64,000 nt of DNA, from assembly GCA_003971905.1 (NCBI GenBank), contig RSEE01000073.1, positions 248,001 to 312,000 of the forward strand, written 5' to 3'. Shown one piece after another: positions 1-64,000 of this stretch; positions within the stretch are counted from its first letter, which is position 1; every line of letters begins with the position of its first letter. Position numbers and translations under genes: made by a program. Below the pieces are notes generated by a model. That model did not search any database, was not told the origin of the DNA, and was given only the letters and a program-made list of their open reading frames with translations. The stretch is from Moniliella sp. 'wahieum' (lineage: Eukaryota).

Positions 1-387
1 CCCCTGAGTAGTGACTGTGGACATACCGGTGCGCGCCATCTCTTGTCAAGTGCATGTCAAGCTGCGCAATTGGTGACTCTGACATCCTGTTGATTGCGTG
101 GTGTGGGGAACGTTGACGGTTTGCTACGTGTAATAATACGACCTTGATGATTATTGCACTCCCATCTTGTTTCCAGCTGAGTATGGCTTGTGGACGAGAG
201 GAGCGCAGCTTGAGGGGCAGAAGTCCAAGAGCTGTTCAGCTAGAGACAGAGAAAGGGAACTGAGTGGTGGTGGTTAAAGTGTGCTGACGTCATCGGCTAC
301 TGGACTTGTGTTTTTGTGGTCCCAGCTCGAGCAACCAACAAGCTGCAATGCGCCTATGGCCAACAACACTTGTCTGCCGCCATCATC

Positions 388-1401
388 ATGTCCGACTCGG
401 AGGAGGACTACATGTCCGCCGCCATCCTTGAGCAAGCAGAACAACTTTCCCAGGCCACTTCGCGCAAACGCCCTCGCCGTCCGCCACCCCCTGCGCCCCC
501 AAGTAAGCGTACTCCCGCCCAACAAGCGGCCCAGGAACGCACCCTCCGCGTCCGCGGGCTCCAAACCAGTTTGCTCCCTCCATCCCAGGCACGTCCTTCT
601 CCGAGTAGGGACGACAGCTCCACCAAAGCGAAAGATGGGGGTTGTTTGAAAAATGACGCCGAGGAGGAGAGCGGGGGCGACCGAAGATCCGCGTCTCCTC
701 CCCAGCGCGCCTCGGAAACAAAAGGCCCGCAAGGCGCGGCTTGGCGCCAGCTTTTGGCGATGGGGTTCAAGCCGGGCGGGCACCTGGGTGCGCGGCCATC
801 GGAAGGCGGGTCGGATCCGCTTCCCCTTGATGAACGGAGACTCAAGGGGGGGCAACATGCCAAAGCGGGGATTGGGGCGGTGCCGCCAGAGGAACCTGTC
901 GCTCCGCTCTTGGAGGAGGTGGAGGCAGAGCAGGCTGAGGAGCAGGCTGCGCTGCAGCGCAAGCAGGAGGACGATTTTCGTGCCCGTCAATCGGCCATGC
1001 TGGAGGAGCGGCATCTAGCTGCACTTTTGCGGCGAGCGCGTAGTGCGGTGCTTATGCTCGACGAGCAGGCAGGCTTGGGCTGGAAGCCATTATGGGAAGA
1101 TGCGCCGCAATGGACGGAGAAGAAGCTGCAGGAGGCGATGCGGCTGCCATCGCTTGTGCCGCTGGGGCAGGAGACGCGGGATGAAGGCAGGGCGGAGGCA
1201 CGGGCGGTAGAGGAGGCGGAGGAGCGGGAGGAAGCGATGGCTGGATTTGCTGCGCTGGGGTTGGAGGAGCAACTGGCTCGCACGCTCGCCTATCTGCGCT
1301 CCACCCATCGGTTCTGTCTCTTCTGTCGCGAGCAGTTTGCGTCGGCCGAGCTGCTGGCCAGCACGTGCCCGGGGCCGGGGGAGGAGGAGCACGATGACTA
1401 G
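388..1401 (+). CDS. G-patch domain protein with C-terminal DUF4187-type zinc-binding region (GPATCH11/CCDC75-like)
   Basis: Begins MSDSEEDYMS; G-patch-like LLAMGFKPGGHLG...AKAGIG; ends LAYLRSTHRFCLFC...CPGPGEEEHDD, typical of this family. Confidence 0.85.
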   Translation: MSDSEEDYMSAAILEQAEQLSQATSRKRPRRPPPPAPPSKRTPAQQAAQERTLRVRGLQTSLLPPSQARPSPSRDDSSTKAKDGGCLKNDAEEESGGDRRSASPPQRASETKGPQGAAWRQLLAMGFKPGGHLGARPSEGGSDPLPLDERRLKGGQHAKAGIGAVPPEEPVAPLLEEVEAEQAEEQAALQRKQEDDFRARQSAMLEERHLAALLRRARSAVLMLDEQAGLGWKPLWEDAPQWTEKKLQEAMRLPSLVPLGQETRDEGRAEARAVEEAEEREEAMAGFAALGLEEQLARTLAYLRSTHRFCLFCREQFASAELLASTCPGPGEEEHDD

Positions 1402-2087
1402 AGGACTAGAGACTAGGGGACTGGATGACTCGGCGACGCCAGATACGGGATGATGGCAGAGGCAGACCAGGGGGTGGGGTGGACGTGTGGGGGTGGCTTG
1501 GATGCGACGACAGGGGAGAGAGCACATGGTTGCCCGCGTGTGTAAGTCGCTGCGCTGAGTCTGATACGGGCATGTGTATACTGGTGCACTTGGTGATGAC
1601 TAGCTGTGACTACGCACAGCCCATCCTCCATGCGGCCAGTCAGACTAGTCAGATCGAGTCAGATCTCAGACGCGGCAGAAAGGGGTTGCTAGGGTTGGTA
1701 ACCCTAAGGGTGCCCACCGGCAGCGTGACAGGCAGCGGCTGTAAATGATTTATGATCCCAAGCGCCCCCAACGGCGGCCGACGCGGCGCGTGGGCTCGAC
1801 GCACACTGGCGCTGTGCGGGGGCGGGCGCGCAGGCAAGGCGGGCAAGCGGCGCGGCTAGGGTTGCTGCCGGGGGCCGTGGCCGGTGGGACGCAGGAGACG
1901 GTGGTGCAGCACGGCAGGACGCCGCGGCCACAAGCAGCCGCCGCCGAGTGGCAAGAGCAGCCCCCAGCAGCACGCACCCCCACCACTCCGCCCGCCCTCC
2001 ATCGCCATCCCACCGCCATCCCATCGCCATCCCATCGCCATCCCTCGCCCATCGCCCCCCGCCTCCTCAGCCCCTTCGCCCGCCACC

Positions 2088-4298
2088 ATGACCACCTCGT
2101 GGGCCAGCGCCAACGGCAAGCCCCAGCTCTCCTTTGCCGAGCGTCTCCGCCGCGCTGCCCCCAGTGCCAGTGCCAGTGCCAGTCCCAACGCCACCGCCAC
2201 CGCCACCGCTAGCGTCTCCCCCAACGCAAACGCAAACGCCAACGCCAACGCTGCTGTGCCAGCTCCGGACCCCCACCCACCCACGCCTCGGCCACTGCCG
2301 GCAAGCACGACCCGCCTGGCTCCCCCGTCACTCCCGAGCGCAGCACTCGCGTCTCCCCCTCCGTTTCGGCTACGTCGCCATCCGAGGAGGACTTCCCCGC
2401 CTTTGGCCTCAGCACATCTCCTTCCCAGTCTCGCGCTATCGACCGCGCTGCCTCCTGGGCCGCTAGCGTCTCCTACGCCCGCGCTCATCGCCACTCGGCA
2501 TCCGGCCCTTCCTCCACCCCCACCACCATCTCTCCTCCGGGAAGCAAGGCCTTCAACTCCACGCTGCCCTCGCGCAATCAGGCTTCGCGATTTGGCACCT
2601 CGGCGCCTTTGCCTACGTCGATGGCGCCCTCGTCCGTTCCACCTTCATCGGCGGCAAGGGGAGGTACAACCTCCCTGCCAGCGTGGCGAACCAATGGGAC
2701 GCCTGCCACGGGCCAAGGCAATGCGCTGGCACAGCAACATCCCCCCTCGCCCCGGTCCAAGCCCCCTCCTGTGAATGTGTGGGCGGTGCGCAAGCAACAG
2801 GCTGAGGAACGGAGGGTGGCCGAAGCCAAAGAGCAAGAGCGCAAGGCCACTGAGAAGAAGGACAAGGAGCGAGTGCATGAGACCAAGACGAACACCGATG
2901 CCTCCGAATCGTCCCAAGGGAGTCCACGCTTGCGGAGGAAAGACAAGGAAAATGAGCCGCGGCATGCGCAGAGTCAAGGTCATTCCCGCAGTAAAACCTC
3001 CCCTAGTAGCCCACAACGCTCCCTCCCACGTCGAGCTGAGAAGCGGCATCCCCAGCCCCAAACTGATGGAGAAGAATATGCATGGCTCCGGAACATTCGC
3101 CTCTTGAATGGAGGAGTCAATATGCCCTCCCTTGGCGACTTGGAACCCGAATTGTTCCCCCGAAGTCCGACCAGTTCCCCTCCTCCAGAGGAAACGCCTT
3201 CAACGCCGACTCAGGAGCACTCAGCCGAGGAACGCCCCGCGACAGAGCGCCCAACCGAGGAGGACCCTCCGCGAGCGCCTAAGCCTGGGCCGGCGGATCT
3301 GACCAAGGCCAAGGCCAGGCCCGTTTCCATCTCTGCCCCGGAAGTGGAGTCGTCCCGGAGAGGGAGGGGGCGTGGATATCGCAACACGGGGTAGAGGGGT
3401 AGGGCACAACCCTCCGCGCTCGTCAAGAAAGAACTTTAATTACCCTTATTCGGCATTGTCCTTGTCGCTTCCTTACTTCTACTCGGTCCCTTACTACGAC
3501 ATGGACTATGGCTACCATTATGGCGACGATGATCTGTCTACTTCTGCGGAAGAACCGCAAACAGAGGCCACAGAGGAAGGTACCCGCTCGACCAGGACCA
3601 CCCCCTCACTCGCCCCCCAGACTCCCGCTCCAATTCCTGCTCAAACTCCAGTTCAAGCTCAGGCTCATGCTCAAGCTTATCTCCCTTATATGCTGCTCCC
3701 CAACTCCCCTTTTGCCTCAATGGGCTATGGTGATACGCCCGTGCTCTATCTGCCCACAATGACGGAGACGGGTGAATCAACGCTAATCCCCATCTCTGTG
3801 CAACAAGCGAAACAAGCCGGTCTCCTTCCCTTTTCCCCACCCACCAACCTGCCCCCAACTTCCGGCGATGCCGATTCGACTCTGCGCCAACTGGTAGCCC
3901 AGATTGAGTTTTACTTTTCCTCTAGCAACCTTGAGGGGGATACCTACCTCCGCAGCTGTATGGATGCCCAGGGATGGGTCCCCCTAGCTACTGTCGCGAG
4001 CTTCAACCGTTGCAAGGCTCTACGAGCATCGTGGACGCATCTCTCCGGGCTACCGGATGCACACCTTTGGAGCCGGGTCGCGCTCGCTCTCCAGGCTTCC
4101 AAGGGTGTTGAAATTCACCCCCTCGGCACGCTGGTGAGGAAAAAGAACGATTGGGCCGCTTGGCTTTTACCCCTTTCCTGGACATCGACCACCACTATGC
4201 CTGTCCAAAACAAGATGTTGCCCCAAGGGGCCGCCGCCCTGCCACAGTGGTATTCGCCGACCCCTACAATGCCCTCGGACCCGTTGGAAGCATCGTGA
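2088..4298 (+). CDS. La-motif RNA-binding protein (LARP/Sro9-like), split by frameshifts
   Basis: La motif LVAQIEFYFSSSNLEGDTYLRSCMDAQGWVPLATVASFNR in ORF 3372-4298; low-complexity N-terminus with PVNVW motif in overlapping frames from ATG 2088. Confidence 0.75.
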
Positions 4299-4570
4299 CC
4301 GGCCTATCCTCCCATCTGATTGTCTCTTTTGAAGCTTAACGCTTGTTAGCTGAGGTTTGGACCTCTATGGCCCCTTTTATCAACGATCCAAATGATCTCC
4401 TGTTCACCGAAAGCGCGATGTGTTTGGTTCAGTCTCCAGGTTCCCGATCCCAAACCCCCTGCTGGCACAATGTATTCCCCTTGGCCACCCTCTTTGTATC
4501 CATTTGGTCGCTACTACAGCCACGTAGGACGAGCACGCATCCGAACTTGCTCTTGGGCTTAGACCCGCCC

Positions 4571-5669
4571 TTACGCGGGCGCAGCGGGCTGGGCAGACGA
4601 AGAAGTAAACCCCATCTCCTCATCCAGCAGGTCCACAAGCGGCTGCGCATCCCACTGAGGGAAAGGAGCCAGCGGTGTTTGCCCCGGTTCGGTGCGGGCC
4701 AGCACGAGCACGCGGTGGACCGCATAGGGCAGATCGCTGACAGTCGGTTAGTCCCACTCGCAGCACATGGTAAGAAGAGGCGGGTGAGAAAGGGGGAGGG
4801 AACGCAACATACTCTGCCTCGGCGAGGTGAACAAAGGGGCCGTGGGGATGGTGCGCCAAGGCGCAAGCTAACTCAGCTTGGTGGTTGTCCATCAGGCCCC
4901 GGTTGATGACAGCGACCAGTTGGCGTTGCCATCGTCCCTCCCGTTGGGCACGACTGGGTGGCGCACGCAGTGTCTCCAATAGTGTGCCGGATCCTGAGAG
5001 CAGCGGTGGTCAGAAGGGAGTAAGAGCAGGAGCAACGAACCGAACAGGAAAGAAAAGAAACGAAACGAAACGAAAAGAAAAGAGCCTACCGCAATGGGAT
5101 ATGACCAGATCCGCGTCCTGCACACACGGCGCCAGCGTCGGCGCAAAGGAGAACAGCGTCAAGTCGATCTGAGTGGGACCCGAAACCGCTTGCTTCACTC
5201 GGCCACGTAACATGGACGGAGCATCGGCGAGCGAGCCTGCAGGCTGGCTCAGAGTGAAGGGCAAACTGCCGTCGGGGCTCAGGGCAAAGAGGGAGGACAA
5301 ATCCGACGCGCCGTATTGCATGATGAGGTGGACGTGGGAGAAGCGGGGCGCAGCGGCGGCTGGCAGCGCAGACTCGGGCACAGCCTCGTCAGTCGGATCG
5401 GATGCGGCATCCAGACTCTCATACAGCAGCGGAGTGAGCATGGCCTGGACCAGCTGGTCGAACCGGGTGGAGCCAACGGTAACAAAGATGCGCAGATCCG
5501 CGTCGGGCGAAAACGTCGGAGCGGCCTCGAGCGCGGCGGGGGCGGCCGGCGCGCCTCGCGGCCGCAGAGCAGAGAGGATGGTGCCCCAGCCCGAGACGAA
5601 TTGGCGCTGCCACGTGTCAGGCTCCGCCTTGGGCGCAGGCCCAGACGCAGGCTCCGGCGGGGTCGCCAT
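4571..5669 (-). CDS. ALG13: UDP-GlcNAc transferase catalytic subunit Alg13
   Basis: IFVTVGSTRFDQLV, ADLVISHC/GSGTLLETLR, VINRGLMDNHQAELA; introns at about 5089-4994 and 4812-4737; last exon DLLDEEMG...TAA at 4571. Confidence 0.9.
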
Positions 5670-6162
5670 GCTTGCGCCAACGGCTGAAGGTGAGCGAGCG
5701 GTGTGGCCGCAGCCTGCCTCGGCATCCGGCCCCCACAACAAGGAGAAGCCTACAGTAACGTTGACCCAGGGTCAGCTGGTCGGGTCAATTGAACATTGAC
5801 ATTGAACATTGAAACACTGGCCGCATGTTGCACCGCCAATCCCAATCTCTGCCACAGAAACATGTCACTAGTCCCTGCCCCAGTCGCTGTTGCTTTGCTG
5901 TCGTCAACGCCATAAGCAGGAGCACAGAGACCTCCGCTTAGGGTAGCAGGTATCGTCGTCCATGCCATTCGCCTTCCGGCGCCGTCTCTCGGCGCACTCC
6001 TTCCGTTTCCGTGCACGGTGGAGGAGTCGGAATATAAGCATTGACTATCCTCGCCTCTACTCTGCATGGTGAATGTGGTCGTATGAAGGGACTATTACGA
6101 AGCCTGTTCCGCAACTGGGGCGCTTGGCATTGATTGAAACCGGGGCATGTAGGGCGTTTTGG

Positions 6163-7433
6163 TTACTGCAGCTCCGCGGCGTATGGCAGCTTGTACACAT
6201 CGCCCACCGCAGCCGAGGTAGGCTTGGAGCTCAAGAGCGTAGCCGCCGCACTGGACACGGCAGAGGGCGAGACGTCGAGCGCAGCCAGGTGCGCCTCCAA
6301 CGCAGACACGTCGCCCCGGTCGCGAGCTGGGTCGCGGCAAACTCTGATGCGCCATGGCCCTCAAAGTGAGACACAAGAGCGAATTTGGCCTGCGCAATGG
6401 CGACCTTGACCTTGTCCTCCGGTGCAGTCTGGGCCAGGTCCTTAAGCGCATTGTACGCCAGCTGCGCCGCAATCGGAGCCGAAGACGCATCGGGCGTCGT
6501 CACCCGCACTCCAAACAGGCCCGCCTTCTCAAACGACAAGTTGAGCGGCGTCGCCTTGGCGCCCGCCCCTCTCGTCCGCCACCTTGCTCAGCAGCGACTG
6601 GCCCTTGGCCCACTTGATGTGCGTCTCGCCACCCAAGAGGTGGGAGAGGACAGCGAGTTCTGGCGTGCCGGCCAACTTGCCCGCATCAAAGGCGAGTAGG
6701 AACTCTTGCGAGCCATGCGTCGCAAGAGGCACACGCGCCTCACCACCAAAGTACGCAGCCTCGGGAGGCGTCACCTTGCTCCCCTGGGCCAAACGGAAGT
6801 TGGCACCCACCAGCTCTGCAACCTCGTTGGCGTCGAGACCCGCGGCGGCAACAGAGACGTTGTCGGCGGTCAGGGAAGAGCGGATGTACTCAGCGGCCGA
6901 GTCAGCAGTGAGAGGGGAGGCAGGGGAAGCAAAGAGCGAGGCACCGGGACCCTTGCCGTGGTAGGCAGTTGCCGTCAACGCCTCCAGCGCAGCAATGCGG
7001 GCATCGTGCTCGGCGATCTCGACCTCGGTAGCCAGGGCAGGCAGGACATGCTCGTTGAACTCCCATGAGTACAGCTTGGGAGTCGAAAGTGCGTCGCCGA
7101 GCAGGGCCAAGAAAAAGTCCCGGTCCTCGGCCAGGAAACCGGCGTGGAGCAGAACGGCGTCCTTGGTGATGGAAGTGCTGAGCACACCGCCGCGCAGCTC
7201 GGCCTCACGGATGGTAGAGAGAGCGGAGCGGGCTTCGTTCGCCTGGAAGAGCCAGTGCTTGAGGGCGGCCGCAGCGCCGGGGGGGCGTAGCGTGGACCAG
7301 CCTTGATGGCGACCGTGACGGTGGCCGCAGCCCGGCCATCGTTGAGGCTGGCAATAGGCACGAGCCCCGACGAGGCAGTGGAGAAGGCACGCGTGGCCGC
7401 ACGCACGGACGCAAGGGGGGCGCGCAGCAGCAT
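6163..7433 (-). CDS. QCR2: Cytochrome bc1 complex core protein 2 (M16 family), several frameshifts
   Basis: Mitochondrial presequence MLLRAPLASVRAATRAFST; IKAGPRY; RSALSTIREAELRGGVLS; YFGGEAR; C-terminus KPTSAAVGDVYKLPYAAELQ*. Confidence 0.9.
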
Positions 7434-7854
7434 GGCGTCGACGGGCCTGGAGGTGGGGAGGAGAGAGAGCAGGCGGCGGGGGCGGCGACGCAGGCAGGCC
7501 AGGTGAGGCGCCCAGCAGGGCCGCACGGCCAGTCAGTCCGTCCTTCACGCGCCGACCGAAGAAGCGCTCGTCCGTCCGGCGGCCCGTCGCCACGCCGCAT
7601 CCGGTCTGCCCCGACCGGCACGGCGCCAGTGTGCGCGCGGGTGCCTCCGCCAGCAGGCTGCCGCCCTGCCGGCGGCCATTTCTAAGCGAACACACCCGGC
7701 CGCCCTGCTGACATCAGCGCATGAGCGGTGCATGCGGGCTATGTATGTGGCGCCCTGCTTTTGCGTCAATCATTAATCAATCCAGATGGCTACTTCGCAA
7801 CTACTACGGTCGCGCTATCTCCACAGCGCTTCGGCGCGCCGCGTGGCATGGCTG

Positions 7855-9039
7855 CTACGCCGGCGGCAGCAGCCTCTTCGTCGCCAACGCCTTGCGCGTC
7901 ACCTGCTCCACCAGCTCCGCATTGAGCGGCGTCGGCACCCCGTATTCCTTGCCCCACCCCACCACTACCCCATTGATCGCCTCGATCTCCGTTGCTCCCC
8001 GCCCCGTGCGCATGTCCTGTAGCATGCTGCACGTATTGTTTGGGTTCTTGCCCAGCAGCGTCCGCGCATACACGTGCAGCGCCCCCACCTCTAGCCCCGC
8101 CGGCAGCGGCCCGTCCTGGTTGGCACGCCAGTACGCCGCAAACACCTCCCCAGCCTCCTGCACAATGGCCAGCCACTGCGATTCCAGCTCCGGGTCGTCC
8201 AGCAGCGCGCCGTTGTTCACCTCCCGCAGCGCCCCCAGCGGGTTGAGCGCACAGTTGAGCGCCAGTTTTTGCAGCACACGTACCGTCAGGCTCGTACTGC
8301 GCTCCAGCACATTGTTCGTCACTGTCCCCGCTCGAATCGGAGGCGAGGTAAGGATCTGGAGCAGATTGCCGACGGTGCGCCAGTGCGGCTCCAGCGGCGA
8401 AGGTTCTGCGGTCCATGCCTTGTCGGCATGGGATAACAGTCTTTCCTCTTCAGCCTCCGAGAAAGAGTGAGGTGAGAGCGCCCAGTGGAAGGAGTTGTGC
8501 CCGGCATGCACAACGTGCAAAGGGCGGGTGCGACGCGTGCCGTGCGCATTGGTGTTGAGCACCATATAGGGTTGCGCTACCGGAGTGGCACACGGGAGGG
8601 GAAACAAGGTGCGTAGGAAACGCTCGTCGTGCCCGACTCCATTCATGATAAATGCCACCGTGCTCGGTCCGAGCGGGTCTCCCACCTTGCGCAGTCGCGG
8701 CAGCAAGGGCGCAACAACCGTGTTGGTCAAGTCGCTCTTGAGCGCAATCAGGAGCACGTCAATTGGTTCCTCGGACGGCGGAGTCGTAGGGAGTTCGAGG
8801 TGAAAGCCGTGTTGGATAGATGTGCTGCCATCCAGTTGCTCCAATAGGATGTTGACCTTGTCCCCTTCTTGGGCTTCCGGCGGGGGCGGGCGTCCAAGGT
8901 GGAGCGTGACCTCGCTCTCGCCCAGCGTTCGCCCCGTTCCATCGGCAAAGTGCTTAGTACCACATGTGGTCAGGGCTTGCTGGATCGAGTGCGCCAAGAG
9001 ACCGCCAACACTGCCAACGCCGACAACGTGAATGTTCAT
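7855..9039 (-). CDS. PAN5: 2-dehydropantoate 2-reductase (ApbA/PanE family)
   Basis: MNIHVVGVGSVGG Rossmann motif; FIMNGVG; KLALNCALNPL; SMLQDM...TEIEAING; GVPTPLN. Confidence 0.88.
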   Translation of the reverse strand: MNIHVVGVGSVGGLLAHSIQQALTTCGTKHFADGTGRTLGESEVTLHLGRPPPPEAQEGDKVNILLEQLDGSTSIQHGFHLELPTTPPSEEPIDVLLIALKSDLTNTVVAPLLPRLRKVGDPLGPSTVAFIMNGVGHDERFLRTLFPLPCATPVAQPYMVLNTNAHGTRRTRPLHVVHAGHNSFHWALSPHSFSEAEEERLLSHADKAWTAEPSPLEPHWRTVGNLLQILTSPPIRAGTVTNNVLERSTSLTVRVLQKLALNCALNPLGALREVNNGALLDDPELESQWLAIVQEAGEVFAAYWRANQDGPLPAGLEVGALHVYARTLLGKNPNNTCSMLQDMRTGRGATEIEAINGVVVGWGKEYGVPTPLNAELVEQVTRKALATKRLLPPA

Positions 9040-12000
9040 GGGCTCGGAGGGATAGGAGGCACATCCGGCCTGCGCACCAAGTACAAGGCAGTTTAAATGG
9101 GGTGGCGGGAATATGGGTGCTGCAATATATGAACTCGGTGTGGCCCACTGGGTCAGTGAACGTTGAACGGTGAACGACCGTCGATATTCAACGCTACTGC
9201 TATCTCCGAGTGTGGCTGCGGCTGGCAGGAACAAAGTGCCAAAACCGGAATCGCGGTCGAAGGAGGTCGAAGGACATGGACCAGGAGCCAGCCGCACGGC
9301 TAAGAACGGTTCGCCATTCGCGTGAGTAACCGGGGTCACCCTGGGTATGCCGGCGATGACGTGGAGATGATAACTTCCTTCTCCGTTGAGAAAAACATAC
9401 TATACTCTGTGAGGCTCTGGCACTCATATTGAATAGCCCATTGCCCTTTTTCTGCTTGTGTGTGCCTGCCAGATGCTCATACAGTATCATGCCCATTGCC
9501 GCATTTGCTTTCTATGGGCTCCAATGCTCGCTTCCGCCTTCTGTTTTCTGTTCAACGTTCACAACCGACGCCGCTTCCACGCTATACTTGGTTCACCTCC
9601 CTGCTTTTGACCAGCCTCTAACCCCTGTTCGGTCGCAGTCGGGCCCGTCTGATTGCGGCCAGAGTTGTTCAAAACATATATGGCAGTACTACAGTAACGG
9701 CGCAACCACAAGCATACTAGGGATCGACTATGACTCATCCGGAGATTATTGTGCAGAAGCAAGGGCAGCTCGTGAACGCCTCGGCCGAAAGGAGCATGGA
9801 AAAGCATGCGTACTATAGGCTAATGAGCGTGATTATCGATTGGCATGAGTCTCCTCTCCATTTGGATATCCTCAAGACAATGTATCATGGGCGAATCTCA
9901 GCCTGGACTTTCCCTTGGAGGAGGACACAGGCCACTCACGGTTGACCGAGCCTCAGATCCGAACGCGGGGAGCTAGAGACGGGAAGTGGCCTCTCAGTTG
10001 GGGCGTCGGCTCTTCGCGTGACAAAAGGTTGCATATGCGCCGGAACGAGCAGTAGCGTGTGGCACGTAATCCGTGGTCCTAAAAGGTTAGCCGGAAGGTT
10101 GTCGCTGGCAAAGACGGAGTATAAGACAGGCCTCTTGTCCGACAGAACAACTCAATTCTTGTAGGATCACTGCAGGATCCCTACAGAGCAGACTGAAAGC
10201 TGGAGATCGATGGCAATGGATACCCGGTCGAAAGGACAGGGAACGTCCACTCCGTCGCTGAACATGCAGATGTGAAGAGGCTGCCTTTGCGAAGGGTTCT
10301 TCAGCGTCCCGGACTTGGCCGTCGAATTTCCCGTTCGAACCGGAACATGCCGTTGGTCCACACATTCTCAAACAAAGGCGGCGGGCCTGCCCACCAGGAA
10401 GTGCATCTACCACCATGCATCACGGCCCTTTGTGGGTGGCCAAGAAGCCAACGGGAGGATTCCGCCCCATCGGGGAGGAACTCGCACTGTCTCCCCCCCC
10501 TATGTCCTCCTCTCCCTCCACAACCACTCGGCCGCCTCCTCATGGCTCCACTCCATCGTCTGGTCAGACATCTGAGCCTACTACTCCCGATACTGACAGC
10601 TAGTAGTGTGGCATGCACGATGTACACAGCGCAACACACGATCTACTGATATTGCTCAATTGGAATATCTGAAGATGAGACGGGATTGCCCCGGTGCCTG
10701 TCAGCTATTGCCCAGCATTCTTACTTTTGAGGCGATCACAGGTACTCTCCTTGGAGAGTGTCAGGGCGCTGTGGCCCCCCTCAACGGAGACCCCAACAAG
10801 GCATTAGACGGGTGACACGAGACGGGATTGAGACCTAGGAGGGACAAACGAGGCAACCAGATGCAAAGCATCCGTCAAAACACACTGGCGTCGTGCATTC
10901 TATGTGGCAGGGTATCAAATACTGTGTGCGGGGTATAGTGCCGAACTGCTGCTCAGCTCCTCTCGCGGTCCTCTGCCCATCGTGGCAGCAAGGAACCCAC
11001 AGATGGCCGTCAGGGTGTATAAATACCGACGGTCTCTTGTGAAAGAGGCCGAGGTCCGTGTCTCCCCCCCATCCTCTCCTCAGAAACGCTTGCCGGCATG
11101 CTGTTACGCTCTTCTGTTTTTTGCTTGCCCTTGCGTCCAATTCAAGCCGGCTCACCTCTGTCAGCGCGTTCCAGTTTACATTTCGCCCGTTTTTGTCACG
11201 GCCCCGGGAGCAGCGACACCCGTGCCACCCACAGCCACACTCCTGCGGCTAGTGTGGCTGGCCATGTGCCCCCGCGCATTCGAAACTCCAAGTTGGGCAT
11301 AATCTCATAACCCGACCAGGCCGTTCCATCCTCCGGAAGAGGTCGACGGCAGGTCAGGAACCAGGAGTGCGAGAGCCCCCGCTCACCCCGTCAGGTTGGA
11401 TGCGAACACGGTGGAGTCTCGACAGAGCTCCAGCGGCGCTAGCGGCGCCGGCCAAAAGGCACACGACGGTGGTGGGGGTGCATTGCCCACAAGTGTTGAT
11501 GCTGGTGGAAGCATGAGTCCTGAACAAATTCCTGCGTTCATTCCCGCCTCCCCCCCTTCCCTCCCCACCCGTTTGCGTTCCCGACTCGGCCTCCGTTGGC
11601 TGAATAGCTCGTGACATGTCAGTACCATTTCATCCTCCCTTCCCTCAGCCCTTGCCCATGCTCCGTCTCCGTCATCGTTTCGCTGTTGTGTTGATCATCC
11701 GAAAATGAGAATGGCGAGAATGAGAATGGTTGGTTGAAACTACGATGTGTGGCTCATATATATACTTGCATGTGTAGCACGTTGAGAATCCAAGGGTTAC
11801 TATGGAGAGGAAGAACCTCTGGGTATATATATCGTAGGTGCATGGCATGGACACCCTACTTTTTTGCTGTGCCAGACAAGCCTTTGGTCCGTCCCAAACG
11901 CTATTTCTGCGCACGAGAGGGGATGAACGATGCAGGATACAAAGCACTGCTGCTCATGACCGTGTATCGCTGCTCACTCGCATTGCTGCTCTTGACAGTG

Positions 12001-12273
12001 CTTGACCACCAAAAGATTGTGAGCAATAGTACTGATGGATTGGTTTGCCATCTCTCCCTCCTCGCGGGGGTGACCCTCTTGATCCGGCCCGAGCGTCGTC
12101 ATGGGGCGCCCATCCTCGTTTTACGTTGCCTTCATGAAGGCTTGCTATCCCGCCGGCTGCCTTCTGTGTGCATTTTCGGTGGAGCCAATAACAGAAACGA
12201 TCATCAAATGGAGGTGCACCCCGGGTAACCGGAAGTCTGCTTCTCTGATCTTAGATCTGACGCCGGATCATCC

Positions 12274-12367
12274 GGCAATGTGCCCGAGCGGTTAAGGGGA
12301 TTGATTAGAACGCATTCTAACCATCAATTAGGCTCTGCCTGCACAGGTTCGAATCCTGTCATTGTCG
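12274..12367 (+). tRNA. tRNA-Ser(AGA) with 12-nt intron (12311-12322)
   Basis: Acceptor GGCAATG/CATTGTC, anticodon stem ATTGA/TCAAT with TT-AGA-A, long variable arm, T arm ACAGG-TTCGAAT-CCTGT, downstream T run. Confidence 0.93.
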
Positions 12368-13328
12368 ATCTTTTTGGTCCGTTGTTGTGGGGGTCATTAC
12401 TGCCCACCGCTCGAGATGAGAGACAACTAAAGAAGAGATGGAAATAGACAATCATTTGAGGAGGCCACTCCCAGGGGCAACTGTTGTCACGTTCATCATG
12501 CGTGTCCACTTGTGCGGCTTCGAGATTTTTGCAGATCGTATAGTATGGCACGGAACTAACTACAGAAAAGGTCCTGCTAGTAGACGCCTAGTCATCATAC
12601 ATACACTGCCGGTTCATTTTCCTTTGGCGTCGTCTGAGGCTTTATATTCCCGCCCTTGTGTGCCGGCTTCTTCCTTATTCACAATCTGCTCTCTCCACAG
12701 GCTACCACGGCCCCCGCTCTTCAAGACATCCTTCACGGCACATCCGTTCACACGCTCGAGCTGGTGATGATCAACGCCCTCTAACACCTAGATCATATCG
12801 TTTCGCGACCACCACAGCTGGCTACACATATACAGAGCTTCCTGTGACCATGACGTCGAGGGAAAGTCATCCAATCATATATTCATCGTTAATGACTGCC
12901 ATAAAGGATGCACACAAAATCGTTTTTTCGGTTGTATGTGGGTTGGCTACCGTCGGAAGAACAGTCGAGAGGATTGAGGCGTAAATATGACGAGGAAGAG
13001 CCAGATAATAAAAGGCGCTGAGAGAGAGTATTATGCGTGAAAACAATGTTAAGCAAACTAACATTTCGCTCTCGCTCAGCTGGCTTCCAACTGGTGTTAT
13101 TGGCTCTGAACGGAGCTCGCGAAGATCAAATTAAGAGGCAGAGGGCAGGGGCGCCGGTACTAGTATAGTAGCCTATATAATAGCACAACGTCCGAGAGTA
13201 TATAACAAGGATTCTGTTGGCTAACTATGAGGAAGAGGAAGAAAAATGCGAGGTCCATTCAATTGTTTTCATCTCGGCTCAGAGCGTTGAGAGATATCGA
13301 AGATGTTCCGCTTAAAGGAAGGCAGCAT

Positions 13329-13902
13329 CTAAAGATGCTTGAGGACAGTCTGGGCATCCGAGACCGCGAGGTCGTTGGCCGCCGACTCAATCTCAAAGTA
13401 GGTAATCTTGAGGTCATCAATAATGACGGCGTAGCGGCCGGTGCGCTCACCAAAGTGCTGCTTGCTCATGTCGAGCGTTGCGCCAAGAGCACGAGAGAAG
13501 GCGTTGTCCACGTCCGTAGCAAACTTGATCGAGTCGTCCAGAACACCCTGCACACGGCCCCAGCCAGACATGACAAAGGGGTCGTTGGATGCAATCACGT
13601 ACACCTCGGCGCCCTTGGCCTGGAACTCCTTGATGTGCTGTGGAGGTGGTATGTACGTGTCAGCGCATTGGGAATACGTGGCGGGGAATGAAATGACATA
13701 CCTCGATGTAGCCGGGGACGTGGGAACCGTGGCACACGGGAGTAAACGCCCCGGGGAGGGAGACGATGACGATCTTCTTTCCCTTGAACTTGTCGTGCAG
13801 GGAGAAGGAGATGGGGATGCCGCAGGCCGCGCTGGAGGCCAGCGTGGGGTTGTACGGGATCAGGGAGAAGGTCGTGTTGGGGATGACTTGGCCGACAGAC
13901 AT
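13329..13902 (-). CDS. Peroxiredoxin, Prx5/Ahp1/Pmp20 type
   Basis: LPGAFTPVCHGSHVPGY; NDPFVM; RTGRYAVII; intron 13701-13638; ends KHL (PTS1-like). Confidence 0.92.
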
Positions 13903-14687
13903 GGTTGGAAGTGTGAACGAAGTGCGCGATACGATGGGGCGAGAGCAAGGGAAGAGGAGAGGCGCGGTGAGTCCTGGTGGGGAAGATGTGTGTACAAGAA
14001 AGAGGCTGATGGAGGCGGCGAGGGCAAGAGGTATAAATACGTTTCGATGTTGGCGTGTTGTCCATTCGAAGAGTCTGCTCCAGATCAGATTGTGCAGGAG
14101 GATGTGCGTAGTGTGGCCAGTGCGTTTTCGGACAGGTATCTGTGATAGATCGATCCTCTTGCTGGCCCTACTATTACGCAGACGGCCGCCGGCCTCCAAC
14201 TCGGCCGTCGGTGTTCGGAGACCGGTGCCCAAGTCGCCGCACACAGCCCTTCTGCTGGGGCTCGGCGGGCAACGGTGACGGGATTTACCCCAGACGACGC
14301 TGATCAGCGTTTGCGCCCACTTGCGGCGGAAGTCGCGGTTGGATTCACCATGCAGGTTGCCGCTGCTGGAACTGTGCCGTGGCACTCGCAAACACCGACC
14401 GTTTGACCCGCCGGAGAGACCTGAAACGGCGCCAGCCGCCACTGTGGCGGCATTGTTTTCGGTGGCGGTCTGACTAGTGACTTCAAGTGAGCTTGTCATA
14501 CGCATACTAGGACGCCATGACGCGTGCCCCAGTTGATGCATGGTATACGCCATGGCACCGTGATTTGATGATTCAAATGACCCGTTTCTTCAGTCCAGGC
14601 CTCCGCCTAGGGCCTCGGGCCTAAACGTGCAATGTTGCCTCGTCCTTCTTCGACGTTCCTGTGTCTCCCGTTTCGATTAACCTATTG

Positions 14688-15757
14688 TGTTATGGGGTGC
14701 TCCGGTCATCTCTCCGGACACCGAGCTCCGCATGCCGTAGAATCCTCATCGACGCACACGCCATCCCCACGACACTTGTGGTTAAGAGCCGGCGCGGACC
14801 ACTTGCCGCGGATGTTTTCCGCGGAGTGCCAGGAGAGGACCGGACTTGAAGCTTGACGGTACGAAGTTTCGTATCCGCAGCATCCGGTCTTGATAGAACT
14901 CCACATCGACTGCGTATTGAGCTAAGTGGCTCGTGATTTGGCCAATGTCCCTTCAGCTCCTCCTCAGGCCTAGGAGTTCCGCTGTTTCCCCTCTCCTGTT
15001 TTCCTCCTTGCCCCGCAGCTTAGCCCCTGATGGCGACTGGCTGCTGGATGTTCCTCTGTAGGCATTGCTGGTTGCCACACCACCACCATAACCAGTGCGA
15101 TTGCATCACCCTCGAGGACCATCAGGACTCCAGGTCTCATCACTGCGGCCCACCGGATCGCAGTCTGGACAGAACAGGCCGCCCTTTGCCTTTTACTACT
15201 GTAGATTCCCCTTCCATCTGTTGATGCCTGTTCTGATGTTACGATATATAAGCAGCCCGGTCTGAGGCTTGCTGGCGGTGATCCTCACCGCCCAACCCCC
15301 CCGCTTCAACCCCGTCTATACCCCCGACTTCCCTCTTCACTCTTAACCCTTATACGCTTACGAATTTAGTACGACTTCCGTCGAGCACTCTGCAAGTCGC
15401 GGTTACTATTAGTAGCACTTGCTCTTCTTTAGCACTCTCTGTCTGTTCCCGCCAACTATAGCGTACCAAGTGTGGTAGCGCTGCGAGGAACGGAGTAACT
15501 CCGGAGACCCTAGACCCCGTTTTCAATTGGTCTACGACTTACGAACACGGCTCCTACCTCGGAGGGTCTGAGCTGCGGCCTTTATTGCACGCAGGCAGCC
15601 GCCCAAACTAGAGGGTCTCTCTCCCTTGCCTCTACACCCGCTCGGTTCAACCAGGATCTGAAGCAGGACCTAACGTACGTAACTCTAATGCCATGTCCAA
15701 GGGCTTTTACCCCTAACTTCCGGGGTCGAGCTCCGTCTCGGGGCTCGTCCCGTGACA
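14688..15757 (+). mobile_element. Solo LTR, copy 1, with 5-bp TSD TATTG
   Basis: TGTTATGGG...CCCGTGACA termini; TATTG at 14683-14687 and 15758-15762; TATATAA near 15245; homologous to 47753-48584. Confidence 0.9.
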
Positions 15758-15993
15758 TATTGGGGAAACTTCCTCTGACTTCTCCTGTGGCGCTTGCGAT
15801 TCACTTGAATCTTTACATTTCACTCATCTCGTCGGCCTCTTCTTTTAGATCACCGATCTCTCGATCTTTCTGACTATACAGTTTCTGTGGAGGAAATGGA
15901 GACCACAGGCGTTCAAGATTCTCGATAATGGGCAAAGAGAGAGACAGCGTGGGCCATCTCATGGGAAGGACGCAGCCTGCCCCAAAGAAAGGC

Positions 15994-17497
15994 TTACTTG
16001 CTTTGTGCCATCACCTCCTTGAGCATCTGGGCGCCCACCATGTTGGCCTCTTCGAACCTTGGTTCAAAGAAAGCGCGTGTCTCCTCAAAGCGGGCGCGAT
16101 AGGTGTCCCAGGCCCGCAGGCGCACTGCCTCAGCCCACCCGCGCGCAGCAATGGTAAACTCCACATCGTCCGAACGATATTCTGCACGTTGCACGGCCGC
16201 CTTGCATGCGGCCCGCAGACGTTCGGGGGAACGGAACAAGTACTCGCATACTCCGATCCAGATGCGGAACACGGGGGTCGCAGCGACTTCGAGGTGGGCG
16301 TACGGGTCGATCCCGAGGGTGGACCAACAGTCGACGATGGCCAGGAGCGCAAGGTGGGAATTGGGAGGCGGAAGAGAGTCGGCCTCCTTGCTACCGGCAA
16401 CGTTGCGGGCGGCAAGGTGGAAGCGGTCCAGCAGTTTATCCGACATGAGAATTGGTTTTCTCCCAGGTGCCCCGCCTTCCTCCTCGGGGGCCCAGGCAAA
16501 GACGCGCTGCCGCGCGTCAAACACTTCCTTGACCAGCGCCGCCTCGTTTTCCTGAATCATCAATTTGAACAGCCGTGTGGTCGAGCGAGCGTACTGCTCC
16601 ACTTGCACACGAGCCGATGGATTGAGCAGCGCCAAACCAGCGTACACGTGCCACTTGGCCGAGTAGATGCGGAGCATAATGTTGATTTTGACCGTCTCAA
16701 TGCCCCCTGGGTAGCGCGTGGTTTCCCATGGATAATCATTGCTCCTGAACCACGCCGTTCCCATCGAGAGGAAGGCAGCGTGCGTGACGGCCTGCGTGTT
16801 GGCGGTGACCACGTCATGTTCCTGGTAGGTGAGGTAGACGTAGCGCGACTGGAAGCAGTAGAACACCCGCTCTACCTGAGCCAGTGCCGTCTCAGGCGCA
16901 CGATGCTGGATGAGAACCAGTGGTTGACCCATCGTGTCCACCCGTGGACCATGGAGCGAGTGCACACTTACGATCAAAACATCCGATGGCAGGTACAGTT
17001 CGAACGCCTCTTGTTCCGGGGCTTTGACCGACGTTTGCGCTGAGACAATCGCGCCTGGCTTGGTTGCTATCCACAAACCGTGTTAGCCATCAAATAACAA
17101 TACAATGCGCCCGCCTAAACTGTTAGTGCACTCGATGCAAGAACAGTGGCGAGGGGAAGGGACGCACCTGGTCCATAGGCCTTGACCGCGTCCGCCAGAT
17201 ACGCTGCCTCGACAGAGAAGATGAGCAGATCGGCACGGCGGGCCACAAGCATGCCGTTCTCGTGAACGGTGATGGCTGGGTGCGAGGCATACTCCTCCTT
17301 CAACGTAGCAAACTTGGTCGGCACATCACAGACGTGGATCTGCTTCCACCCGCCCGCCTCGAGCTTGGTGGCGTACAAGCGGCCCATGTCGCCCATGCCA
17401 ATGATGCCAATCACCAGAGACGCCTTCTCGTCGGGGGTGGCATCGGAAATGGTGCGCTCGGGCTGCTGCGACGGCAAGGGGGTGCTGGTGGCAGCAT
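15994..17497 (-). CDS. TYR1: Prephenate dehydrogenase (NADP+)
   Basis: IGIIGMGDMG; QTSVKAPE; SVHSLHGP; EHDVVTANTQAVTHAAFLSMG; KWHVYAGLA; intron 17167-17067; start ATG needs one extra C in a homopolymer. Confidence 0.93.
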
Positions 17498-17937
17498 GGT
17501 GTGCGGACCGGAAGGGTAGGGCGGCCACTGCGCGGGGTGGTGGTGGTGGTGGTGGGCGCGCGGGGCGAATGGGGCCTCTCGTGTGCGTTGAATACACCCG
17601 CTCTTCTGGCTTGTGACTAGTGAGTGACTTGCTCTCGCCTGCGCCCGATATTCTTTCTCCGCCTTACGTTCATTATTTCACACCTGGCTATATACCGTGC
17701 CCCACCTCTGCGGTCGGATCGATCATCGAGCTCAAAAGAATGGTTGCGTACCGAACGCCAGCCGACGGCGGCCCCACAAGAGGGGCGCTACGCAGCCAGA
17801 CGGTTGCAGGATGCAGATAGATGCAACACCAAGGGCAACGGGGGAAAGAAGAAGCTGGAAGGAAGGATGAGCAAGGGCGAGTCCTGCGTGCTGCGTCTCT
17901 CAACTGGCCTGGCCTCGGCCGGTCAGGCCAGTCAAGT

Positions 17938-20303
17938 TCAAGTGACGTGGGCAGCAGGGGCCGATGGTTGGGTGCCTGGGATGCCCCACCGCGTTTTGGC
18001 AGAGGCAGGGTACGTTTCGCCCTGCATGTCGTTGCGGGCGGGTTGGATGCGGCGCTCGCCCCACAGGGGCGCAGCGGCGTGTTCGGGGGCGATTTGCTGG
18101 ACAAGGTGGTGGGCGGCTCCCGCCCCAGCTGCCGGCTCGGCTGCCTGCCCACCGTAGCCAATGGCCCCCTGACTCGGCGCGGCCGGCAGCACGGGCTTGT
18201 TGATAATGCCAAGATACCAGTACATAAGCTCCGTAATGAGCACTTGCTCGCACAGCGAGCGCTTGGGCGATGCTAGCTTGAAGTGTGACAGCCGATAGAT
18301 GGCCCGCTCGATGGGGATAGGAAAGCGAGAGTAATAGTCGACCCCTGCACCTCTGGGGGCCAGATGCGGCATCGGCCGTCCCCCTGGCCCCGTGGTGCCG
18401 GGTCGTCGAGCAGCTGGGTTCCACTGCACCGGTTTGGGCTCTTCCTGATGCTTTTTTTTGCCAAACAAACCGAGAAAACGAGGGGAATCCTCCTTCTCCT
18501 TTTCCTTTTCTTTTCCCTTTTCCTTCCTCTCCTCCCTTTCGCGAGCTTTCTCTCGCTCCTTCTCCTTCTCCCTTTCTTTCTCCTTTTCCTTCTCCTTCTT
18601 ACGCTCAGCCTTGGCTTGCTTCTCGGCCTTCTTGTCCTTGTCGTCCTCCTCCTTGCGACCAAACCAGGCGGCAAACCCTGTGCGCGCCTTACGTTTGCTC
18701 GATGTGGATGCGTTCGATGGGGAAGGCGATGCAACCCGACGCAGGGCCGGGCCCTGGGTCCGAGAGGTAATAACGGGCATGGACTGGGACCGCTCGTGGT
18801 TAGGACGCGAGGGAGGATGTAGCGTCGGGGTCGAGCCTAAAGATGGGGCATTTGAAGGGCCTTGCGCACCCGGGAGAGGAGAAGGAGAGGCGGACTCCGT
18901 CAATGAACCAGAATGATTCATTGGGGCCGCAGGAGGAGGGCCCAATGATCCAAGGGGGAAAGAAGCCGATGGGCCGGCCGGGGTGGCGACAGGGAGGGGC
19001 TTGTACATTCCTGGTGGTGGGGGTGGAGGTTGGGGTCCTTGTGGTCCTGACCGGGCTGGCCGTGGACGGGGGGTCTCGTTTCCCGTCGGAGAAGGTGTAG
19101 AAGTGGGCCAGGGAGCAGGGAGGATTTCGTCTGGCTCCTCCGTCAAAGAAGGCAATCCTAGCGGGAACGTTGGAAGCATACCAACGGACGCATGAGGACC
19201 TGTGGGGGCCACGCTGGCATCGACAAACTCATCTGAACCGGTGGAAGCGGGGCGCGAACGGGCCCCAGTACCCCCCACCTGGATGCTCTCCTCGTGCTCC
19301 TCGACAGATGTGGAGGCCGTGCTAACTTTTGCCTCGTCTGAAGCGGACTCGGGGGTACCCACACGGTCATGGCCGTCGGAGCTGGAGGGATGATGGTGGC
19401 GGATGCGGGTATGGGAGGAACGGCCGAGGCGGGGCGAAAGGCGAGTTTCCTCTGCCGGCACCTCTGGCAACGTGGAAAGCGGGGGTCTTATTTCCTCATC
19501 AACCGGAGGGATGTCGTCCACGCGGTCAAACGCCGAAGATTGGGAGGAGAGAGAGATGGTGCGGTGCAAAACTTGCCGGAGGGCATGCGGGTCCTGTGTT
19601 CTGGTTGCCAAATCGGTATATTGTTCCAGCTTGGCCAGGTCGGATGCGGAGAGCGGAGGCGGTTCCCTGTTCTTGGGCGATGGTACTGGCGGCGGCGGTT
19701 CGTCATTGGTACTGCTGGTGGGTGCATCGGGGTCAAACTGACTGCGCAGGTGGGAGGCGCGCCGGGTGAGGGAGGTGGAGCGGGTGATCAAGTCGGCACG
19801 CAGATGCTGGTCACGGGAGACGGACTTTTTGCGGATCAAGCTCGACAGGGCGGGGTCCAGCTCGCCACTGGGGCCCACTGCCGCGGCGGCGCGGCGCGAG
19901 GGCTTGCGACTGACGCCGGTCAACACGTCTGCCGCGGAGCTGGGGTCGGACTGGTCCGAGGGCGCATCCTCGGCCAGGTCCTTCTCACGCTGCTGCGCGC
20001 TCGGCCTGGGAGGCGACAAAGAGCTTGAACTCGGCAGGCGAGATTTCTGGGTGGACCGAGGCGGGGACCCAGACGTTGTCCCCAGAGCCGTTGGGGGCGG
20101 CGGTGCGAGCGCGGCGGGCGGCGGTGGCGCGGTCATCGCTGCCGTGAGCGTGGGGGGGGCGTCGGCGGGCACTCATGCCCCTGCTGCTGCCTGGCGCCGC
20201 GGGGGATGGCGGGCGGGCGTCGGGGGGGGGGGATGGGGATGGGGAGGGGGCTGGGGAGGGCTGGGGAGGGCGCCGGCGGGGGCCGAGGCTGGGGCGAGGG
20301 CAT
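17938..20303 (-). CDS. ZDS1: Zds1-like PP2A-Cdc55 regulator (start and end approximate, frameshifted)
   Basis: Zds_C motif RFPIPIERAIYRLSHFKLASPKRSLCEQVLITELMYWYL; N-terminal motif VWVPASVHPEISPAEFK in an adjacent frame. Confidence 0.8.
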
Positions 20304-21344
20304 GGAGGGCGTCGCCCTGTGGCGGCGGGGATCGACGTGGCAAGCAGCGGCTGGGCTGCAGGGGGGCATCCAGCATCCTGGCCTGCGCCAGCCAGTGAAA
20401 CGTTCAGCCGTGCTGAACGTTCTCCTGAGTGCAACATTGAACGTTGAAGGTAACACTCCTGCAGTACTCGTCGATCATCCACCATCCACCCTCCATCCAC
20501 CCTCGCTCTCCTGGCCGTGCCAACTGTTGCGCTATCTTGCCATCTTGCATGTCGCCCATCTCCCACTGCTCTTGGCGATGCCGCAGGCCAGAAAGAAGGG
20601 CGTTGCCTTCACAGAAACTGCTGCCGACTCCTAGTGCCTTTCCCTTGCCCTCCACGCGTCCGCCGCATTGTGGATCCACGCAGCGCCCGGATCCATAGGT
20701 ACAACAGCGCCTTTGCCATGTGGGTCCACCCTACCCCTGAGGCCTTAAGGCCCTCCTTGAACCGAGCCCGAGAGAGCGTCTGCCTCGTCTTGGCTTGAGC
20801 CGTGGGCATCATGCGCATCATGGGTCAACCGGTCATTGGACCACGGCTCCGGCCTCATACTCCCTTTGCTTGGCGCCTGTTGGTCCACCGTCCAACGCTT
20901 CAACCTCAGACTGACCAGCAGGGAGCTTGGCCCCAGAAAGCACGCATCAAATAAACTACAGGTAAATGTATGAATGTCCCAATGTGCCATCCAGGCCTAC
21001 TCTTTAGTTACATTGCCATGCCCCCCAACATCAACCAGCACAAGCTGAAGTTGGTCTCGGGGGGGCTGGTAATGTTGCCACGGGGCGTTGTTGGGGGGAG
21101 GGGGGCGCATACGCGTTTTGCCGATTACCGCAACCGCGTACCAGGTGACGGTGAGTTGAAGTCATAGTCACCGGCCGGCCGGCGGACTGGCCTGATACCG
21201 GCTCGCCGCGGATTAAATCAATTTAGGTTGGGTCTTCTGACGTGGGGTGAAGTTGAAGTCAACCTTGAAGAAAAGAGAGTTGTTCCCACAAAAGTGCGGA
21301 TAAAATGAGTGGACATTCGGATGTCGCCTGGTCGTTGTGCGCTC

Positions 21345-22651
21345 ATGCCTCCACCACAACGTCCGCTGTACCATCGGATTGAGGATCAACTCACTCGGAG
21401 GGAGCGGCGAGGCATTCTCCGCCGCCTCACTCTCTTTGATCCCACCACTCCCTCACCGCCCCATGCTGACCCAGCACAGGGCTGGGTCGACTTTTCGTCC
21501 AACGATTATCTCTCTTTCGCCCGGTCTGGCGAGCTCAAGCGCACCTACCTTGCCAATTTAGAAAGGTGGAGTCGTCAACACCCTCAACACCCGCTCACCA
21601 GCTCCACCGGTAGTAGACTGCTCGACGGCAACCTTGAGCTGGCAGAGGAGGTTTGTGTTACACCCTCCCCCCCCTTCCTTATCTCTACCGAGGTGCTGAC
21701 TCTCTGTGCGAGTCCAGGTGGAGCGTCGCTGTGCAGCGCATTTTCAGTCTGAAGATGCGCTTCTGTTTAACACGGGTTTGCCGCCAACGCTTCGTTGCTC
21801 GGTTTCCTCCCGCAGGAAGGCGATGGTGTTGTACGACGCGCTGATCCACGCGAGTATGCACGATGGGTTCCGACGTTCCCGGGCCAAAGCCTATGCGTTT
21901 GCGCACAACGATCCTGCTTCCCTTCGCCAGCTCGTGGACCGCGAACTTCCTGCTCTCCATGGCACCCTCTTTCTCGCCGTAGAGGGGGTTTACAGTATGG
22001 ATGGCGACCTTTGCCCCCTACCCCAGCTGCTCCAATGCCTCGAGCACGTGCCCCCTGAACAAGTGTTTGTCATGGTGGACGAAGCCCATTCGGCCGGTGT
22101 GTAGGGGGGGGCGGGGCGTTTGCTCTGCGTGGGGAATCCAGGTTCCGCTTCGGCTCGTTACGTTTGGCAAAGCACTGGGGTCCAGTGGTGCGGTTCTGCT
22201 GTGCGATGAGGTGGTGAAGCGCTTTCTGATCAACTATGCCCGACCCTTGATTTATTCCACTGCCCTCCCGCCGAGTGTGCTCATCTCGATGCTCACTTCA
22301 CTTGACGCACTGGGTTCGCCCCTGCATACCCAAGCCCAGCGCCGCGTCCTCACCCTCTCTCAAGAACTCAGGCGCTCGCTCCACCTTCCACCGTCTCTTG
22401 CTTTGCAGCCCGGTCCCACAGCCCACTGGAGCTTAGGCTACGGCTCTCCCATCGTGCCCTACCTCACAGCCGAGGCCAAGGCGCTCGCTGCCTTCCTCCA
22501 GGACCATGGACTGGTCGTCCGGGGCATCACCTATCCCACCGTGCCCAAGGGAGAGAATCGGGTCAGAATTTGCCTGCATGCCCAGACTAGCACCGAGAAT
22601 ATGCAGCGGCTGGTCCACTTGCTTCTCGCCTGGCCTGGGGCCAAGCTGTAG
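21345..22651 (+). CDS. bioF: 8-amino-7-oxononanoate synthase (class II PLP aminotransferase), peroxisomal
   Basis: DFSSNDYL, STGSRLLDGN, DALIHASMHDG, EGVYSMDGD, DEAH, TFGKALG, YARPLIYSTA; intron 21651-21717; ends AKL. Confidence 0.92.
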
Positions 22652-22858
22652 TAATGGTCCATCGGATTGGTTATACGAGGTTGAACGAACTTTGCTATGC
22701 TGATGATTACATCGGCGGAGCTCTACAAGCGCACGGCAGTGGATGAGTCCTCGGATGCTTTTGCGGTCAGGTCTCAGTAAGGTCTCGAGCGGGCGCGGAA
22801 GGGGAGGGAAGGGGGGGGGGGGGGGGGGGGGGTGATGGGATGTAGAAGCGCGCGGCTT

Positions 22859-25800
22859 TTAGGGAGGCGGAAGAAGGGTGAGCCTGCGTCGTCCCCCTGG
22901 GCCCCAGTGCTCCACCAGGAAGCGCATGAGGAAGTGATGGATCTCCGAATACGCCCCGGGTGTTGATACCATGATCCGAGTCGGTAAACATACGGAACTG
23001 GAAGTTTCGTACTTTTTGCTCAGTGAGTAGGTCGAGCAAATGCGCCGAGTTCTCAAAGTGCACATTGTCGTCACCCGAACCGTGAGCCAGGGCAAAGGCA
23101 TGTGACTGGAAGGCCGGCGAGACGTGTACGTCGGAGGCGTTGTAGCCCGCTGCGTTGGTCGAAGGGAGAGCCATGTAACGTTCGGTGTAGACCGAGTCGT
23201 AGAACGACCATTTTGTCACAGGCGCCACAGCCATCCCAAGGCTTAGAACGTTGGCAGTATCCGCCTCAACCACCTTGGACGTCAAGTAGCCGCCGTAACT
23301 CCATCCCCACACACCCATGCGGGAAGCGTCAACGTAGGGCAACCTTCCCAGTACAGAGGCGGCCGCAATTGTATCGTTTGCTTCGTGAGCGCCGAGGTTG
23401 TGCGCTACAGGAGCGCGGTAAGATGTGCCACGGTAGCCCGTTCCCGTACCATCCACCGTGGCCACAATGTAGCCCAAGGTAGATGTGAGGTAGTGGTGCA
23501 GGTGGGCCCGACCCCAACGTTCCTGTACCAGCTGGCCCGGCCCCCCATACACGTTAATCAGGACAGGATACGTTGTCCCCTGTGCACCTTGAGCAAAGTC
23601 GTGCGGACGCAATTCCTTAACGGTTGAAATGGAGCCCGAGGGAAGGGTTATATTGTAGAAGACGGTGCTCGGCATCTCATACCCAGCCACGAGTTGGGCA
23701 AGCGCCGCATTATCCTCCAGCGTCAGGTTGAAGGGCTGGTCCACCCCCTTGATGGTATACTGAGGGGGCGTCACAGGGTCCTCATACACATGGAGGTAAT
23801 ATGCCCCTTAGGATCAAACAGAGCTGTGTTCCAACCTTTGCCCTCGGTCAAGAGAGTAGGCTGGCTTCGTTCGGCCGAGGCCGAGCCGGATGGGAGTGGG
23901 ACGTAGTAAATTTGCCGCGTGGACGGAGAGGATAAGCCGCCGTAAAGTAGACCCTGTTGCGCTTCAAGTCCACAAACGTGATACCACCATCGATTTCCCA
24001 TTCTCCCTTGGTGAGCCAAATCGGATCCGAAGCGTTGCCGGCAGGGTAAAAGGCCAAATGACGGAACCCTTGCGGATCGGGTGCCACCTCAAGATATGCA
24101 CTGGACGAAGTAGACGCGCGCACCGCGGTCTCACCAATCTCCAGCCAACCATTTTTGCCTGCAGACAGACGGCGAACCACCTTGCCCTCCACTTGAGAAT
24201 TGGGGGAAGTGGGCAGGTCAAAGTGCAATATCCGGCCATGGGAACTGGTCCGATCGGTTTCCCGTACCAACAGCTCATCGCCCAACCAAGTCACTTCGGT
24301 CACCAACCTGTTAGCGCGCGCCTCCTCTGATCCAGCCAGGGCGTCATCCACGTCCCCCTCTCCCCTAGGGGAGGAGAGGAGCGTCTTGCAAGCTTCCACC
24401 TCGGCTGGGTGGGCGCCTTTGCGGGCAAGATCGCGCACACGTGCCAGGTCGATCGAAAAGACAGAAACGGTTGGGTTTGAAAAGCCCGGTTTGGGATACT
24501 TCATATCCACCGAGCCAGGATAGGCGGGTGTCTCGCCAGCTGTGGCCGTGGGGTTGTAGAGCGGGAACGAGTAGATGGGTACAGCCGTCTCGTCCAGCCG
24601 GAGAAAAGCAGCTTTCGTACCACTCGGGGCAAGCCAGAGGGCGCTGTCGTTTTCGAGAATCTCTTCCTCATAAACCCGTCGGGAGATGCGTTGAAGATGG
24701 TCTGACTACCCGCCCCATCGGTGGTGAGGCGCACCACGTCCCCATCGGGCGTGGGGAGGAAGTAGAGGTCACGCTCGGCAACGAAGATGACGCCGACTTC
24801 GGTAAGGGGGACAAAGCGGACAAGCGAGAGCTTGGCATCGTGATTGGGCTCGGCCGCAATGCGACGAGCTTTCTTCTTCTCGAGATCATACAGGTAGGCT
24901 GTGAAAAGCTCGAATGGCGCCAATTCTGAAGCAAGTCAGCGCAATTCTATATCGGGTGCGAAGAGGGCATATTTTTCCGGTTGGCTGTCAAGAGGGCGTA
25001 ACGCATGTCAGGGGAGAAACGATACGAATCAAATGCGATAGGTTGACCGTCAGCCTGAACAAGGCGGTGGTCAGCTGAGATACGTGATGGAGAAAGAAAG
25101 CAGACGTACATCCTTCACTTCGCTCTTGTGAATCAACACTTTCCCTTCGCTTTTCCTTCTTTGGCGGCTTGCGCACGGGTCACATCCTGGCTCACTACAT
25201 CACCGTCGGAATCGATGTAGGTGAAGACACCGTCTTCGGGAGCTTCCTTGGTCCAGTTGATTTCCGCGCTCTTGGGGTTAAATGTGCCGTTGTAAATAGC
25301 GTCCATGCTGATCTGCTTGAGCTTCTTAGGCGGAGAGACAGGAAACGAGTGGGCTGCCTTGCTCTCCGAAGGCGTGGACCAACCGGAATACACGGGGCCA
25401 GCCGCACCAAACGGGCTGTCGCCCAGGCCCCAGTTGCCCTGCGGGTCAATGGAGGGGGGGGAAGTCGGTGAGGGGGCTGGTGGAAGAGGCAAGCTGGCCG
25501 GTGTGTGGGCTGCTGACGAAGGGAAGAGTAACTGTCTCTACGTGGGCACCCGCAGCAGGCTGGTGGGGGAGGAGCACGTTGACCGCGGGCACCTCGGACG
25601 CAGGCTGTTCCGAAGCGGTGTTGGCCGAGGCGGAGGACGAGAGCCAATGCAGGGCCGGGACAAGGAGGAGGATGGTGACGAGAGCCAGGGCAAAGGGCGC
25701 AACAATGCGCAACGGCGCGCTGTCCGGTGCGCAGGGCGAGCGTCAGCGCAGCGAGGGCGATGCGCTCCTCCTCGTCCAGGAACGCGTCCGCTTCGCCGGT

Positions 25801-25978
25801 CCTCCTCGCTCGGGCGGCGGCCGGGGTGCTTGGCATCGGACGCTGAGTCGTACAGAGTAGCGTCCGAAGCGCTGCTCACGTCGCTGTACGCCACGCTGGC
25901 CCGGCCTTCGGGGCCATCGAGAGCGGCGAGGGGATACTCCATCGGGCGGTGGTGTTGTCGGGGCGCAGAGGGCGCCAT
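22859..25978 (-). CDS. Membrane-anchored dipeptidyl aminopeptidase (S9B, Dap2/Ste13-like), introns and many frameshifts
   Basis: GVWGWSYGG (Ser), DDNVHF (Asp), DSDHGI (His); KYPKPGFSNP; N-terminal hydrophobic anchor. Confidence 0.9.
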
Positions 25979-26672
25979 GTGCTCTCCGCCCTTATCGGCC
26001 TGCCATCCATCGACCGCCCACATCCCACCCACGTGACTCAAAAGTCACGTGCAGTGCCGCCGCCCGGCCCTCCATTCCGCCTCGCCCCCGCTCTGTTCAC
26101 ACAGATTCCCCCCGGTTTGCCCCCATACGCCGACCTGCCACCGTGGAGGAGAATACGAGTCTCCGCGGATGATTGCCTGCACTCAACCCCGTTGAGTTGC
26201 GGCGACCAGTCCTTGCTAAGCGCATGGAAGAGGAAATGGACGTAACTCTTGGTAAGGAAGTTGGGTTACCCATCCGTTTTGACGATGCGGCGACCAAGGG
26301 CGCGACCATCTATGATCCACACGTCTGAATACCTACTCCATCACGAGTTTATGCTCAGGACCCGCAACTTTATCCGTACTGTTACCGAGACGAAGTTGGC
26401 GTCGCTCATCGAGTAGTACGCCCCAGCTTACTTTGCCGAGAGCAACATGGAGGACAAGGTGGCCAGGCAAATCGCCATCCTTAAACGCAATAAGACCAAG
26501 CGCCCCCTCACCACTGACAGCACAGAGGACAAGAAACAACGCAAGTCCCGAATTCACCCTTCTGCCTCTATTGTATACTCTGATCCTCAAGCTTGTACCT
26601 CTCGTTGAGAGGTGGCACCTAAACTGGCAGGCCTTTAGGTTAGGTGTGCAATACAGTACATCATATGTAGTT

Positions 26673-28461
26673 TCAACGCCCCCCTGAGGGCCCCGGCTGG
26701 CTTGATTGCCCTGATTGCCCAGGCAGGAGAGAGAACATGCCTTGGCGGAACCATTTCTGGTTGGCCTCATCTACGCGGGCCTTGCGCAGAGCTGATGGGT
26801 TCACCAGCTCGATCCCCTGGGCCGGGGTGAAGTTGATCGAGGAAGCAGTGCCGGCAGCAATCGCATCTTGGTTGGCGCGTAAGCGAGCGAGGGAAGAGGT
26901 AGGTGGCGGAAGTGCCGAGGGATGTTCGGCCAAGCCCTCAAGTGAGCTCTGAACCGGCGCGTCAAGGACAGCAGACGGGTTATGTTGTCCGCCTCCTGTG
27001 CGGAATTGCTCGATGCGCTGAGCATGGCGCTTGGACAGCTTGGCGCGCGATTTGGCGTCCGCCTGAAGCGCGCGCACTCTCCCACCCAGCAGAGGGGATC
27101 ATACCCATACCCACCGCATCGCCAAATGCATCTGCCTCCTCCTCCGCCTTGCCGAATGCGACTCGATTGGCCATCTTACGTGCTTCCGTCATTCCATACC
27201 GTTCTTTCCTCTTTCGTGCTTGGCGGCCGCCACGTCGTTGCTTCCGTCCTCCTTCGTTGGGCACAGGCAACGCCTTGGTCATCTTACTAGGAGGCGGTTC
27301 CATCAACTTGTCCAGCTTCCTCTGCACTTCGTCGTGCAACTTGGCACCATACCCCCCGCTGGAGGGGGAAGCCGTGTCCACCCTGGCGGCCAGGACGGCT
27401 TTGGCACTGAGCATGCGCACTGCCTGGGTGCGGTACTCGTCTGGTGTCTGGGTCACTAAGGACGCATGGGAAATAAAGCCGCGGTGCTTGCCCGAGTGGG
27501 CCGTAGACAGCCCCGCGACGGCAGCCGAAGTGGCACTGGCCTTGGTGGCACCAAGCAAGAGCAAATTGCACGACGGCATCTTGGCGAGGGAACTCAGGCC
27601 GCCCGCAACGCCGAGCAACTGGGTGGCGACGCGCGCTCCCACCAGAGCCGACAGGTTGGGCGCAATAAGCGATACACGTGACTCAACAAACGACAACAAC
27701 CGCCGCCGCGCTGCCTCCAGTTCTTCCACAGCTTCAATCGCGCGTTGGACCAGCGCCCAGGCTTGCTCTGGTAACCGTTCGCCCGACGTCTTGGACGCCT
27801 CAATGCTGATTACGGTGATCGTGCCCGAGGGGAGGACGCCTTCGAGTTTGGCGTCTCCCAAGCGCGGGCGGTTGGCCAGTGCTGCAACAGCCTGAATAAA
27901 CTCCCAAGGATCTGGAATGAGGGTTTCCAGGTGCGGGAAACGAGGTCGGTACTGGTCGCGGATGAGCTTGTGTGCCAAGCGCATCTCGTTGTCCAATTCG
28001 ACAATCAGATTGTTGCTCTGAACCATGAGCTGGTACTCGGGTGTCTCTTCTAGCACCCCGTCGGGCGCAGCTGTGGACGGGGGCATGGCCTCGACGTGGG
28101 CCAGCAGCTGCTTCAGCCGCGTTGAGCCGGGCAGGGACAAGAGTTTCTCCACTGCAATCTCCTTGCCCCCACTTGAGGTGGGACCGAGGTCCATGGCGTC
28201 AATGGTGGCTTGGTCCAGCTCCTGGACTGGAGCAACCGAGTTGGGGCCGAGAACCAGGTCCTGGGGTTCATCCTCCTTGTCGCTGTCGGTATTGTCGCCA
28301 CCCTCAAGGTCGTCGAGGTCGTCCAAGTCAGCGTCATCCGCTGTGCGCTTTCCGGAGCCAGCAGAAGGAACGTCCTGCTGCTGGTCCGGTGCCGGAACGT
28401 CGGACTGGGGAACAGAGGAGAGTTCGAGGTCGTCGAGCAGCTCGTCGGCCAGGTCGGCCAT
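26673..28461 (-). CDS. PRP31: U4/U6.U5 tri-snRNP protein Prp31
   Basis: [12 protein letters not shown]; Nop domain ([28 protein letters not shown]); [41 protein letters not shown] after a frameshift. Confidence 0.95.
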
Positions 28462-28992
28462 GGCAGCACACGTCTCGTTCTACTCGAACAGACAGGCGGT
28501 GGTGGTTGGGTTGCTGCACCTGCGGGCGGAACGGGGCGGAGATAGGCGCCAGAGAACCCATGAAACGTTCAATGGCACCCGCCGCTGTGATCAAGTCATG
28601 GTCACCGGTGTGGTCACCAGGCATGGCAAATTGGTGCAGCGGGCATCGGTGCAAACGCCGCTGCACGGGGCAGAGCGCCCCCCGGCGGGGGGCGGGGCGG
28701 AGGCGCGCGGCAGGGGGGCAGTGGCGGCGCACGTGCACCTTCTGCGCTGGGCGCCCCACGGCGGTGGAGGGCTCGTGCGCCGGCGCCCGCACAGGGGCAG
28801 TGCGGGTGCCCGGGCGCCGCCTCGCCGGGCAGAGCCGGGCAGCCTGCGTTTCCGCCGCCCACAGTTCCCCTGTGCGCGGCTCGCCCGCCCAGGTTGCCTG
28901 CCCGGCTCGGCAGCGGACACGAATAGCGAAGGCGGCCTCGGCGCCCAAGAACGCCAGCCACGGCCTGCGCCTGCTCGCTCCCCCCCACCACC

Positions 28993-30070
28993 ATGCTTGC
29001 GCCCGCCCGTCTGTCTGTCCGCGCCGCCGCCCCCTCGCCCGCACCTCCCTGCGCGGCCTCGCCACCTCCGCCGCCCGCCGCTCCTACGAGGACACCATCC
29101 CCAACATCAAGGTCCGCGCCGACTCGAAGGTCCTCACCCAGGGCTTCACCGGCAAGACGGTACGTTGGTCTGCACTCTTGCTCGTTCTTGGTCGTTGGCG
29201 CACGCACTGACTCTCCCTTCTCGCCAGGCTACCTTCCACTCGCAACAAGCGCTTGCCTACGGCACCAAACTTGTCGGTGGTGTCAGCCCCAAGAAGGCCG
29301 GCACCACTCACCTCGGACTGCCCGTCTTTGCTTCGGTCAAGGAGGCCGTGCGTGAGACCAAGCCGGACGCAACGGTGGTCTATGTGCCGCCGCCCGCTGC
29401 CATGGCTGCCGTGCTCGACGCGATTGAGAACGAGATCCCTCTGATTGTTGCCATCACCGAGGGCATCCCGCAAAAGGACGAGATCGTGATTGCCGATGCG
29501 CTGCGCTCGCAGAGCAAGTCGCGCATGGTTGGCCCCAACTGCCCTGGTGTGATCAACCCCAAGGGATGCAAGATCGGTATCATGCCTGGCCACATCCACA
29601 CTCCCGGCTCGATTGGTATTGCCTCGCGCTCGGGCACGCTCACCTACGAAGCCGTCAACCAGACCACCAATGTCGGTCTCGGCCAGAGCATCGTCGTGGG
29701 CATTGGCGGAGACCCCTACCCCGGCTCGACGTCGCTGGACTTGGTTAAGCTCCTGGTCCACGACCCGGAGACGGAGGGCATTGTCTTGATTGGTGAAATT
29801 GGTGGCTCGATGGAGGAAGATGCCGCTGAGTACCTCGAGAAGTACAACAAGACGCGTGCGGTGCCCAAGCCCGTGGTTTCTTTCATCGCCGGCCGCACTG
29901 CCCCCCCTGGTCGCCGCATGGGCCACGCTGGTGCCATCATCTCGGGCGGTAAGGGTACCGCGGAGGCCAAGGTCGAGGCCCTGACCAAGGCTGGTGCCAT
30001 TGTTGCCGACTCGCCTGCCCAAATTGGCGAGTTGCTGCTTGCTGAGATGAAGAAGATTGGCAAGGCCTAA
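28993..30070 (+). CDS. LSC1: Succinyl-CoA ligase alpha subunit, mitochondrial
   Basis: [42 protein letters not shown]; intron 29160-29227. Confidence 0.96.
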
Positions 30071-31801
30071 CTTTCCCCGCATCTGTACCCCCTTGATTCA
30101 AGCCCCTAGCCCCTGGGGCCCATTGACCTTCCTACCCTACCTTTCTCGCGTTTGCGCGCTGCACTTCCCGTTCCTTTCGTCTCGATAGTCGCCACCCATC
30201 TGCCTGTGTGTTGGCACTGCCAGTCTGGTGCATGAAATGAACGTCTGCCTTACGTCGTTGAGTACAGCGGTGGGCCATTTTTGCGGATTTAAGGCCTGGT
30301 TGCTGAGAAATATGCGTACGCGCTAAAAGAGTATGATAAAAAAGTGGACAGGTTACCCCTCCAACCCGCTACGACGCCGGGGGGGTCTGAGGTAAAGTAC
30401 AAGTACATGGTAGCCAGAAAACGGGACAAATGGGTAATGTAGCGCGTGCGGTCCAAGTTGAGATATCCCGTTCGCCCACAGTTCCCTGCGTAGCTTGCCA
30501 CCTCTGGGTCTTTTCTCGGGAAGAGAAGAGGTTGCAGCCTTGCCATACGGCCTCAGGACACCCTTGCAGGGACCCCGGGGTTGCAAAAGGCCGCGCTGGT
30601 ATCCCTGCCCCGTCAGAGTGACCGCACGAGCCCTGCGCGAGCTCGTGTGAGCACATGTTCAGTGTGGTGCATATGTCATGTGCTATTTGTCGACCGGTGC
30701 TCTTCTCTGCCCGCGGGGACTGCGTGGAACGGCACCCTCCGTCCGTTCTCCTCAGTGCACGCAACACAGAGGATTGGACGAGGCGACGTTTCGAGGCTGG
30801 TGCTGACAGTTGGGAGTGCTCAGCCTGAGCGCTCAGACTAGAGACCAAGGGTATTAGGGTCTTAGGCCCTGCGCAGCAGAGCACAAACGCAGACACAGAA
30901 CTATGGAACACCCGCGGGGCGATTTGTCCAAAACAAATGGATATGAGGCGGAGCAGCTGCGGAACCACAACGGCAAAAGAGGACTTGCGCCTCTCCATCG
31001 CGCCCGCCGGGCGTAATGCGTCGCACCCTGCGCCGAGCGGATTTGCCTCTGACGCGGCGGGTGGTCTGGTCTTGGGCACCTCGATTTGCCTATCAATACA
31101 ATCAGCGTTGAGATCTAGTGCACTGGCGTGCAAGCGGTCGCGCGGAGGGGAGGGGGGAGAAACAGGGTGCCCCAACGGAGAGAGATCCCGGCGGAGGGGG
31201 TGTGGGCTGCCGCTGCCGAGACGTGGCTTTTGTAGTGGGGACCGCTGTTGACTGAGGAGGATATGGGTGATCGATGATCGGTGATATGCGTGTGATGCAT
31301 GTGACGTTGCCTCTCGTGTGGATTTTCACGGGCCTTTGGGCCAGTGCGGATGGGGGGTGATGAATATCGGGATCTGCGCCCGATCTCCATGCTGGAGCGC
31401 TTGGGCTGCGCCCAGCACGCAGCAGGGGGCAGCGCACCGGGCCGAATGGGGACCGGCCCGGGTGCTGCCCGGTCGTCCGGTCGCCGGCACGAGCAGCACG
31501 GTGGCGCTCGTGCCCCGGCGCCGCTAGGGTTGTGCGGGGCTCCGGGCTGGGCGCACGGGGGGAGTGCGGGGGGGCGCTATGCTAGCTGCCGCCGTGCCTC
31601 CTCCTCCTCCCCGGCTCGCCCGGCCCGGAGGCAGGACGGGTGCTTCCCTGTGCTGGCCTGTGCTGGCCTGTGCGGGCGCTGAGCGCCGCCAAGCGGCGAG
31701 CGCCAGGCATAAATACAAGCCAGCCAACACCGCGCCTGGCGTCCGTCGCCTCTGTCCAGCTCCTCTCGCCGCCTCAGTCGCTTTCGCCTCGCCTGTCTGC
31801 C

Positions 31802-33207
31802 ATGCTGCCTTCGCTGACATCTACCCTGCGTGCCACGCGCGCCCCCGCTGCCGCTGCCGTCCGCACCGGCCTGCGCTACGCCTCGACCAAGACGCTCGCC
31901 CAAACTGTCGCCGAGGTCGTGCCTGAGAAGCAGGAGGCGCTCAAGCAGCTCAAGGCCAACTACGCCGATGCGAGCCTGGGCGAGGTCAAGCTTTCCCACC
32001 TGCTCGGCGGCATGCGTGGGCTCAAGGTGATGCTGTGGGAGGGCAGTGTCCTGGACGCTGAGACGGGCATCACCTTCCACGGCAAGTCGATTCCCGAGGC
32101 GCAGCAACTGCTGCCCAAGGCCTCGGACCTCGGATTGGAGGGCGACTCGATCTTGCCCGAGTCGATGCTGTGGCTTGTGCTGACGGGCAAGGTGCCAACG
32201 GTCGCCGAGGTCAAGCAACTTTCGCAGGAGCTGGCTGCCAAGGGGTCGCTCCCCGACTATGCCATCAAGCTCATTGACGGCTTCCCCAAGACTGCACCCG
32301 ATGACCCAGTTTGCTGCTGCCGTCGCGGCGCTCAACCACGACTCGGTCTTTGCTGCCAAGTACAAGCAGGGCCTCAAGAAGACGGAGTACTGGCAGCCAA
32401 CGCTGGAGGACTCGATTACGCTGATTGCCAAGCTGCCTGCCGTTGCAGCACGCATCTACTACAACACGTTTGGCAAGGGCGATGGCAAGCAGGCCATTGA
32501 TGCCAACAAGGACTGGATTGGCAACTACTCGAGCATGATTGGCTATGGCGGCAACGTGGGCATGATTGACTACCTCCGTCTCTACATTGCCATTCACGGT
32601 GACCACGAGGGTGGGAATGTGTCGGCACACACGACCCACCTTGTGGGCTCGGCACTGTCGGACCCTTATCTGTCCTACTCGGCGGGTCTGCTGGGTCTGG
32701 CGGGACCGTTGCATGGCTTGGCGAACCAGGAGGTGCTGGGGTGGAACCTTGCGCTGCAAAAGGAGGTTGGGGACGGTGCGTCGCTGGACCAGATCCGGGA
32801 CGCGCTCTGGGCGACCCTCAAGTCGGGCCGCGTGGTACCAGGATACGGACACGCGGTGCTGCGTAAGCCTGACCCGCGCTTTATGGCTTTGCAGCGCTTC
32901 TGCGACACGCGTCCGGAGCTGCAAGAGGCACCGATTGTGCAGCTGGTCAAGAAGGTGGCCCAGGTGGCGCCCGACGTGCTCAAGGAGCACGGCAAGACCA
33001 AGAACCCATTCCCCAATGTGGATGCCGCATCGGGTTGCGTGCTGGACGCGTACGGTCTCTCGGAGTTCGTACTACACGGTTATCTTTGGTGTGTCGCGTG
33101 CGCTCGGTGCGCTGCCGCAGCTGGTGTGGGACCGTGCGCTGGGCCTGCCCATTGAGCGCCCCAAGTCGATGAGCATTGCTGCCCTCAACGAGCTGCTGAA
33201 GAAGTGA
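31802..33207 (+). CDS. mcsA: Citrate synthase family enzyme, most like fungal 2-methylcitrate synthase (two frameshifts)
   Basis: [36 protein letters not shown]; variant residues recalled for the McsA clade (see findings). Confidence 0.8.
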
Positions 33208-34044
33208 GCACCACTGAGTGATGACCACTGGTAAAAGAACAGGACGTCCGCTTGTACATGCATGACCTATTGGAAGCCCTCTGACCCATTTCACGTAGTA
33301 CCAATTTGCCTGACCCACAGACGCTGATGACAGAACTGCTGTTGCTACCGAGGTGTGGCCTGGTGGGGCTGGAACTGGAACGATGTTGGGCACCCTTCTC
33401 TGTCGGGAGCGGGACACTCGTTTGTCCATAGGGGAGAGGATGGATGGGTGCCAGTGGACTTTTTATGTGGCGGTAGATGGGTGGTGTCAGGTGCGTGGCC
33501 TCAGCCTGAGGCCTGCCTGAGGGCTTGACGTGCCTCCGAGATGGAGATGGGAGCGGCGGAGAAACGGAGTCACCAGTGTCTTTCTTGGGCGGCAATGTCC
33601 CATCTTTGGTGTGTGACATGCGCTGTCAGGCGGCTGGAGCGCCCGCCTCAAGAGGCGCTGAGGCCGAGGTTGAGGCTGACGCTGGCTCTGTAGCTGCGGC
33701 GCTGACGCGCTGCCGGACAGAGAGGGAACCCGGCAATGCGTGCGGCTACTTGTGGCCTATACTCCGCTCGGGAGCCGCGGGCGGAGAAAAACACGCGGAA
33801 GCGTGGATGGGCGACACTGGCGCAGCGCCCCGGGCGGGAATGTACCGCGCTGGGGTGAATTTAATTATGGCGCAAGAGGCCGACGGCCTCCCGACCGCGT
33901 CTTCGTCTTCGGCCATGTTCCGCAACGGGCTCGGGGCGGCCACTTTAAGTATTTAAACCTGCTCCGCTTGCGGCTCCTTCTGCCCACCCACAGCCTCGTA
34001 CCCCCTCCTCTTCCCCCCCTTCTCTCCCTTTGCACCCTCCCACC

Positions 34045-35502
34045 ATGGGCGACGACGATCACCGCCAAGCCTTCCACCGCCCGCAGACCGGTGCGGAGCC
34101 CATTGCCATCCCGGCCGCCCCGACGCACCAAGTTGGCGTGAGTGGCGGCGAGCGGCTCGAGTACTTGTCCACCAGTCCTGGCTCGCCCACCCTGGCCCCC
34201 GTGCTGCCCGGGCGGGAGAGACTGGCGTTGCCCGTGCCGCGTCTGCTGCACCCGTTTAACGCGGGCGACCTCAAGATCCTGTTGTTGGAAAACGTGTCGG
34301 CTGGGGCGGTGCAGATCCTGCGCGAGCAGGGCTTCCAAGTCGACTTTTTCACCTCGTCCTGGTCCGAGGAGGAACTGTGCGCCAAGATTGGCGGGTACAA
34401 TGTGATTGGGATCCGGTCCAAAACCAAGTTGACCGCCAAGGTGTTTGCCCACGCCAAGAAGCTCTTGGCCGTCGGCTGCTTCTGCATCGGTACCAACCAG
34501 GTCGACCTCGAGGCCGCGAGCAAGAGCGGCGTGGTGGTGTTCAACTCGCCGTTTGCCAATTCGCGCTCGGTAGCAGAACTGGTGATTGGGGAAGTGATTG
34601 CCCTGTCGCGGCAATTGACCGATCGCGTGGGGGAACTCAAGGCGGGCGAATGGAACAAGGTGTCAAAGCAGTGCTTTGAGATCCGGGGCAAGACCCTCGG
34701 CATTGTCGGGTACGGCCACATTGGTTCCCAACTCTCTGTCCTGGCGGAGAGCATGGGCATGGCCGTGGTCTACTACGATGTGTTGCCCCTGATGCCACTG
34801 GGATCGGCACGGCAACTGGATACGTTGGAGGAGGTGCTGGAAGTGGCTGACTTTGTCACGGTTCATGTCCCGGACCAGGCAGATACGCGCAACATGTTTG
34901 GCAAGGCGCAGTTTGCAGCAATGAAAAAGGGTGCCTACTTTATCAACAATGCCCGTGGCACAGTGGTGGATGTGCCAGCGCTGGTGGAGGCGCTGCAATC
35001 GGGTCAATTGGGTGGGGCGGCAGTGGATGTGTTCCCCAAAGAGCCGGCGGCGAACGGTAAGGGCACATTTACCAATGCACTCAACCCGTGGGTCGAGGAC
35101 CTGCGCGCTTGCCGCAACATCATTCTCACACCCCACATTGGCGGTTCGACCGAAGAGGCGCAACGGATGATTGGAATTGAGGTGGCGTCGGCCTTGGCGC
35201 GCTACCTCAACTTTGGCACCTCGCTTGGCTCGGTCAACTTTCCCGAGGTGGATCTGCGTGCGATCACAGAAGCAGACAAGGCGGTACGGATCTGCTATGT
35301 GCACCACAACCAGCCCGGTGTGCTGCGCGCAATGAATGAGATTTTGGGCTCGCACAATGTGGACAAGCAACACTCGGACTCGAAGCAAGGCCTCGCCTAC
35401 CTCATGGCCGACATCTCCGACGTCTCTCCCTCTGAGGTGGAGCAGATTTATGACCAAGTCTCCCATACACCCGCCAACATTCTCACCCGTCTCCTGACCT
35501 AA
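34045..35502 (+). CDS. SER3: D-3-phosphoglycerate dehydrogenase
   Basis: KILLLENV, GIRSKT, GCFCIGTNQVDL, GIVGYGHIG, LTPHIGGSTEEAQ, C-terminal ACT domain; intact ORF. Confidence 0.97.
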   Translation: MGDDDHRQAFHRPQTGAEPIAIPAAPTHQVGVSGGERLEYLSTSPGSPTLAPVLPGRERLALPVPRLLHPFNAGDLKILLLENVSAGAVQILREQGFQVDFFTSSWSEEELCAKIGGYNVIGIRSKTKLTAKVFAHAKKLLAVGCFCIGTNQVDLEAASKSGVVVFNSPFANSRSVAELVIGEVIALSRQLTDRVGELKAGEWNKVSKQCFEIRGKTLGIVGYGHIGSQLSVLAESMGMAVVYYDVLPLMPLGSARQLDTLEEVLEVADFVTVHVPDQADTRNMFGKAQFAAMKKGAYFINNARGTVVDVPALVEALQSGQLGGAAVDVFPKEPAANGKGTFTNALNPWVEDLRACRNIILTPHIGGSTEEAQRMIGIEVASALARYLNFGTSLGSVNFPEVDLRAITEADKAVRICYVHHNQPGVLRAMNEILGSHNVDKQHSDSKQGLAYLMADISDVSPSEVEQIYDQVSHTPANILTRLLT

Positions 35503-36265
35503 CCGGTCCAGCTGAGCTTGATCCACATCCCGCTGGGACCCCACAGGGGACCCCTCCTCACAGGGTCAACAGTCATTCGTCACCCCCCAGATCCACGACG
35601 AGGAAGCTTTCAACCCCCTCCTCGTCCCAACGACCTCCAAAAGTTGCTTCTTGGGATGTTTATCCCCCTCGCCCCTGCATATGTACTTCAACACACATCT
35701 CTATGTCCCTCCGTTTGACGGTGGATAGCCACAACCTCTGCTCTACCCCTTTGCTACTTATCGTATAGTCGACATTCATTCGCAATGCACAGAGAGTGGT
35801 GCGCGTAGCTCGGAGATGGTCGGAATGACGATCGTGGCTGGTACCAGCTAATAAGATGGATCCTCGTAGTCTTGGGCAGAGTGCCATGTACCAGTGGGGC
35901 AAAACAACTCCGCCATGGCCGTACGCCACCCGGTGCTCAAGGCCTGCCTTGCCCTGGTCTCGCTTCTTCCGCAAGCGCATCACCTTGCTGTAGCTGCTGT
36001 AACATGAAACTGAGAGGCCAGACCAACCGCATTGCAAGCCTGATTGACATTTGAAATGTGAAATTTGAACAGTCAGCTGACGCCTTGCGCAGGGTTGCAG
36101 TGGAGCACAACTGGGCAGCCAAAAAAAAAGAAAAAAAAACGCGAATCTACATTCGACAGGACAGGTCCTAGTCGGCCCGCGTTTTTTTAGGCGGGCGGCA
36201 CGGGGCGGGTAGGATAACCTTGACGCAGGGGACAGACCTCTGATCCTCGCCCACCACCCACCTCG

Positions 36266-37464
36266 ATGGCGGACGAACTGGAGGAGAACTACGTCCTCGA
36301 CTCGGACACGGAGTACGGCGGCGAGGGGGGGAGACAGTGGCGTTGGAGTACACGGCCGAGCCGGTGCAGGGCAAGCGCAAACGCGACGAGACTGAGACTG
36401 AACCGGCGACCGAAGCGGTCGCCCCCACCTCGGCCTCGGCGCCCCTCACCACGGCCGAACGCAACAAACGTAAGCGCCAGGCCAAGAAGGCGCGAAGGAT
36501 GGAGCGGGTACGTACTGTGCTTTCTCTCCCTCGCACACAGTAGATCAGTAGATGGTCGCGTACCGCGCGCGCGCCGGCCCAGGAAGATGAGGCCAACGGA
36601 TCCTGACCTTTTCCTTTTCCCTTTTCCTTGTTTTTTTTCGGGGGGGGCAGATGGAACAGGCCAGTGGACAAGAAGAGCGGTTGTCGGTGCTGCCACCAGA
36701 TGTACAGGCGGAACATGTGCGTGCGCTGCAACGCAGTGCGTGGCCCAAGAAATCCTCGCTCGAGCGAGAGAGATGGAGGAGGGCGTGTAGGTCGTGTGCG
36801 TGCCCCCCAGCCCCCCAGCCCCCCAGCCCCCCAGCGGAGAGCGTGGGCTGCGTTACAACGAGCCAAAGCCAAAGCTGACCCGATCGGATTGTGCCATGAC
36901 CCATCTACAGAAACCACATTCGCGCCTGTCGCCGGGCTGTTTCCCCAGCGGCAGTTGGAGGATCTGGTGCCGCTCTTGCGCACGCTCGACCCGGCGCTCA
37001 CGCTGCACGGCGCACAGGTCCAAGTGCTCGTTGTGTCGGGGAACGCGAATCGGTGCACGGACCTGGCGCGTACGCTGCGCCCTCTGACGCAGGCTAAGCG
37101 TACCGCACGGCCCTCCAAGTCCTCCGCTCGCGCCAAGAAGGACAAGGAGGAAGCTGTGATAGCCAAATTGTTTGCTCGGCACATGAAGCGTTCTGAGCAG
37201 GCGAGGTTGTTGCGCAGCAAACCCACCCCCGTCGCTGTGGGCACACCAGGACGGATTGAGCAGTTGCTCGAGCCCGTGGAGGGCGAAGCGGAGGCGCCGC
37301 TATCAACGGACGCAGTGGCCTATGTCGTGTTGGATGTGAGCTGGAAAGATCAAAAGCAGTTCAATCTCCTCGATTCGCCCGATACGAAGCAGGATGTGTT
37401 TTCGCTCCTGGCCCATCCGGCGCTGCGCAAAGCGCTGGGGCCGAGCAAGTTGGTCCTCTTTTGA
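36266..37464 (+). CDS. CMS1: Cms1, 90S pre-ribosome factor (degenerate helicase fold)
   Basis: MADELEENY start; RCTDLAR, AKLFARHMK, VGTPGRI, VVLDVSWKDQK; intron 36508-36650. Confidence 0.88.
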
Positions 37465-37968
37465 CTAATCTAGCTACTACGGTGGCGGGGGACGGGAGGC
37501 GCATCCCTCGCAACGCAACACGACCGCCTGCTACATCAGGAGCAATACCGATCATCGGAGAGGAGAGATCATGGGCATTGGGAAACGGATAGCGGAACCG
37601 GGAACGGATAGCATCAGCTCAAGAGCTCAAGAGGTGCAGTTGTGTTGGGGGGGAGGGGTCATGAGAGAGAGAGCAAGAGCAAAAGGAAGAACAGGGTATG
37701 GATTATACAGCCAACGGGCCAAATCGGGGCAACGGTCCCTCGGCTTCTTGTAGCGAAAGCGCCAAGGGCGCATAGCCAAACGTAGCATACGACTCGTCGG
37801 CATGCCACACCCCAGCCGGCGCGGGCGGATGAAGCGAAGGAAGAATCAATGGCTTGGGCTGGAACTTGTGCGTGTGGTCCAAGGGCGCAACAAGCGAACG
37901 GGAAGCGGGAGGGGGAGGGGGAGACTTGGCCTCAAAAGAGTGAAACGGTACTACGGTCTCCTCTAAGG

Positions 37969-39616
37969 CTACCTCGGTATCCTCTTCTGAAGGAGACGGA
38001 GAGGTAGTGAGGCTGCGCCGCTCCTCCGCGGTGGTCGCGGGCCTACCAGTTGGCTCGCGGCAGGCAAGAGGGCAGGTGAGGCAGAAGGGAGCGAGTCGCG
38101 CTTGCTCCGCATCTCCCTCTCCAGCCTCAGCTGGGGCATGGACGCCATTCGCGGGAGCATCTTGCCGTTGCTGGGGTGCGAGTCAACGAGGGAAACCAAC
38201 GGATCCAAAGGCGGCGACGCCGCTCCCGTGTAGAGGTGCAATGCACCGTGGTGAGGCAGCGGAGGACTCATCCGCTCGCTCGACGGCACCAACGACGGAG
38301 CATAGGACGGACGTGCGTCTTCTACCGACGGCGGAGGTGTGGGGAGTAGCCAGCTAGATGATGCGTGCCGCCGAAGATCCATCTTGGCAGGAGGTGGCGG
38401 GACGGTACTAAGCAGCGGAGAGGAGGGTTGAGTGCGAGCCCCGACAAGGGGAGTGGGGACGACGCCTTGCGGCTCGGAACGGAAGGTGGGGGACACGGGA
38501 GATGCGGAAGAAGAAGGGGAGAGCGGTTGGTTCAGCGTGACGGAACGCAATGCACGGTCACTTCGTACCCGAGGCAGAAGCCGTACACGTTGAAGCAGGT
38601 TGGGCTTGCGCTTGTCGAGTTCGGCGGGCATTTGTTTGGAGCGGGTGCTGTGCGACTCGTCGGCAAGTGGCAAACCGGAAGCGGTGGGTAGTTGGGGCGA
38701 TACGGTCGGGGTTGGTCGTTGGGATGGAAACGTTTTGGAAGAGAGTTCCGGGGAAAAATAAGTCCGTGGAAGAGAGGTAGGCGCCGGAGCGGGCGCGGGC
38801 GCGGGCGCGGGAGAGGCGGCGCCAACGGCGGCAAAGGCCGTCATGGCGGGGAGAGACGGGGTGCTACGCAGCTGCGGGGTCTGAACAGGAGATTGGTTGG
38901 AGACCAAGAGCGGCGCCAGGGCCGAGGCCCAGTCGTTGGCCACGTCGGCGTGGGAGACACGGAAAACAAAGTGGGGACGCTGCGCAAAAGAGAGTTGGTC
39001 AGTATTCCTTCCATTTTGGCCGCACGAAAAAAAAAGAGAAAGACAAAAGGTCAATATAGAAGGGGTGAAGACACTTACGCTGTCAAGGTCAACCTGGCCG
39101 GCCACGCTGGCGCCCGTGTCAAAGTCGCACCAGGTTACGGGGCAGGGAGAGTGGTGAGGGCGAGACGGTGCCAGAAGCTCGACCTGCCAGGCGTGGGGGC
39201 GGTCGGAAGACTTGGACTTGGCCAGGGGCGCAGATGAAGGCGGCGGGGAGTTGGTGGCGGGGGGCGGGGGGTGGGGCGGAACCACTGGCCCTTGCTGCCC
39301 GACCGAGTGTGGGAGGTGGGGGCGGAGGAAGCAGGCTTGGCGTCGGCCGGGGCGGGTGTGGAGGCGAGCGCGTGGGGCAAGGCCGGGGCCATGGGCTGCT
39401 CGAGGGCAACCTTGCGGGTGCGGACGACGGTGAAGGCGGGGAGGAGGACGTGGGCGCTGGCGCTAGCAGGCGCGGGCAGGTGGATGACGAGCGGGCCGGT
39501 GGGGCTGAGCGTGGCCCAGCCGGCGGCCCAGCGGGAGAAACGCTGGGGGCGGCGCTGGCGGGGTCGGGCGCCACGGCCCAGACGGCACCGTGCATGCGGG
39601 GGGCGGAGGTGGGCAT
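37969..39616 (-). CDS. Hypothetical protein, possibly an N-terminal PH-like domain with a Ser/Pro-rich tail
   Basis: Long ORF with a probable intron near 39078-38995; [18 protein letters not shown] resembles the final PH-domain helix; N-terminus frameshifted. Confidence 0.4.
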
Positions 39617-39660
39617 GCGGACGACGGCGGGGGGAGCGGGAGGGGCCCGGCGGGGGCGGT

Positions 39661-39746
39661 GGTGGATGGATGGGTGGATGGATGGGTGGATGGATGGGTG
39701 GATGGATGGGTGGATGGATGGGTGGATGGATGGATGGATGGATGGA
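39661..39746. repeat. (GGTGGATGGATG)n / (GGAT)n microsatellite
   Basis: About six 12-mers followed by GGAT units, just upstream of the hypothetical gene. Confidence 0.95.
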
Positions 39747-42494
39747 CGGAAGAGGAATGGACGCCATGCGCCGTACGAAGCGAGGGTGCGTTAGGGACGG
39801 TAGACGGGGGACGTTGGATGTGAGAGCGGACAGAGCAGGCAGGCCAAGGCGCAGGGCAGCACGGGGGCGCAGTGCGGCGGGAAGGGTGGGTGTGTGGGAT
39901 GCGCAGGGTCTGCAAATTGCGCCCTGCCTGCACGGGGCACCCCTCGCATCGCTGCCACCCCGGCACCACCCCAGCCTCGGCCTGAGTAAGCAGGGGCGCG
40001 GGGCGGATGGCGAGGCAGCAGCTAGGTAGCGCTCACCGCTCACCGCTCACCGCTCGCCTCGCCTCGGCAATCGCGGCAGCACCACAGCGCACCACCCCGC
40101 TTGCGCTAAGCTCCAAGGTTGGTGTGCAAGCAGCGCAGGCGCTGTCGGCGGATGGGCACAGGCGCAGTGTTGCGCAGGGCGGCGCACCGCGTCGGAAGCG
40201 CTCTGCGTTATGCGGCCGCCGTCCCACACGCTGTCCCACCGCCAACTCGCGCGTACTACTGCCGAACGCGTAGCCTCCCGACAAACCCAAACGCCCCGCC
40301 GCCCACATCCCACACCGCCTGCCTCCCACGCACCCTGCTGTACCCTACTCTCTGCAAGCGATGGCAGACAGCCTCCCACCAGCGCCCCAGCACGCCGCAG
40401 CCCCCCCCCGCCCCACCGCTCATCCCCGTGTACCGCGTGCTGGGTATCCTACGTACGTCGTCCACACCCACCGACCATCCCGCTCTGGCGGCGCTTGTCC
40501 AGTGCGGCAGCTTCGTATTCGCTATTCAGCCCTTGCGGCTCGGGTCTTCTTGTTGCGCAGTACGTTGCATGTCAGCATGTCAGGCATCATGCATCCAATG
40601 CATGGCACCCGGCCAGCAGCACCCGACCTGATACAAACAGGATAACAAACAAGCATCCCAGCACCCTGGCGCGCTACCGCCATATGGCCTTGTCCATCGG
40701 CGATCACCCCGATCATCCGTCGCTTCCCGATCCAGCGGACGCGAGCCCAGGCGCAACGCCCACATACATGTCCACACGCTCGTCTCCATTGAATCCAGTC
40801 CAAGCATGCTTCCAGCACACACCGCCGCACCCCCTTCGTATTGGCTACACCACACCGCACTGCCTGCTCCTGCTCACAACCCAATAACCGCTGGCCCTTG
40901 CCCCACACCGGAGCCATATGGTGTGACTGTGACAGCCGCCTTTTCAAAAGCCCTTGTGAATATAATACCAACGAGGTTGTCACAACATTCTGTTGCAGCA
41001 GTGCGCCCACCCACCCATTGGGTCCCTAGCTGAAAGCCACTGGAAGCCTTTGAAGCTGGACTGTAATAGAAGGTGCGTAGCAGCAGTGTGAGGCCATGTG
41101 AGGCCTGAGGGCCGGTGCGCCCCTCCCCAGCGTGGTGGGACGTGCACTGCACAGTGTATGGGCTGTCGCAACAAACGCACCGCATCATGCATCACGCAAG
41201 CCTCTGCAAATCGACGGGGTCTAGGATCGGAGAGATCTGAGATCTAACGCTGACATGGCTGACAGAGGATGGCTAGATGACTATTAGATGACTACCAAGG
41301 GCTATCGGACAGGCGGCCGCTTTCCCGGCTGCGTCGCCGCCTTTAGCCTGCCGGCCCAATACCCCGCCTGTCTTGTCAATCGTCCCGATGCCCAACAGAG
41401 TGCGATGCAGTGTTCCCAGAGCACAGCCAGACTCTGGCGCCCTGAAGCGTGACGCTGCGCTCCTTCTGGAAGCCGCGAGTGTGATCGCGTCTTGTCTTCC
41501 TCTCTTCTGACTAGCTGACTAGCTAACTCCTTCCTGCCCCTCCGCTTGTCCTGCGTTCTCTCACCGGTCGCCATCAGCAGTCCATAGTCCACCCCATCGA
41601 TCCTCGATCCTCTTCATCCGACCTCTTGCTTTTGACTGCCGTTCCGCTAGTTGGCATCTCGGGATCCAGGCATAGTGTCAAGGATGCATGACGATGCATG
41701 ATGCACGTAGGCCCACACCCTTATTCGCCCCCAAGGTTCGACGTTCAACGTGTGCAACGTCCTTTTAGCACTTAGCGCTTAGCAAGCGCTCTGCGTTCAG
41801 CCGCACCGCTCTGGCTCAGCGCCAGTGCGGCTCGCCGCCTCAGCGCCTCCGTAGCGGCATACGGCATGCATACTGCATGCTGCGTACCCCAACAAACAAA
41901 AAACAAACAAACAAATGGCTGCTGCGCTGCTTAACCCTACGTTTTCGCCCGAAGAACAGGACGCAGCGACGGAACGACGGAACGACACCACTGCACCGGT
42001 ACAGTCATCGATCATCACACATCGATCATCGGTCGTCTGCATCATGCTTTCCCCAACACACGCGGTTGCGGTGGGTATGTGCATCGCTCGATCGAGTACT
42101 GCGTGCATGCACGTGATACTGATGCAGAGGGACATGGGGACACGGTGCACCACGTGCAAGCCGCGCTAGCTACACTTGACGGTCGGTGGGATACACGCGA
42201 TCCGCGTTATATAGGCCTTTTGGAGGCCTTCTTTACTTTGCGCGCGTAGGTACACGAGTAGGCCTTAAATCCGGACACACCACAGACCCTCCCGTATCCG
42301 TACCCCCTCCCATCTTCCATCTGACCTGCGGCCGCATAATGCATGCGCGACAGAACCAACGACAAAAGAGGGCGTCCCATATGGTTGTCACATGTCACAC
42401 GTAACGGTGCGTTATAGTGTTGTACGCAATAAGAACACACGCCGATGAGATCATCCGTTATTCTCTCATCCACCAGAAATGACCAGTAGGACAC

Positions 42495-42794
42495 TGTCAC
42501 CGAATGACTAAGCTCGCTCCAATTTCCAATTCCGCATCCTGTGTCTCTCGCTCTTCCCTTCCCTTTTGCTTCTGTTCTCTGCCTGATGCCTTCTGTTCCT
42601 CCCACGAACGATCTTGCCTTTCCCCCCGCCTCTGACAGGACCTTGGTCTCCCTCGTTTAGCCCCGACTGTTACATTATCGTTCGTGGGAGGAACAGAAGG
42701 CATCAGGCAGAGAACAGAAGCAAAAGGGAAGGGAAGAGCGAGAGACACAGGATGCGGAATTGGAAATTGGAGCGAGCTTAGTCATTCGGTGACA
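42495..42794. mobile_element. 300-bp fold-back (MITE-like) element, perfect 118-bp TIRs, TG...CA ends, 5-bp TSD GACAC
   Basis: Arms 42495-42612 and 42677-42794 are exact reverse complements; 64-bp spacer; GACAC at 42490-42494 and 42795-42799. Confidence 0.92.
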
Positions 42795-43553
42795 GACACC
42801 GGAAGTGTTCTCTTCCTGTACAAGTACTCCACCATGCAACAACGCTCCACCTTTTCAGCTTGAAGCTTCTCCACGTCTTCCAAGGTATCCAGCATCTGAA
42901 CTTGAGCCTTCAAGCTTTTCATCGTTCTCATGTTTTGAATGTGCAACAGCTGTGCCTCACCTTCCGCGCACCCGTGCCGGAACAAGCACAGCTGTAAATA
43001 TAAGCGGCACAGCCACGCGTATCGCAGCAGAGTAGAACGGCGGCGTACTCGCGGTCACTGGCACCGGCGTCGGTCACCTCCATCCTCTTCGATCTGAGAA
43101 TCTCATTACTATCACGTTCATCACGTTCACCGCTCTCTGATCTCTGATCTCATCGATCTTCCGAGATAGCTCAACATGTTCACAACGTTCTCAACGCTCT
43201 CATCAACGTATCATATATCAACCCTATACCCACATCCATATATAGCACAGCCTTATCCAGCAAAAACCCATTACATGCATCTCGCTATGGTGCGGAGCTC
43301 TCAGGCTGTGAGCGCTGGCTGAGAACAGGTGGCTCCACACTTTCCATGCTGGTGCACATGCTGACGTATGGGAGCCGCATGTGTGTAAACATCACCACGG
43401 CAGAGCTCCGAAAGGCGAAAAAGGCTCTGCGCAAAACCAGTTTATACACACGGGGTTCTTGCGAAAGCGTCTGACCGATCTGATCCACAGCCTTCCACAG
43501 CCCGGCCGTCTCCCGACTGTGATGTGCGACGCGTGACCGTCCGTGTCACTGGC

Positions 43554-43605
43554 CACTAGTCACTAGTCACTAGTCCACTAGTCACTAGTGAAGCTTGAAG
43601 CTTGA
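43554..43605. repeat. Tandem palindromic heptamers, (CACTAGT)n then (GAAGCTT)n
   Basis: Read directly from the sequence. Confidence 0.9.
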
Positions 43606-43731
43606 AGTCGCTCGCGACATCCGGTACAGTGAAACCCAAGCCCAAACAAACATTTGTCGCACCTTTGCCGCAATCATTAATCATTAATCAACGAACCCCA
43701 CCCAAAGCCTCAAAGCCTCCAACGCGCCTCG

Positions 43732-43782
43732 TTTGGAGATATGGCTTTTTGGAGATATGGCTTTTTGGAGATGTGGCTTTGG
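43732..43782. repeat. Three copies of a 16-bp unit TTTGGAGATATGGCTT
   Basis: Read directly; third copy has a substitution. Confidence 0.85.
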
Positions 43783-44499
43783 TTCGGGTGCTATAGGGAC
43801 AGACACGCTGACAAGAATCACACATCACGAATAACTTGCATGTGTCAACATATATGTCAACACACTTCTTTTTCACAACATTATCTGGTGATTTTCTTGT
43901 TAGGAAAACATGCTGCACTGAACACTGAACACACTTTAATCATCCGAAGAACGGCAGGGTGTTGCGGACGGTGGCTTGGATGGAGGAGTACATGTTTCGG
44001 TATAGTATCTGGGTTTCCGTATGGAGGCTGCCGACGATCCGTTGAAATGCTTGAGAAGGAGTTCAAGGGGGCGCACTCCGGAAGGGATGGTACATGAGGC
44101 CTGAGGTGTGCATCGAGCCCATGAGACATCCGCGCCACCAGCGCCACGAGCTTGCAATACGAGACGCCAACTCCGTATAACCTTCCACATCGCACTGTGA
44201 GTACTGAGTATTGAACCTTGAGCACTGTCATCGCCAGGACTGGCACAGTGTGTATTGATTCTGGCGGTATAGAAAGAGGGACGCGTGGTGGTGAGAGTAC
44301 CTTTGGTCCGGCGATGGTAGTGAACGTTGACACAGTATAAGCCTCTCAGACGGATTCACGCATACTTTTCTTCAACACACACGCGCCTCAGCAGAGCGCT
44401 CTCAGCAGAAGCGTTGAACGTTGACATGACTCGGTCAATACTCTTATTTGGAGCTGTATAGAGGGCATATCATCTCGATGTTGGCACGGGGCGGTCGCA

Positions 44500-45960
44500 T
44501 CCTCTCCTGACACAGCTCCCCATTCCATATTGGCCTTCTCTCATCGAAATAGTTCCTGTACGACTATAGTGAGAGGAAGTCAGCGGACGGAAGAGTTGAT
44601 ATATCCATTTGCTGCGAATATCCTCCATGGCCGCATGCATACACAGGATGAGCCCAACGCTACATAGGATGCTTCTCGTTCCCATTTTCCTCAGGCTTTT
44701 TAGCGACACCCATTTATGTTCTTGAGCCGACAGCGCAGCGCTTAGCACTCTTAAAAGGAAGCGCACCCAGTCATGCCTGCCAAGACGCCGCCGGTGGAGT
44801 CACGCACCCGTGGCGAGCCCCGCTGAGGTAGACCTGGCACCTGAGACGCCCTACTGAACGGGATCGGGACCAGATTTAGGAAGAAGGAAGGGGTCATTCT
44901 CCTAGGTCCTTGCGTATGGGAGGTGAGGATTGTCGCCGATCGTGATTTCGGGACTAGGTCGACAGCCTGAGGCCGGAGATATGCCCAAATTTGCTGGCAT
45001 AAACACCGTTCAGGGACTCCTCTTACCGTATGGAAGTACTTTACTCACAATACCACAAGCTGCGCCCGCTGCTCCGCACCATAGAAGTGGAGTGCGATCT
45101 GGATGATGTGCTTCACCGAGATTGACACTTTCATCTACTCTGCCGAGAGTTTCGACGGATGCGAGGGAACGAAATTCCTCAAGATAGGAAGAACGATCAT
45201 TATGACATTATGCTCGTGAGCACACATATTCGATGAATGTTGGGGGAGGATGAGATTGCCCGCTCTACTCGTACATTGCGCCCCACGCACACGTCCGTGG
45301 CCCACGAGATCAACGACTATTTGATCACCACTTTTGTTGCCCCCACGCACGCATAAACCCCGGACGCATTTACGACATAGCGCAGGCGCTGTTCAAAGAG
45401 AGGTGGGAGGAGGAAAGCAGGCGCAGGAACTACGCTAGAAGCTCCACGGGCCCGATGGTGGCAATTTGGTCGAGCACAGCAATGCGTTTAACTACACTAC
45501 CGACCCCTTTTTGATAGTGTACACGTCATCAATATCCATGGTGGCAGTGATGTCGCTGATGTCAGAAACCTTAATTATTCTGACATCGAGGATGTCAGCG
45601 CCATCTCGGCTCTCCCTAGCGATCCTGAGGTCAAGGATGCGAGTGAGGTCAAATCTGTTGTCGGCGATCACAACGACATCAGTGCCATCAGTCTTCAAGC
45701 TTCAACGTTCAAAAGCAAAAGGCAATGGTCCCTGGATCTGCTTATGCAACCTCGATGGTGGCCGGTCAGAGGGGCACCCTCGCATCGTATCTTTGTGCGA
45801 TGGCCCCGTGTTCCGCCGCTGTTCCGCCTCCTTGGGTGTGTTTGCCGCGTATTCGCTGCTTCGCCACAGTTGACCAGCGATGGGCCAGACATTCATCGAT
45901 CACACCACTACTTTTCTTTGCATCTCGTCCAACTGAGCGATCTGTGGGCGACCGCTATGC
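44500..45960 (-). pseudogene. Degenerate relic A of an unidentified gene family (boundaries approximate)
   Basis: CPSDRPPSRLHKQIQGPLPF and DNRFDLTRILDLRIAR..SRDGADI match the relic at about 50.0-51.8 kb; multiple stops. Confidence 0.5.
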
Positions 45961-46288
45961 GCCTCACTAGGAAACCACCGCGCCCACGGCCCGGTCTGCT
46001 GAGGCTTCGCCCCAGCCTGTTGGGCTGGGTCACCGTTGCCACCGTAGCCGCCGTTCCACTGGTCCACCGGTCCACCGTTCCACGCTGGAACCCTTCCACG
46101 CTGGAGAGACGAAATAATATCACCAACGAGGAGACCACCGGGCCTACGGCCACGTCAGCTGGGGCTTCGCCCCAGCTCGGTGCTTGGCCGCCCCTTAGCC
46201 ACCGTTCCCCCTAGAGATACGCGCTGGCTTGGTGTGCTAGAGTGCGACTTGGGAGCACTCGCGATCCTACGGATCAGCTGCAAAGCAG

Positions 46289-46439
46289 CCTTCAGACAAG
46301 CGTGAAGGCAAAGTGGTGAGCCACAAGTCTTCAAGCAACGTCTCATTGAGGAGCAACAGGTCAAGAAAGGAAGCAGAGGCGTACCTTCAGACAAGGCGTG
46401 AAGGCAAAGTGGTGAGCCACAAGTCTTCAAGCAACGTCT
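46289..46439. repeat. Direct repeat of about 55 bp, two copies
   Basis: CCTTCAGACAAG(G)CGTGAAGG...GCAACGTCT at 46289-46343 and 46384-46439. Confidence 0.9.
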
Positions 46440-46717
46440 GAAGGGAAGGAGAAGGAGAGAGAGAAGGGAGATGGAGCGAGCAGGGCGTGCGCGGCCTGCG
46501 AGCGGAACGCTTCCGCTCGGCTAGGCGAGCATCACCGATCCATTGAGGGCCGCGCAGGAGAACCCTAGCAGCACCCTCTAACATGGTGGACTGGAACGTG
46601 GCACGCGTCAGCTGATGTAAAAGTGTACAGGGGCGTTTCCCACATTTCCCATTTTTTCACCCGCCTCATGTAGTCGAAGAGTACTAGAGTACTGGTGGAG
46701 CTAGTGTAGCGGCTAGC

Positions 46718-46784
46718 GAAGCTTGAAGCTTGAAGCTTGAAGCTTGAAGCTTGAAGCTTGAAGCTTGAAGCTTGAAGCTTGAAG
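46718..46784. repeat. (GAAGCTT)9 array
   Basis: Nine perfect copies at 46718-46780 plus GAAG. Confidence 0.97.
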
Positions 46785-47000
46785 AGCTAGTGAAGCGAAG
46801 CTTGAAGAGAGTAGAGATCTGAGAATCGCAGTAGGCGATCAGTCGATGGCGCCGCAGGCAGCAGGGTTGTACTGGTGCTCTCATGCGGCCCTGTGCGGCG
46901 CCAGTACAGGGGCTGTGTAGTGTAAGGTGCATCCCAAAGCATCTAAATACGATGGGCGTGAGAAAAATGGTCTCGTCGGTCTGAGCAAACGAGCAACTCA

Positions 47001-47270
47001 TGTAACGCCGCAGGCGCAGACCGCGTACCGGAAGGTGTTGCGCGATCAGGTGGCTCGTTCTTTGGCCAATGTCCCTTCAGTTCCTCCTCAGGCCTAGGAG
47101 TTCCGTTGTTTTTCTCTCCTGTTTTTCCTTGTTCCGCAGCTTAGCCCCTGGTGGCGACTCGCTGCTTAATGTTCCTCTGTAGTAGGCGTTGTTGGTTGGC
47201 TTAGACCATTACCACCCACTAGTGCGATTGCATCACCTTCGAGGACCATCTGGACTCCAGCTCTCATCAG
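47001..47270 (+). mobile_element. LTR-like fragment sharing a module of about 220 bp with solo LTR copy 1
   Basis: Begins TGTAACG; 47050-47269 is homologous to 14926-15142. Confidence 0.6.
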
Positions 47271-47595
47271 AAGGCGGCACATGAGAGCACCGCGACGCCT
47301 TTAAAGCTCTGTCAATGATAGGGATGCAGTATAGAGAAAACTAGTAACTCCACTCCTCCTCTCACTGGCATGGTTCGGTGTAATCGTAATCTAATGTCCT
47401 TGACCCAAGTTGCAACACACGGTGTTGAGCAACCGGGTGCCTCCTTTGTTTTGGCCAACGTCTCCAATCGCCAAGTGGTGCCCCAGTAGGGTAAAGACGT
47501 AGTGCAAAAGCGCGGAACCTTCCTGGTCATTCCTTCCAATACTCCTTCCTGGAAGGCACAGGAGTATTCTCTAGCCTCTGTATTTTCTTGACTCT

Positions 47596-48805
47596 TGTTA
47601 CGAGGCGCCCCGGTGTCTCCCGACGCAGAGCCTCGCATGTCATAGGCATCTCTTACTAGCACGTCAGTCTCTACATAGGCTAGCAAGAGAGAGCTTATCT
47701 ATCCATGCAGCTGGGATCCTTCGCAGCCCGCTCAATATGGGCGCATGGGTACTGTTATGGGGCGCTCCGGTCATCTCTCCGGACACCGAGCCCCGCATGT
47801 CGTATAGAACCCTCATCGACGCACACGCCATTCCCACGACACTTGTGAGTAAAAGCCAGCACGGACGACTTGCCACGGATGTTTTCCGCGGAGTGCCAGG
47901 AGAGGACCGGACTTAACGGTACGATGCTTCGTATCAGCGGCATCCGGTCTTGATAGAACTCCACATCGACTACGGCCCCCCCCGGCTCGCAGTCTGGACA
48001 GAACATGCCGCCCTTTTCCGTTTACTACTGTAGATTCCCCTTCCTTCTGTTGACGCCAGTTGTGATGTTACGATATATAAGCAGTCGGTCGGAGGCTTGC
48101 TGGCGGTGATCCTCACCGTTGGGCCCCCACGTCAACCCCCGTCTATACTCCCGACTTCCCTCTTCAAGCTTCACTCCTCACCGTTATACGCTTACGAATT
48201 TACGACTTACGTCGAGCACTCTGCAAGTCGCGGTTACTATCAGTAGCACTTGCTCTTATTTAGGACTCTGTCTGTTCCCGCCAACTATAGCGTACCAAGT
48301 GTGGTAGCGCTGCGAGGAACGGAGTAACTCCGGAGACCCTAGACCCCGTTTTCAATTGGTCTACGACTTACGAACACGGCTCCTACCTCGGAGGGTCTGA
48401 GCTGCGGCCTTTATTGCACGCAGGCAGCCGCCCAAACTAGAGGGTCTCTCCCTTGCCTCTATACCCGCTCGGTTCAACCAGGATCTGAAGCAGGACCTAA
48501 CGTACGTAAATTTAATGCCATGTCCAAGGGCTTTCACCCCTGAATTCAGGGGTCGAGCTCCGTCTCGGGGCTCGCCCCATGATAGGTACGATGCTTTTTG
48601 TTCCCATTGCGCCCACAGTCTTGGCAGAACCCTTTGTCTGCTGCGCCCCCTACCGGACCGCGGACTTGACAGAACAAACTGCGCTTTATGCCTTACTACT
48701 GTAGCTCTCTTGCTAGGCATGTATTGGAGACTGATGACGTGTTTGGAAGAGATGCCTATGACATGTGTGGCTCCCCGTCGAGAGACACCGGAGCGTCCCA
48801 TAACA
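47596..48805. mobile_element. Element with diverged inverted termini of about 100 bp related to the LTR 5' end, interrupted by solo LTR copy 2
   Basis: TGTTACGAGG... versus ...CCCATAACA; flanks ACTCT and GCTCT. Confidence 0.7.
47753..48584 (+). mobile_element. Solo LTR, copy 2, with 5-bp TSD GGTAC
   Basis: TGTTATGGGG...CCCCATGATA (terminal CA changed to TA); GGTAC at 47748-47752 and 48585-48589; homologous to 14688-15757. Confidence 0.88.
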
Positions 48806-49979
48806 GCTCTGTAGCTCATCCGCTCATGTGCAAAATGCAATACACCGTCAACCGCGTCAACTGCCTGCTCTCTGGTCTTTCACATCATTATTCAGCCCAC
48901 CGGACACGGTTCCATGCGCTAGTATGTCCGTCGAAGCGGACGGTGCACTACACAGTGCAAGTACTTGCGCTATGTGTGGCAGTTGCAGCACGGTTCCATG
49001 TGGCGTATACCAGGCCAAGTGCCAGTCGCCAAGTGGCACCACAGTAGGGTAAAAGGGCAGCCTAAGGGACCCTTCCTTATCATTCCTTCCAACATTCCTT
49101 CCTGGAGGGCAGGAGTATATTCTCTAGCCTCTACTGTATTAGCTCTCATGTGCAAATGTTTAGTAGCACTCGTAGCAGTTATTAAAGGCGAGGCCAGCTC
49201 TTACTCATCCCACCTCCTGAACGCTTTCGGACCCCGCAAGTCTCGATATGACTCCCATCAGACCCGGGTGGATATTTTGATGACAGCCACTGGCCTAGCG
49301 AGGCAACCAGTCTGGATCCAGGACCAGCAGGACGACATCCGCGCACACCCCGGCCATACGTTTGTTCACCTCCAAGCCGACTTCCAAGCCGGGGCCAGCC
49401 GCCTGTTGGAGAGCATGACGTGCCCGGCACCCCATGTGAAGGGCCATGATCCGACTCCAAGATCAGGTCGCAGACGTCCGCGAGGCCCTCGGTGGAGTAA
49501 ACGAAATGCAACATGAACTCCATGAAGCCCAAAACGGAAAGTTCTTCATGAGATCATGACGCGGACGGCCACGTCGCAGGCCAGTGCGAGTCAAGATGAA
49601 GAAACGCGGACTGGAGATGATGTTGGCCAAGTCCGCAGCCCTATGTCTGTAAGCCTCCAACATTTTTCATCTTCAGATGATTAAGGCTGACCACAGCATC
49701 TTTTCCGTTTAACCGCATTTTTTTTGCAACGCAAAAACAGCTAGTCATGTGTTGAATGAAGGCGCCTGAGAAGCGTCTCATCTCTAGGAGCCTTCTGTGC
49801 GGTGTGTCCTATCTATCTTAATCGCTCGAGACCCAGCTTTCTCTCTGACAAAAGAAGAAGAAAGGAAGGTTGGGCTGAACAGGAATGGGCCAAAACTCAC
49901 GCTGTCAGACCGAGGCCTCCTGGCACCGTTATCGATGCTGTAAAGGGTGCCTAGGCCAAGAAAAGTACGGGCAAGCATA

Positions 49980-51794
49980 ACGCTAGCGATAGCGGCAGCT
50001 ATCCGCTACGAGATCGTAACTAATGTGCGTATCTTCATTTGGTTCCTTTCCTCTTCACGATACGTTCTGAACGCTTCTACCCGAACCCACTTGCAGGTGT
50101 GGAGCCGCACCACTGGGTACGTAAGGCCCGCGGGCCCACGTTGGGTGTCGCCAGTGTCGCCTCATTTCGTAAGAAGGTTGTCAACATGACTGGGAGACTA
50201 TGACCGCAACCTCAAAACGGCGTGGAGGGCAGGATCCTTCCGATGCGCATTCCCATCCTCCTTCATCTCTGTCTCGATTTGCTGAATATACAACCAGGTG
50301 GAGAAGCTGTCTAACGGACTTTGAAACCAGTGGGACATTTCACTGGATGTCATCCTGAGACTGCGATGCAACTGTACCTGCTGGGCCTCGTTGCAGCGCC
50401 TGTGATACTAACCCTTCGAACACATGTGGTGACCGGCCCGCCGATATGCAATACCAATCTATCCAAATACCAGATCTCCTTTTTTGTGGTTTAATTATAG
50501 GATTAGCCATTATTATTGGATAGTCCCCCCCATTGGCAAGGAACGTGTACGCAACAGGAGCAGTCATAGTCCTCGATGTCGACAGTGTCATCGGGGAGAC
50601 ATTGATGTCGGGGTACCCGGGGACATCTATGCCATCATTGGAGACCTATTACCCCTATGGTATCACCCACGTCAATGACTCCCCCGACGTCTAAGCCCCC
50701 CCCGACGTCAATGACACCCCCGACGTCTAAGCCCCCTCCGACGTCTAAGGAACTCACGACGTCAATGACACCCCCGACGTCAATGACATCCCCGACGTCT
50801 AAGCCACCCACGACGTCTAAGGCATCATTGGTAGTGCTGTCATCGCCGACATATTTGACGTGAACGCTATCATTGATAGCGCGTAACCCTTTGATGTTTT
50901 CCCCGTCCCTGATGCCTTTGATACATCGAGCGAGTCTGATATCCATGTCGCCAGTGACATCCATTTCGTATCTGACATCATGGACACCACTACCGTCCCC
51001 GTCATCGAGAACAGCTGCGTTATTTACTTGATTTCTATGAAACCAAAGTTCTCGTCCTATAATCATGATAGTCATAGATATCCACGACATCAATGGACGT
51101 CAGAAAGGGGTCCGTAGTGTACACTTAGGTCTTTTCTTAATGCCACCAAAAGTGGCGAGGAGCAATACGACACGTCCGGGAGGAAGTCAAGGGGTTACGG
51201 ACTACAAAGTGATGGGGCCTGGAGCATTCGGAGGATCAGGAATCGAGGTGGTTCACACTTTGCGCAACTCCGTCGGGCACAAGAGGGGATACGGCGTTTG
51301 CGTGCGGGCGAAGGTGATGAACGAGGGGACCGCCGAACGCCTTTTTTTGGAACGGGCCGGGGGAAAATTCGATTGCTGTCATGGAGCAAGCGGAAGGAAT
51401 ACGACGAAAGAATGCTACCTGTACCTCTTTGTATTATGGTGCGCCCAAAACCTTCTCTTCTTCCCCTGGGTCATGACGATTCAAGAATAATATGCCACCA
51501 AGATGCCGAGCAAGATGTTTGGGCACTGGAAGGAATTAACTGATGAGTCTCACTGGAGATGCGGTTCGCCGCTGTACCACGTTCATTCGGATCCACGCGT
51601 GCTACATCCAACAGCATATAGTTTTTGGAAGCGAATGGTGGGGACGCCTTAGGGCCCTAATCCGTTGGAGACTCTATTGGTTTCCTATTGGGTTTGGCGC
51701 CAAGAAGCAGCACACGCTGGAGGAACTGGCCAGTCAGGCGCAGGGTTTCTTTTTCCCAACCGTAACATCTGTAAATGACATGAAAAGAATGTAA
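49980..51794 (+). pseudogene. Degenerate relic B of the same unidentified family, with an internal inversion at 50494-51063
   Basis: Flanks match relic A on the + strand, the middle matches on the - strand; intron-like GTGCGT...TTGCAG near 50025-50096. Confidence 0.5.
50666..50822. repeat. 18-bp minisatellite, nine units each containing (G/C)ACGTC
   Basis: Units at 50668, 50686 ... 50812; minus strand reads as (L/I)DVGG(G/V) hexapeptides. Confidence 0.9.
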
Positions 51795-52190
51795 TACTAC
51801 TGCCAAAGGAATTGATAGGTATATACAAGGGCGAGAGCTCGTCCCACCCTACTGTTCCACCTCGCCCGCGGGACCGGCCCGCCCCATATGCATGTGACAG
51901 AGACCCCGATGACCGTATTCAATGACCAATCACGATGGATGGGTGGTCGTGAACACAGGCGTTACTTCCTCAACTGCTCTCGCCCGGGCGCTATGTTGAG
52001 ACTCTTTTATACTCTCCAATGCGAAATTGCTGCATTTGCTGGCTTGCATTTACCCCGCGTCAGAAGAGTTTTGCCGCTGGGACGGAACGGGGCGGAATGA
52101 GGCGGCAGCAGCCACGCAGAGCGCGTGCGGGGCAATCCCGCCTCCCCCACATTCGCCGGTCAGCCATTTACCGGTTACCCCACGACCGCC

Positions 52191-53915
52191 ATGCGACTCA
52201 CGACGGCCGTGCTGCTGGGCCTTCTTCTGCGGGTGGGGGTGTATGCGTTTGGATGGGTGCAGGACCACAAGCTACGCGCTCCTGTCCGCTTTGAGGATAT
52301 CGACTACTCTGTCTTTTCGGATGGAGCACATTCGTTGGCACGTGGATGCCCGCTCGCTGCCGCATTGGACGTGGACGCAGTGGATGCTTGGCATGACAGG
52401 AGCGTATACGCCCCGCTTGCATGCGCTCTGGGGCCTGCGGCCATTTTATCCAGGCTTGTGCTCCAACGCGATCCCTCCCTCTTGCCCGGCGACGACTTGG
52501 CTCTCACCAAGGACAAAGGTGGCCTTCTCTTCCGCCTGGTCTGGGCCAGCTACAACCTTTTGCGCCCTTTCTTTCGACTGATCGCTGGCCTTGGCGACCC
52601 CTTTTCGCGTGAAACGTATCGGTACACACCGCTCCTTGCACTGGCTGTTGCCCTGGCCCAATCGGTAGGGCGTGAGGGGGGCAAAGTGCTATTCCTTTTG
52701 GCCGACTTGGGTGTTGGGATTCTGCTCTGGCACCTCATTTCTTCGTGCCACTTTTCTTCCACCTGACCTACGGGACAAGCAGTTGAAAAAGGGCCATCAA
52801 CTTGTCTTTTGGGTCTGGCTTGCCAACCCTCTCCCCGCCCAAATTGCCGCGCGCGGATCGGCGGAAAGCGTGATCGCACTTGTGGTGCTCGGGTTCGTGT
52901 ACACATTCCTCCTTTCCAACCCGGAAACTCCTCCCGGGAGCGATGCAATCCAAGATGCATATGCGAATGCGGTTGTTGAGACGGAAGATGTGCCAGACGG
53001 GAGCGACGAAACGTCCAAGGACCCACTCCCCCAATCGCCTCAGGAGGGCGCGACACCAGACCCGGAACCAGTTGATTTGGACGAGGCCGGCATCGAAGAT
53101 TATCTTGCCCCCGAAGCTGCACAACCAATATGGGGCTGGTCGGTTTCCGCCTTGCTGTCACCTATTCTCCTTGCAGGCGCGGTGCACCTCAAGATTTACC
53201 CGGCAGTGTACGCTGCGCCGGTGGCCGTGCATCTTTACCGCTCAGCCCGGCGGCATGGCACGAGTGGTATTCTCGCTGTCGTGCGCTGGGGATGGCTTTG
53301 TGCCGCGGCTTTCCTTGTCATTACGGGTGCCGTCTGGGCAGTGTGGGGGGAGCCCTACCTGCGACACAGCTGGCTGTACCACCTCACTCGCGTGGACCAT
53401 CGCCACAATTTTTCCCCCTACTTTTTGCCCATCTACTTATCCTCCGTCCTCTCGTCCCCGCTTTCCTCCCTTCCCGGCTCACTCAACCCCCTTCTATCGT
53501 TTGCCCCCCAGCTCGCTGCTGTGGGGGTCTCTGCTCTCTTGGCCGGGTGGGATGTCCCACTCGCATTGCTCGTCGGCACGCATGCATTTGTGCACCTAAA
53601 CAAGGTGATTACCTCGCAATACTTTCTGTGGTACCTGCTTTTATTGCCTCTGGTGCTTCCGCGCACCCGCTGGACCGTTGTACGCGCCAGCCTAGCCTTG
53701 GGCACCTGGATCGGCAGCCAAGCTCTTTGGCTTGCCTCGGCGCACCAGCTTGAAACCACGGCCAGGACACTTTCCTCCTCACCTGGGCGTTGGGGGTGGG
53801 AATGATGCTGTGCAATGCGCTGGTAAGTAAGTGGGTGCTGGAGGCCTGGCGTTCCTGGCAACAGGACTATTTGGCCCAATTGGCTCGCGAGGTCAAAGCT
53901 GGCAACACTACTTAA
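52191..53915 (+). CDS. GPI14: GPI mannosyltransferase 1 (PIG-M), frameshifted
   Basis: DIDYSVFSDGA, RETYRYTPLLA, RGSAES, HLKIYP, LYHLTRVDHRHNFSPYF, NKVITSQYFLWY. Confidence 0.95.
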
Positions 53916-54128
53916 TGCACTGTTATTGTGGTTCGCAGTCGTCAAAACATCCTTCCTTCATTAGCCACTGACGTAGCAACTAGCAACACCACGCCACAGG
54001 GAGATGGGAATGGAGCGGGTCGAGACGCAGTCAAACTATGGTGAGACGGCGACTGATGAGCATTGAACAAAGAGCAGGGGCCACGGTCGGGAGGGAGGGA
54101 AGCGCAGGCGGAATCCGCAGGGCGCGAT

Positions 54129-54535
54129 TTACAGCTTGGAGCCCTCCTTGACTAGAGAGACAGGGGGAACAAGTCAGTTCTGTGACCAAGCAGTCAGATG
54201 GGAACGTACGCTGGCCAATCTTGACTTGGCGGCCTGGCGCTGAAAGATCTTTTCCGAATGGTAGCTCCAGAACACCTCGCTGACATCCTTCGAGGCGTTC
54301 TTGACAAGGATGTTGCGTCCGCCCGGGTGCTGTAATAGGGCAAGCAGGGGGGAGGGTTATCAGTGTCGGCGTTGAGAAGCAGTCCTGTCCTGACGAGGGA
54401 GGAGAGGGGCGGGGAAGGCGGAGACATACGTCGTCGAGGAAAGAGGTAACGTCGAACACTGGCCGTCAATCACGATCCACACCGAGTCGGCAGTGTTGTG
54501 CTCTTGACTTCGGCGGCATCAAAAACGTTGGACAT
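54129..54535 (-). CDS. Small soluble cytochrome b5-like protein ending in SKL
   Basis: HNTADSVWIVIDG, FDVTSFLDD, HPGG, YHS across two introns; last exon KEGSKL*. Confidence 0.82.
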
Positions 54536-57220
54536 GGTGCTGAAGAGAGTGCGGCGATGGGGGTGGTGGGGGTGGGGGTGGAGGTGCGGGGCTGAGCGGT
54601 GGCGGTAGAAGCGGTCGGCCAGTGTCGGCCATCCCCCTCTGCCGGGTCAGATTGTGGACCATAGCCGAGGAATGATAGTGGATAGCCCCGCATCGGTGCA
54701 ATGCAGGCCGGTAGGCATGTGCATGGTGGATGATGCATGATGCATGATGCAGTACCAGGCCCCAGGCCAGCCTCTCGTGTGTATCGTCGGGGTCGCATGG
54801 TCCCTTGCAACTCACAGCTCCCATGCCTATTTTGCTAGCTAGTTGCTAGTCAGGGGAAAAGTCACCGGTCAGACTAGTTCCGGTACCGGTGATTATTACT
54901 ATGATAAGTAGCGGCGACAAAGCGAACGCGTGGAGACCGGTGATCTCACCGGTGCCTCCTGGAGCTCGGATGTTTCCTTGTTTGATGCGAGCGACCGATC
55001 GAGTTCGTAGCTGACGGAGGTCTGTGTGTGAGCTTTGAGTCCCTCCTGCTGATTTGATTCTACTTCCAATATTTGGTCTTTGACGGCCTTGAGCGCAAGC
55101 GAGAGCTCCATGTTGAGCTGCCGGACCTGGACGTCTCGTTTCCTGATCCAGGCGTCTCGTTTTCATTGGCCAGATTCTCCCCTCAAAGTGCCTTTTACGT
55201 TCTTGCTGAGGCGGAGAACCTGCCCATTACTTTGGGCCTTTTTCGTGTTGCGGCTATCTTCGAATTTTCCTGCATGGACCATTCGCTTGTATTCCTCCTC
55301 TTTCTACATCGTATGTTGCTTCCTTCAATTCCTGTCTGTATAGCCTTCTCGGTTCTTCCCCTAGCGGGTCTTTCTGTGACAACATCTCGTTACGGATCCA
55401 TCCTTGACCACCAGACAACCACCCGCATTGCTCCCTAGCTCACTAGCAGTCTCACTCACCGACCTGCTGCAGCTAACCGCCTTCGGGTCTACGGGAACCC
55501 CCTCTGCCCGCATCCTTTGTCGTCGACCTCCCTTCAGCTTTCATTCTCTCCCTGTACGGATCCGCTGCGATCCTACAAGTGGAGTTGTTCTTTCAGACAG
55601 GACCTGTCTATCCCGTCAACCTTGCGGCCAGCCCTTCAGGGCTACGGATTCCAGAGTGTCTTAACGAACACATCAGTTTACCGAACTCGCAGGACCTCGT
55701 GATCGGGATGAATGTCTTGGGTAAAGTCATTTGTTACCGCCTTGGGGTATACCTGGTCTAGAAGTACTGTAGTACTCTTTTCAACCCTGTGGTTTTGATA
55801 CCTCCCCCCTTCTTTGTTGGGACTGCCGTCGTTGGGGAAGCATTTTTGGGCTGCCAAAACCCATAGCAGAGGCGGAGGAGATCATCTACAACTTACGACC
55901 ATCCATCCACTTCGACCGTCCACCCTTCGACACCACCGCTACAATTGTCCCTGCCGTCTACGATCACAGTATTGACCTACCCCCACGTACAGAGAATGCT
56001 CTATACTACAACATGGCCCACGAAGCATGCCATGCCTCACTGAACTACACCGGATCCGTCGTTCATATATACTACCTGGTTCCTTTCCTGACTGTGTCGA
56101 GCTTGTGAGACCTGCTTCAACGTTGGCTTGATCTGCTTCATTGATGAACGTCTTCCGCAGGAGCCCAGCAGAGATTCGGAGTCGCAAAAAAAGAGGTCCA
56201 AAAGGGTCATTCTGCACCTCTCTGTTTGTATCTACTCCGCCTTGGTCTCCACTGCGCTAGGATCGGTGATTGTAGCTATCATTCGCTCTTGCCTGCTCTC
56301 GCCCAGGCTCTTAGTAAAACTCGATACGAAGGCCAAGTTTCTGTAGGGGATGTATCTGCAACTGTGTCTGAGAAACGAAGGGAGCTCTGGCAATTCCTCC
56401 ATTACATTCTCTTACACTTCACAGCCGTCTTTGAAACTCTTTGAGAGCAGACAAACACTGTCTGTGTCGTTCCAAACGCTGGTATTCTCTCCGCAGGCTG
56501 GCTCGCGTTAGAAGACCACTGAACCATTCAACAGTAAGGAACACATGATGCTGGGCGACTGGGTAAACTGATGTCTTTTGGGATTGGGTTCTTTTTCCCA
56601 TTCTTAATAAGCAAAAACAATGCAGACGGTATACGCAGCGTGACTGCCTCAGATTCAAGAGGGAACTGGCGTCTCATAGAAGGAGGTGTGGTTTCAACGC
56701 ATCCAGCGTTAGGACGCATACCAACAGACTTTTGGTTGCTACTGCCGTTGAGCACACAAAAGCGTCCAACGCCAGATCTCAGAAGAGTCCTTCCTCATTA
56801 ATCATTGCGCTCACCGCACCAGTTACATCCTCACTGCGTACTGAGTGGCGGGCGAGCCGCGTGCCCCTCGGTTGCGGCCGCCGTCGGTGCGCGCACTGGC
56901 CCCGTGCCGTGCCGCAGGAGGCGCGCTGGTGTGGTCCGTGCCCCGCGGCCAGGGGCGGTGTGTTAGGTAATGCGGCTGCGGCCGGCCGCCTGGGTTGGAT
57001 GCGTTGGCGCTGCTTCGGAGGCGCGTGGCTCACCACTGCTCCCGTGCCCCACCTCGCAGTTCCAGCATCACCCATCCTGCTGCCCGCCTCATCCATCCTG
57101 CGTGGCCGCCATCGTCGCCGCCGGTGCTGTGTTGCGTGTTCCAACCTGCCTTCCTCAGCACCACCACCCCCCCCCTCCTCTTCCCGCCTCTCCTCCGATC
57201 CCACCCCCCTCTCTCCAGCC

Positions 57221-57815
57221 ATGGTGTGTGCACTCGCCTTGCCCCTGTTCCCTGTGCCCTGCTGACCAGCCCCCCTCCCCCTCCCCCTTTGCCCTTGCCC
57301 TCGCCCTCGCCCAGTCGTCCGGTGTCAAGGTGAACCCCGAGTGCCTCGAGGCCTTCCAAACGCTCAAGCTCGGCAAGAAGCTCAAGTACATTGTGTACAA
57401 GTTGTCGGACGACAACACGGAGATTGTCCTGGCCAAGACGTCTGAGTCCCCCGACTACGATGCGTTCCTTGCCGAGCTGCCGGCGCAGGACTGCCGGTAC
57501 GCTGTGTACGACCTCGAGTTTGAAAAGAGCGGCGAGGCAAGCGCAACAAGCTCTGCTTCTTCTCTTGGTCCCCGGACGAGTCGAAGATCAAGCAGAAAAT
57601 GGTCTACGCTTCCTCCAAAGACGCCATCCGCAAGTCGCTTGTCGGCATCTCTACCGAAATCCAGGGTACCGACTTCTCTGAGGTCTCTTACGACACTGGT
57701 CCGTCCCTTTCCCCCCCTTATCCGCTTCTCCTCCACGCCCGCCGGTCATACTAATCGTCCTTTTTTCCCTTTCCTTTTCCCCACAGTTCTTGACAAGGCT
57801 TCCCGCGGGTACTAA
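57221..57815 (+). CDS. COF1: Cofilin / actin depolymerising factor
   Basis: ATG, intron 57224-57314, [45 protein letters not shown]; second intron 57699-57786. Confidence 0.96.
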
Positions 57816-58743
57816 GCTCGATCCCACATTGGGACAGGTTCCGTGCCAGTGGCTTGGACTATGGCTTTCCTTTTTTCTTGAGACTTGCTGTGCACGTGTG
57901 CCATAACAATCCTACTCATTCCATGACATCCTCCTGTCACGCCGCCCCATCCTATGCCACTCACGATGCATTGCGGTGTTTGGCAAGTTGACAAAGATGC
58001 AAAGCGCATCTGTTGCGCTTTTGCTCGATGCAGCGTAGGCTAGGCAGGCTAGCAATTCAGTAGACCCGCTCTGATGCTGGCAAGGAGAAATCACTCCCAC
58101 AGCGAACGAGGAGGATCCCCCATCAGGTGCGAGCGGGGACAAAGGAAATAGGAAATTGTGCTTGGGCGCAAGGGAAGGTAGTGTGCAGGAGAGGTGCCGA
58201 GAACCCCTCTCTGCCTCGTTCTCAGGGTTAGAGTTGCGGCTTGGCACTTGGAGCGTAGCAGCCGAAACGGTGCTGCTGCTGCTGAACGAACTGGGGGAGG
58301 AGAATACGTTCACCCTTTGCTGCGAGAGGAAGGACAGAAAGAAAAAACAATGATGTCAGCCCGTCCCTCGGAAGAGGCGGTGCCACCGACACCCAATCTC
58401 CCATTCGTACCTACGAAGTCTTCCTCAGTCCCACCCCCCGTGGTGACTCGGCCTCTTTGTCTCTCAGCGCAGGTTGCTACTCGAGCCCCACACCCGTGTC
58501 GCCTTTGCTTAGGTAGTTCTCATCCCGCGCGAGTCCCTGTTTCCTCTATTCGACATGCTTGGCCCTAGTCCGAGAGGGTTAGCCGGGCTTGGGACCAAGG
58601 CCAGAAGGAGTACTGGATTCTTCACCACGGCGCTGTTGGCGCTGGCAGTACACTTTGAGATCTGGGGTGGGCTATCTCTCGAGAGCTATGTGGAAGAGTA
58701 ACACATACAGCCCTTGGAGATGTATGCCCCAGTGTTCTGCCAT

Positions 58744-58842
58744 GGGCTCATGGTGTAGTGGTATCATGCCTCTTTCGGGACGTTCCCGAGCTGGATTCAG
58801 TTCGAATAGAGGTGGTCGTGGGTTCAATTCCCGCTGAGCCCC
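58744..58842 (+). tRNA. tRNA-Pro(CGG) with 27-nt intron (58780-58806)
   Basis: Acceptor GGGCTCA/TGAGCCC, anticodon stem CCTCT/AGAGG with TT-CGG-G, T arm GTGGG-TTCAATT-CCCGC, T-run terminator. Confidence 0.92.
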
Positions 58843-59236
58843 ATTTTTTTATTGAATCGACCTTAGGGGTGCGCTGGACGCACTACGGTGCTGCCAGGCG
58901 AGAGCCCGCCACGTTCTATCTCCACTCTGGTCGCCAGTGCTCTCCCTCCCTAACCACTAAGCAGGCCTTTCCACGCGATCATACTAATGAGGTTGGAGAA
59001 CCACTAGACTCACTCGAGAGCCACGCCATGCATGCGTCCGTTCGCTTGTGTCGTCAACCAGACGAAGGCACATTACATCCACTTTGCAGGTTGGCCGCCC
59101 GCTTCTCCTATCCTCCCTGGGTCTGGGTCGGACGGTCACAGCGTACCAGCACAGAGCCACCCGCACTCCTCTCCAGCGGTCACTCCCCCACCACCTCGCC
59201 CAGATCCTCGTCCGCCCCCCCATCCCTGGGCCCGTA

Positions 59237-61197
59237 TCAACAGCCCGCTGCGTGGACGATGGGGGGGCGCGGGGCCGCTGCGGTCCTAGGCCCTCGGGCC
59301 GTCTCCCTCGCTGTTGGGCGACAGTAGGGGACGGAAGATTGTCGAGCCCGGCCAGGGCCGGGTGAGGATGGGTGTGTTTCGGCCCGCTTGCGGCCCTTGT
59401 TGCGCTCTGCCTTTGCTCGCCCCTCGACGCCCCTGGCCTCTTGGTCTTGGTCTTGGTCTTGGTCTGGGTCTTGGTCTGGGTCTTGCTGTCGCCCCTTCTG
59501 CTTTTGCCTTGTCTGACGCGTGTACAGTGCCAGCACGCCGCCCCTGGCTGCGACCGAGGGAGCACGTGCAAGCGGGCGCCAGCTCCGCGTAGCGAACCGC
59601 GTTGCGCTGGCTGTAACTTCGAGCGTGCGCCACGGACCGTCGGGGACACTTTGGCTGCTCACTACCCATCCTCGCCCACGCGCGTCGTCCGGACGCGATA
59701 CTAGCCCGACCAACTTGTACGTCTCGCCACCCCCCACTCGCATCTCTGCCCGTCCCTCCAGCTGAAGCGGCGCCTTGCTCTCCACCCATACCGCCAGCGC
59801 AGGCGCGTTGTCCGTCGGGCGGCGCGCAGCACACAGGTGCGGCGTCCGGATGGCTGTGCCAACAAACGAAAAGGGAAACAAAGAGGAATCAGTCAGCCCG
59901 CCAGTGAGTCAGTCAGTCAGTCAGTCAGGCAGTCGGGATTCCCCTGGCTCCTAGGGGCAGCTAGGAGAGAAGCTGGCTAGCAACGGACCATGGCAACGTA
60001 CCGCTCACACTTGGGTTGTTCTTCTTGCTCGGACACACCGGTACCCGCTGGCTCGTCCCGGCCCTTCCCGGTCCAGTACGCGTCCAACGCCTCTTGGATC
60101 GAGCGCGTAGGCCTAGGCGGCGGGTTAGCGACGAGGTGCGCATGCGCCTGGAGCGCGGCGCGCTTGCGTTTTCGCCGCTCCTTGGCCGATCCCGTGGTTG
60201 CGTCGGCGGCGAAACGTGGACCAGGCTCGGTCGGTGCTTCGCCCTGGACCAGACTGGGCAGCGCAAGTACTCCACCGGGCAGGACCTCAGCCTGCGAGGC
60301 AGACAGGAAGAGGAGCAGCGGGAGCAGTGCACTTGGCGCTCCACCTGCCATGCTAGTAGCCTCCCCATTTCTCGTCCTGGCCCCTCCTGCAGCGCGGAGA
60401 GAAGCGAGGCGGCGATCCCGCCTGGAGAATAAGGAGGATATGGCAGGGCGAGCGAGCTGTCCTGTTCTGCGTCCGTGGCGCCCTGATGGCCCGACGCCGA
60501 CCAGGTCGGCACGTCCACCAATACGGGCGGTAGGGTGGAGATGGGCGCGGACGCTGGGGCAGCAATAAGAGAAACAAGCGCAGCAAGCACTTGCTGCGGC
60601 ACGGTGTTGGAGCTGCGCGGGGGTGGGCTGGCGCGCTGGACGACAGCAGGCTGCCGCGCGCCGAGGGGGGCAGGAAGGTGGTGCGGCGAGGACCGTCACT
60701 GAGGATCGCGCCGAGGGCGGCGTGGCCAACAAGGCTTCCAATACAGCCACCAGCGCCAATGCCTCGTCCGACTCGGGGTCCAGGTCTGAACTGTGCGAAG
60801 GCGGGGGCACGATCGGCTTGGCTCCACCTCGCTTCGGCCGCGGGGAGGCCGAGCGTGGCCCAGGGCAGCACGGGCGGCACCCACTGGGCATCTTGGCCGC
60901 AGCCGCGCCACACGCTCCGCCTCGGCCACAGCCAACGCGTCGGCCTCTTTCGTGCGCGGATCGAGGAGGCCGCCGGCGGCGGAGGCGTGTCGTGGCCGCG
61001 CTGCTGCTCGCGGGGCGGGTTGACGACAATGACGTTGGCCACGCCTGGAGGCCCGCGAGCGCGGCGGCACTCTCGGCGCCGCCGGCCAAGGAGGCGGTGG
61101 GCGCGAAGCGGACGGGGTGGCGAGCAGGTCGGCGAGGGCGGCCTCGGAGCGGAGTGTGTGGAGCGCGGCCGTGGCCTGGGCTGGGGGGTGCGGCCAT
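59237..61197 (-). CDS. Divergent USP (peptidase C19)-like protein, apparently catalytically inactive
   Basis: In USP order: VAVLEALLATPP, QVHCSRC, SIQEALDAYW, YKLVGLVS, DGPW, VLALYTR; intron at about 59988-59854; frameshifts. Confidence 0.55.
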
Positions 61198-61265
61198 GGT
61201 TGGGGGGGGGGGGGGGGGCGGGGAGTGGTGCGCAAAGGAGAAAAAAAAAGAGGGAGAGCAGGGGG

Positions 61266-61309
61266 CACGTGACGCAGCACGTGACGCAGCACGTGATGCA
61301 TGCACGTGA
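61266..61309. promoter_or_regulatory. Four tandem CACGTGA E-boxes in a short divergent promoter
   Basis: CACGTGA at 61266, 61278, 61290 and 61303, between ATGs at 61197 (-) and 61408 (+). Confidence 0.6.
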
Positions 61310-61407
61310 TATTTGAAGCCGGAACTCGGGCGGAGGGGCGCGTGGGGGCGACGCGTGGGGGCGTGGGTGGTGGACGCGGATGGGCTGCCTGCTGCCTCCC
61401 ACCCGCC

Positions 61408-63733
61408 ATGGAGTACACCCACCTCTCCCCGCCCGCCGAGGCCGCCGCGCCGCCGCCATCCGCACCGCCCTCGGCACCGCCCTCGGCATCGCCATCCGCA
61501 CCGCCCTCCGCTTCGGCCGCCGCCGCCGCCTCCACCCCCGCCGACACGCCCGCCATGCTCCACACCGCCGAGCACTGGTCGCGCCACCTGGGCCCCGGCA
61601 AGGCGTGCACGCGCTGCCGCGCACGCAAGCTGCGCTGCTCCGGCACGCGCCCCACCTGCGCCGCCTGCCAGCGCCTCCAGGCCAAGGCCGAGCGCCAGGC
61701 CGAAAAGGCCGGCATGCCTGCGCCCGCGGCTGCCCAGTTCGTCGGCCTGTGCGTGTACGCCGACGACCCCACCCGCCGCCCGCGCCGCCCGCACGCACAT
61801 CCACCCCCGCCCCCGCAGGCAGCCGCGCCGCCTCCACCACGCCCTTTTCCCCCGCCTCCACCGGCACCGCCCTGCCCTCGTCCCAGCCCCCGCTCCCTCC
61901 CCACCACGCCTCCCCCCCCGCCCCCAAACGCGCCCGCACCTCCACCTCCGCCTCCACCTCTGCCTCCAGCGGCCCCTACTCCAACCCCCTCGACTCGCTC
62001 GCTGCCGCCGCCGTCGCCACCAGCGCAGACGCCCCCGTGCCCTCCCCCAGCTTCCTCCCCGTCCCGCTCCTGCCCCTGCCCCTCCCAGGCGCGGGCCCAA
62101 CCAGTCTGGAAGCATGCTTGTTCGCCTGTCTGCCGCCAACGCCTCTGCTCGTCCAGCACCTGCATACCTTTGCTGAGGAATGTTCGTGGCTATGCCCCTG
62201 GACAGCGCCTGCACTGGAGCAACGCGTCTGGGCCAACCCGACAGCCCTGCCGCTCGAGCGTCCAGCCGACGGCCAAGAAGCAGGGGCGCAACCGCCCCAC
62301 CCTTCGCTCTTGTTCGCCATCTTGGCCTGGGTTCACACCCTCCATCCCGACTTGCGCGCCGAGGTGCCGCCCGAGGGCCGAGTGTTGCTCCAAGCTCAAA
62401 CCTTGCTTTCCTCCCGCATTGCGTCTGAGCCTCGGCCGGGCGACGAGTACGCGTGTCTGTGCCAGGCAGGCCTTTCCCTTACTTGTGCTCCCTGTGCGCC
62501 GGCCGGGACGGGGACAACAGAAGGCCCGATTCCCTCCCCCGAGTTTCTCCAACGACGCTCGTCGCGCTGGCGACTGGATTTGCTCCAAGCTCGTGTCTTG
62601 CTGGATCAGTATACGTTTGCCCAGGCGCGCTTGGAGCGTACTTTACTCGAAGCCGGCGCGACGCGTCGTTTGGCTGACACCCTCGCTCTCCCTTGCCCTC
62701 CCCGCCCACCAAACCAGACCGAAGCGCCCGACGCGCTTGAACCTATTGATCTTGCTCTCCTTCTGCCCGGTTGGCTCGACTCGAGTCCGCCTGCCGAGCT
62801 CGATACACCCAAGGCGGAAAGGGACCGAAGTGTTAAGCTGGCTCATGCGTTTGATGCTTCGTTGCCAGCCTATGGCGGTCCCGTGTCCCCCGCTGCACTG
62901 GACCCCTTGCTGTCGTCCCCGCCTGTGCCTAATTCTAGTTCTAGTTCTAATTCCCACGACCTCCTCGACCTCTACCTCGCCTCGATGGCCTTGTTGGGCA
63001 AGATGGGTCAAGCTCCACTGTCCGACCCGGTCCCGACGCCATTACTCAACCACCTTGCCCAGCTCAACGCCGCGCTCCTTGCCCATGCACACCGCCTTCC
63101 TTCCGACCCACTCGTGCGCACCGCCCACCTGGCCCTGCTGGCAGGCGAGATGGTGCTCTACACGCCACTCGGCAGTCGGGCGGGCGAAGCACGCGGCGGT
63201 CGCGCCGGCTTGCTCCGCGCCGTACGCGCCATGGACCGCGCTGTGCCCCTGATCCAAGCTGGCGCAGGCGACGCACCGCTCCACCCCCCTTGGCGGCATG
63301 GTGCGTGACCCAGCTGGCTGCCGGCCTGATCCGCCTAGCTGCCGGTGGAGCGGCCGAGGCGCGGCCTTCGCACGACACGCTCCCCGGCGACGCCGACGCC
63401 GACGCGGGCACGAGCGCGGGCACGACTGCGGGCGCCGATCCGACGCACAGCGCCGACGCCGATGGTGATGCGCAGGGCGAAGCGGCTGCGGTAGCGGGCC
63501 CCCCATCGTCCTGGGGACCCATCTTGTACGTTCTTCTTGCGCCCGAAGACGCAGCGGGGGCAGGCGCGCCAACGCTTGCTCCAAGATACCTTCCAGCTCT
63601 GCTGGCTCTTCCTAGACCAGTATGCTACCCGCTTTGCCTTGGGGCAGGCCGCCAAGCAGGCCCTGCATCGCGTCCTGGAGCAGATGAAGCTCTGAGCAAA
63701 CCCGAGATGGTCGATGCGGGCGCAGGCGGCTGA
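61408..63733 (+). CDS. Zn(II)2Cys6 transcription factor (frameshifted, end approximate)
   Basis: ACTRCRARKLRCSGTRPTCAAC...CVY; body continues in ORFs 61380-63308 and 63290-63733. Confidence 0.85.
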
Positions 63734-64000
63734 GGGCTGAGGCTAGAGAGCGGAGCCTCCGGAGGATGCATGCCACCATACCAGATCAGACGGTTGCTGG
63801 GATAGATACCCGGGGGGCAGGGGGGGGCACGGGCACGAGTAATAAGCCTCATGGGCCTCATGGGGCTCCCTTAGCGGCGCCCACAAGCAAAGGTTATGAG
63901 GGCTGCGGGGCCACAGAGTGGCGCGTGACGCGTGACACGTGACGCGTCGAGTGCGACGACCAACCAGCGAAGCACCAGGCGTGCGAGTGGCGGCGGTGAC

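Follow-up and report, generated by a model that had tools for sequence, protein, structure and literature searches.

In hAT, Transib, RAG, and MULE systems, the flanking DNA is described as being sealed into hairpins, which Artemis-like enzymes of the host open, and end joining then leaves footprints (PMC5499845). The footprints of Ac/Ds are reported to be palindromic copies of flanking DNA (PMC4561436), and in rice, excisions were recorded as "perfect" in only 8 of 94 cases (PMC4423477). According to one account, Transib is the sole eukaryotic DNA-transposon superfamily whose target site duplications (TSDs) measure 5 bp, has strict targets in some families, and occurs in one basidiomycete, soybean rust (PMC1131882). 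The basidiomycete elements hAT7 (Pucciniales) and Kyakuja (a KDZ element of Laccaria and other Agaricomycotina) are listed with 7-bp TSDs (PMC12730594). The PIF/Harbinger element mPing uses a T-N-A target with any middle base, and in assays in yeast both TCA and TGA serve as targets (PMC4561436).

Here, we examined a 64,000-nt stretch of the basidiomycete Moniliella sp. 'wahieum' (RSEE01000073.1, positions 248,001 to 312,000; "the window," to which all coordinates refer). TNA sites in its noncoding DNA, mostly TCA or TGA, carry genuine 7-bp insertion mutations. As the initial annotation of this DNA had proposed, their form fits that left by flank-hairpin transposases (PMC5499845): a direct duplication together with nucleotides templated by the flank in inverted orientation. 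The footprints of Ac/Ds, other hAT elements, MULEs, and Transib, as well as V(D)J coding joints, likewise retain the target duplication and have short inverted flank copies at the junction (PMC5499845, PMC4561436), which are attributed to a flank hairpin opened off center. However, a single form accounts for nearly all events here, at a very high density, whereas the known footprints are described as heterogeneous (PMC4423477), and the present scars have no linked element in the window.

Signature and its sequence rules

A full scan of the window returned 41 matches to TSA-[4-bp palindrome]-TSA, which fall into 30 loci. All 26 coordinates given in the initial annotation carry this pattern, and four loci (41185, 43211, 44095, and 56795) are additional. 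The spacer was palindromic in 25/51 TGA-N4-TGA and 16/30 TCA-N4-TCA pairs, compared with 88/1,714 (5.1%) for all other triplets. In 100 dinucleotide-preserving shuffles, a comparison of the kind that the annotation had suggested, the 41 observed matches stood against a mean of 1.74 and a maximum of 6, which confirms the enrichment and agrees with the earlier chance estimate of about 2 per 64 kb. The exact 12-mer NNTSA + revcomp(NN) + NNTSA was found at 24 loci (0.22 expected from shuffles), and sequences one mismatch away from it numbered 42 (7.1 expected). These roughly 35 extra, decayed loci indicate that the process has run over time. The density of scars is about one per kilobase of noncoding DNA.

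The change can be written as w1w2-TNA-w6w7 becoming w1w2-TNA-[4-bp palindrome]-TNA-w6w7, where the palindrome is either revcomp(w1w2)+w1w2 or w6w7+revcomp(w6w7). The signal requires T-N-A, a 4-bp spacer, and an identical middle base in both copies. Palindromic spacers of other lengths were few (2/15 at 2 bp, 2/43 at 6 bp, 0/29 at 8 bp, and 0/23 at 10 bp), and pairs with opposite middle bases, which form a perfect 10-bp palindrome, had palindromic spacers in 3/19 cases versus 41/81 for the same base. When the 16 combinations of flanking bases (p-n-q) were compared, T-n-A alone stood out (26 loci versus at most 4 for any other); of the complementary cores, G-n-C gave 2 loci (among 10,970 triplets), and C-n-G and A-n-T were absent from the counts. 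The 12-mer form also occurred at two TTA cores, TTAGC-GC-TTAGC (41772..41783) and TTACC-GG-TTACC (52168..52179).

At 24/30 loci, the dinucleotide on one side of the site recurs in the palindrome; these loci comprise single sites classed as 'up' (8), 'down' (9), and 'both' (2) and five arrays. The 'up' sites include AATCA-TT-AATCA (7768..7779; filler TTAA), GTTCA-AC-GTTCA (9550..9561; ACGT), and GTTGA-AC-GTTGA (44412..44424; ACGT). The 'down' sites include TCAGA-TC-TCAGA (1659..1670; GATC), TGAAC-GT-TGAAC (9157..9169; ACGT), TGACT-AG-TGACT (14471..14482; CTAG), TGATC-GA-TGATC (31268..31280; TCGA), TGAGG-CC-TGAGG (41099..41110; GGCC), TCATC-GA-TCATC (42005..42016; TCGA), and TGAGT-AC-TGAGT (44198..44210; GTAC). 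At 42386..42399 (TGTCA-CA-TGTCA-CA; CATG), both flanks match. The four additional loci read CATCA-TG-CATCA (41182..41194; TGCA), TATCA-TA-TATCA (43209..43220; TATA), TGAGG-CC-TGAGG (44095..44106; GGCC), and TCATT-AA-TCATT (56795..56806; TTAA), and two adjoining scars with unlike fillers lie at 45693..45712 (TCA-AGCT-TCA-ACGT-TCA). At six loci, neither flank matches. Four of these are one substitution off the model, at the outermost position: TGA-CTAG-TGA (17613..17623), TGA-ACGT-TGA (20437..20448, where a CpG-to-CpA change would explain the mismatch), TGA-AATT-TGA (36059..36069), and TCA-CCGG-TCA (54861..54871). The remaining two, TGA-ACGT-TGA (44321..44330) and TCA-TCGA-TCA (45893..45902), correspond to the chance level (1.7 expected) and may both be chance matches.

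The fillers represent 14 of the 16 4-bp palindromes that are possible. When the pattern was searched as NNTSA-N2-NNTSA, the spacer was the inverted copy in 47/62 cases (1 in 16 expected), which, together with the 24/30 loci above, bears out the earlier observation that the palindrome tracks the local flank. The inverted copy is exactly 2 nt long; lengths of 1, 3, 4, and 5 nt gave 0, 1, 0, and 0 loci. By-products of +3, +5, +9, and +11 were absent or at the shuffle level in the window, and only +7 occurs. The simple repeat TSATSA was not enriched (30 observed, 24.8 expected). The flank that does not supply the palindrome begins with C in 13/19 single sites, and the mirror-image G on the supplying flank was found in 3/19 (discordant pairs, 11 versus 1; P = 0.006 by a sign test).

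Insertion polarity and location

Two solo LTRs of one family, both on the forward strand, served as comparators. Copy A (TGTTATGG...GTGACA; 14688..15757) is flanked by the 5-bp duplication TATTG, and copy B (47753..48584), which has a 231-bp internal deletion, is flanked by GGTAC. Their alignment spans 823 columns with 59 mismatches and 9 indels. Exactly two of the indels are 7 bp long, these are the only ones between 4 and 230 bp, and both show the signature; this is the outcome of the classification of 7-bp indels between repeat copies that had been suggested earlier. Each copy carries one insertion facing an unduplicated site in the other. The scar CTTGA-AG-CTTGA in copy A (14845..14856) faces a single CTTAA in copy B (CTTAACG; 47912..47918), and the scar CTTCA-AG-CTTCA in copy B (48162..48173) faces a single CTTCA in copy A (CTTCACT; 15335..15341). 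As these indels face unduplicated sites, they are insertion mutations and not a binding motif. The view that a mutational process is at work thus holds, both from the flank-copied palindrome and from the LTR insertions. The pair has accumulated 2 events per 48 TSA sites, versus 7.2% substitutions per base.

Open reading frames (ORFs) of at least 200 aa make up 52% of the window, and 27/30 loci lie outside them, an avoidance expected for frameshifting insertions. Pfam-matched stretches hold 0/30 loci, consistent with the earlier statement that none lies inside a conserved coding sequence. The locus at 9157 is in the N-terminal extension of an ApbA ORF, upstream of the ApbA domain.

Candidate mechanisms

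We tentatively favor, at a probability of roughly 45%, the reading that the scars are excision footprints of a cut-and-paste DDE transposon that is absent from the window, with a 7-bp nnTNAnn duplication and paired hairpins. Such an element would duplicate a 7-bp target centered on TNA. At excision, both flanks would be sealed as hairpins precisely at the element boundary, and a host nuclease would open each hairpin 2 nt 3′ of the tip. For Artemis, two P nucleotides are what opening 2 nt from the tip usually leaves. Each opening would leave a self-complementary 4-nt 3′ overhang consisting of two flank bases and two P nucleotides; end joining would ligate the two overhangs opposite each other, and then either replication would fix one of them or one would be trimmed back while fill-in synthesis completes the other. 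The predicted product, [w1-w5][palindrome][w3-w7], would always be +7, with TNA on either side and a palindrome from either flank. By analogy, the chemistry would be of the hAT/Transib/RAG type.

We infer the 7-bp duplication from the product alone, and a 5-bp duplication with one-sided P nucleotides would give the same letters. Nevertheless, the symmetric 7-bp reading fits better than 5 bp plus two P nucleotides: opening both hairpins at +2 on a 7-bp duplication makes the target symmetric again and accounts for the exclusive occurrence of +7, as the opposite-overhang model predicts +7 alone, and a two-fold symmetric target predicts that 'up' and 'down' sites should be equally frequent, as they are. 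The TSDs listed for hAT7 and Kyakuja have the length that this model needs, and the unlike ends of Kyakuja (CA..TG without terminal inverted repeats [TIRs]) could accommodate the C bias; however, we found no occurrence in Ustilaginomycotina reported in that source (PMC12730594). The single dominant form, unlike the heterogeneous footprints elsewhere, and the very high scar density count against the excision model, and the C bias beside the site is not predicted by its symmetric form. The nick of hAT elements, known from work on Hermes, is offset by 1 nt and gives odd palindromes with a complemented terminal base; the even palindromes seen here therefore also count against it. The search for elements and transposases that had been suggested earlier yielded no TIR-bearing element flanked by an nnTNAnn or NNTSA duplication in the 64 kb and no transposase domain in the 35 ORFs scanned, a subset of those in the window. 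Harbinger shares the T-N-A target but differs in having only a 3-bp duplication and precise excision via complementary 5′ overhangs. By our own derivation, a 3-bp duplication cannot account for the flank dinucleotide being present twice, and the lack of TSATSA enrichment also departs from Harbinger.

The initial annotation had parsed the insertions as a 5-bp duplication with two P nucleotides, as would arise if a Transib-like element targeted NNTSA and one hairpin yielded both P nucleotides while the other flank was joined without any. The letters of the 12-mer do fit a 5-mer, two inverted nucleotides, and a 5-mer, and Transib offers 5-bp TSDs, strict targets, and the soybean rust occurrence; Transib-N1_AG (cCASTGg) in particular resembles the present case in its short duplication, central S, and strict short target (PMC1131882). 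However, Transib targets as quoted there are 5-bp palindromes (PMC1131882), whereas the present target, read as 5 bp, is nonpalindromic and asymmetric (NNTSA, then C). The P nucleotides would come from the NN side only: TSA-side forms gave 5 matches in the window, which we take to sit in ambiguous CATCA arrays, and +5 forms without P nucleotides gave 3. An asymmetric target and one-sided P nucleotides are a misfit with a two-fold symmetric transposase. Moreover, a 5-bp duplication with opposite-overhang ligation would give +5 and not +7 (our own derivation), and no CAC...GTG element with 5-bp-type duplications is present in the window. We therefore consider this parsing improbable. It is unlikely, although to be taken seriously, that the scars formed without a mobile element, through a host nuclease such as a domesticated transposase repeatedly making staggered breaks or hairpins at TNA sites that end joining turns into +7; the scars would then be an endogenous mutational signature. 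This would suit the single uniform product, the per-site rate comparable to base substitution, the occurrence of scars in unique intergenic DNA and LTR relics alike, the lack of an element within the window, and the C bias, which suggests asymmetric recognition. On the other hand, duplicating the target requires a pair of cuts separated by 5 to 7 nt, together with hairpin chemistry at free ends, which is known for transposases on element ends and not for a stand-alone nuclease, and we found neither a candidate gene among the ORFs scanned nor a comparable mutational signature in the literature searched.

A replication or repair error, in which a nascent TNA end snaps back or switches template, copies two bases inverted, and realigns 5 nt back, would draw on the quasi-palindromic nature of TNA, whose T and A may pair across the middle base, and on the inserted 7-mer w1w2-TNA-w2′w1′ being an odd palindrome. 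Mutations by template switching at quasi-palindromes form a known class. Despite stronger G:C pairing, though, G-n-C and C-n-G cores are inactive, as is A-n-T; the copies are exclusively 2 nt; the middle base is copied directly, as the contrast between opposite and same middle bases shows; and the return to the template would have to occur without homology at both verified empty sites. As a purely structural process, the snap-back at TNA proposed earlier is thus disfavored, and we regard it as very improbable. Scarcely credible is a selected cis-regulatory motif (TGA or TCA repeated directly at a distance of 7 bp) or an artifact of assembly or sequencing. The sites are intergenic, and common fungal transcription factors have half-sites similar to TGAC and TCAC, but the 14 different spacers are all palindromic and flank copied, and the same event is found in decaying solo LTRs. 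We know of no protein that reads flank-copied palindromic spacers, nor of a sequencing error by which a 7-mer dependent on the flank would be inserted, and the decayed one-mismatch copies argue against both motif and artifact.

Arrays of 7-bp units

Several loci are tandem arrays: TCACTAG units (43554..43575; filler CTAG), abutted by TGAAGCT units (43589..43607; AGCT); AATCA-TT-AATCA-TT-AATCA (43672..43690; TTAA); 9.6 perfect GAAGCTT units, i.e., repeated TGA-AGCT (46718..46784); and TGATGCA units (54730..54751; TGCA). A scar or short array, CGTGA-CG-CGTGA (63922..63936; CGCG), is followed by a degenerate unit. Arrays may have arisen because the target, once regenerated, was visited again, or through slippage. 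A mechanism of microhomology-mediated tandem duplication is reportedly described in a 2026 bioRxiv preprint, and such duplication or slippage could expand the 5 + 2 + 5 12-mer into the arrays at 43554, 43589, 43672, 46718, and 54730. It needs a preexisting repeat, however, and both verified empty sites lack one, so slippage cannot make the first copy or the palindrome. The ancestral sequence deduced at the 43589 array contains two inverted TCAC sites.

Abundance and sequence rule of the +7 scars

The initial annotation listed 26 coordinates at which a TCA or TGA triplet (TSA, where S is C or G) recurs after a 4-bp palindrome, and TSA-[4-bp palindrome]-TSA was present at all 26. An exhaustive scan of the window returned 41 such 10-mers, which make up 30 loci, four of them (41185, 43211, 44095, and 56795) beyond that list. 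The enrichment proposed at that stage held against a shuffled control, as 100 dinucleotide-preserving shuffles gave a mean of 1.74 and a maximum of 6 against the 41 observed. The spacer was palindromic in 25 of 51 TGA-N4-TGA and 16 of 30 TCA-N4-TCA occurrences versus 88 of 1,714 for the remaining triplets pooled, and 14 distinct palindromes were seen as filler. Spacers of 2, 6, 8, or 10 bp between TSA copies gave no signal in the window scan, nor did second triplets with a complementary middle base (only 3 of 19 palindromic). When sixteen p-n-q cores were compared, T-n-A alone was enriched, with 26 loci, and every other pair had at most 4 (G-n-C had 2, and C-n-G and A-n-T were absent from the counts). 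TTA cores occur at two exact loci in the 12-mer form described below (41772 and 52168); therefore, the rule is TNA, in which S is strongly preferred as the middle base.

The palindrome had been said to follow the local flank, and it does. The 12-mer in which NNTSA is repeated after the reverse complement of its NN was found exactly at 24 loci (0.22 expected) and with one mismatch at 42 loci (7.1 expected), while 47 of 62 NNTSA-N2-NNTSA occurrences had the inverted dinucleotide as spacer, where 1 in 16 is expected. By the flank dinucleotide that the palindrome matches, the 30 loci divide into single sites of upstream (8), downstream (9), or both (2) types, 5 arrays, and 6 loci matching neither flank; in four of these last, a single substitution at the outermost base separates the locus from the rule, and the remaining two are no more than chance would give. 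A direct repeat of 5 nt spaced 7 nt is present at 24 of the 30 loci.

The gain is confined to 7 bp. Extending the 12-mer rule to flanks of n nucleotides, N(n)TSA-revcomp(N(n))-N(n)TSA, gave 24 loci for n = 2 (+7) and 0, 1, 0, and 0 loci for n = 1, 3, 4, and 5. Plain TSATSA was at the shuffle level (30 versus 24.8 expected), two successive 4-bp palindromes between TSA copies (+11) did not occur in the window, and neither the +3, +5, +9, +11, and +13 analogues nor products keeping both overhangs exceeded the shuffle level. A general scan of duplication lengths of 3 to 9 against inverted lengths of 0 to 4 showed prominent period-7 parses alongside ordinary tandem repeats; its (4,3) and (6,1) signals were the same loci parsed differently. 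Within the literature searched, we found no description of TNA-[palindrome]-TNA or a comparable +7 signature in fungi.

The window has a G+C content of 59.8% and carries fungal genes, among them, by Pfam searches of ORFs, ATP-citrate-lyase-like, Prp31, Zds_C, Zn2Cys6 factor, and PIG-M genes. The closest named relatives of its Prp31 are in Ustilaginomycotina, with Tilletiaria anomala at the top (56% identity). The scars shun long ORFs, with 27 of the 30 loci lying outside them (these ORFs span 52% of the window), an avoidance that 7-base frameshifts are expected to produce. The stretch at 41 to 52 kb, with a G+C content of only 51 to 56% and no Pfam-matched ORF, resembles a decaying transposon graveyard.

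Scars and unduplicated sites in a pair of solo LTRs

Two solo LTRs of one family allowed scars to be compared with unduplicated sites. Copy A (14688-15757; TGTTATGG...GTGACA) has the 5-bp duplication TATTG on both sides and copy B (47753-48584) has GGTAC, and further fragments of this LTR lie at 47050-47269, 47596-47700, and 48705-48805 (inverted). The alignment of the copies spans 823 columns and shows 59 substitutions and 9 indels. Only two of the indels are sized between 4 and 230 bp, and each is the +7 signature. CTTGA-AG-CTTGA in copy A (14845) lies opposite a single CTTAA in copy B (47912), and CTTCA-AG-CTTCA in copy B (48162) lies opposite a single CTTCA in copy A (15335). Thus, a paralog with the unduplicated site was found for both testable loci, and the +7 signature is an insertion. 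The pair records 2 events per 48 TSA sites versus 7.2% substitutions per base, a per-site scar rate of the order of that of a point substitution. Five more diverged repeat pairs (14926/47050, 47453/49013, 47596/48805 inverted, 45966/46126, and 46289/46384) contained no clean 7-bp indel of the signature type.

Candidate mechanisms and their sources

The scars could be produced as follows. An element would duplicate nnTNAnn (w1 to w7) as a 7-bp target duplication, and both flanks would be sealed as hairpins precisely at the element boundary. Nicking of each hairpin 2 nt 3′ of its tip would leave the duplex stopping at TNA on both sides, with a 4-nt self-complementary 3′ overhang on each end (w6w7w7′w6′ on the left and the complement of w2′w1′w1w2 on the right). 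Ligation of the overhangs opposite each other would give [w1-w5][4 nt][w3-w7], and one palindrome would then be fixed by replication or by trimming of one overhang and filling of the other. Hairpin opening at +2 is canonical, and mismatched overhangs are joined by ligase IV. In this symmetric scheme, the duplicated triplet is TNA because it is the center of the 7-bp duplication, and the scheme also accounts for the even, 4-bp palindrome taken from one flank only, the equal numbers of upstream and downstream types, and the exclusive +7 products. The initial annotation had parsed the scars as a 5-bp duplication plus 2 P nucleotides, which reproduces the letters at the cost of a lopsided target and P nucleotides on one side only. 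Both produce the same letters; of the two, the symmetric 7-bp scheme is the one we prefer, as an inference.

Known systems resemble the scars in part. Hairpins on the flanks, opened in an Artemis-like manner, have been described for hAT, Transib, RAG, and MULE (PMC5499845), and Ac/Ds footprints are described as palindromic copies of the DNA flanking the element (PMC4561436). V(D)J coding joints contain P nucleotides, and the scars share their inverted-flank junction bases. On this analysis, the scars work in the manner of excision footprints of the hairpin type or of P-nucleotide joints in V(D)J recombination, and we assign them to no superfamily (Transib, hAT, Harbinger, or KDZ). For Transib, the chemistry proposed initially, the scar letters parse as 5 bp and equally as 7 bp; a palindromic target with symmetric flanks is not found, as the 5-bp parse gives NNTSA followed by C, with one-sided P nucleotides. 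A Transib element would have CAC...GTG heptamer-like terminal repeats and a RAG1-like transposase, and the generic scan for terminal inverted repeats with target duplications yielded no candidate in the window. While hAT elements make 8-bp target duplications, those of hAT7 are 7 bp, the length that the +7 gain and the [w1-5][4-bp palindrome][w3-7] form fit. In hAT excision (Hermes and Ac), the first nick falls 1 nt inside the flank, and the footprints have odd palindromes or carry the complement of the terminal base. By our own derivation, this 1-nt offset predicts odd palindromes, whereas the fillers are even, 4 bp long, and retain both flank bases. PIF/Harbinger elements share the TNA core in their 3-bp duplication, but their excision is mostly precise, and TSATSA is at chance; we also derive that a second copy of the flank dinucleotide is impossible from any 3-bp duplication, Harbinger or CACTA-like, by hairpins or by 5′ overhangs. 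Basidiomycete hAT7 and Kyakuja elements are reported to make 7-bp duplications (PMC12730594), and for Kyakuja (KDZ; CA..TG termini), the length alone agrees with the scars.

The window was also searched for a source. It contains no resident element with terminal repeats and a matching target duplication. The scan for terminal inverted repeats with target duplications and the scan of nnTNAnn 7-mer pairs for terminal similarity or CA..TG ends each yielded chance-level candidates only, and four CA..TG candidates with nnTNAnn repeats lack terminal similarity. Pfam searches of 35 ORFs, 20 of them from the ORF-poor 41- to 52-kb stretch, identified no transposase, reverse transcriptase, or integrase. 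The absence of a matching element from the window and of a transposase domain from all 35 ORFs counts against reading the scars as excision footprints of an absent cut-and-paste DDE element. So does the uniformity of the scars, given that footprints in other systems are heterogeneous; "perfect" excisions in rice accounted for only 8 of 94 (PMC4423477).

Our own derivations from LTR-integrase, TPRT, Top1, Top2, Spo11-type, and telomere-resolvase-like cuts fail to yield the +7 product. A purely structural snap-back, which the initial annotation had entertained, is contradicted by the invariant 2-nt copy, as well as by the lack of events at G-n-C and C-n-G cores. Slippage or microhomology-mediated tandem duplication is rejected as the origin, as the empty sites are single copy with no preexisting repeat; the period-7 run in most single loci is 12 to 13 nt versus 14 nt for a plain tandem copy. 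One feature escapes every model considered. Among 19 oriented single scars (for example, those at 9550, 14845, 41183, and 48162), 13 have C directly after the second TNA (binomial P of about 1e-4, post hoc), whereas only 3 have G at the mirror position ahead of the first TNA (discordant pairs, 11 versus 1; P = 0.006). This bias is not predicted by a symmetric target with unbiased fixation. It suggests that the two element ends are unlike, that hairpin processing depends on sequence, or that a host enzyme recognizes an asymmetric site.

It is conceivable, though we consider it rather unlikely, that +7 scars outnumber all other classes of indel in this genome, made either by an unrecognized and very active family of basidiomycete transposons that leaves 7-bp TNA-centered duplications and whose excision is followed by stereotyped repair or by an element-free, host transposase-derived nuclease acting at TNA(C). 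Such a host nuclease would constitute an endogenous, sequence-specific insertion signature with a per-site rate near that of base substitution, and it would continuously add 7-bp repeats and restriction-like palindromes to promoters. If no element is found, the data would define a new endogenous indel signature made by a nuclease. If the scars are instead excision footprints, they would form an unusually clean genome-wide log of former transposon visits, about one per kilobase of noncoding DNA, and target choice, hairpin-opening position, and end joining would be readable from one assembly of a fungal lineage that has been little studied. By seeding 7-bp microsatellites, doubling TGAC/TCAC half-sites in promoters, and making 4- to 6-bp palindromes, the scars steadily supply regulatory variation. 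The [w1-5][palindrome][w3-7] rule is simple, and a scan for it in any genome can reveal hairpin-forming transposons without surviving copies.

Arrays and neighboring repeats

The array of the unit TGAAGCT (46718-46784) has 9.6 perfect copies, and other array units are TCACTAG, TCATTAA, and TGATGCA. The arrays fit either repeated events at a regenerated target or slippage from a 5+2+5 seed. At 45693, two unlike fillers are adjacent. A 55-bp segment (46289-46343) is duplicated 95 bp downstream (46384-46439) with 98% identity and adjoins the long TGAAGCT array.

The scar-rich region also contains a perfect fold-back (42494-42795) with two 119-nt arms that are 100% complementary, 64 nt between them, and ACA at both borders; it represents a fold-back element or else an inverted duplication of very recent origin. 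At 42857-42869, AGCT-TGA-AGCT-TCT has the form palindrome-TGA-palindrome and may be a decayed scar whose second TGA has mutated. An ATTGAAC array (5788-5813) and ATTGA-AC-GTTGA (20437) resemble ACGT-filler scars after CpG-to-CpA change, which hints at CpG hypermutability in this genome, perhaps through methylation. In a minisatellite at 50669-50822, an 18-bp unit (ACGTCWAWGMCACCCCCG) recurs about 8.5 times, and higher-order periodicities of 36, 54, and 72 bp are superimposed. General low-complexity G-rich tracts near genes (39661-39750, 22811-22832, and 61202-61223) comprise a (GGTGGATGGATG)n array and long runs of G.

Follow-up and report, generated by a model that had tools for sequence, protein, structure and literature searches.

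How did a 300-bp fold-back element with TG...CA tips and a 5-bp target-site duplication (TSD) come to lie where it does, in a region of a fungal genome that is poor in genes? We addressed this question for the element at positions 42495-42794 of the window (the whole stretch of DNA that was analysed, 64,000 nucleotides), which we call FB1, together with a second fold-back of the same build, FB2 (47596-48805), that lies 5 kb away. An inverted-repeat search and a base-by-base reading both found the arms of FB1 to be complementary at 118/118 positions, and the two mismatch-free 118-bp arms and 64-bp spacer described in the initial annotation were borne out. The termini TGTCAC...GTGACA and the duplication GACAC, also as first described, can be read directly at 42490-42799, with the element beginning TGTCACCGAATGAC and ending ...GTCATTCGGTGACA. 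Inward of its tip, the left arm carries two CCAAT motifs and then a CT-rich tract, and no tandem repeats were found in 42300-43000, a range that includes the spacer. The search itself reported arms that are one pair longer (42494-42612 and 42677-42795; 119 nt, 100% complementary, separated by 64 nt). The 119th pair, C:G, joins the C that closes the left GACAC to the G that opens the right one, and because it is drawn from the flanking copies we take 118-nt arms, a 64-nt spacer and a 5-bp duplication to be correct. An alternative parse of the same letters gives 119-nt arms and a 3-bp duplication, ACA; judged from the letters, the 5-bp parse is favoured by about 4:1, since it needs one 1-in-4 coincidence and the 3-bp parse needs two.

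Table 1. Positions of the two fold-back elements and the two solo LTRs, in coordinates of the window.
Feature	Position	Strand	Basis or remark
FB1 left target-site duplication, GACAC	42490..42494	.	direct reading
FB1 left arm, 118 nt, tip TGTCACCGAATGAC	42495..42612	+	100% complementary to right arm
FB1 spacer (fold-back loop), 64 nt, asymmetric	42613..42676	.	direct reading, inverted-repeat search
FB1 right arm, exact inverted left arm, ends ...CGGTGACA	42677..42794	-	100% complementary
FB1 right duplication copy, GACAC	42795..42799	.	direct reading
FB2 left part, LTR 5' tip TGTTACGAGG...	47596..47752	+	left arm 47596-47691, LTR-like up to nested copy 2
FB2 central part	48590..48704	+	colinear with LTR
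FB2 right arm, inverted LTR 5' tip, ends ...CCCATAACA	48705..48805	-	alignment to left arm, LTR tips
Solo LTR copy 1, TGTTATGG...CCGTGACA	14688..15757	+	reference for LTR tips in window
Solo LTR copy 2, nested in FB2	47753..48584	+	88-91% identical to LTR copy 1

A chance origin of the FB1 fold-back is ruled out. Folded as single-stranded DNA, positions 42470-42820 reached -168.7 kcal/mol compared with -43.9 ± 4.1 kcal/mol in 100 shuffles (z = -30.4), none of which folded equally well. A search of the window for inverted repeats of 28 nt or more within 5 kb gave 12, and only FB1 and FB2 exceed 37 nt, both with TGT.A tips. GACAC is exact on either side of FB1 and its length lies within the 3-6 bp given for the TSDs of LTR elements (PMC10045372). 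The tips TGTCA/TGACA, which are of the TG...CA type, also conform to TGTNR, the end pattern of Gypsy LTRs and Ginger elements according to the accessible text of PMC2836005. As a background for these marks, identical 5-mers spaced 305 nt apart occur at 79 of 63,690 window positions (0.0012), and TGTNR has a frequency of 0.0061 per position and strand. The clean 5-bp duplication, the TG...CA tips and the identical arms support FB1 as a genuine and recent insertion, and the identity of the arms speaks for the young age that had been proposed for it.

FB1 appears to be without coding sequence, and it is without direct terminal repeats and without the features for further retrotransposition that we looked for. 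A Pfam scan at the element, which covered only a 149-codon minus-strand frame (42207-42656) ending inside it, found no family; the other ORFs listed there are 42500-42781 (minus strand, 94 codons) and 42636-42860 (plus strand, 75 codons). Rfam gave no family at FB1 and five sub-threshold matches elsewhere within 41000-50000. Arm and spacer have no second copy in the 64-kb window, where the next blastn matches are 20 nt long at 90%, and metagenome scans returned no matches with the 24-nt FB1 tip and none with the 25-nt left flank. Among 100 ORF translations from the window that were tested, there was no match to an integrase, reverse transcriptase or transposase family, which indicates that no source element lies close to FB1. 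We also considered FB1 as a gene disruption, as deleting it together with one GACAC opens a 180-codon minus-strand frame. This reading was rejected because long frames are common in the block, GC3 is low and there is no convincing homologue: of 930 positions sampled from this non-coding block, 19.9% lie within a frame of at least 180 codons (a simple shuffle gave p = 0.0275), GC3 of the restored frame is 0.61 compared with 0.64-0.74 in the seven window genes checked, and its C-terminal half has no word-sharing homologue and only two weak matches among 1.84 billion representatives, each in nine stretches and probably repetitive.

Both solo LTRs of the window have TG...CA tips and 5-bp duplications (TATTG at 14683-14687 and 15758-15762 for copy 1; GGTAC at 47748-47752 and 48585-48589 for copy 2). 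The initial annotation had pointed out that the last six bases of FB1, GTGACA, equal the end of LTR copy 1, and indeed this copy ends ...CCGTGACA at 15757. The FB1 tip TGTCACCG and the reverse complement of the 3' tip of this copy, TGTCACGG, agree at 7/8 positions, and the two tips of LTR copy 1 agree with each other at 6/8; we estimate p at about 0.02 for a 7/8 match to one among about four tips. This agreement is confined to the first 6-8 nt. Anchored alignment of the FB1 arm with six window LTR tips gave p = 0.86-1.0 (2000 shuffles each) and blastn against the window LTRs found only chance matches of 9-17 nt, so the arm does not represent an end of the LTRs in the window, a possibility that had been raised for checking. 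A deeper homology between the arm and LTR tips was rejected as well: MAFFT aligned TCCGCAT at the offset of FB2, and the anchored alignment was non-significant. With an arm that has no significant similarity to the window LTR tips, we regard an LTR as a candidate parent of FB1 only. Within LTR copy 1 lies a 223-nt segment (14915-15137) that is absent from copy 2 and has a further copy at 47050-47269. We rejected this segment as a mobile piece, as the direct repeats at its borders (ACTGCG/ACTACG) are more readily explained by a simple deletion from copy 2.

The parentage of FB2 is much clearer. FB2 has tips TGTTA...TAACA and, without the nested LTR, is 373 nt long, composed of LTR[1..~272] followed by inverted LTR[1..~101], with the LTR tip exact at either end. 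In anchored alignments with the 5' tip of LTR copy 1, the left tip of FB2 scored 23 and its right arm 25, compared with 4.1 ± 2.4 for shuffles in each case, and none of 1000 shuffles did as well for either. Nucleotides 1-49 of FB2 align to nucleotides 1-52 of LTR copy 2 on the plus strand (E = 1e-6), 186-272 to 195-281 of the same copy (E = 1e-5), 209-272 to 456-517 of LTR copy 1 (E = 3e-8), and 325-373 to nucleotides 52-1 of LTR copy 2. The FB2 arms are about 82% identical to each other with three indels, and the flanking pentamers, ACTCT (47591-47595) and GCTCT (48806-48810), match as a duplication at only 4/5 positions. A paralogous repeat at 49022-49170 joins the two flanks of FB2 within about 15 nt, in agreement with FB2 as an insertion. 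Judged from these alignments, the FB2 arms are demonstrably the LTR 5' tip, and FB2 is much older than FB1. With arms that are an LTR tip, FB2 shows that this genome had already inserted a fold-back built from one such tip.

Our preferred reading, to which we give about an even chance, is that FB1 is a recent insertion of self-templated fold-back DNA by the integrase of an LTR retrotransposon. The inserted molecule would have been a 300-bp double-stranded DNA with one retroelement tip (TGTCAC...) at either end, and the inserting enzyme a retrovirus-like integrase, most likely from an LTR retrotransposon of the same genome, that would have cut the target 5 bp apart and so given rise to the GACAC duplication. 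The source DNA probably arose from faulty reverse transcription, in which the nascent strand would start at the LTR tip, extend for about 182 nt, and then turn back and, serving as its own template, copy its first 118 nt in reverse; second-strand synthesis of the fold-back molecule would follow. This snap-back model needs an additional step, the conversion of a single strand into a duplex with two free tips, which we count against it. Models of two-hairpin integration and of replication of a hairpin-capped fragment were rejected, as they explain the equal arms and asymmetric spacer less simply than one linear molecule does.

The link between FB1 and an LTR integrase is strengthened by the LTR-tip arms of FB2 and by the two solo LTRs with their 5-bp duplications. 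For the integrase-type enzyme originally suggested, the clean TSD and the TG...CA tips add to this evidence, but the FB1 arm has no match among the window LTRs, so that this suggestion stands in part. Because neither coding capacity nor retrotransposition features were detected in it, FB1 would be expected to be a dead-end, single-copy insert with no propagating family. A broader proposal, that LTR integrases in this fungus repeatedly insert small single-tip fold-backs, with FB1 as a young and FB2 as an old example, is more tentative, and we think it possible rather than probable. Our literature searches turned up no account of inserted fold-backs whose two ends are the same LTR tip.

The main rival, which we consider unlikely but worth serious weight, is that FB1 is a MITE of an integrase-related cut-and-paste transposon of the Ginger2/TDD type, and a member of a multi-copy family. 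FB1 is indeed short and non-coding with terminal inverted repeats (TIRs) and a TSD, as MITEs in general are, young MITEs typically have this size and perfect arms, and a cut-and-paste enzyme handles DNA with two identical ends without any special step. Malassezia globosa, which is related to the smuts, is of interest here. The accessible text of PMC2836005 records a Ginger2-like protein from this fungus, in a vestigial gene without TIRs that is its sole fungal entry, and it gives Ginger2 elements TIRs of about 50-180 bp, TGTNR termini and 4-bp TSDs, with 5 bp in TDD-4 and TDD-5; compared with that description, the 118-bp TIR, TGTCA tip and 5-bp TSD of FB1 fit a Ginger2/TDD MITE equally well. 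Elsewhere the Ginger2 TSD is given as 4 or 5 bp. According to the same text, the duplications of Ginger1 are 4 bp (CCGG/CCGT) and those of metazoan Ginger2 are also 4 bp, so the claim of the initial annotation that TG...CA ends with a 5-bp TSD are a hallmark of Ginger/TDD elements was too broad, holding for TDD-4 and TDD-5 and not for Ginger1 or metazoan Ginger2. The target, however, is less easily accommodated, as GACAC is not AT-rich and is unlike the RTATAY that Ginger2 prefers, and the accessible text describes no fungal Ginger element with a 5-bp TSD (PMC2836005). A multi-copy family also sits poorly with a single copy of FB1 in 64 kb and with the failure of all 100 tested ORFs to match an integrase-like family, and the neighbour with the same build, FB2, derives from an LTR and not from a TIR transposon.

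Other explanations fare less well. The letters of FB1 permit a 119-nt arm flanked by ACA, and FB1 could on this count be a MITE of another class, either PIF/Harbinger- or CACTA-like with a 3-bp ACA duplication and 119-bp TIRs or, with a 5-bp TSD, of the Transib type; we hold this to be very unlikely. The 3-bp version requires the two extra coincidences that put that parse at about 4:1 against. CACTA elements have CACTA/CACTG tips, Transib-type elements a CAC...TG heptamer, and PIF/Harbinger elements a TWA target. The tips CTGTCAC/TGTCAC match neither CACTA/CACTG nor the Transib-type heptamer, and the ACA duplication beside the CTGTCAC tip is not TWA. FB1 is not flanked by any 7-bp repeat either. 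Just as improbable to us is a non-mobile local inverted duplication, in which template switching during repair or replication would have left a native arm and spacer and copied the second arm. Such snap-back synthesis naturally yields perfect arms with an asymmetric spacer; the copy, however, should run on into GTGTC, the reverse complement of the left flank, yet GACAC follows, and both the 5-bp direct repeat (0.0012) and the TGTNR tip (0.0061) become coincidences. Least credible of all is an assembly artefact, such as a chimeric or fold-back long read in the consensus, as FB1 is surrounded by unique sequence far from the window ends and a read chimera should produce neither a 64-nt asymmetric spacer nor tips of the integrase type nor an exactly repeated target site. 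FB2, diverged and of the same build, is not explicable as such an artefact.

FB1 shares features with several known systems and differs from each of them. Solo LTRs of Ty3/gypsy chromoviruses and Ty1/copia elements, like FB1, have TGTNR-type tips and a 5-bp duplication and are non-coding and a few hundred bp long. However, a solo LTR has distinct U3 and U5 ends, with a terminal inverted repeat of a few bases, and is left behind when an integrated element recombines. FB1, by contrast, carries one 118-nt sequence on either side and must have inserted as is. FB2 resembles FB1 in that a single retroelement tip, inverted, forms both of its ends, and also in its arm length of about 100-120 nt, its asymmetric middle and its pentamer flanks; its arms are an old LTR 5' tip, whereas those of FB1 are identical and have no parent found in the window. 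Drosophila Foldback (FB) elements and ordinary MITEs (Tourist, Stowaway, mimp) are likewise short and non-coding with long inverted arms. In Drosophila FB elements the arms are tandem subrepeats and the TSDs 9 bp, and the common MITE classes have TA, 3-bp or 8-9-bp TSDs. In contrast to Drosophila Foldback, FB1 has no tandem repeats and a 5-bp TSD.

Self-priming of strong-stop DNA is known in retrovirology, and its products are hairpins. In Arabidopsis, inversion and deletion circles of LTR elements that stem from autointegration occur in VLP DNA, as reported in the accessible text of PMC7197481. Snap-back reverse-transcription products and autointegration circles resemble FB1 in being aberrant DNA with the element partly inverted, but they are extrachromosomal, whereas FB1 is chromosomal with a target duplication. 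Ginger2/TDD elements, as the accessible text of PMC2836005 presents them, have in common with FB1 their 50-180-bp TIRs, TGTNR termini, 4-5-bp TSDs and integrase-related enzyme; FB1 differs in its target, which is not AT-rich, and in that neither an autonomous partner nor further copies were seen in the window.

Were FB1 a Ginger2/TDD MITE instead, it would point to an integrase-type DNA transposon that is active in a fungus, a rare case. If the LTR-integrase reading is true, MITE-like inverted repeats would arise from failed reverse transcription combined with an LTR integrase, without a DNA transposase, and the boundary between class I and class II relics would blur, as annotation usually takes a TIR plus a TSD for a DNA transposon. 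The young FB1 and the old FB2 would then form a dated series for the decay of long inverted repeats. On the more tentative proposal of repeated insertion, single-tip fold-backs would be a retroelement-derived route to MITE-like inverted repeats and potential hairpin-RNA loci.

An inverted-repeat search recovered FB1, a 300-bp fold-back element, as two 119-nt arms that are 100% complementary with 64 nt between them, and base-by-base reading placed a copy of GACAC at either side. The initial annotation had put the arms at 118 nt, the spacer at 64 nt, the tips as TG...CA and the duplication at 5 bp, all of which were correct on re-reading; its 118-nt description holds because the 119th pair comes from the two GACAC copies, the last C of the left one pairing with the first G of the right. 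The same letters can be parsed so that the arms are 119 nt long and the duplication is the 3-bp ACA, but we clearly prefer the 5-bp duplication, since the 3-bp parse takes two 1-in-4 coincidences rather than one. As single-stranded DNA the FB1 stretch reached -168.7 kcal/mol, against -43.9 +/- 4.1 for 100 shuffles, none of which was as good. There was no second copy of the arm or spacer in the window (best other matches, 20 nt at 90%), no tandem repeat in 42300-43000 and no Rfam match at FB1, and metagenome scans with its 24-nt tip and 25-nt left flank gave 0 matches.

Features of the window, with FB2 segments in FB2's own numbering
Feature	Position in window	Sequence or match	Duplication or remark
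FB1	42495-42794	TGTCACCGAATGAC...GTCATTCGGTGACA	GACAC, 42490-42494 and 42795-42799
FB1 arms as searched	42494-42612 / 42677-42795		
Solo LTR copy 1 (LTR1)	14688-15757	TGTTATGG...CCGTGACA	TATTG
Solo LTR copy 2 (LTR2)	47753-48584	tips as copy 1, 3' end decayed	GGTAC
~223-nt piece of LTR1	14915-15137	borders are ACTGCG/ACTACG direct repeats	absent from LTR2 (47964-47974)
Third, isolated copy of piece	47050-47269	85% identical	
FB2	47596-48805	TGTTAC... / ...CATAACA	flanks ACTCT / GCTCT
FB2 inverted repeat	47596-47666 / 48735-48805		
FB2 1-49		LTR2 1-52, plus	E 1e-6
FB2 186-272		LTR2 195-281, plus	E 1e-5
FB2 209-272		LTR1 456-517, plus	E 3e-8
FB2 325-373		LTR2 52-1, minus	E 1e-6
Paralogous repeat	49022-49170		
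7-nt unit	46718-46784; also 43591-43608, 42860-42917	GAAGCTT (palindrome AAGCTT plus one base), runs and fragments	Rfam matches only sub-threshold, to miRNA models
18-nt unit array	50630-50845	CCGACGTCAATGACACCC alternating with CCGACGTCTAAGCCCCCC	9 overlapping 72-nt copies
12-nt array	39637-39758	(GGTGGATGGATG)n	within GC-rich stretch; GC skew 0.31 at 38-40 kb; no Pfam match for long frames around it
Perfect 44-nt direct repeat	46300-46343 / 46396-46439		96 nt apart, non-coding block
80-nt direct repeat, 74% identical	45966-46045 / 46126-46205		160 nt apart, non-coding block
tRNA-Ser(AGA)	12273-12368	96 nt (ARAGORN)	sole tRNA found in window; LTR1 is 2.3 kb downstream

Among the 12 pairs listed for the whole window, the only other inverted repeat of more than 37 nt within 5 kb belongs to FB2, an older fold-back with LTR2 nested inside it and a length of 373 nt without the nest. 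FB2 matches both solo LTRs in the tabulated segments, and its arms scored 23 and 25 against the 5' tip of LTR1, compared with 4.1 +/- 2.4 for shuffles (0/1000 each). From these matches and scores FB2 is LTR positions 1 to ~272 followed by inverted LTR positions 1 to ~101. At either side it ends exactly at the LTR tip; the arms share about 82% identity and differ by three indels, and the flanks match at 4/5 positions. The paralogous repeat matches the left flank of FB2 to within about 10 nt of the insert. A 12-nt stretch of it matches the right flank from 17 nt past the insert, with only 4 nt separating the two matches; the repeat resembles the uninterrupted site and fits FB2 as an insertion, though the joint is blurred. 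This older element of FB1's build came from one LTR tip. The architectures are alike, 118 + 64 + 118 in FB1 and roughly 96 + 175 + 101 in FB2, and both elements have tips of the TGT.A type and flank repeats of equal length. FB1 differs in that its arms are undiverged and match no parent LTR in the window, whereas the arms of FB2 are an LTR tip.

LTR2 is 88-91% identical to LTR1, and the two copies indicate that integrase-type insertions with 5-bp duplications have occurred in the window. The ~223-nt difference between them is probably a deletion in LTR2 together with a stray LTR fragment; alternatively, the sequence may be a small mobile piece. As had been noted initially, the last six bases of FB1 equal the end of LTR1. 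The FB1 tip TGTCACCG agrees with the reverse complement of the LTR1 3' tip, TGTCACGG, at 7/8 positions, and LTR1's own two tips agree at only 6/8. Past the tip, nothing alike was found in the window: for six LTR-type tips, anchored alignment with the first 70 nt of FB1 yielded p values of 0.86-1.0 at 2000 shuffles each, and blastn against the window LTRs returned only 9-17-nt matches. A TCCGCAT motif that FB1 shares with FB2 in a MAFFT alignment failed a shuffle test.

The host is a GC-rich fungus, and long frames of the window match Zds_C, Prp31/Nop, PIG-M mannosyltransferase, citrate synthase, a Zn2Cys6 factor and similar families. FB1 sits at the left margin of a block (~40.5-52.6 kb) that contains nested LTR relics, with 0/41 tested frames matching a Pfam family; GC falls from ~0.61 to 0.51-0.56 at 42-52 kb. 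Integrase, reverse transcriptase and transposase families were matched by none of 100 ORF translations window-wide (18 + 41 + 41). When FB1 and one GACAC copy are excised, two frames merge into a single frame of 180 codons (42210-43054, minus strand), and neither half has credible relatives or a Pfam match. We do not take this as evidence of a disrupted gene, as frames of at least 180 codons span 19.9% of 930 sampled block positions and the joined frame is not significant.

FB1 is 300 bp of DNA set between two pentamer copies, with inverted ends that are identical and tips of the integrase type, and it behaves as an insertion made by an integrase would. The identity of the two ends sets it apart from a solo LTR; nor is it a Drosophila-type Foldback element, because subrepeats are absent and the TSD is 5 bp. 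A Ginger2/TDD MITE would fit its anatomy as well as an LTR integrase does: PMC2836005 gives Ginger2 TIRs of 50-180 bp, TGTNR tips and a TSD of 4 bp, or 5 bp for TDD-4/5, and reports that Malassezia globosa has a Ginger2-like gene, and PMC10045372 puts the TSD of Ginger2 at 4 or 5 bp and that of LTR retrotransposons at 3-6 bp. We nevertheless consider such a MITE rather unlikely, as FB1 is single copy in 64 kb, the window holds no partner gene, the target is not AT-rich and the neighbouring FB2, of the same build, is LTR-derived.

Another transposon class, on the 3-bp reading or as a Transib, is improbable since the FB1 tips fit neither. There is similarly little chance that local template switching produced FB1, as the repeated pentamer and the tip of TGTNR type would both become coincidences; a pentamer equals the one 305 nt downstream at 79/63,690 window positions (0.0012), and the background rate of TGTNR is 0.0061 per position and strand. 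An assembly artefact is also improbable, because one would not be expected to produce integrase-type tips together with a duplicated target within unique sequence.

On the reading we favour, at about even odds, an LTR-retrotransposon integrase made FB1. The inserted molecule would be a linear duplex whose two ends carried the same tip, both being joined to target phosphates spaced 5 bp from each other. A duplication of 5 bp implies that two ends acted in concert; if a hairpin were joined by one end there would be no duplication, and two separate hairpins would not give exactly equal arms flanking an asymmetric spacer. The duplex would have arisen by self-copying, when nascent DNA begun at an LTR tip folded back on itself. 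For FB2 that tip would be the one of U3, the starting point of plus-strand DNA; for FB1 about 182 nt would have been synthesised before the first 118 were copied in reverse. This snap-back proposal covers the first strand, the making of the complementary strand being outside its account. The parts of the literature covered by our search held no description of chromosomal fold-backs with one LTR tip at both ends. Because FB1 lacks both a coding sequence and direct terminal repeats, we expect it to be a dead end rather than a family. We suggest, tentatively and with some doubt, that such single-tip fold-backs, carrying one LTR tip inverted at both ends, may be a recurrent product of this genome's retroelements.
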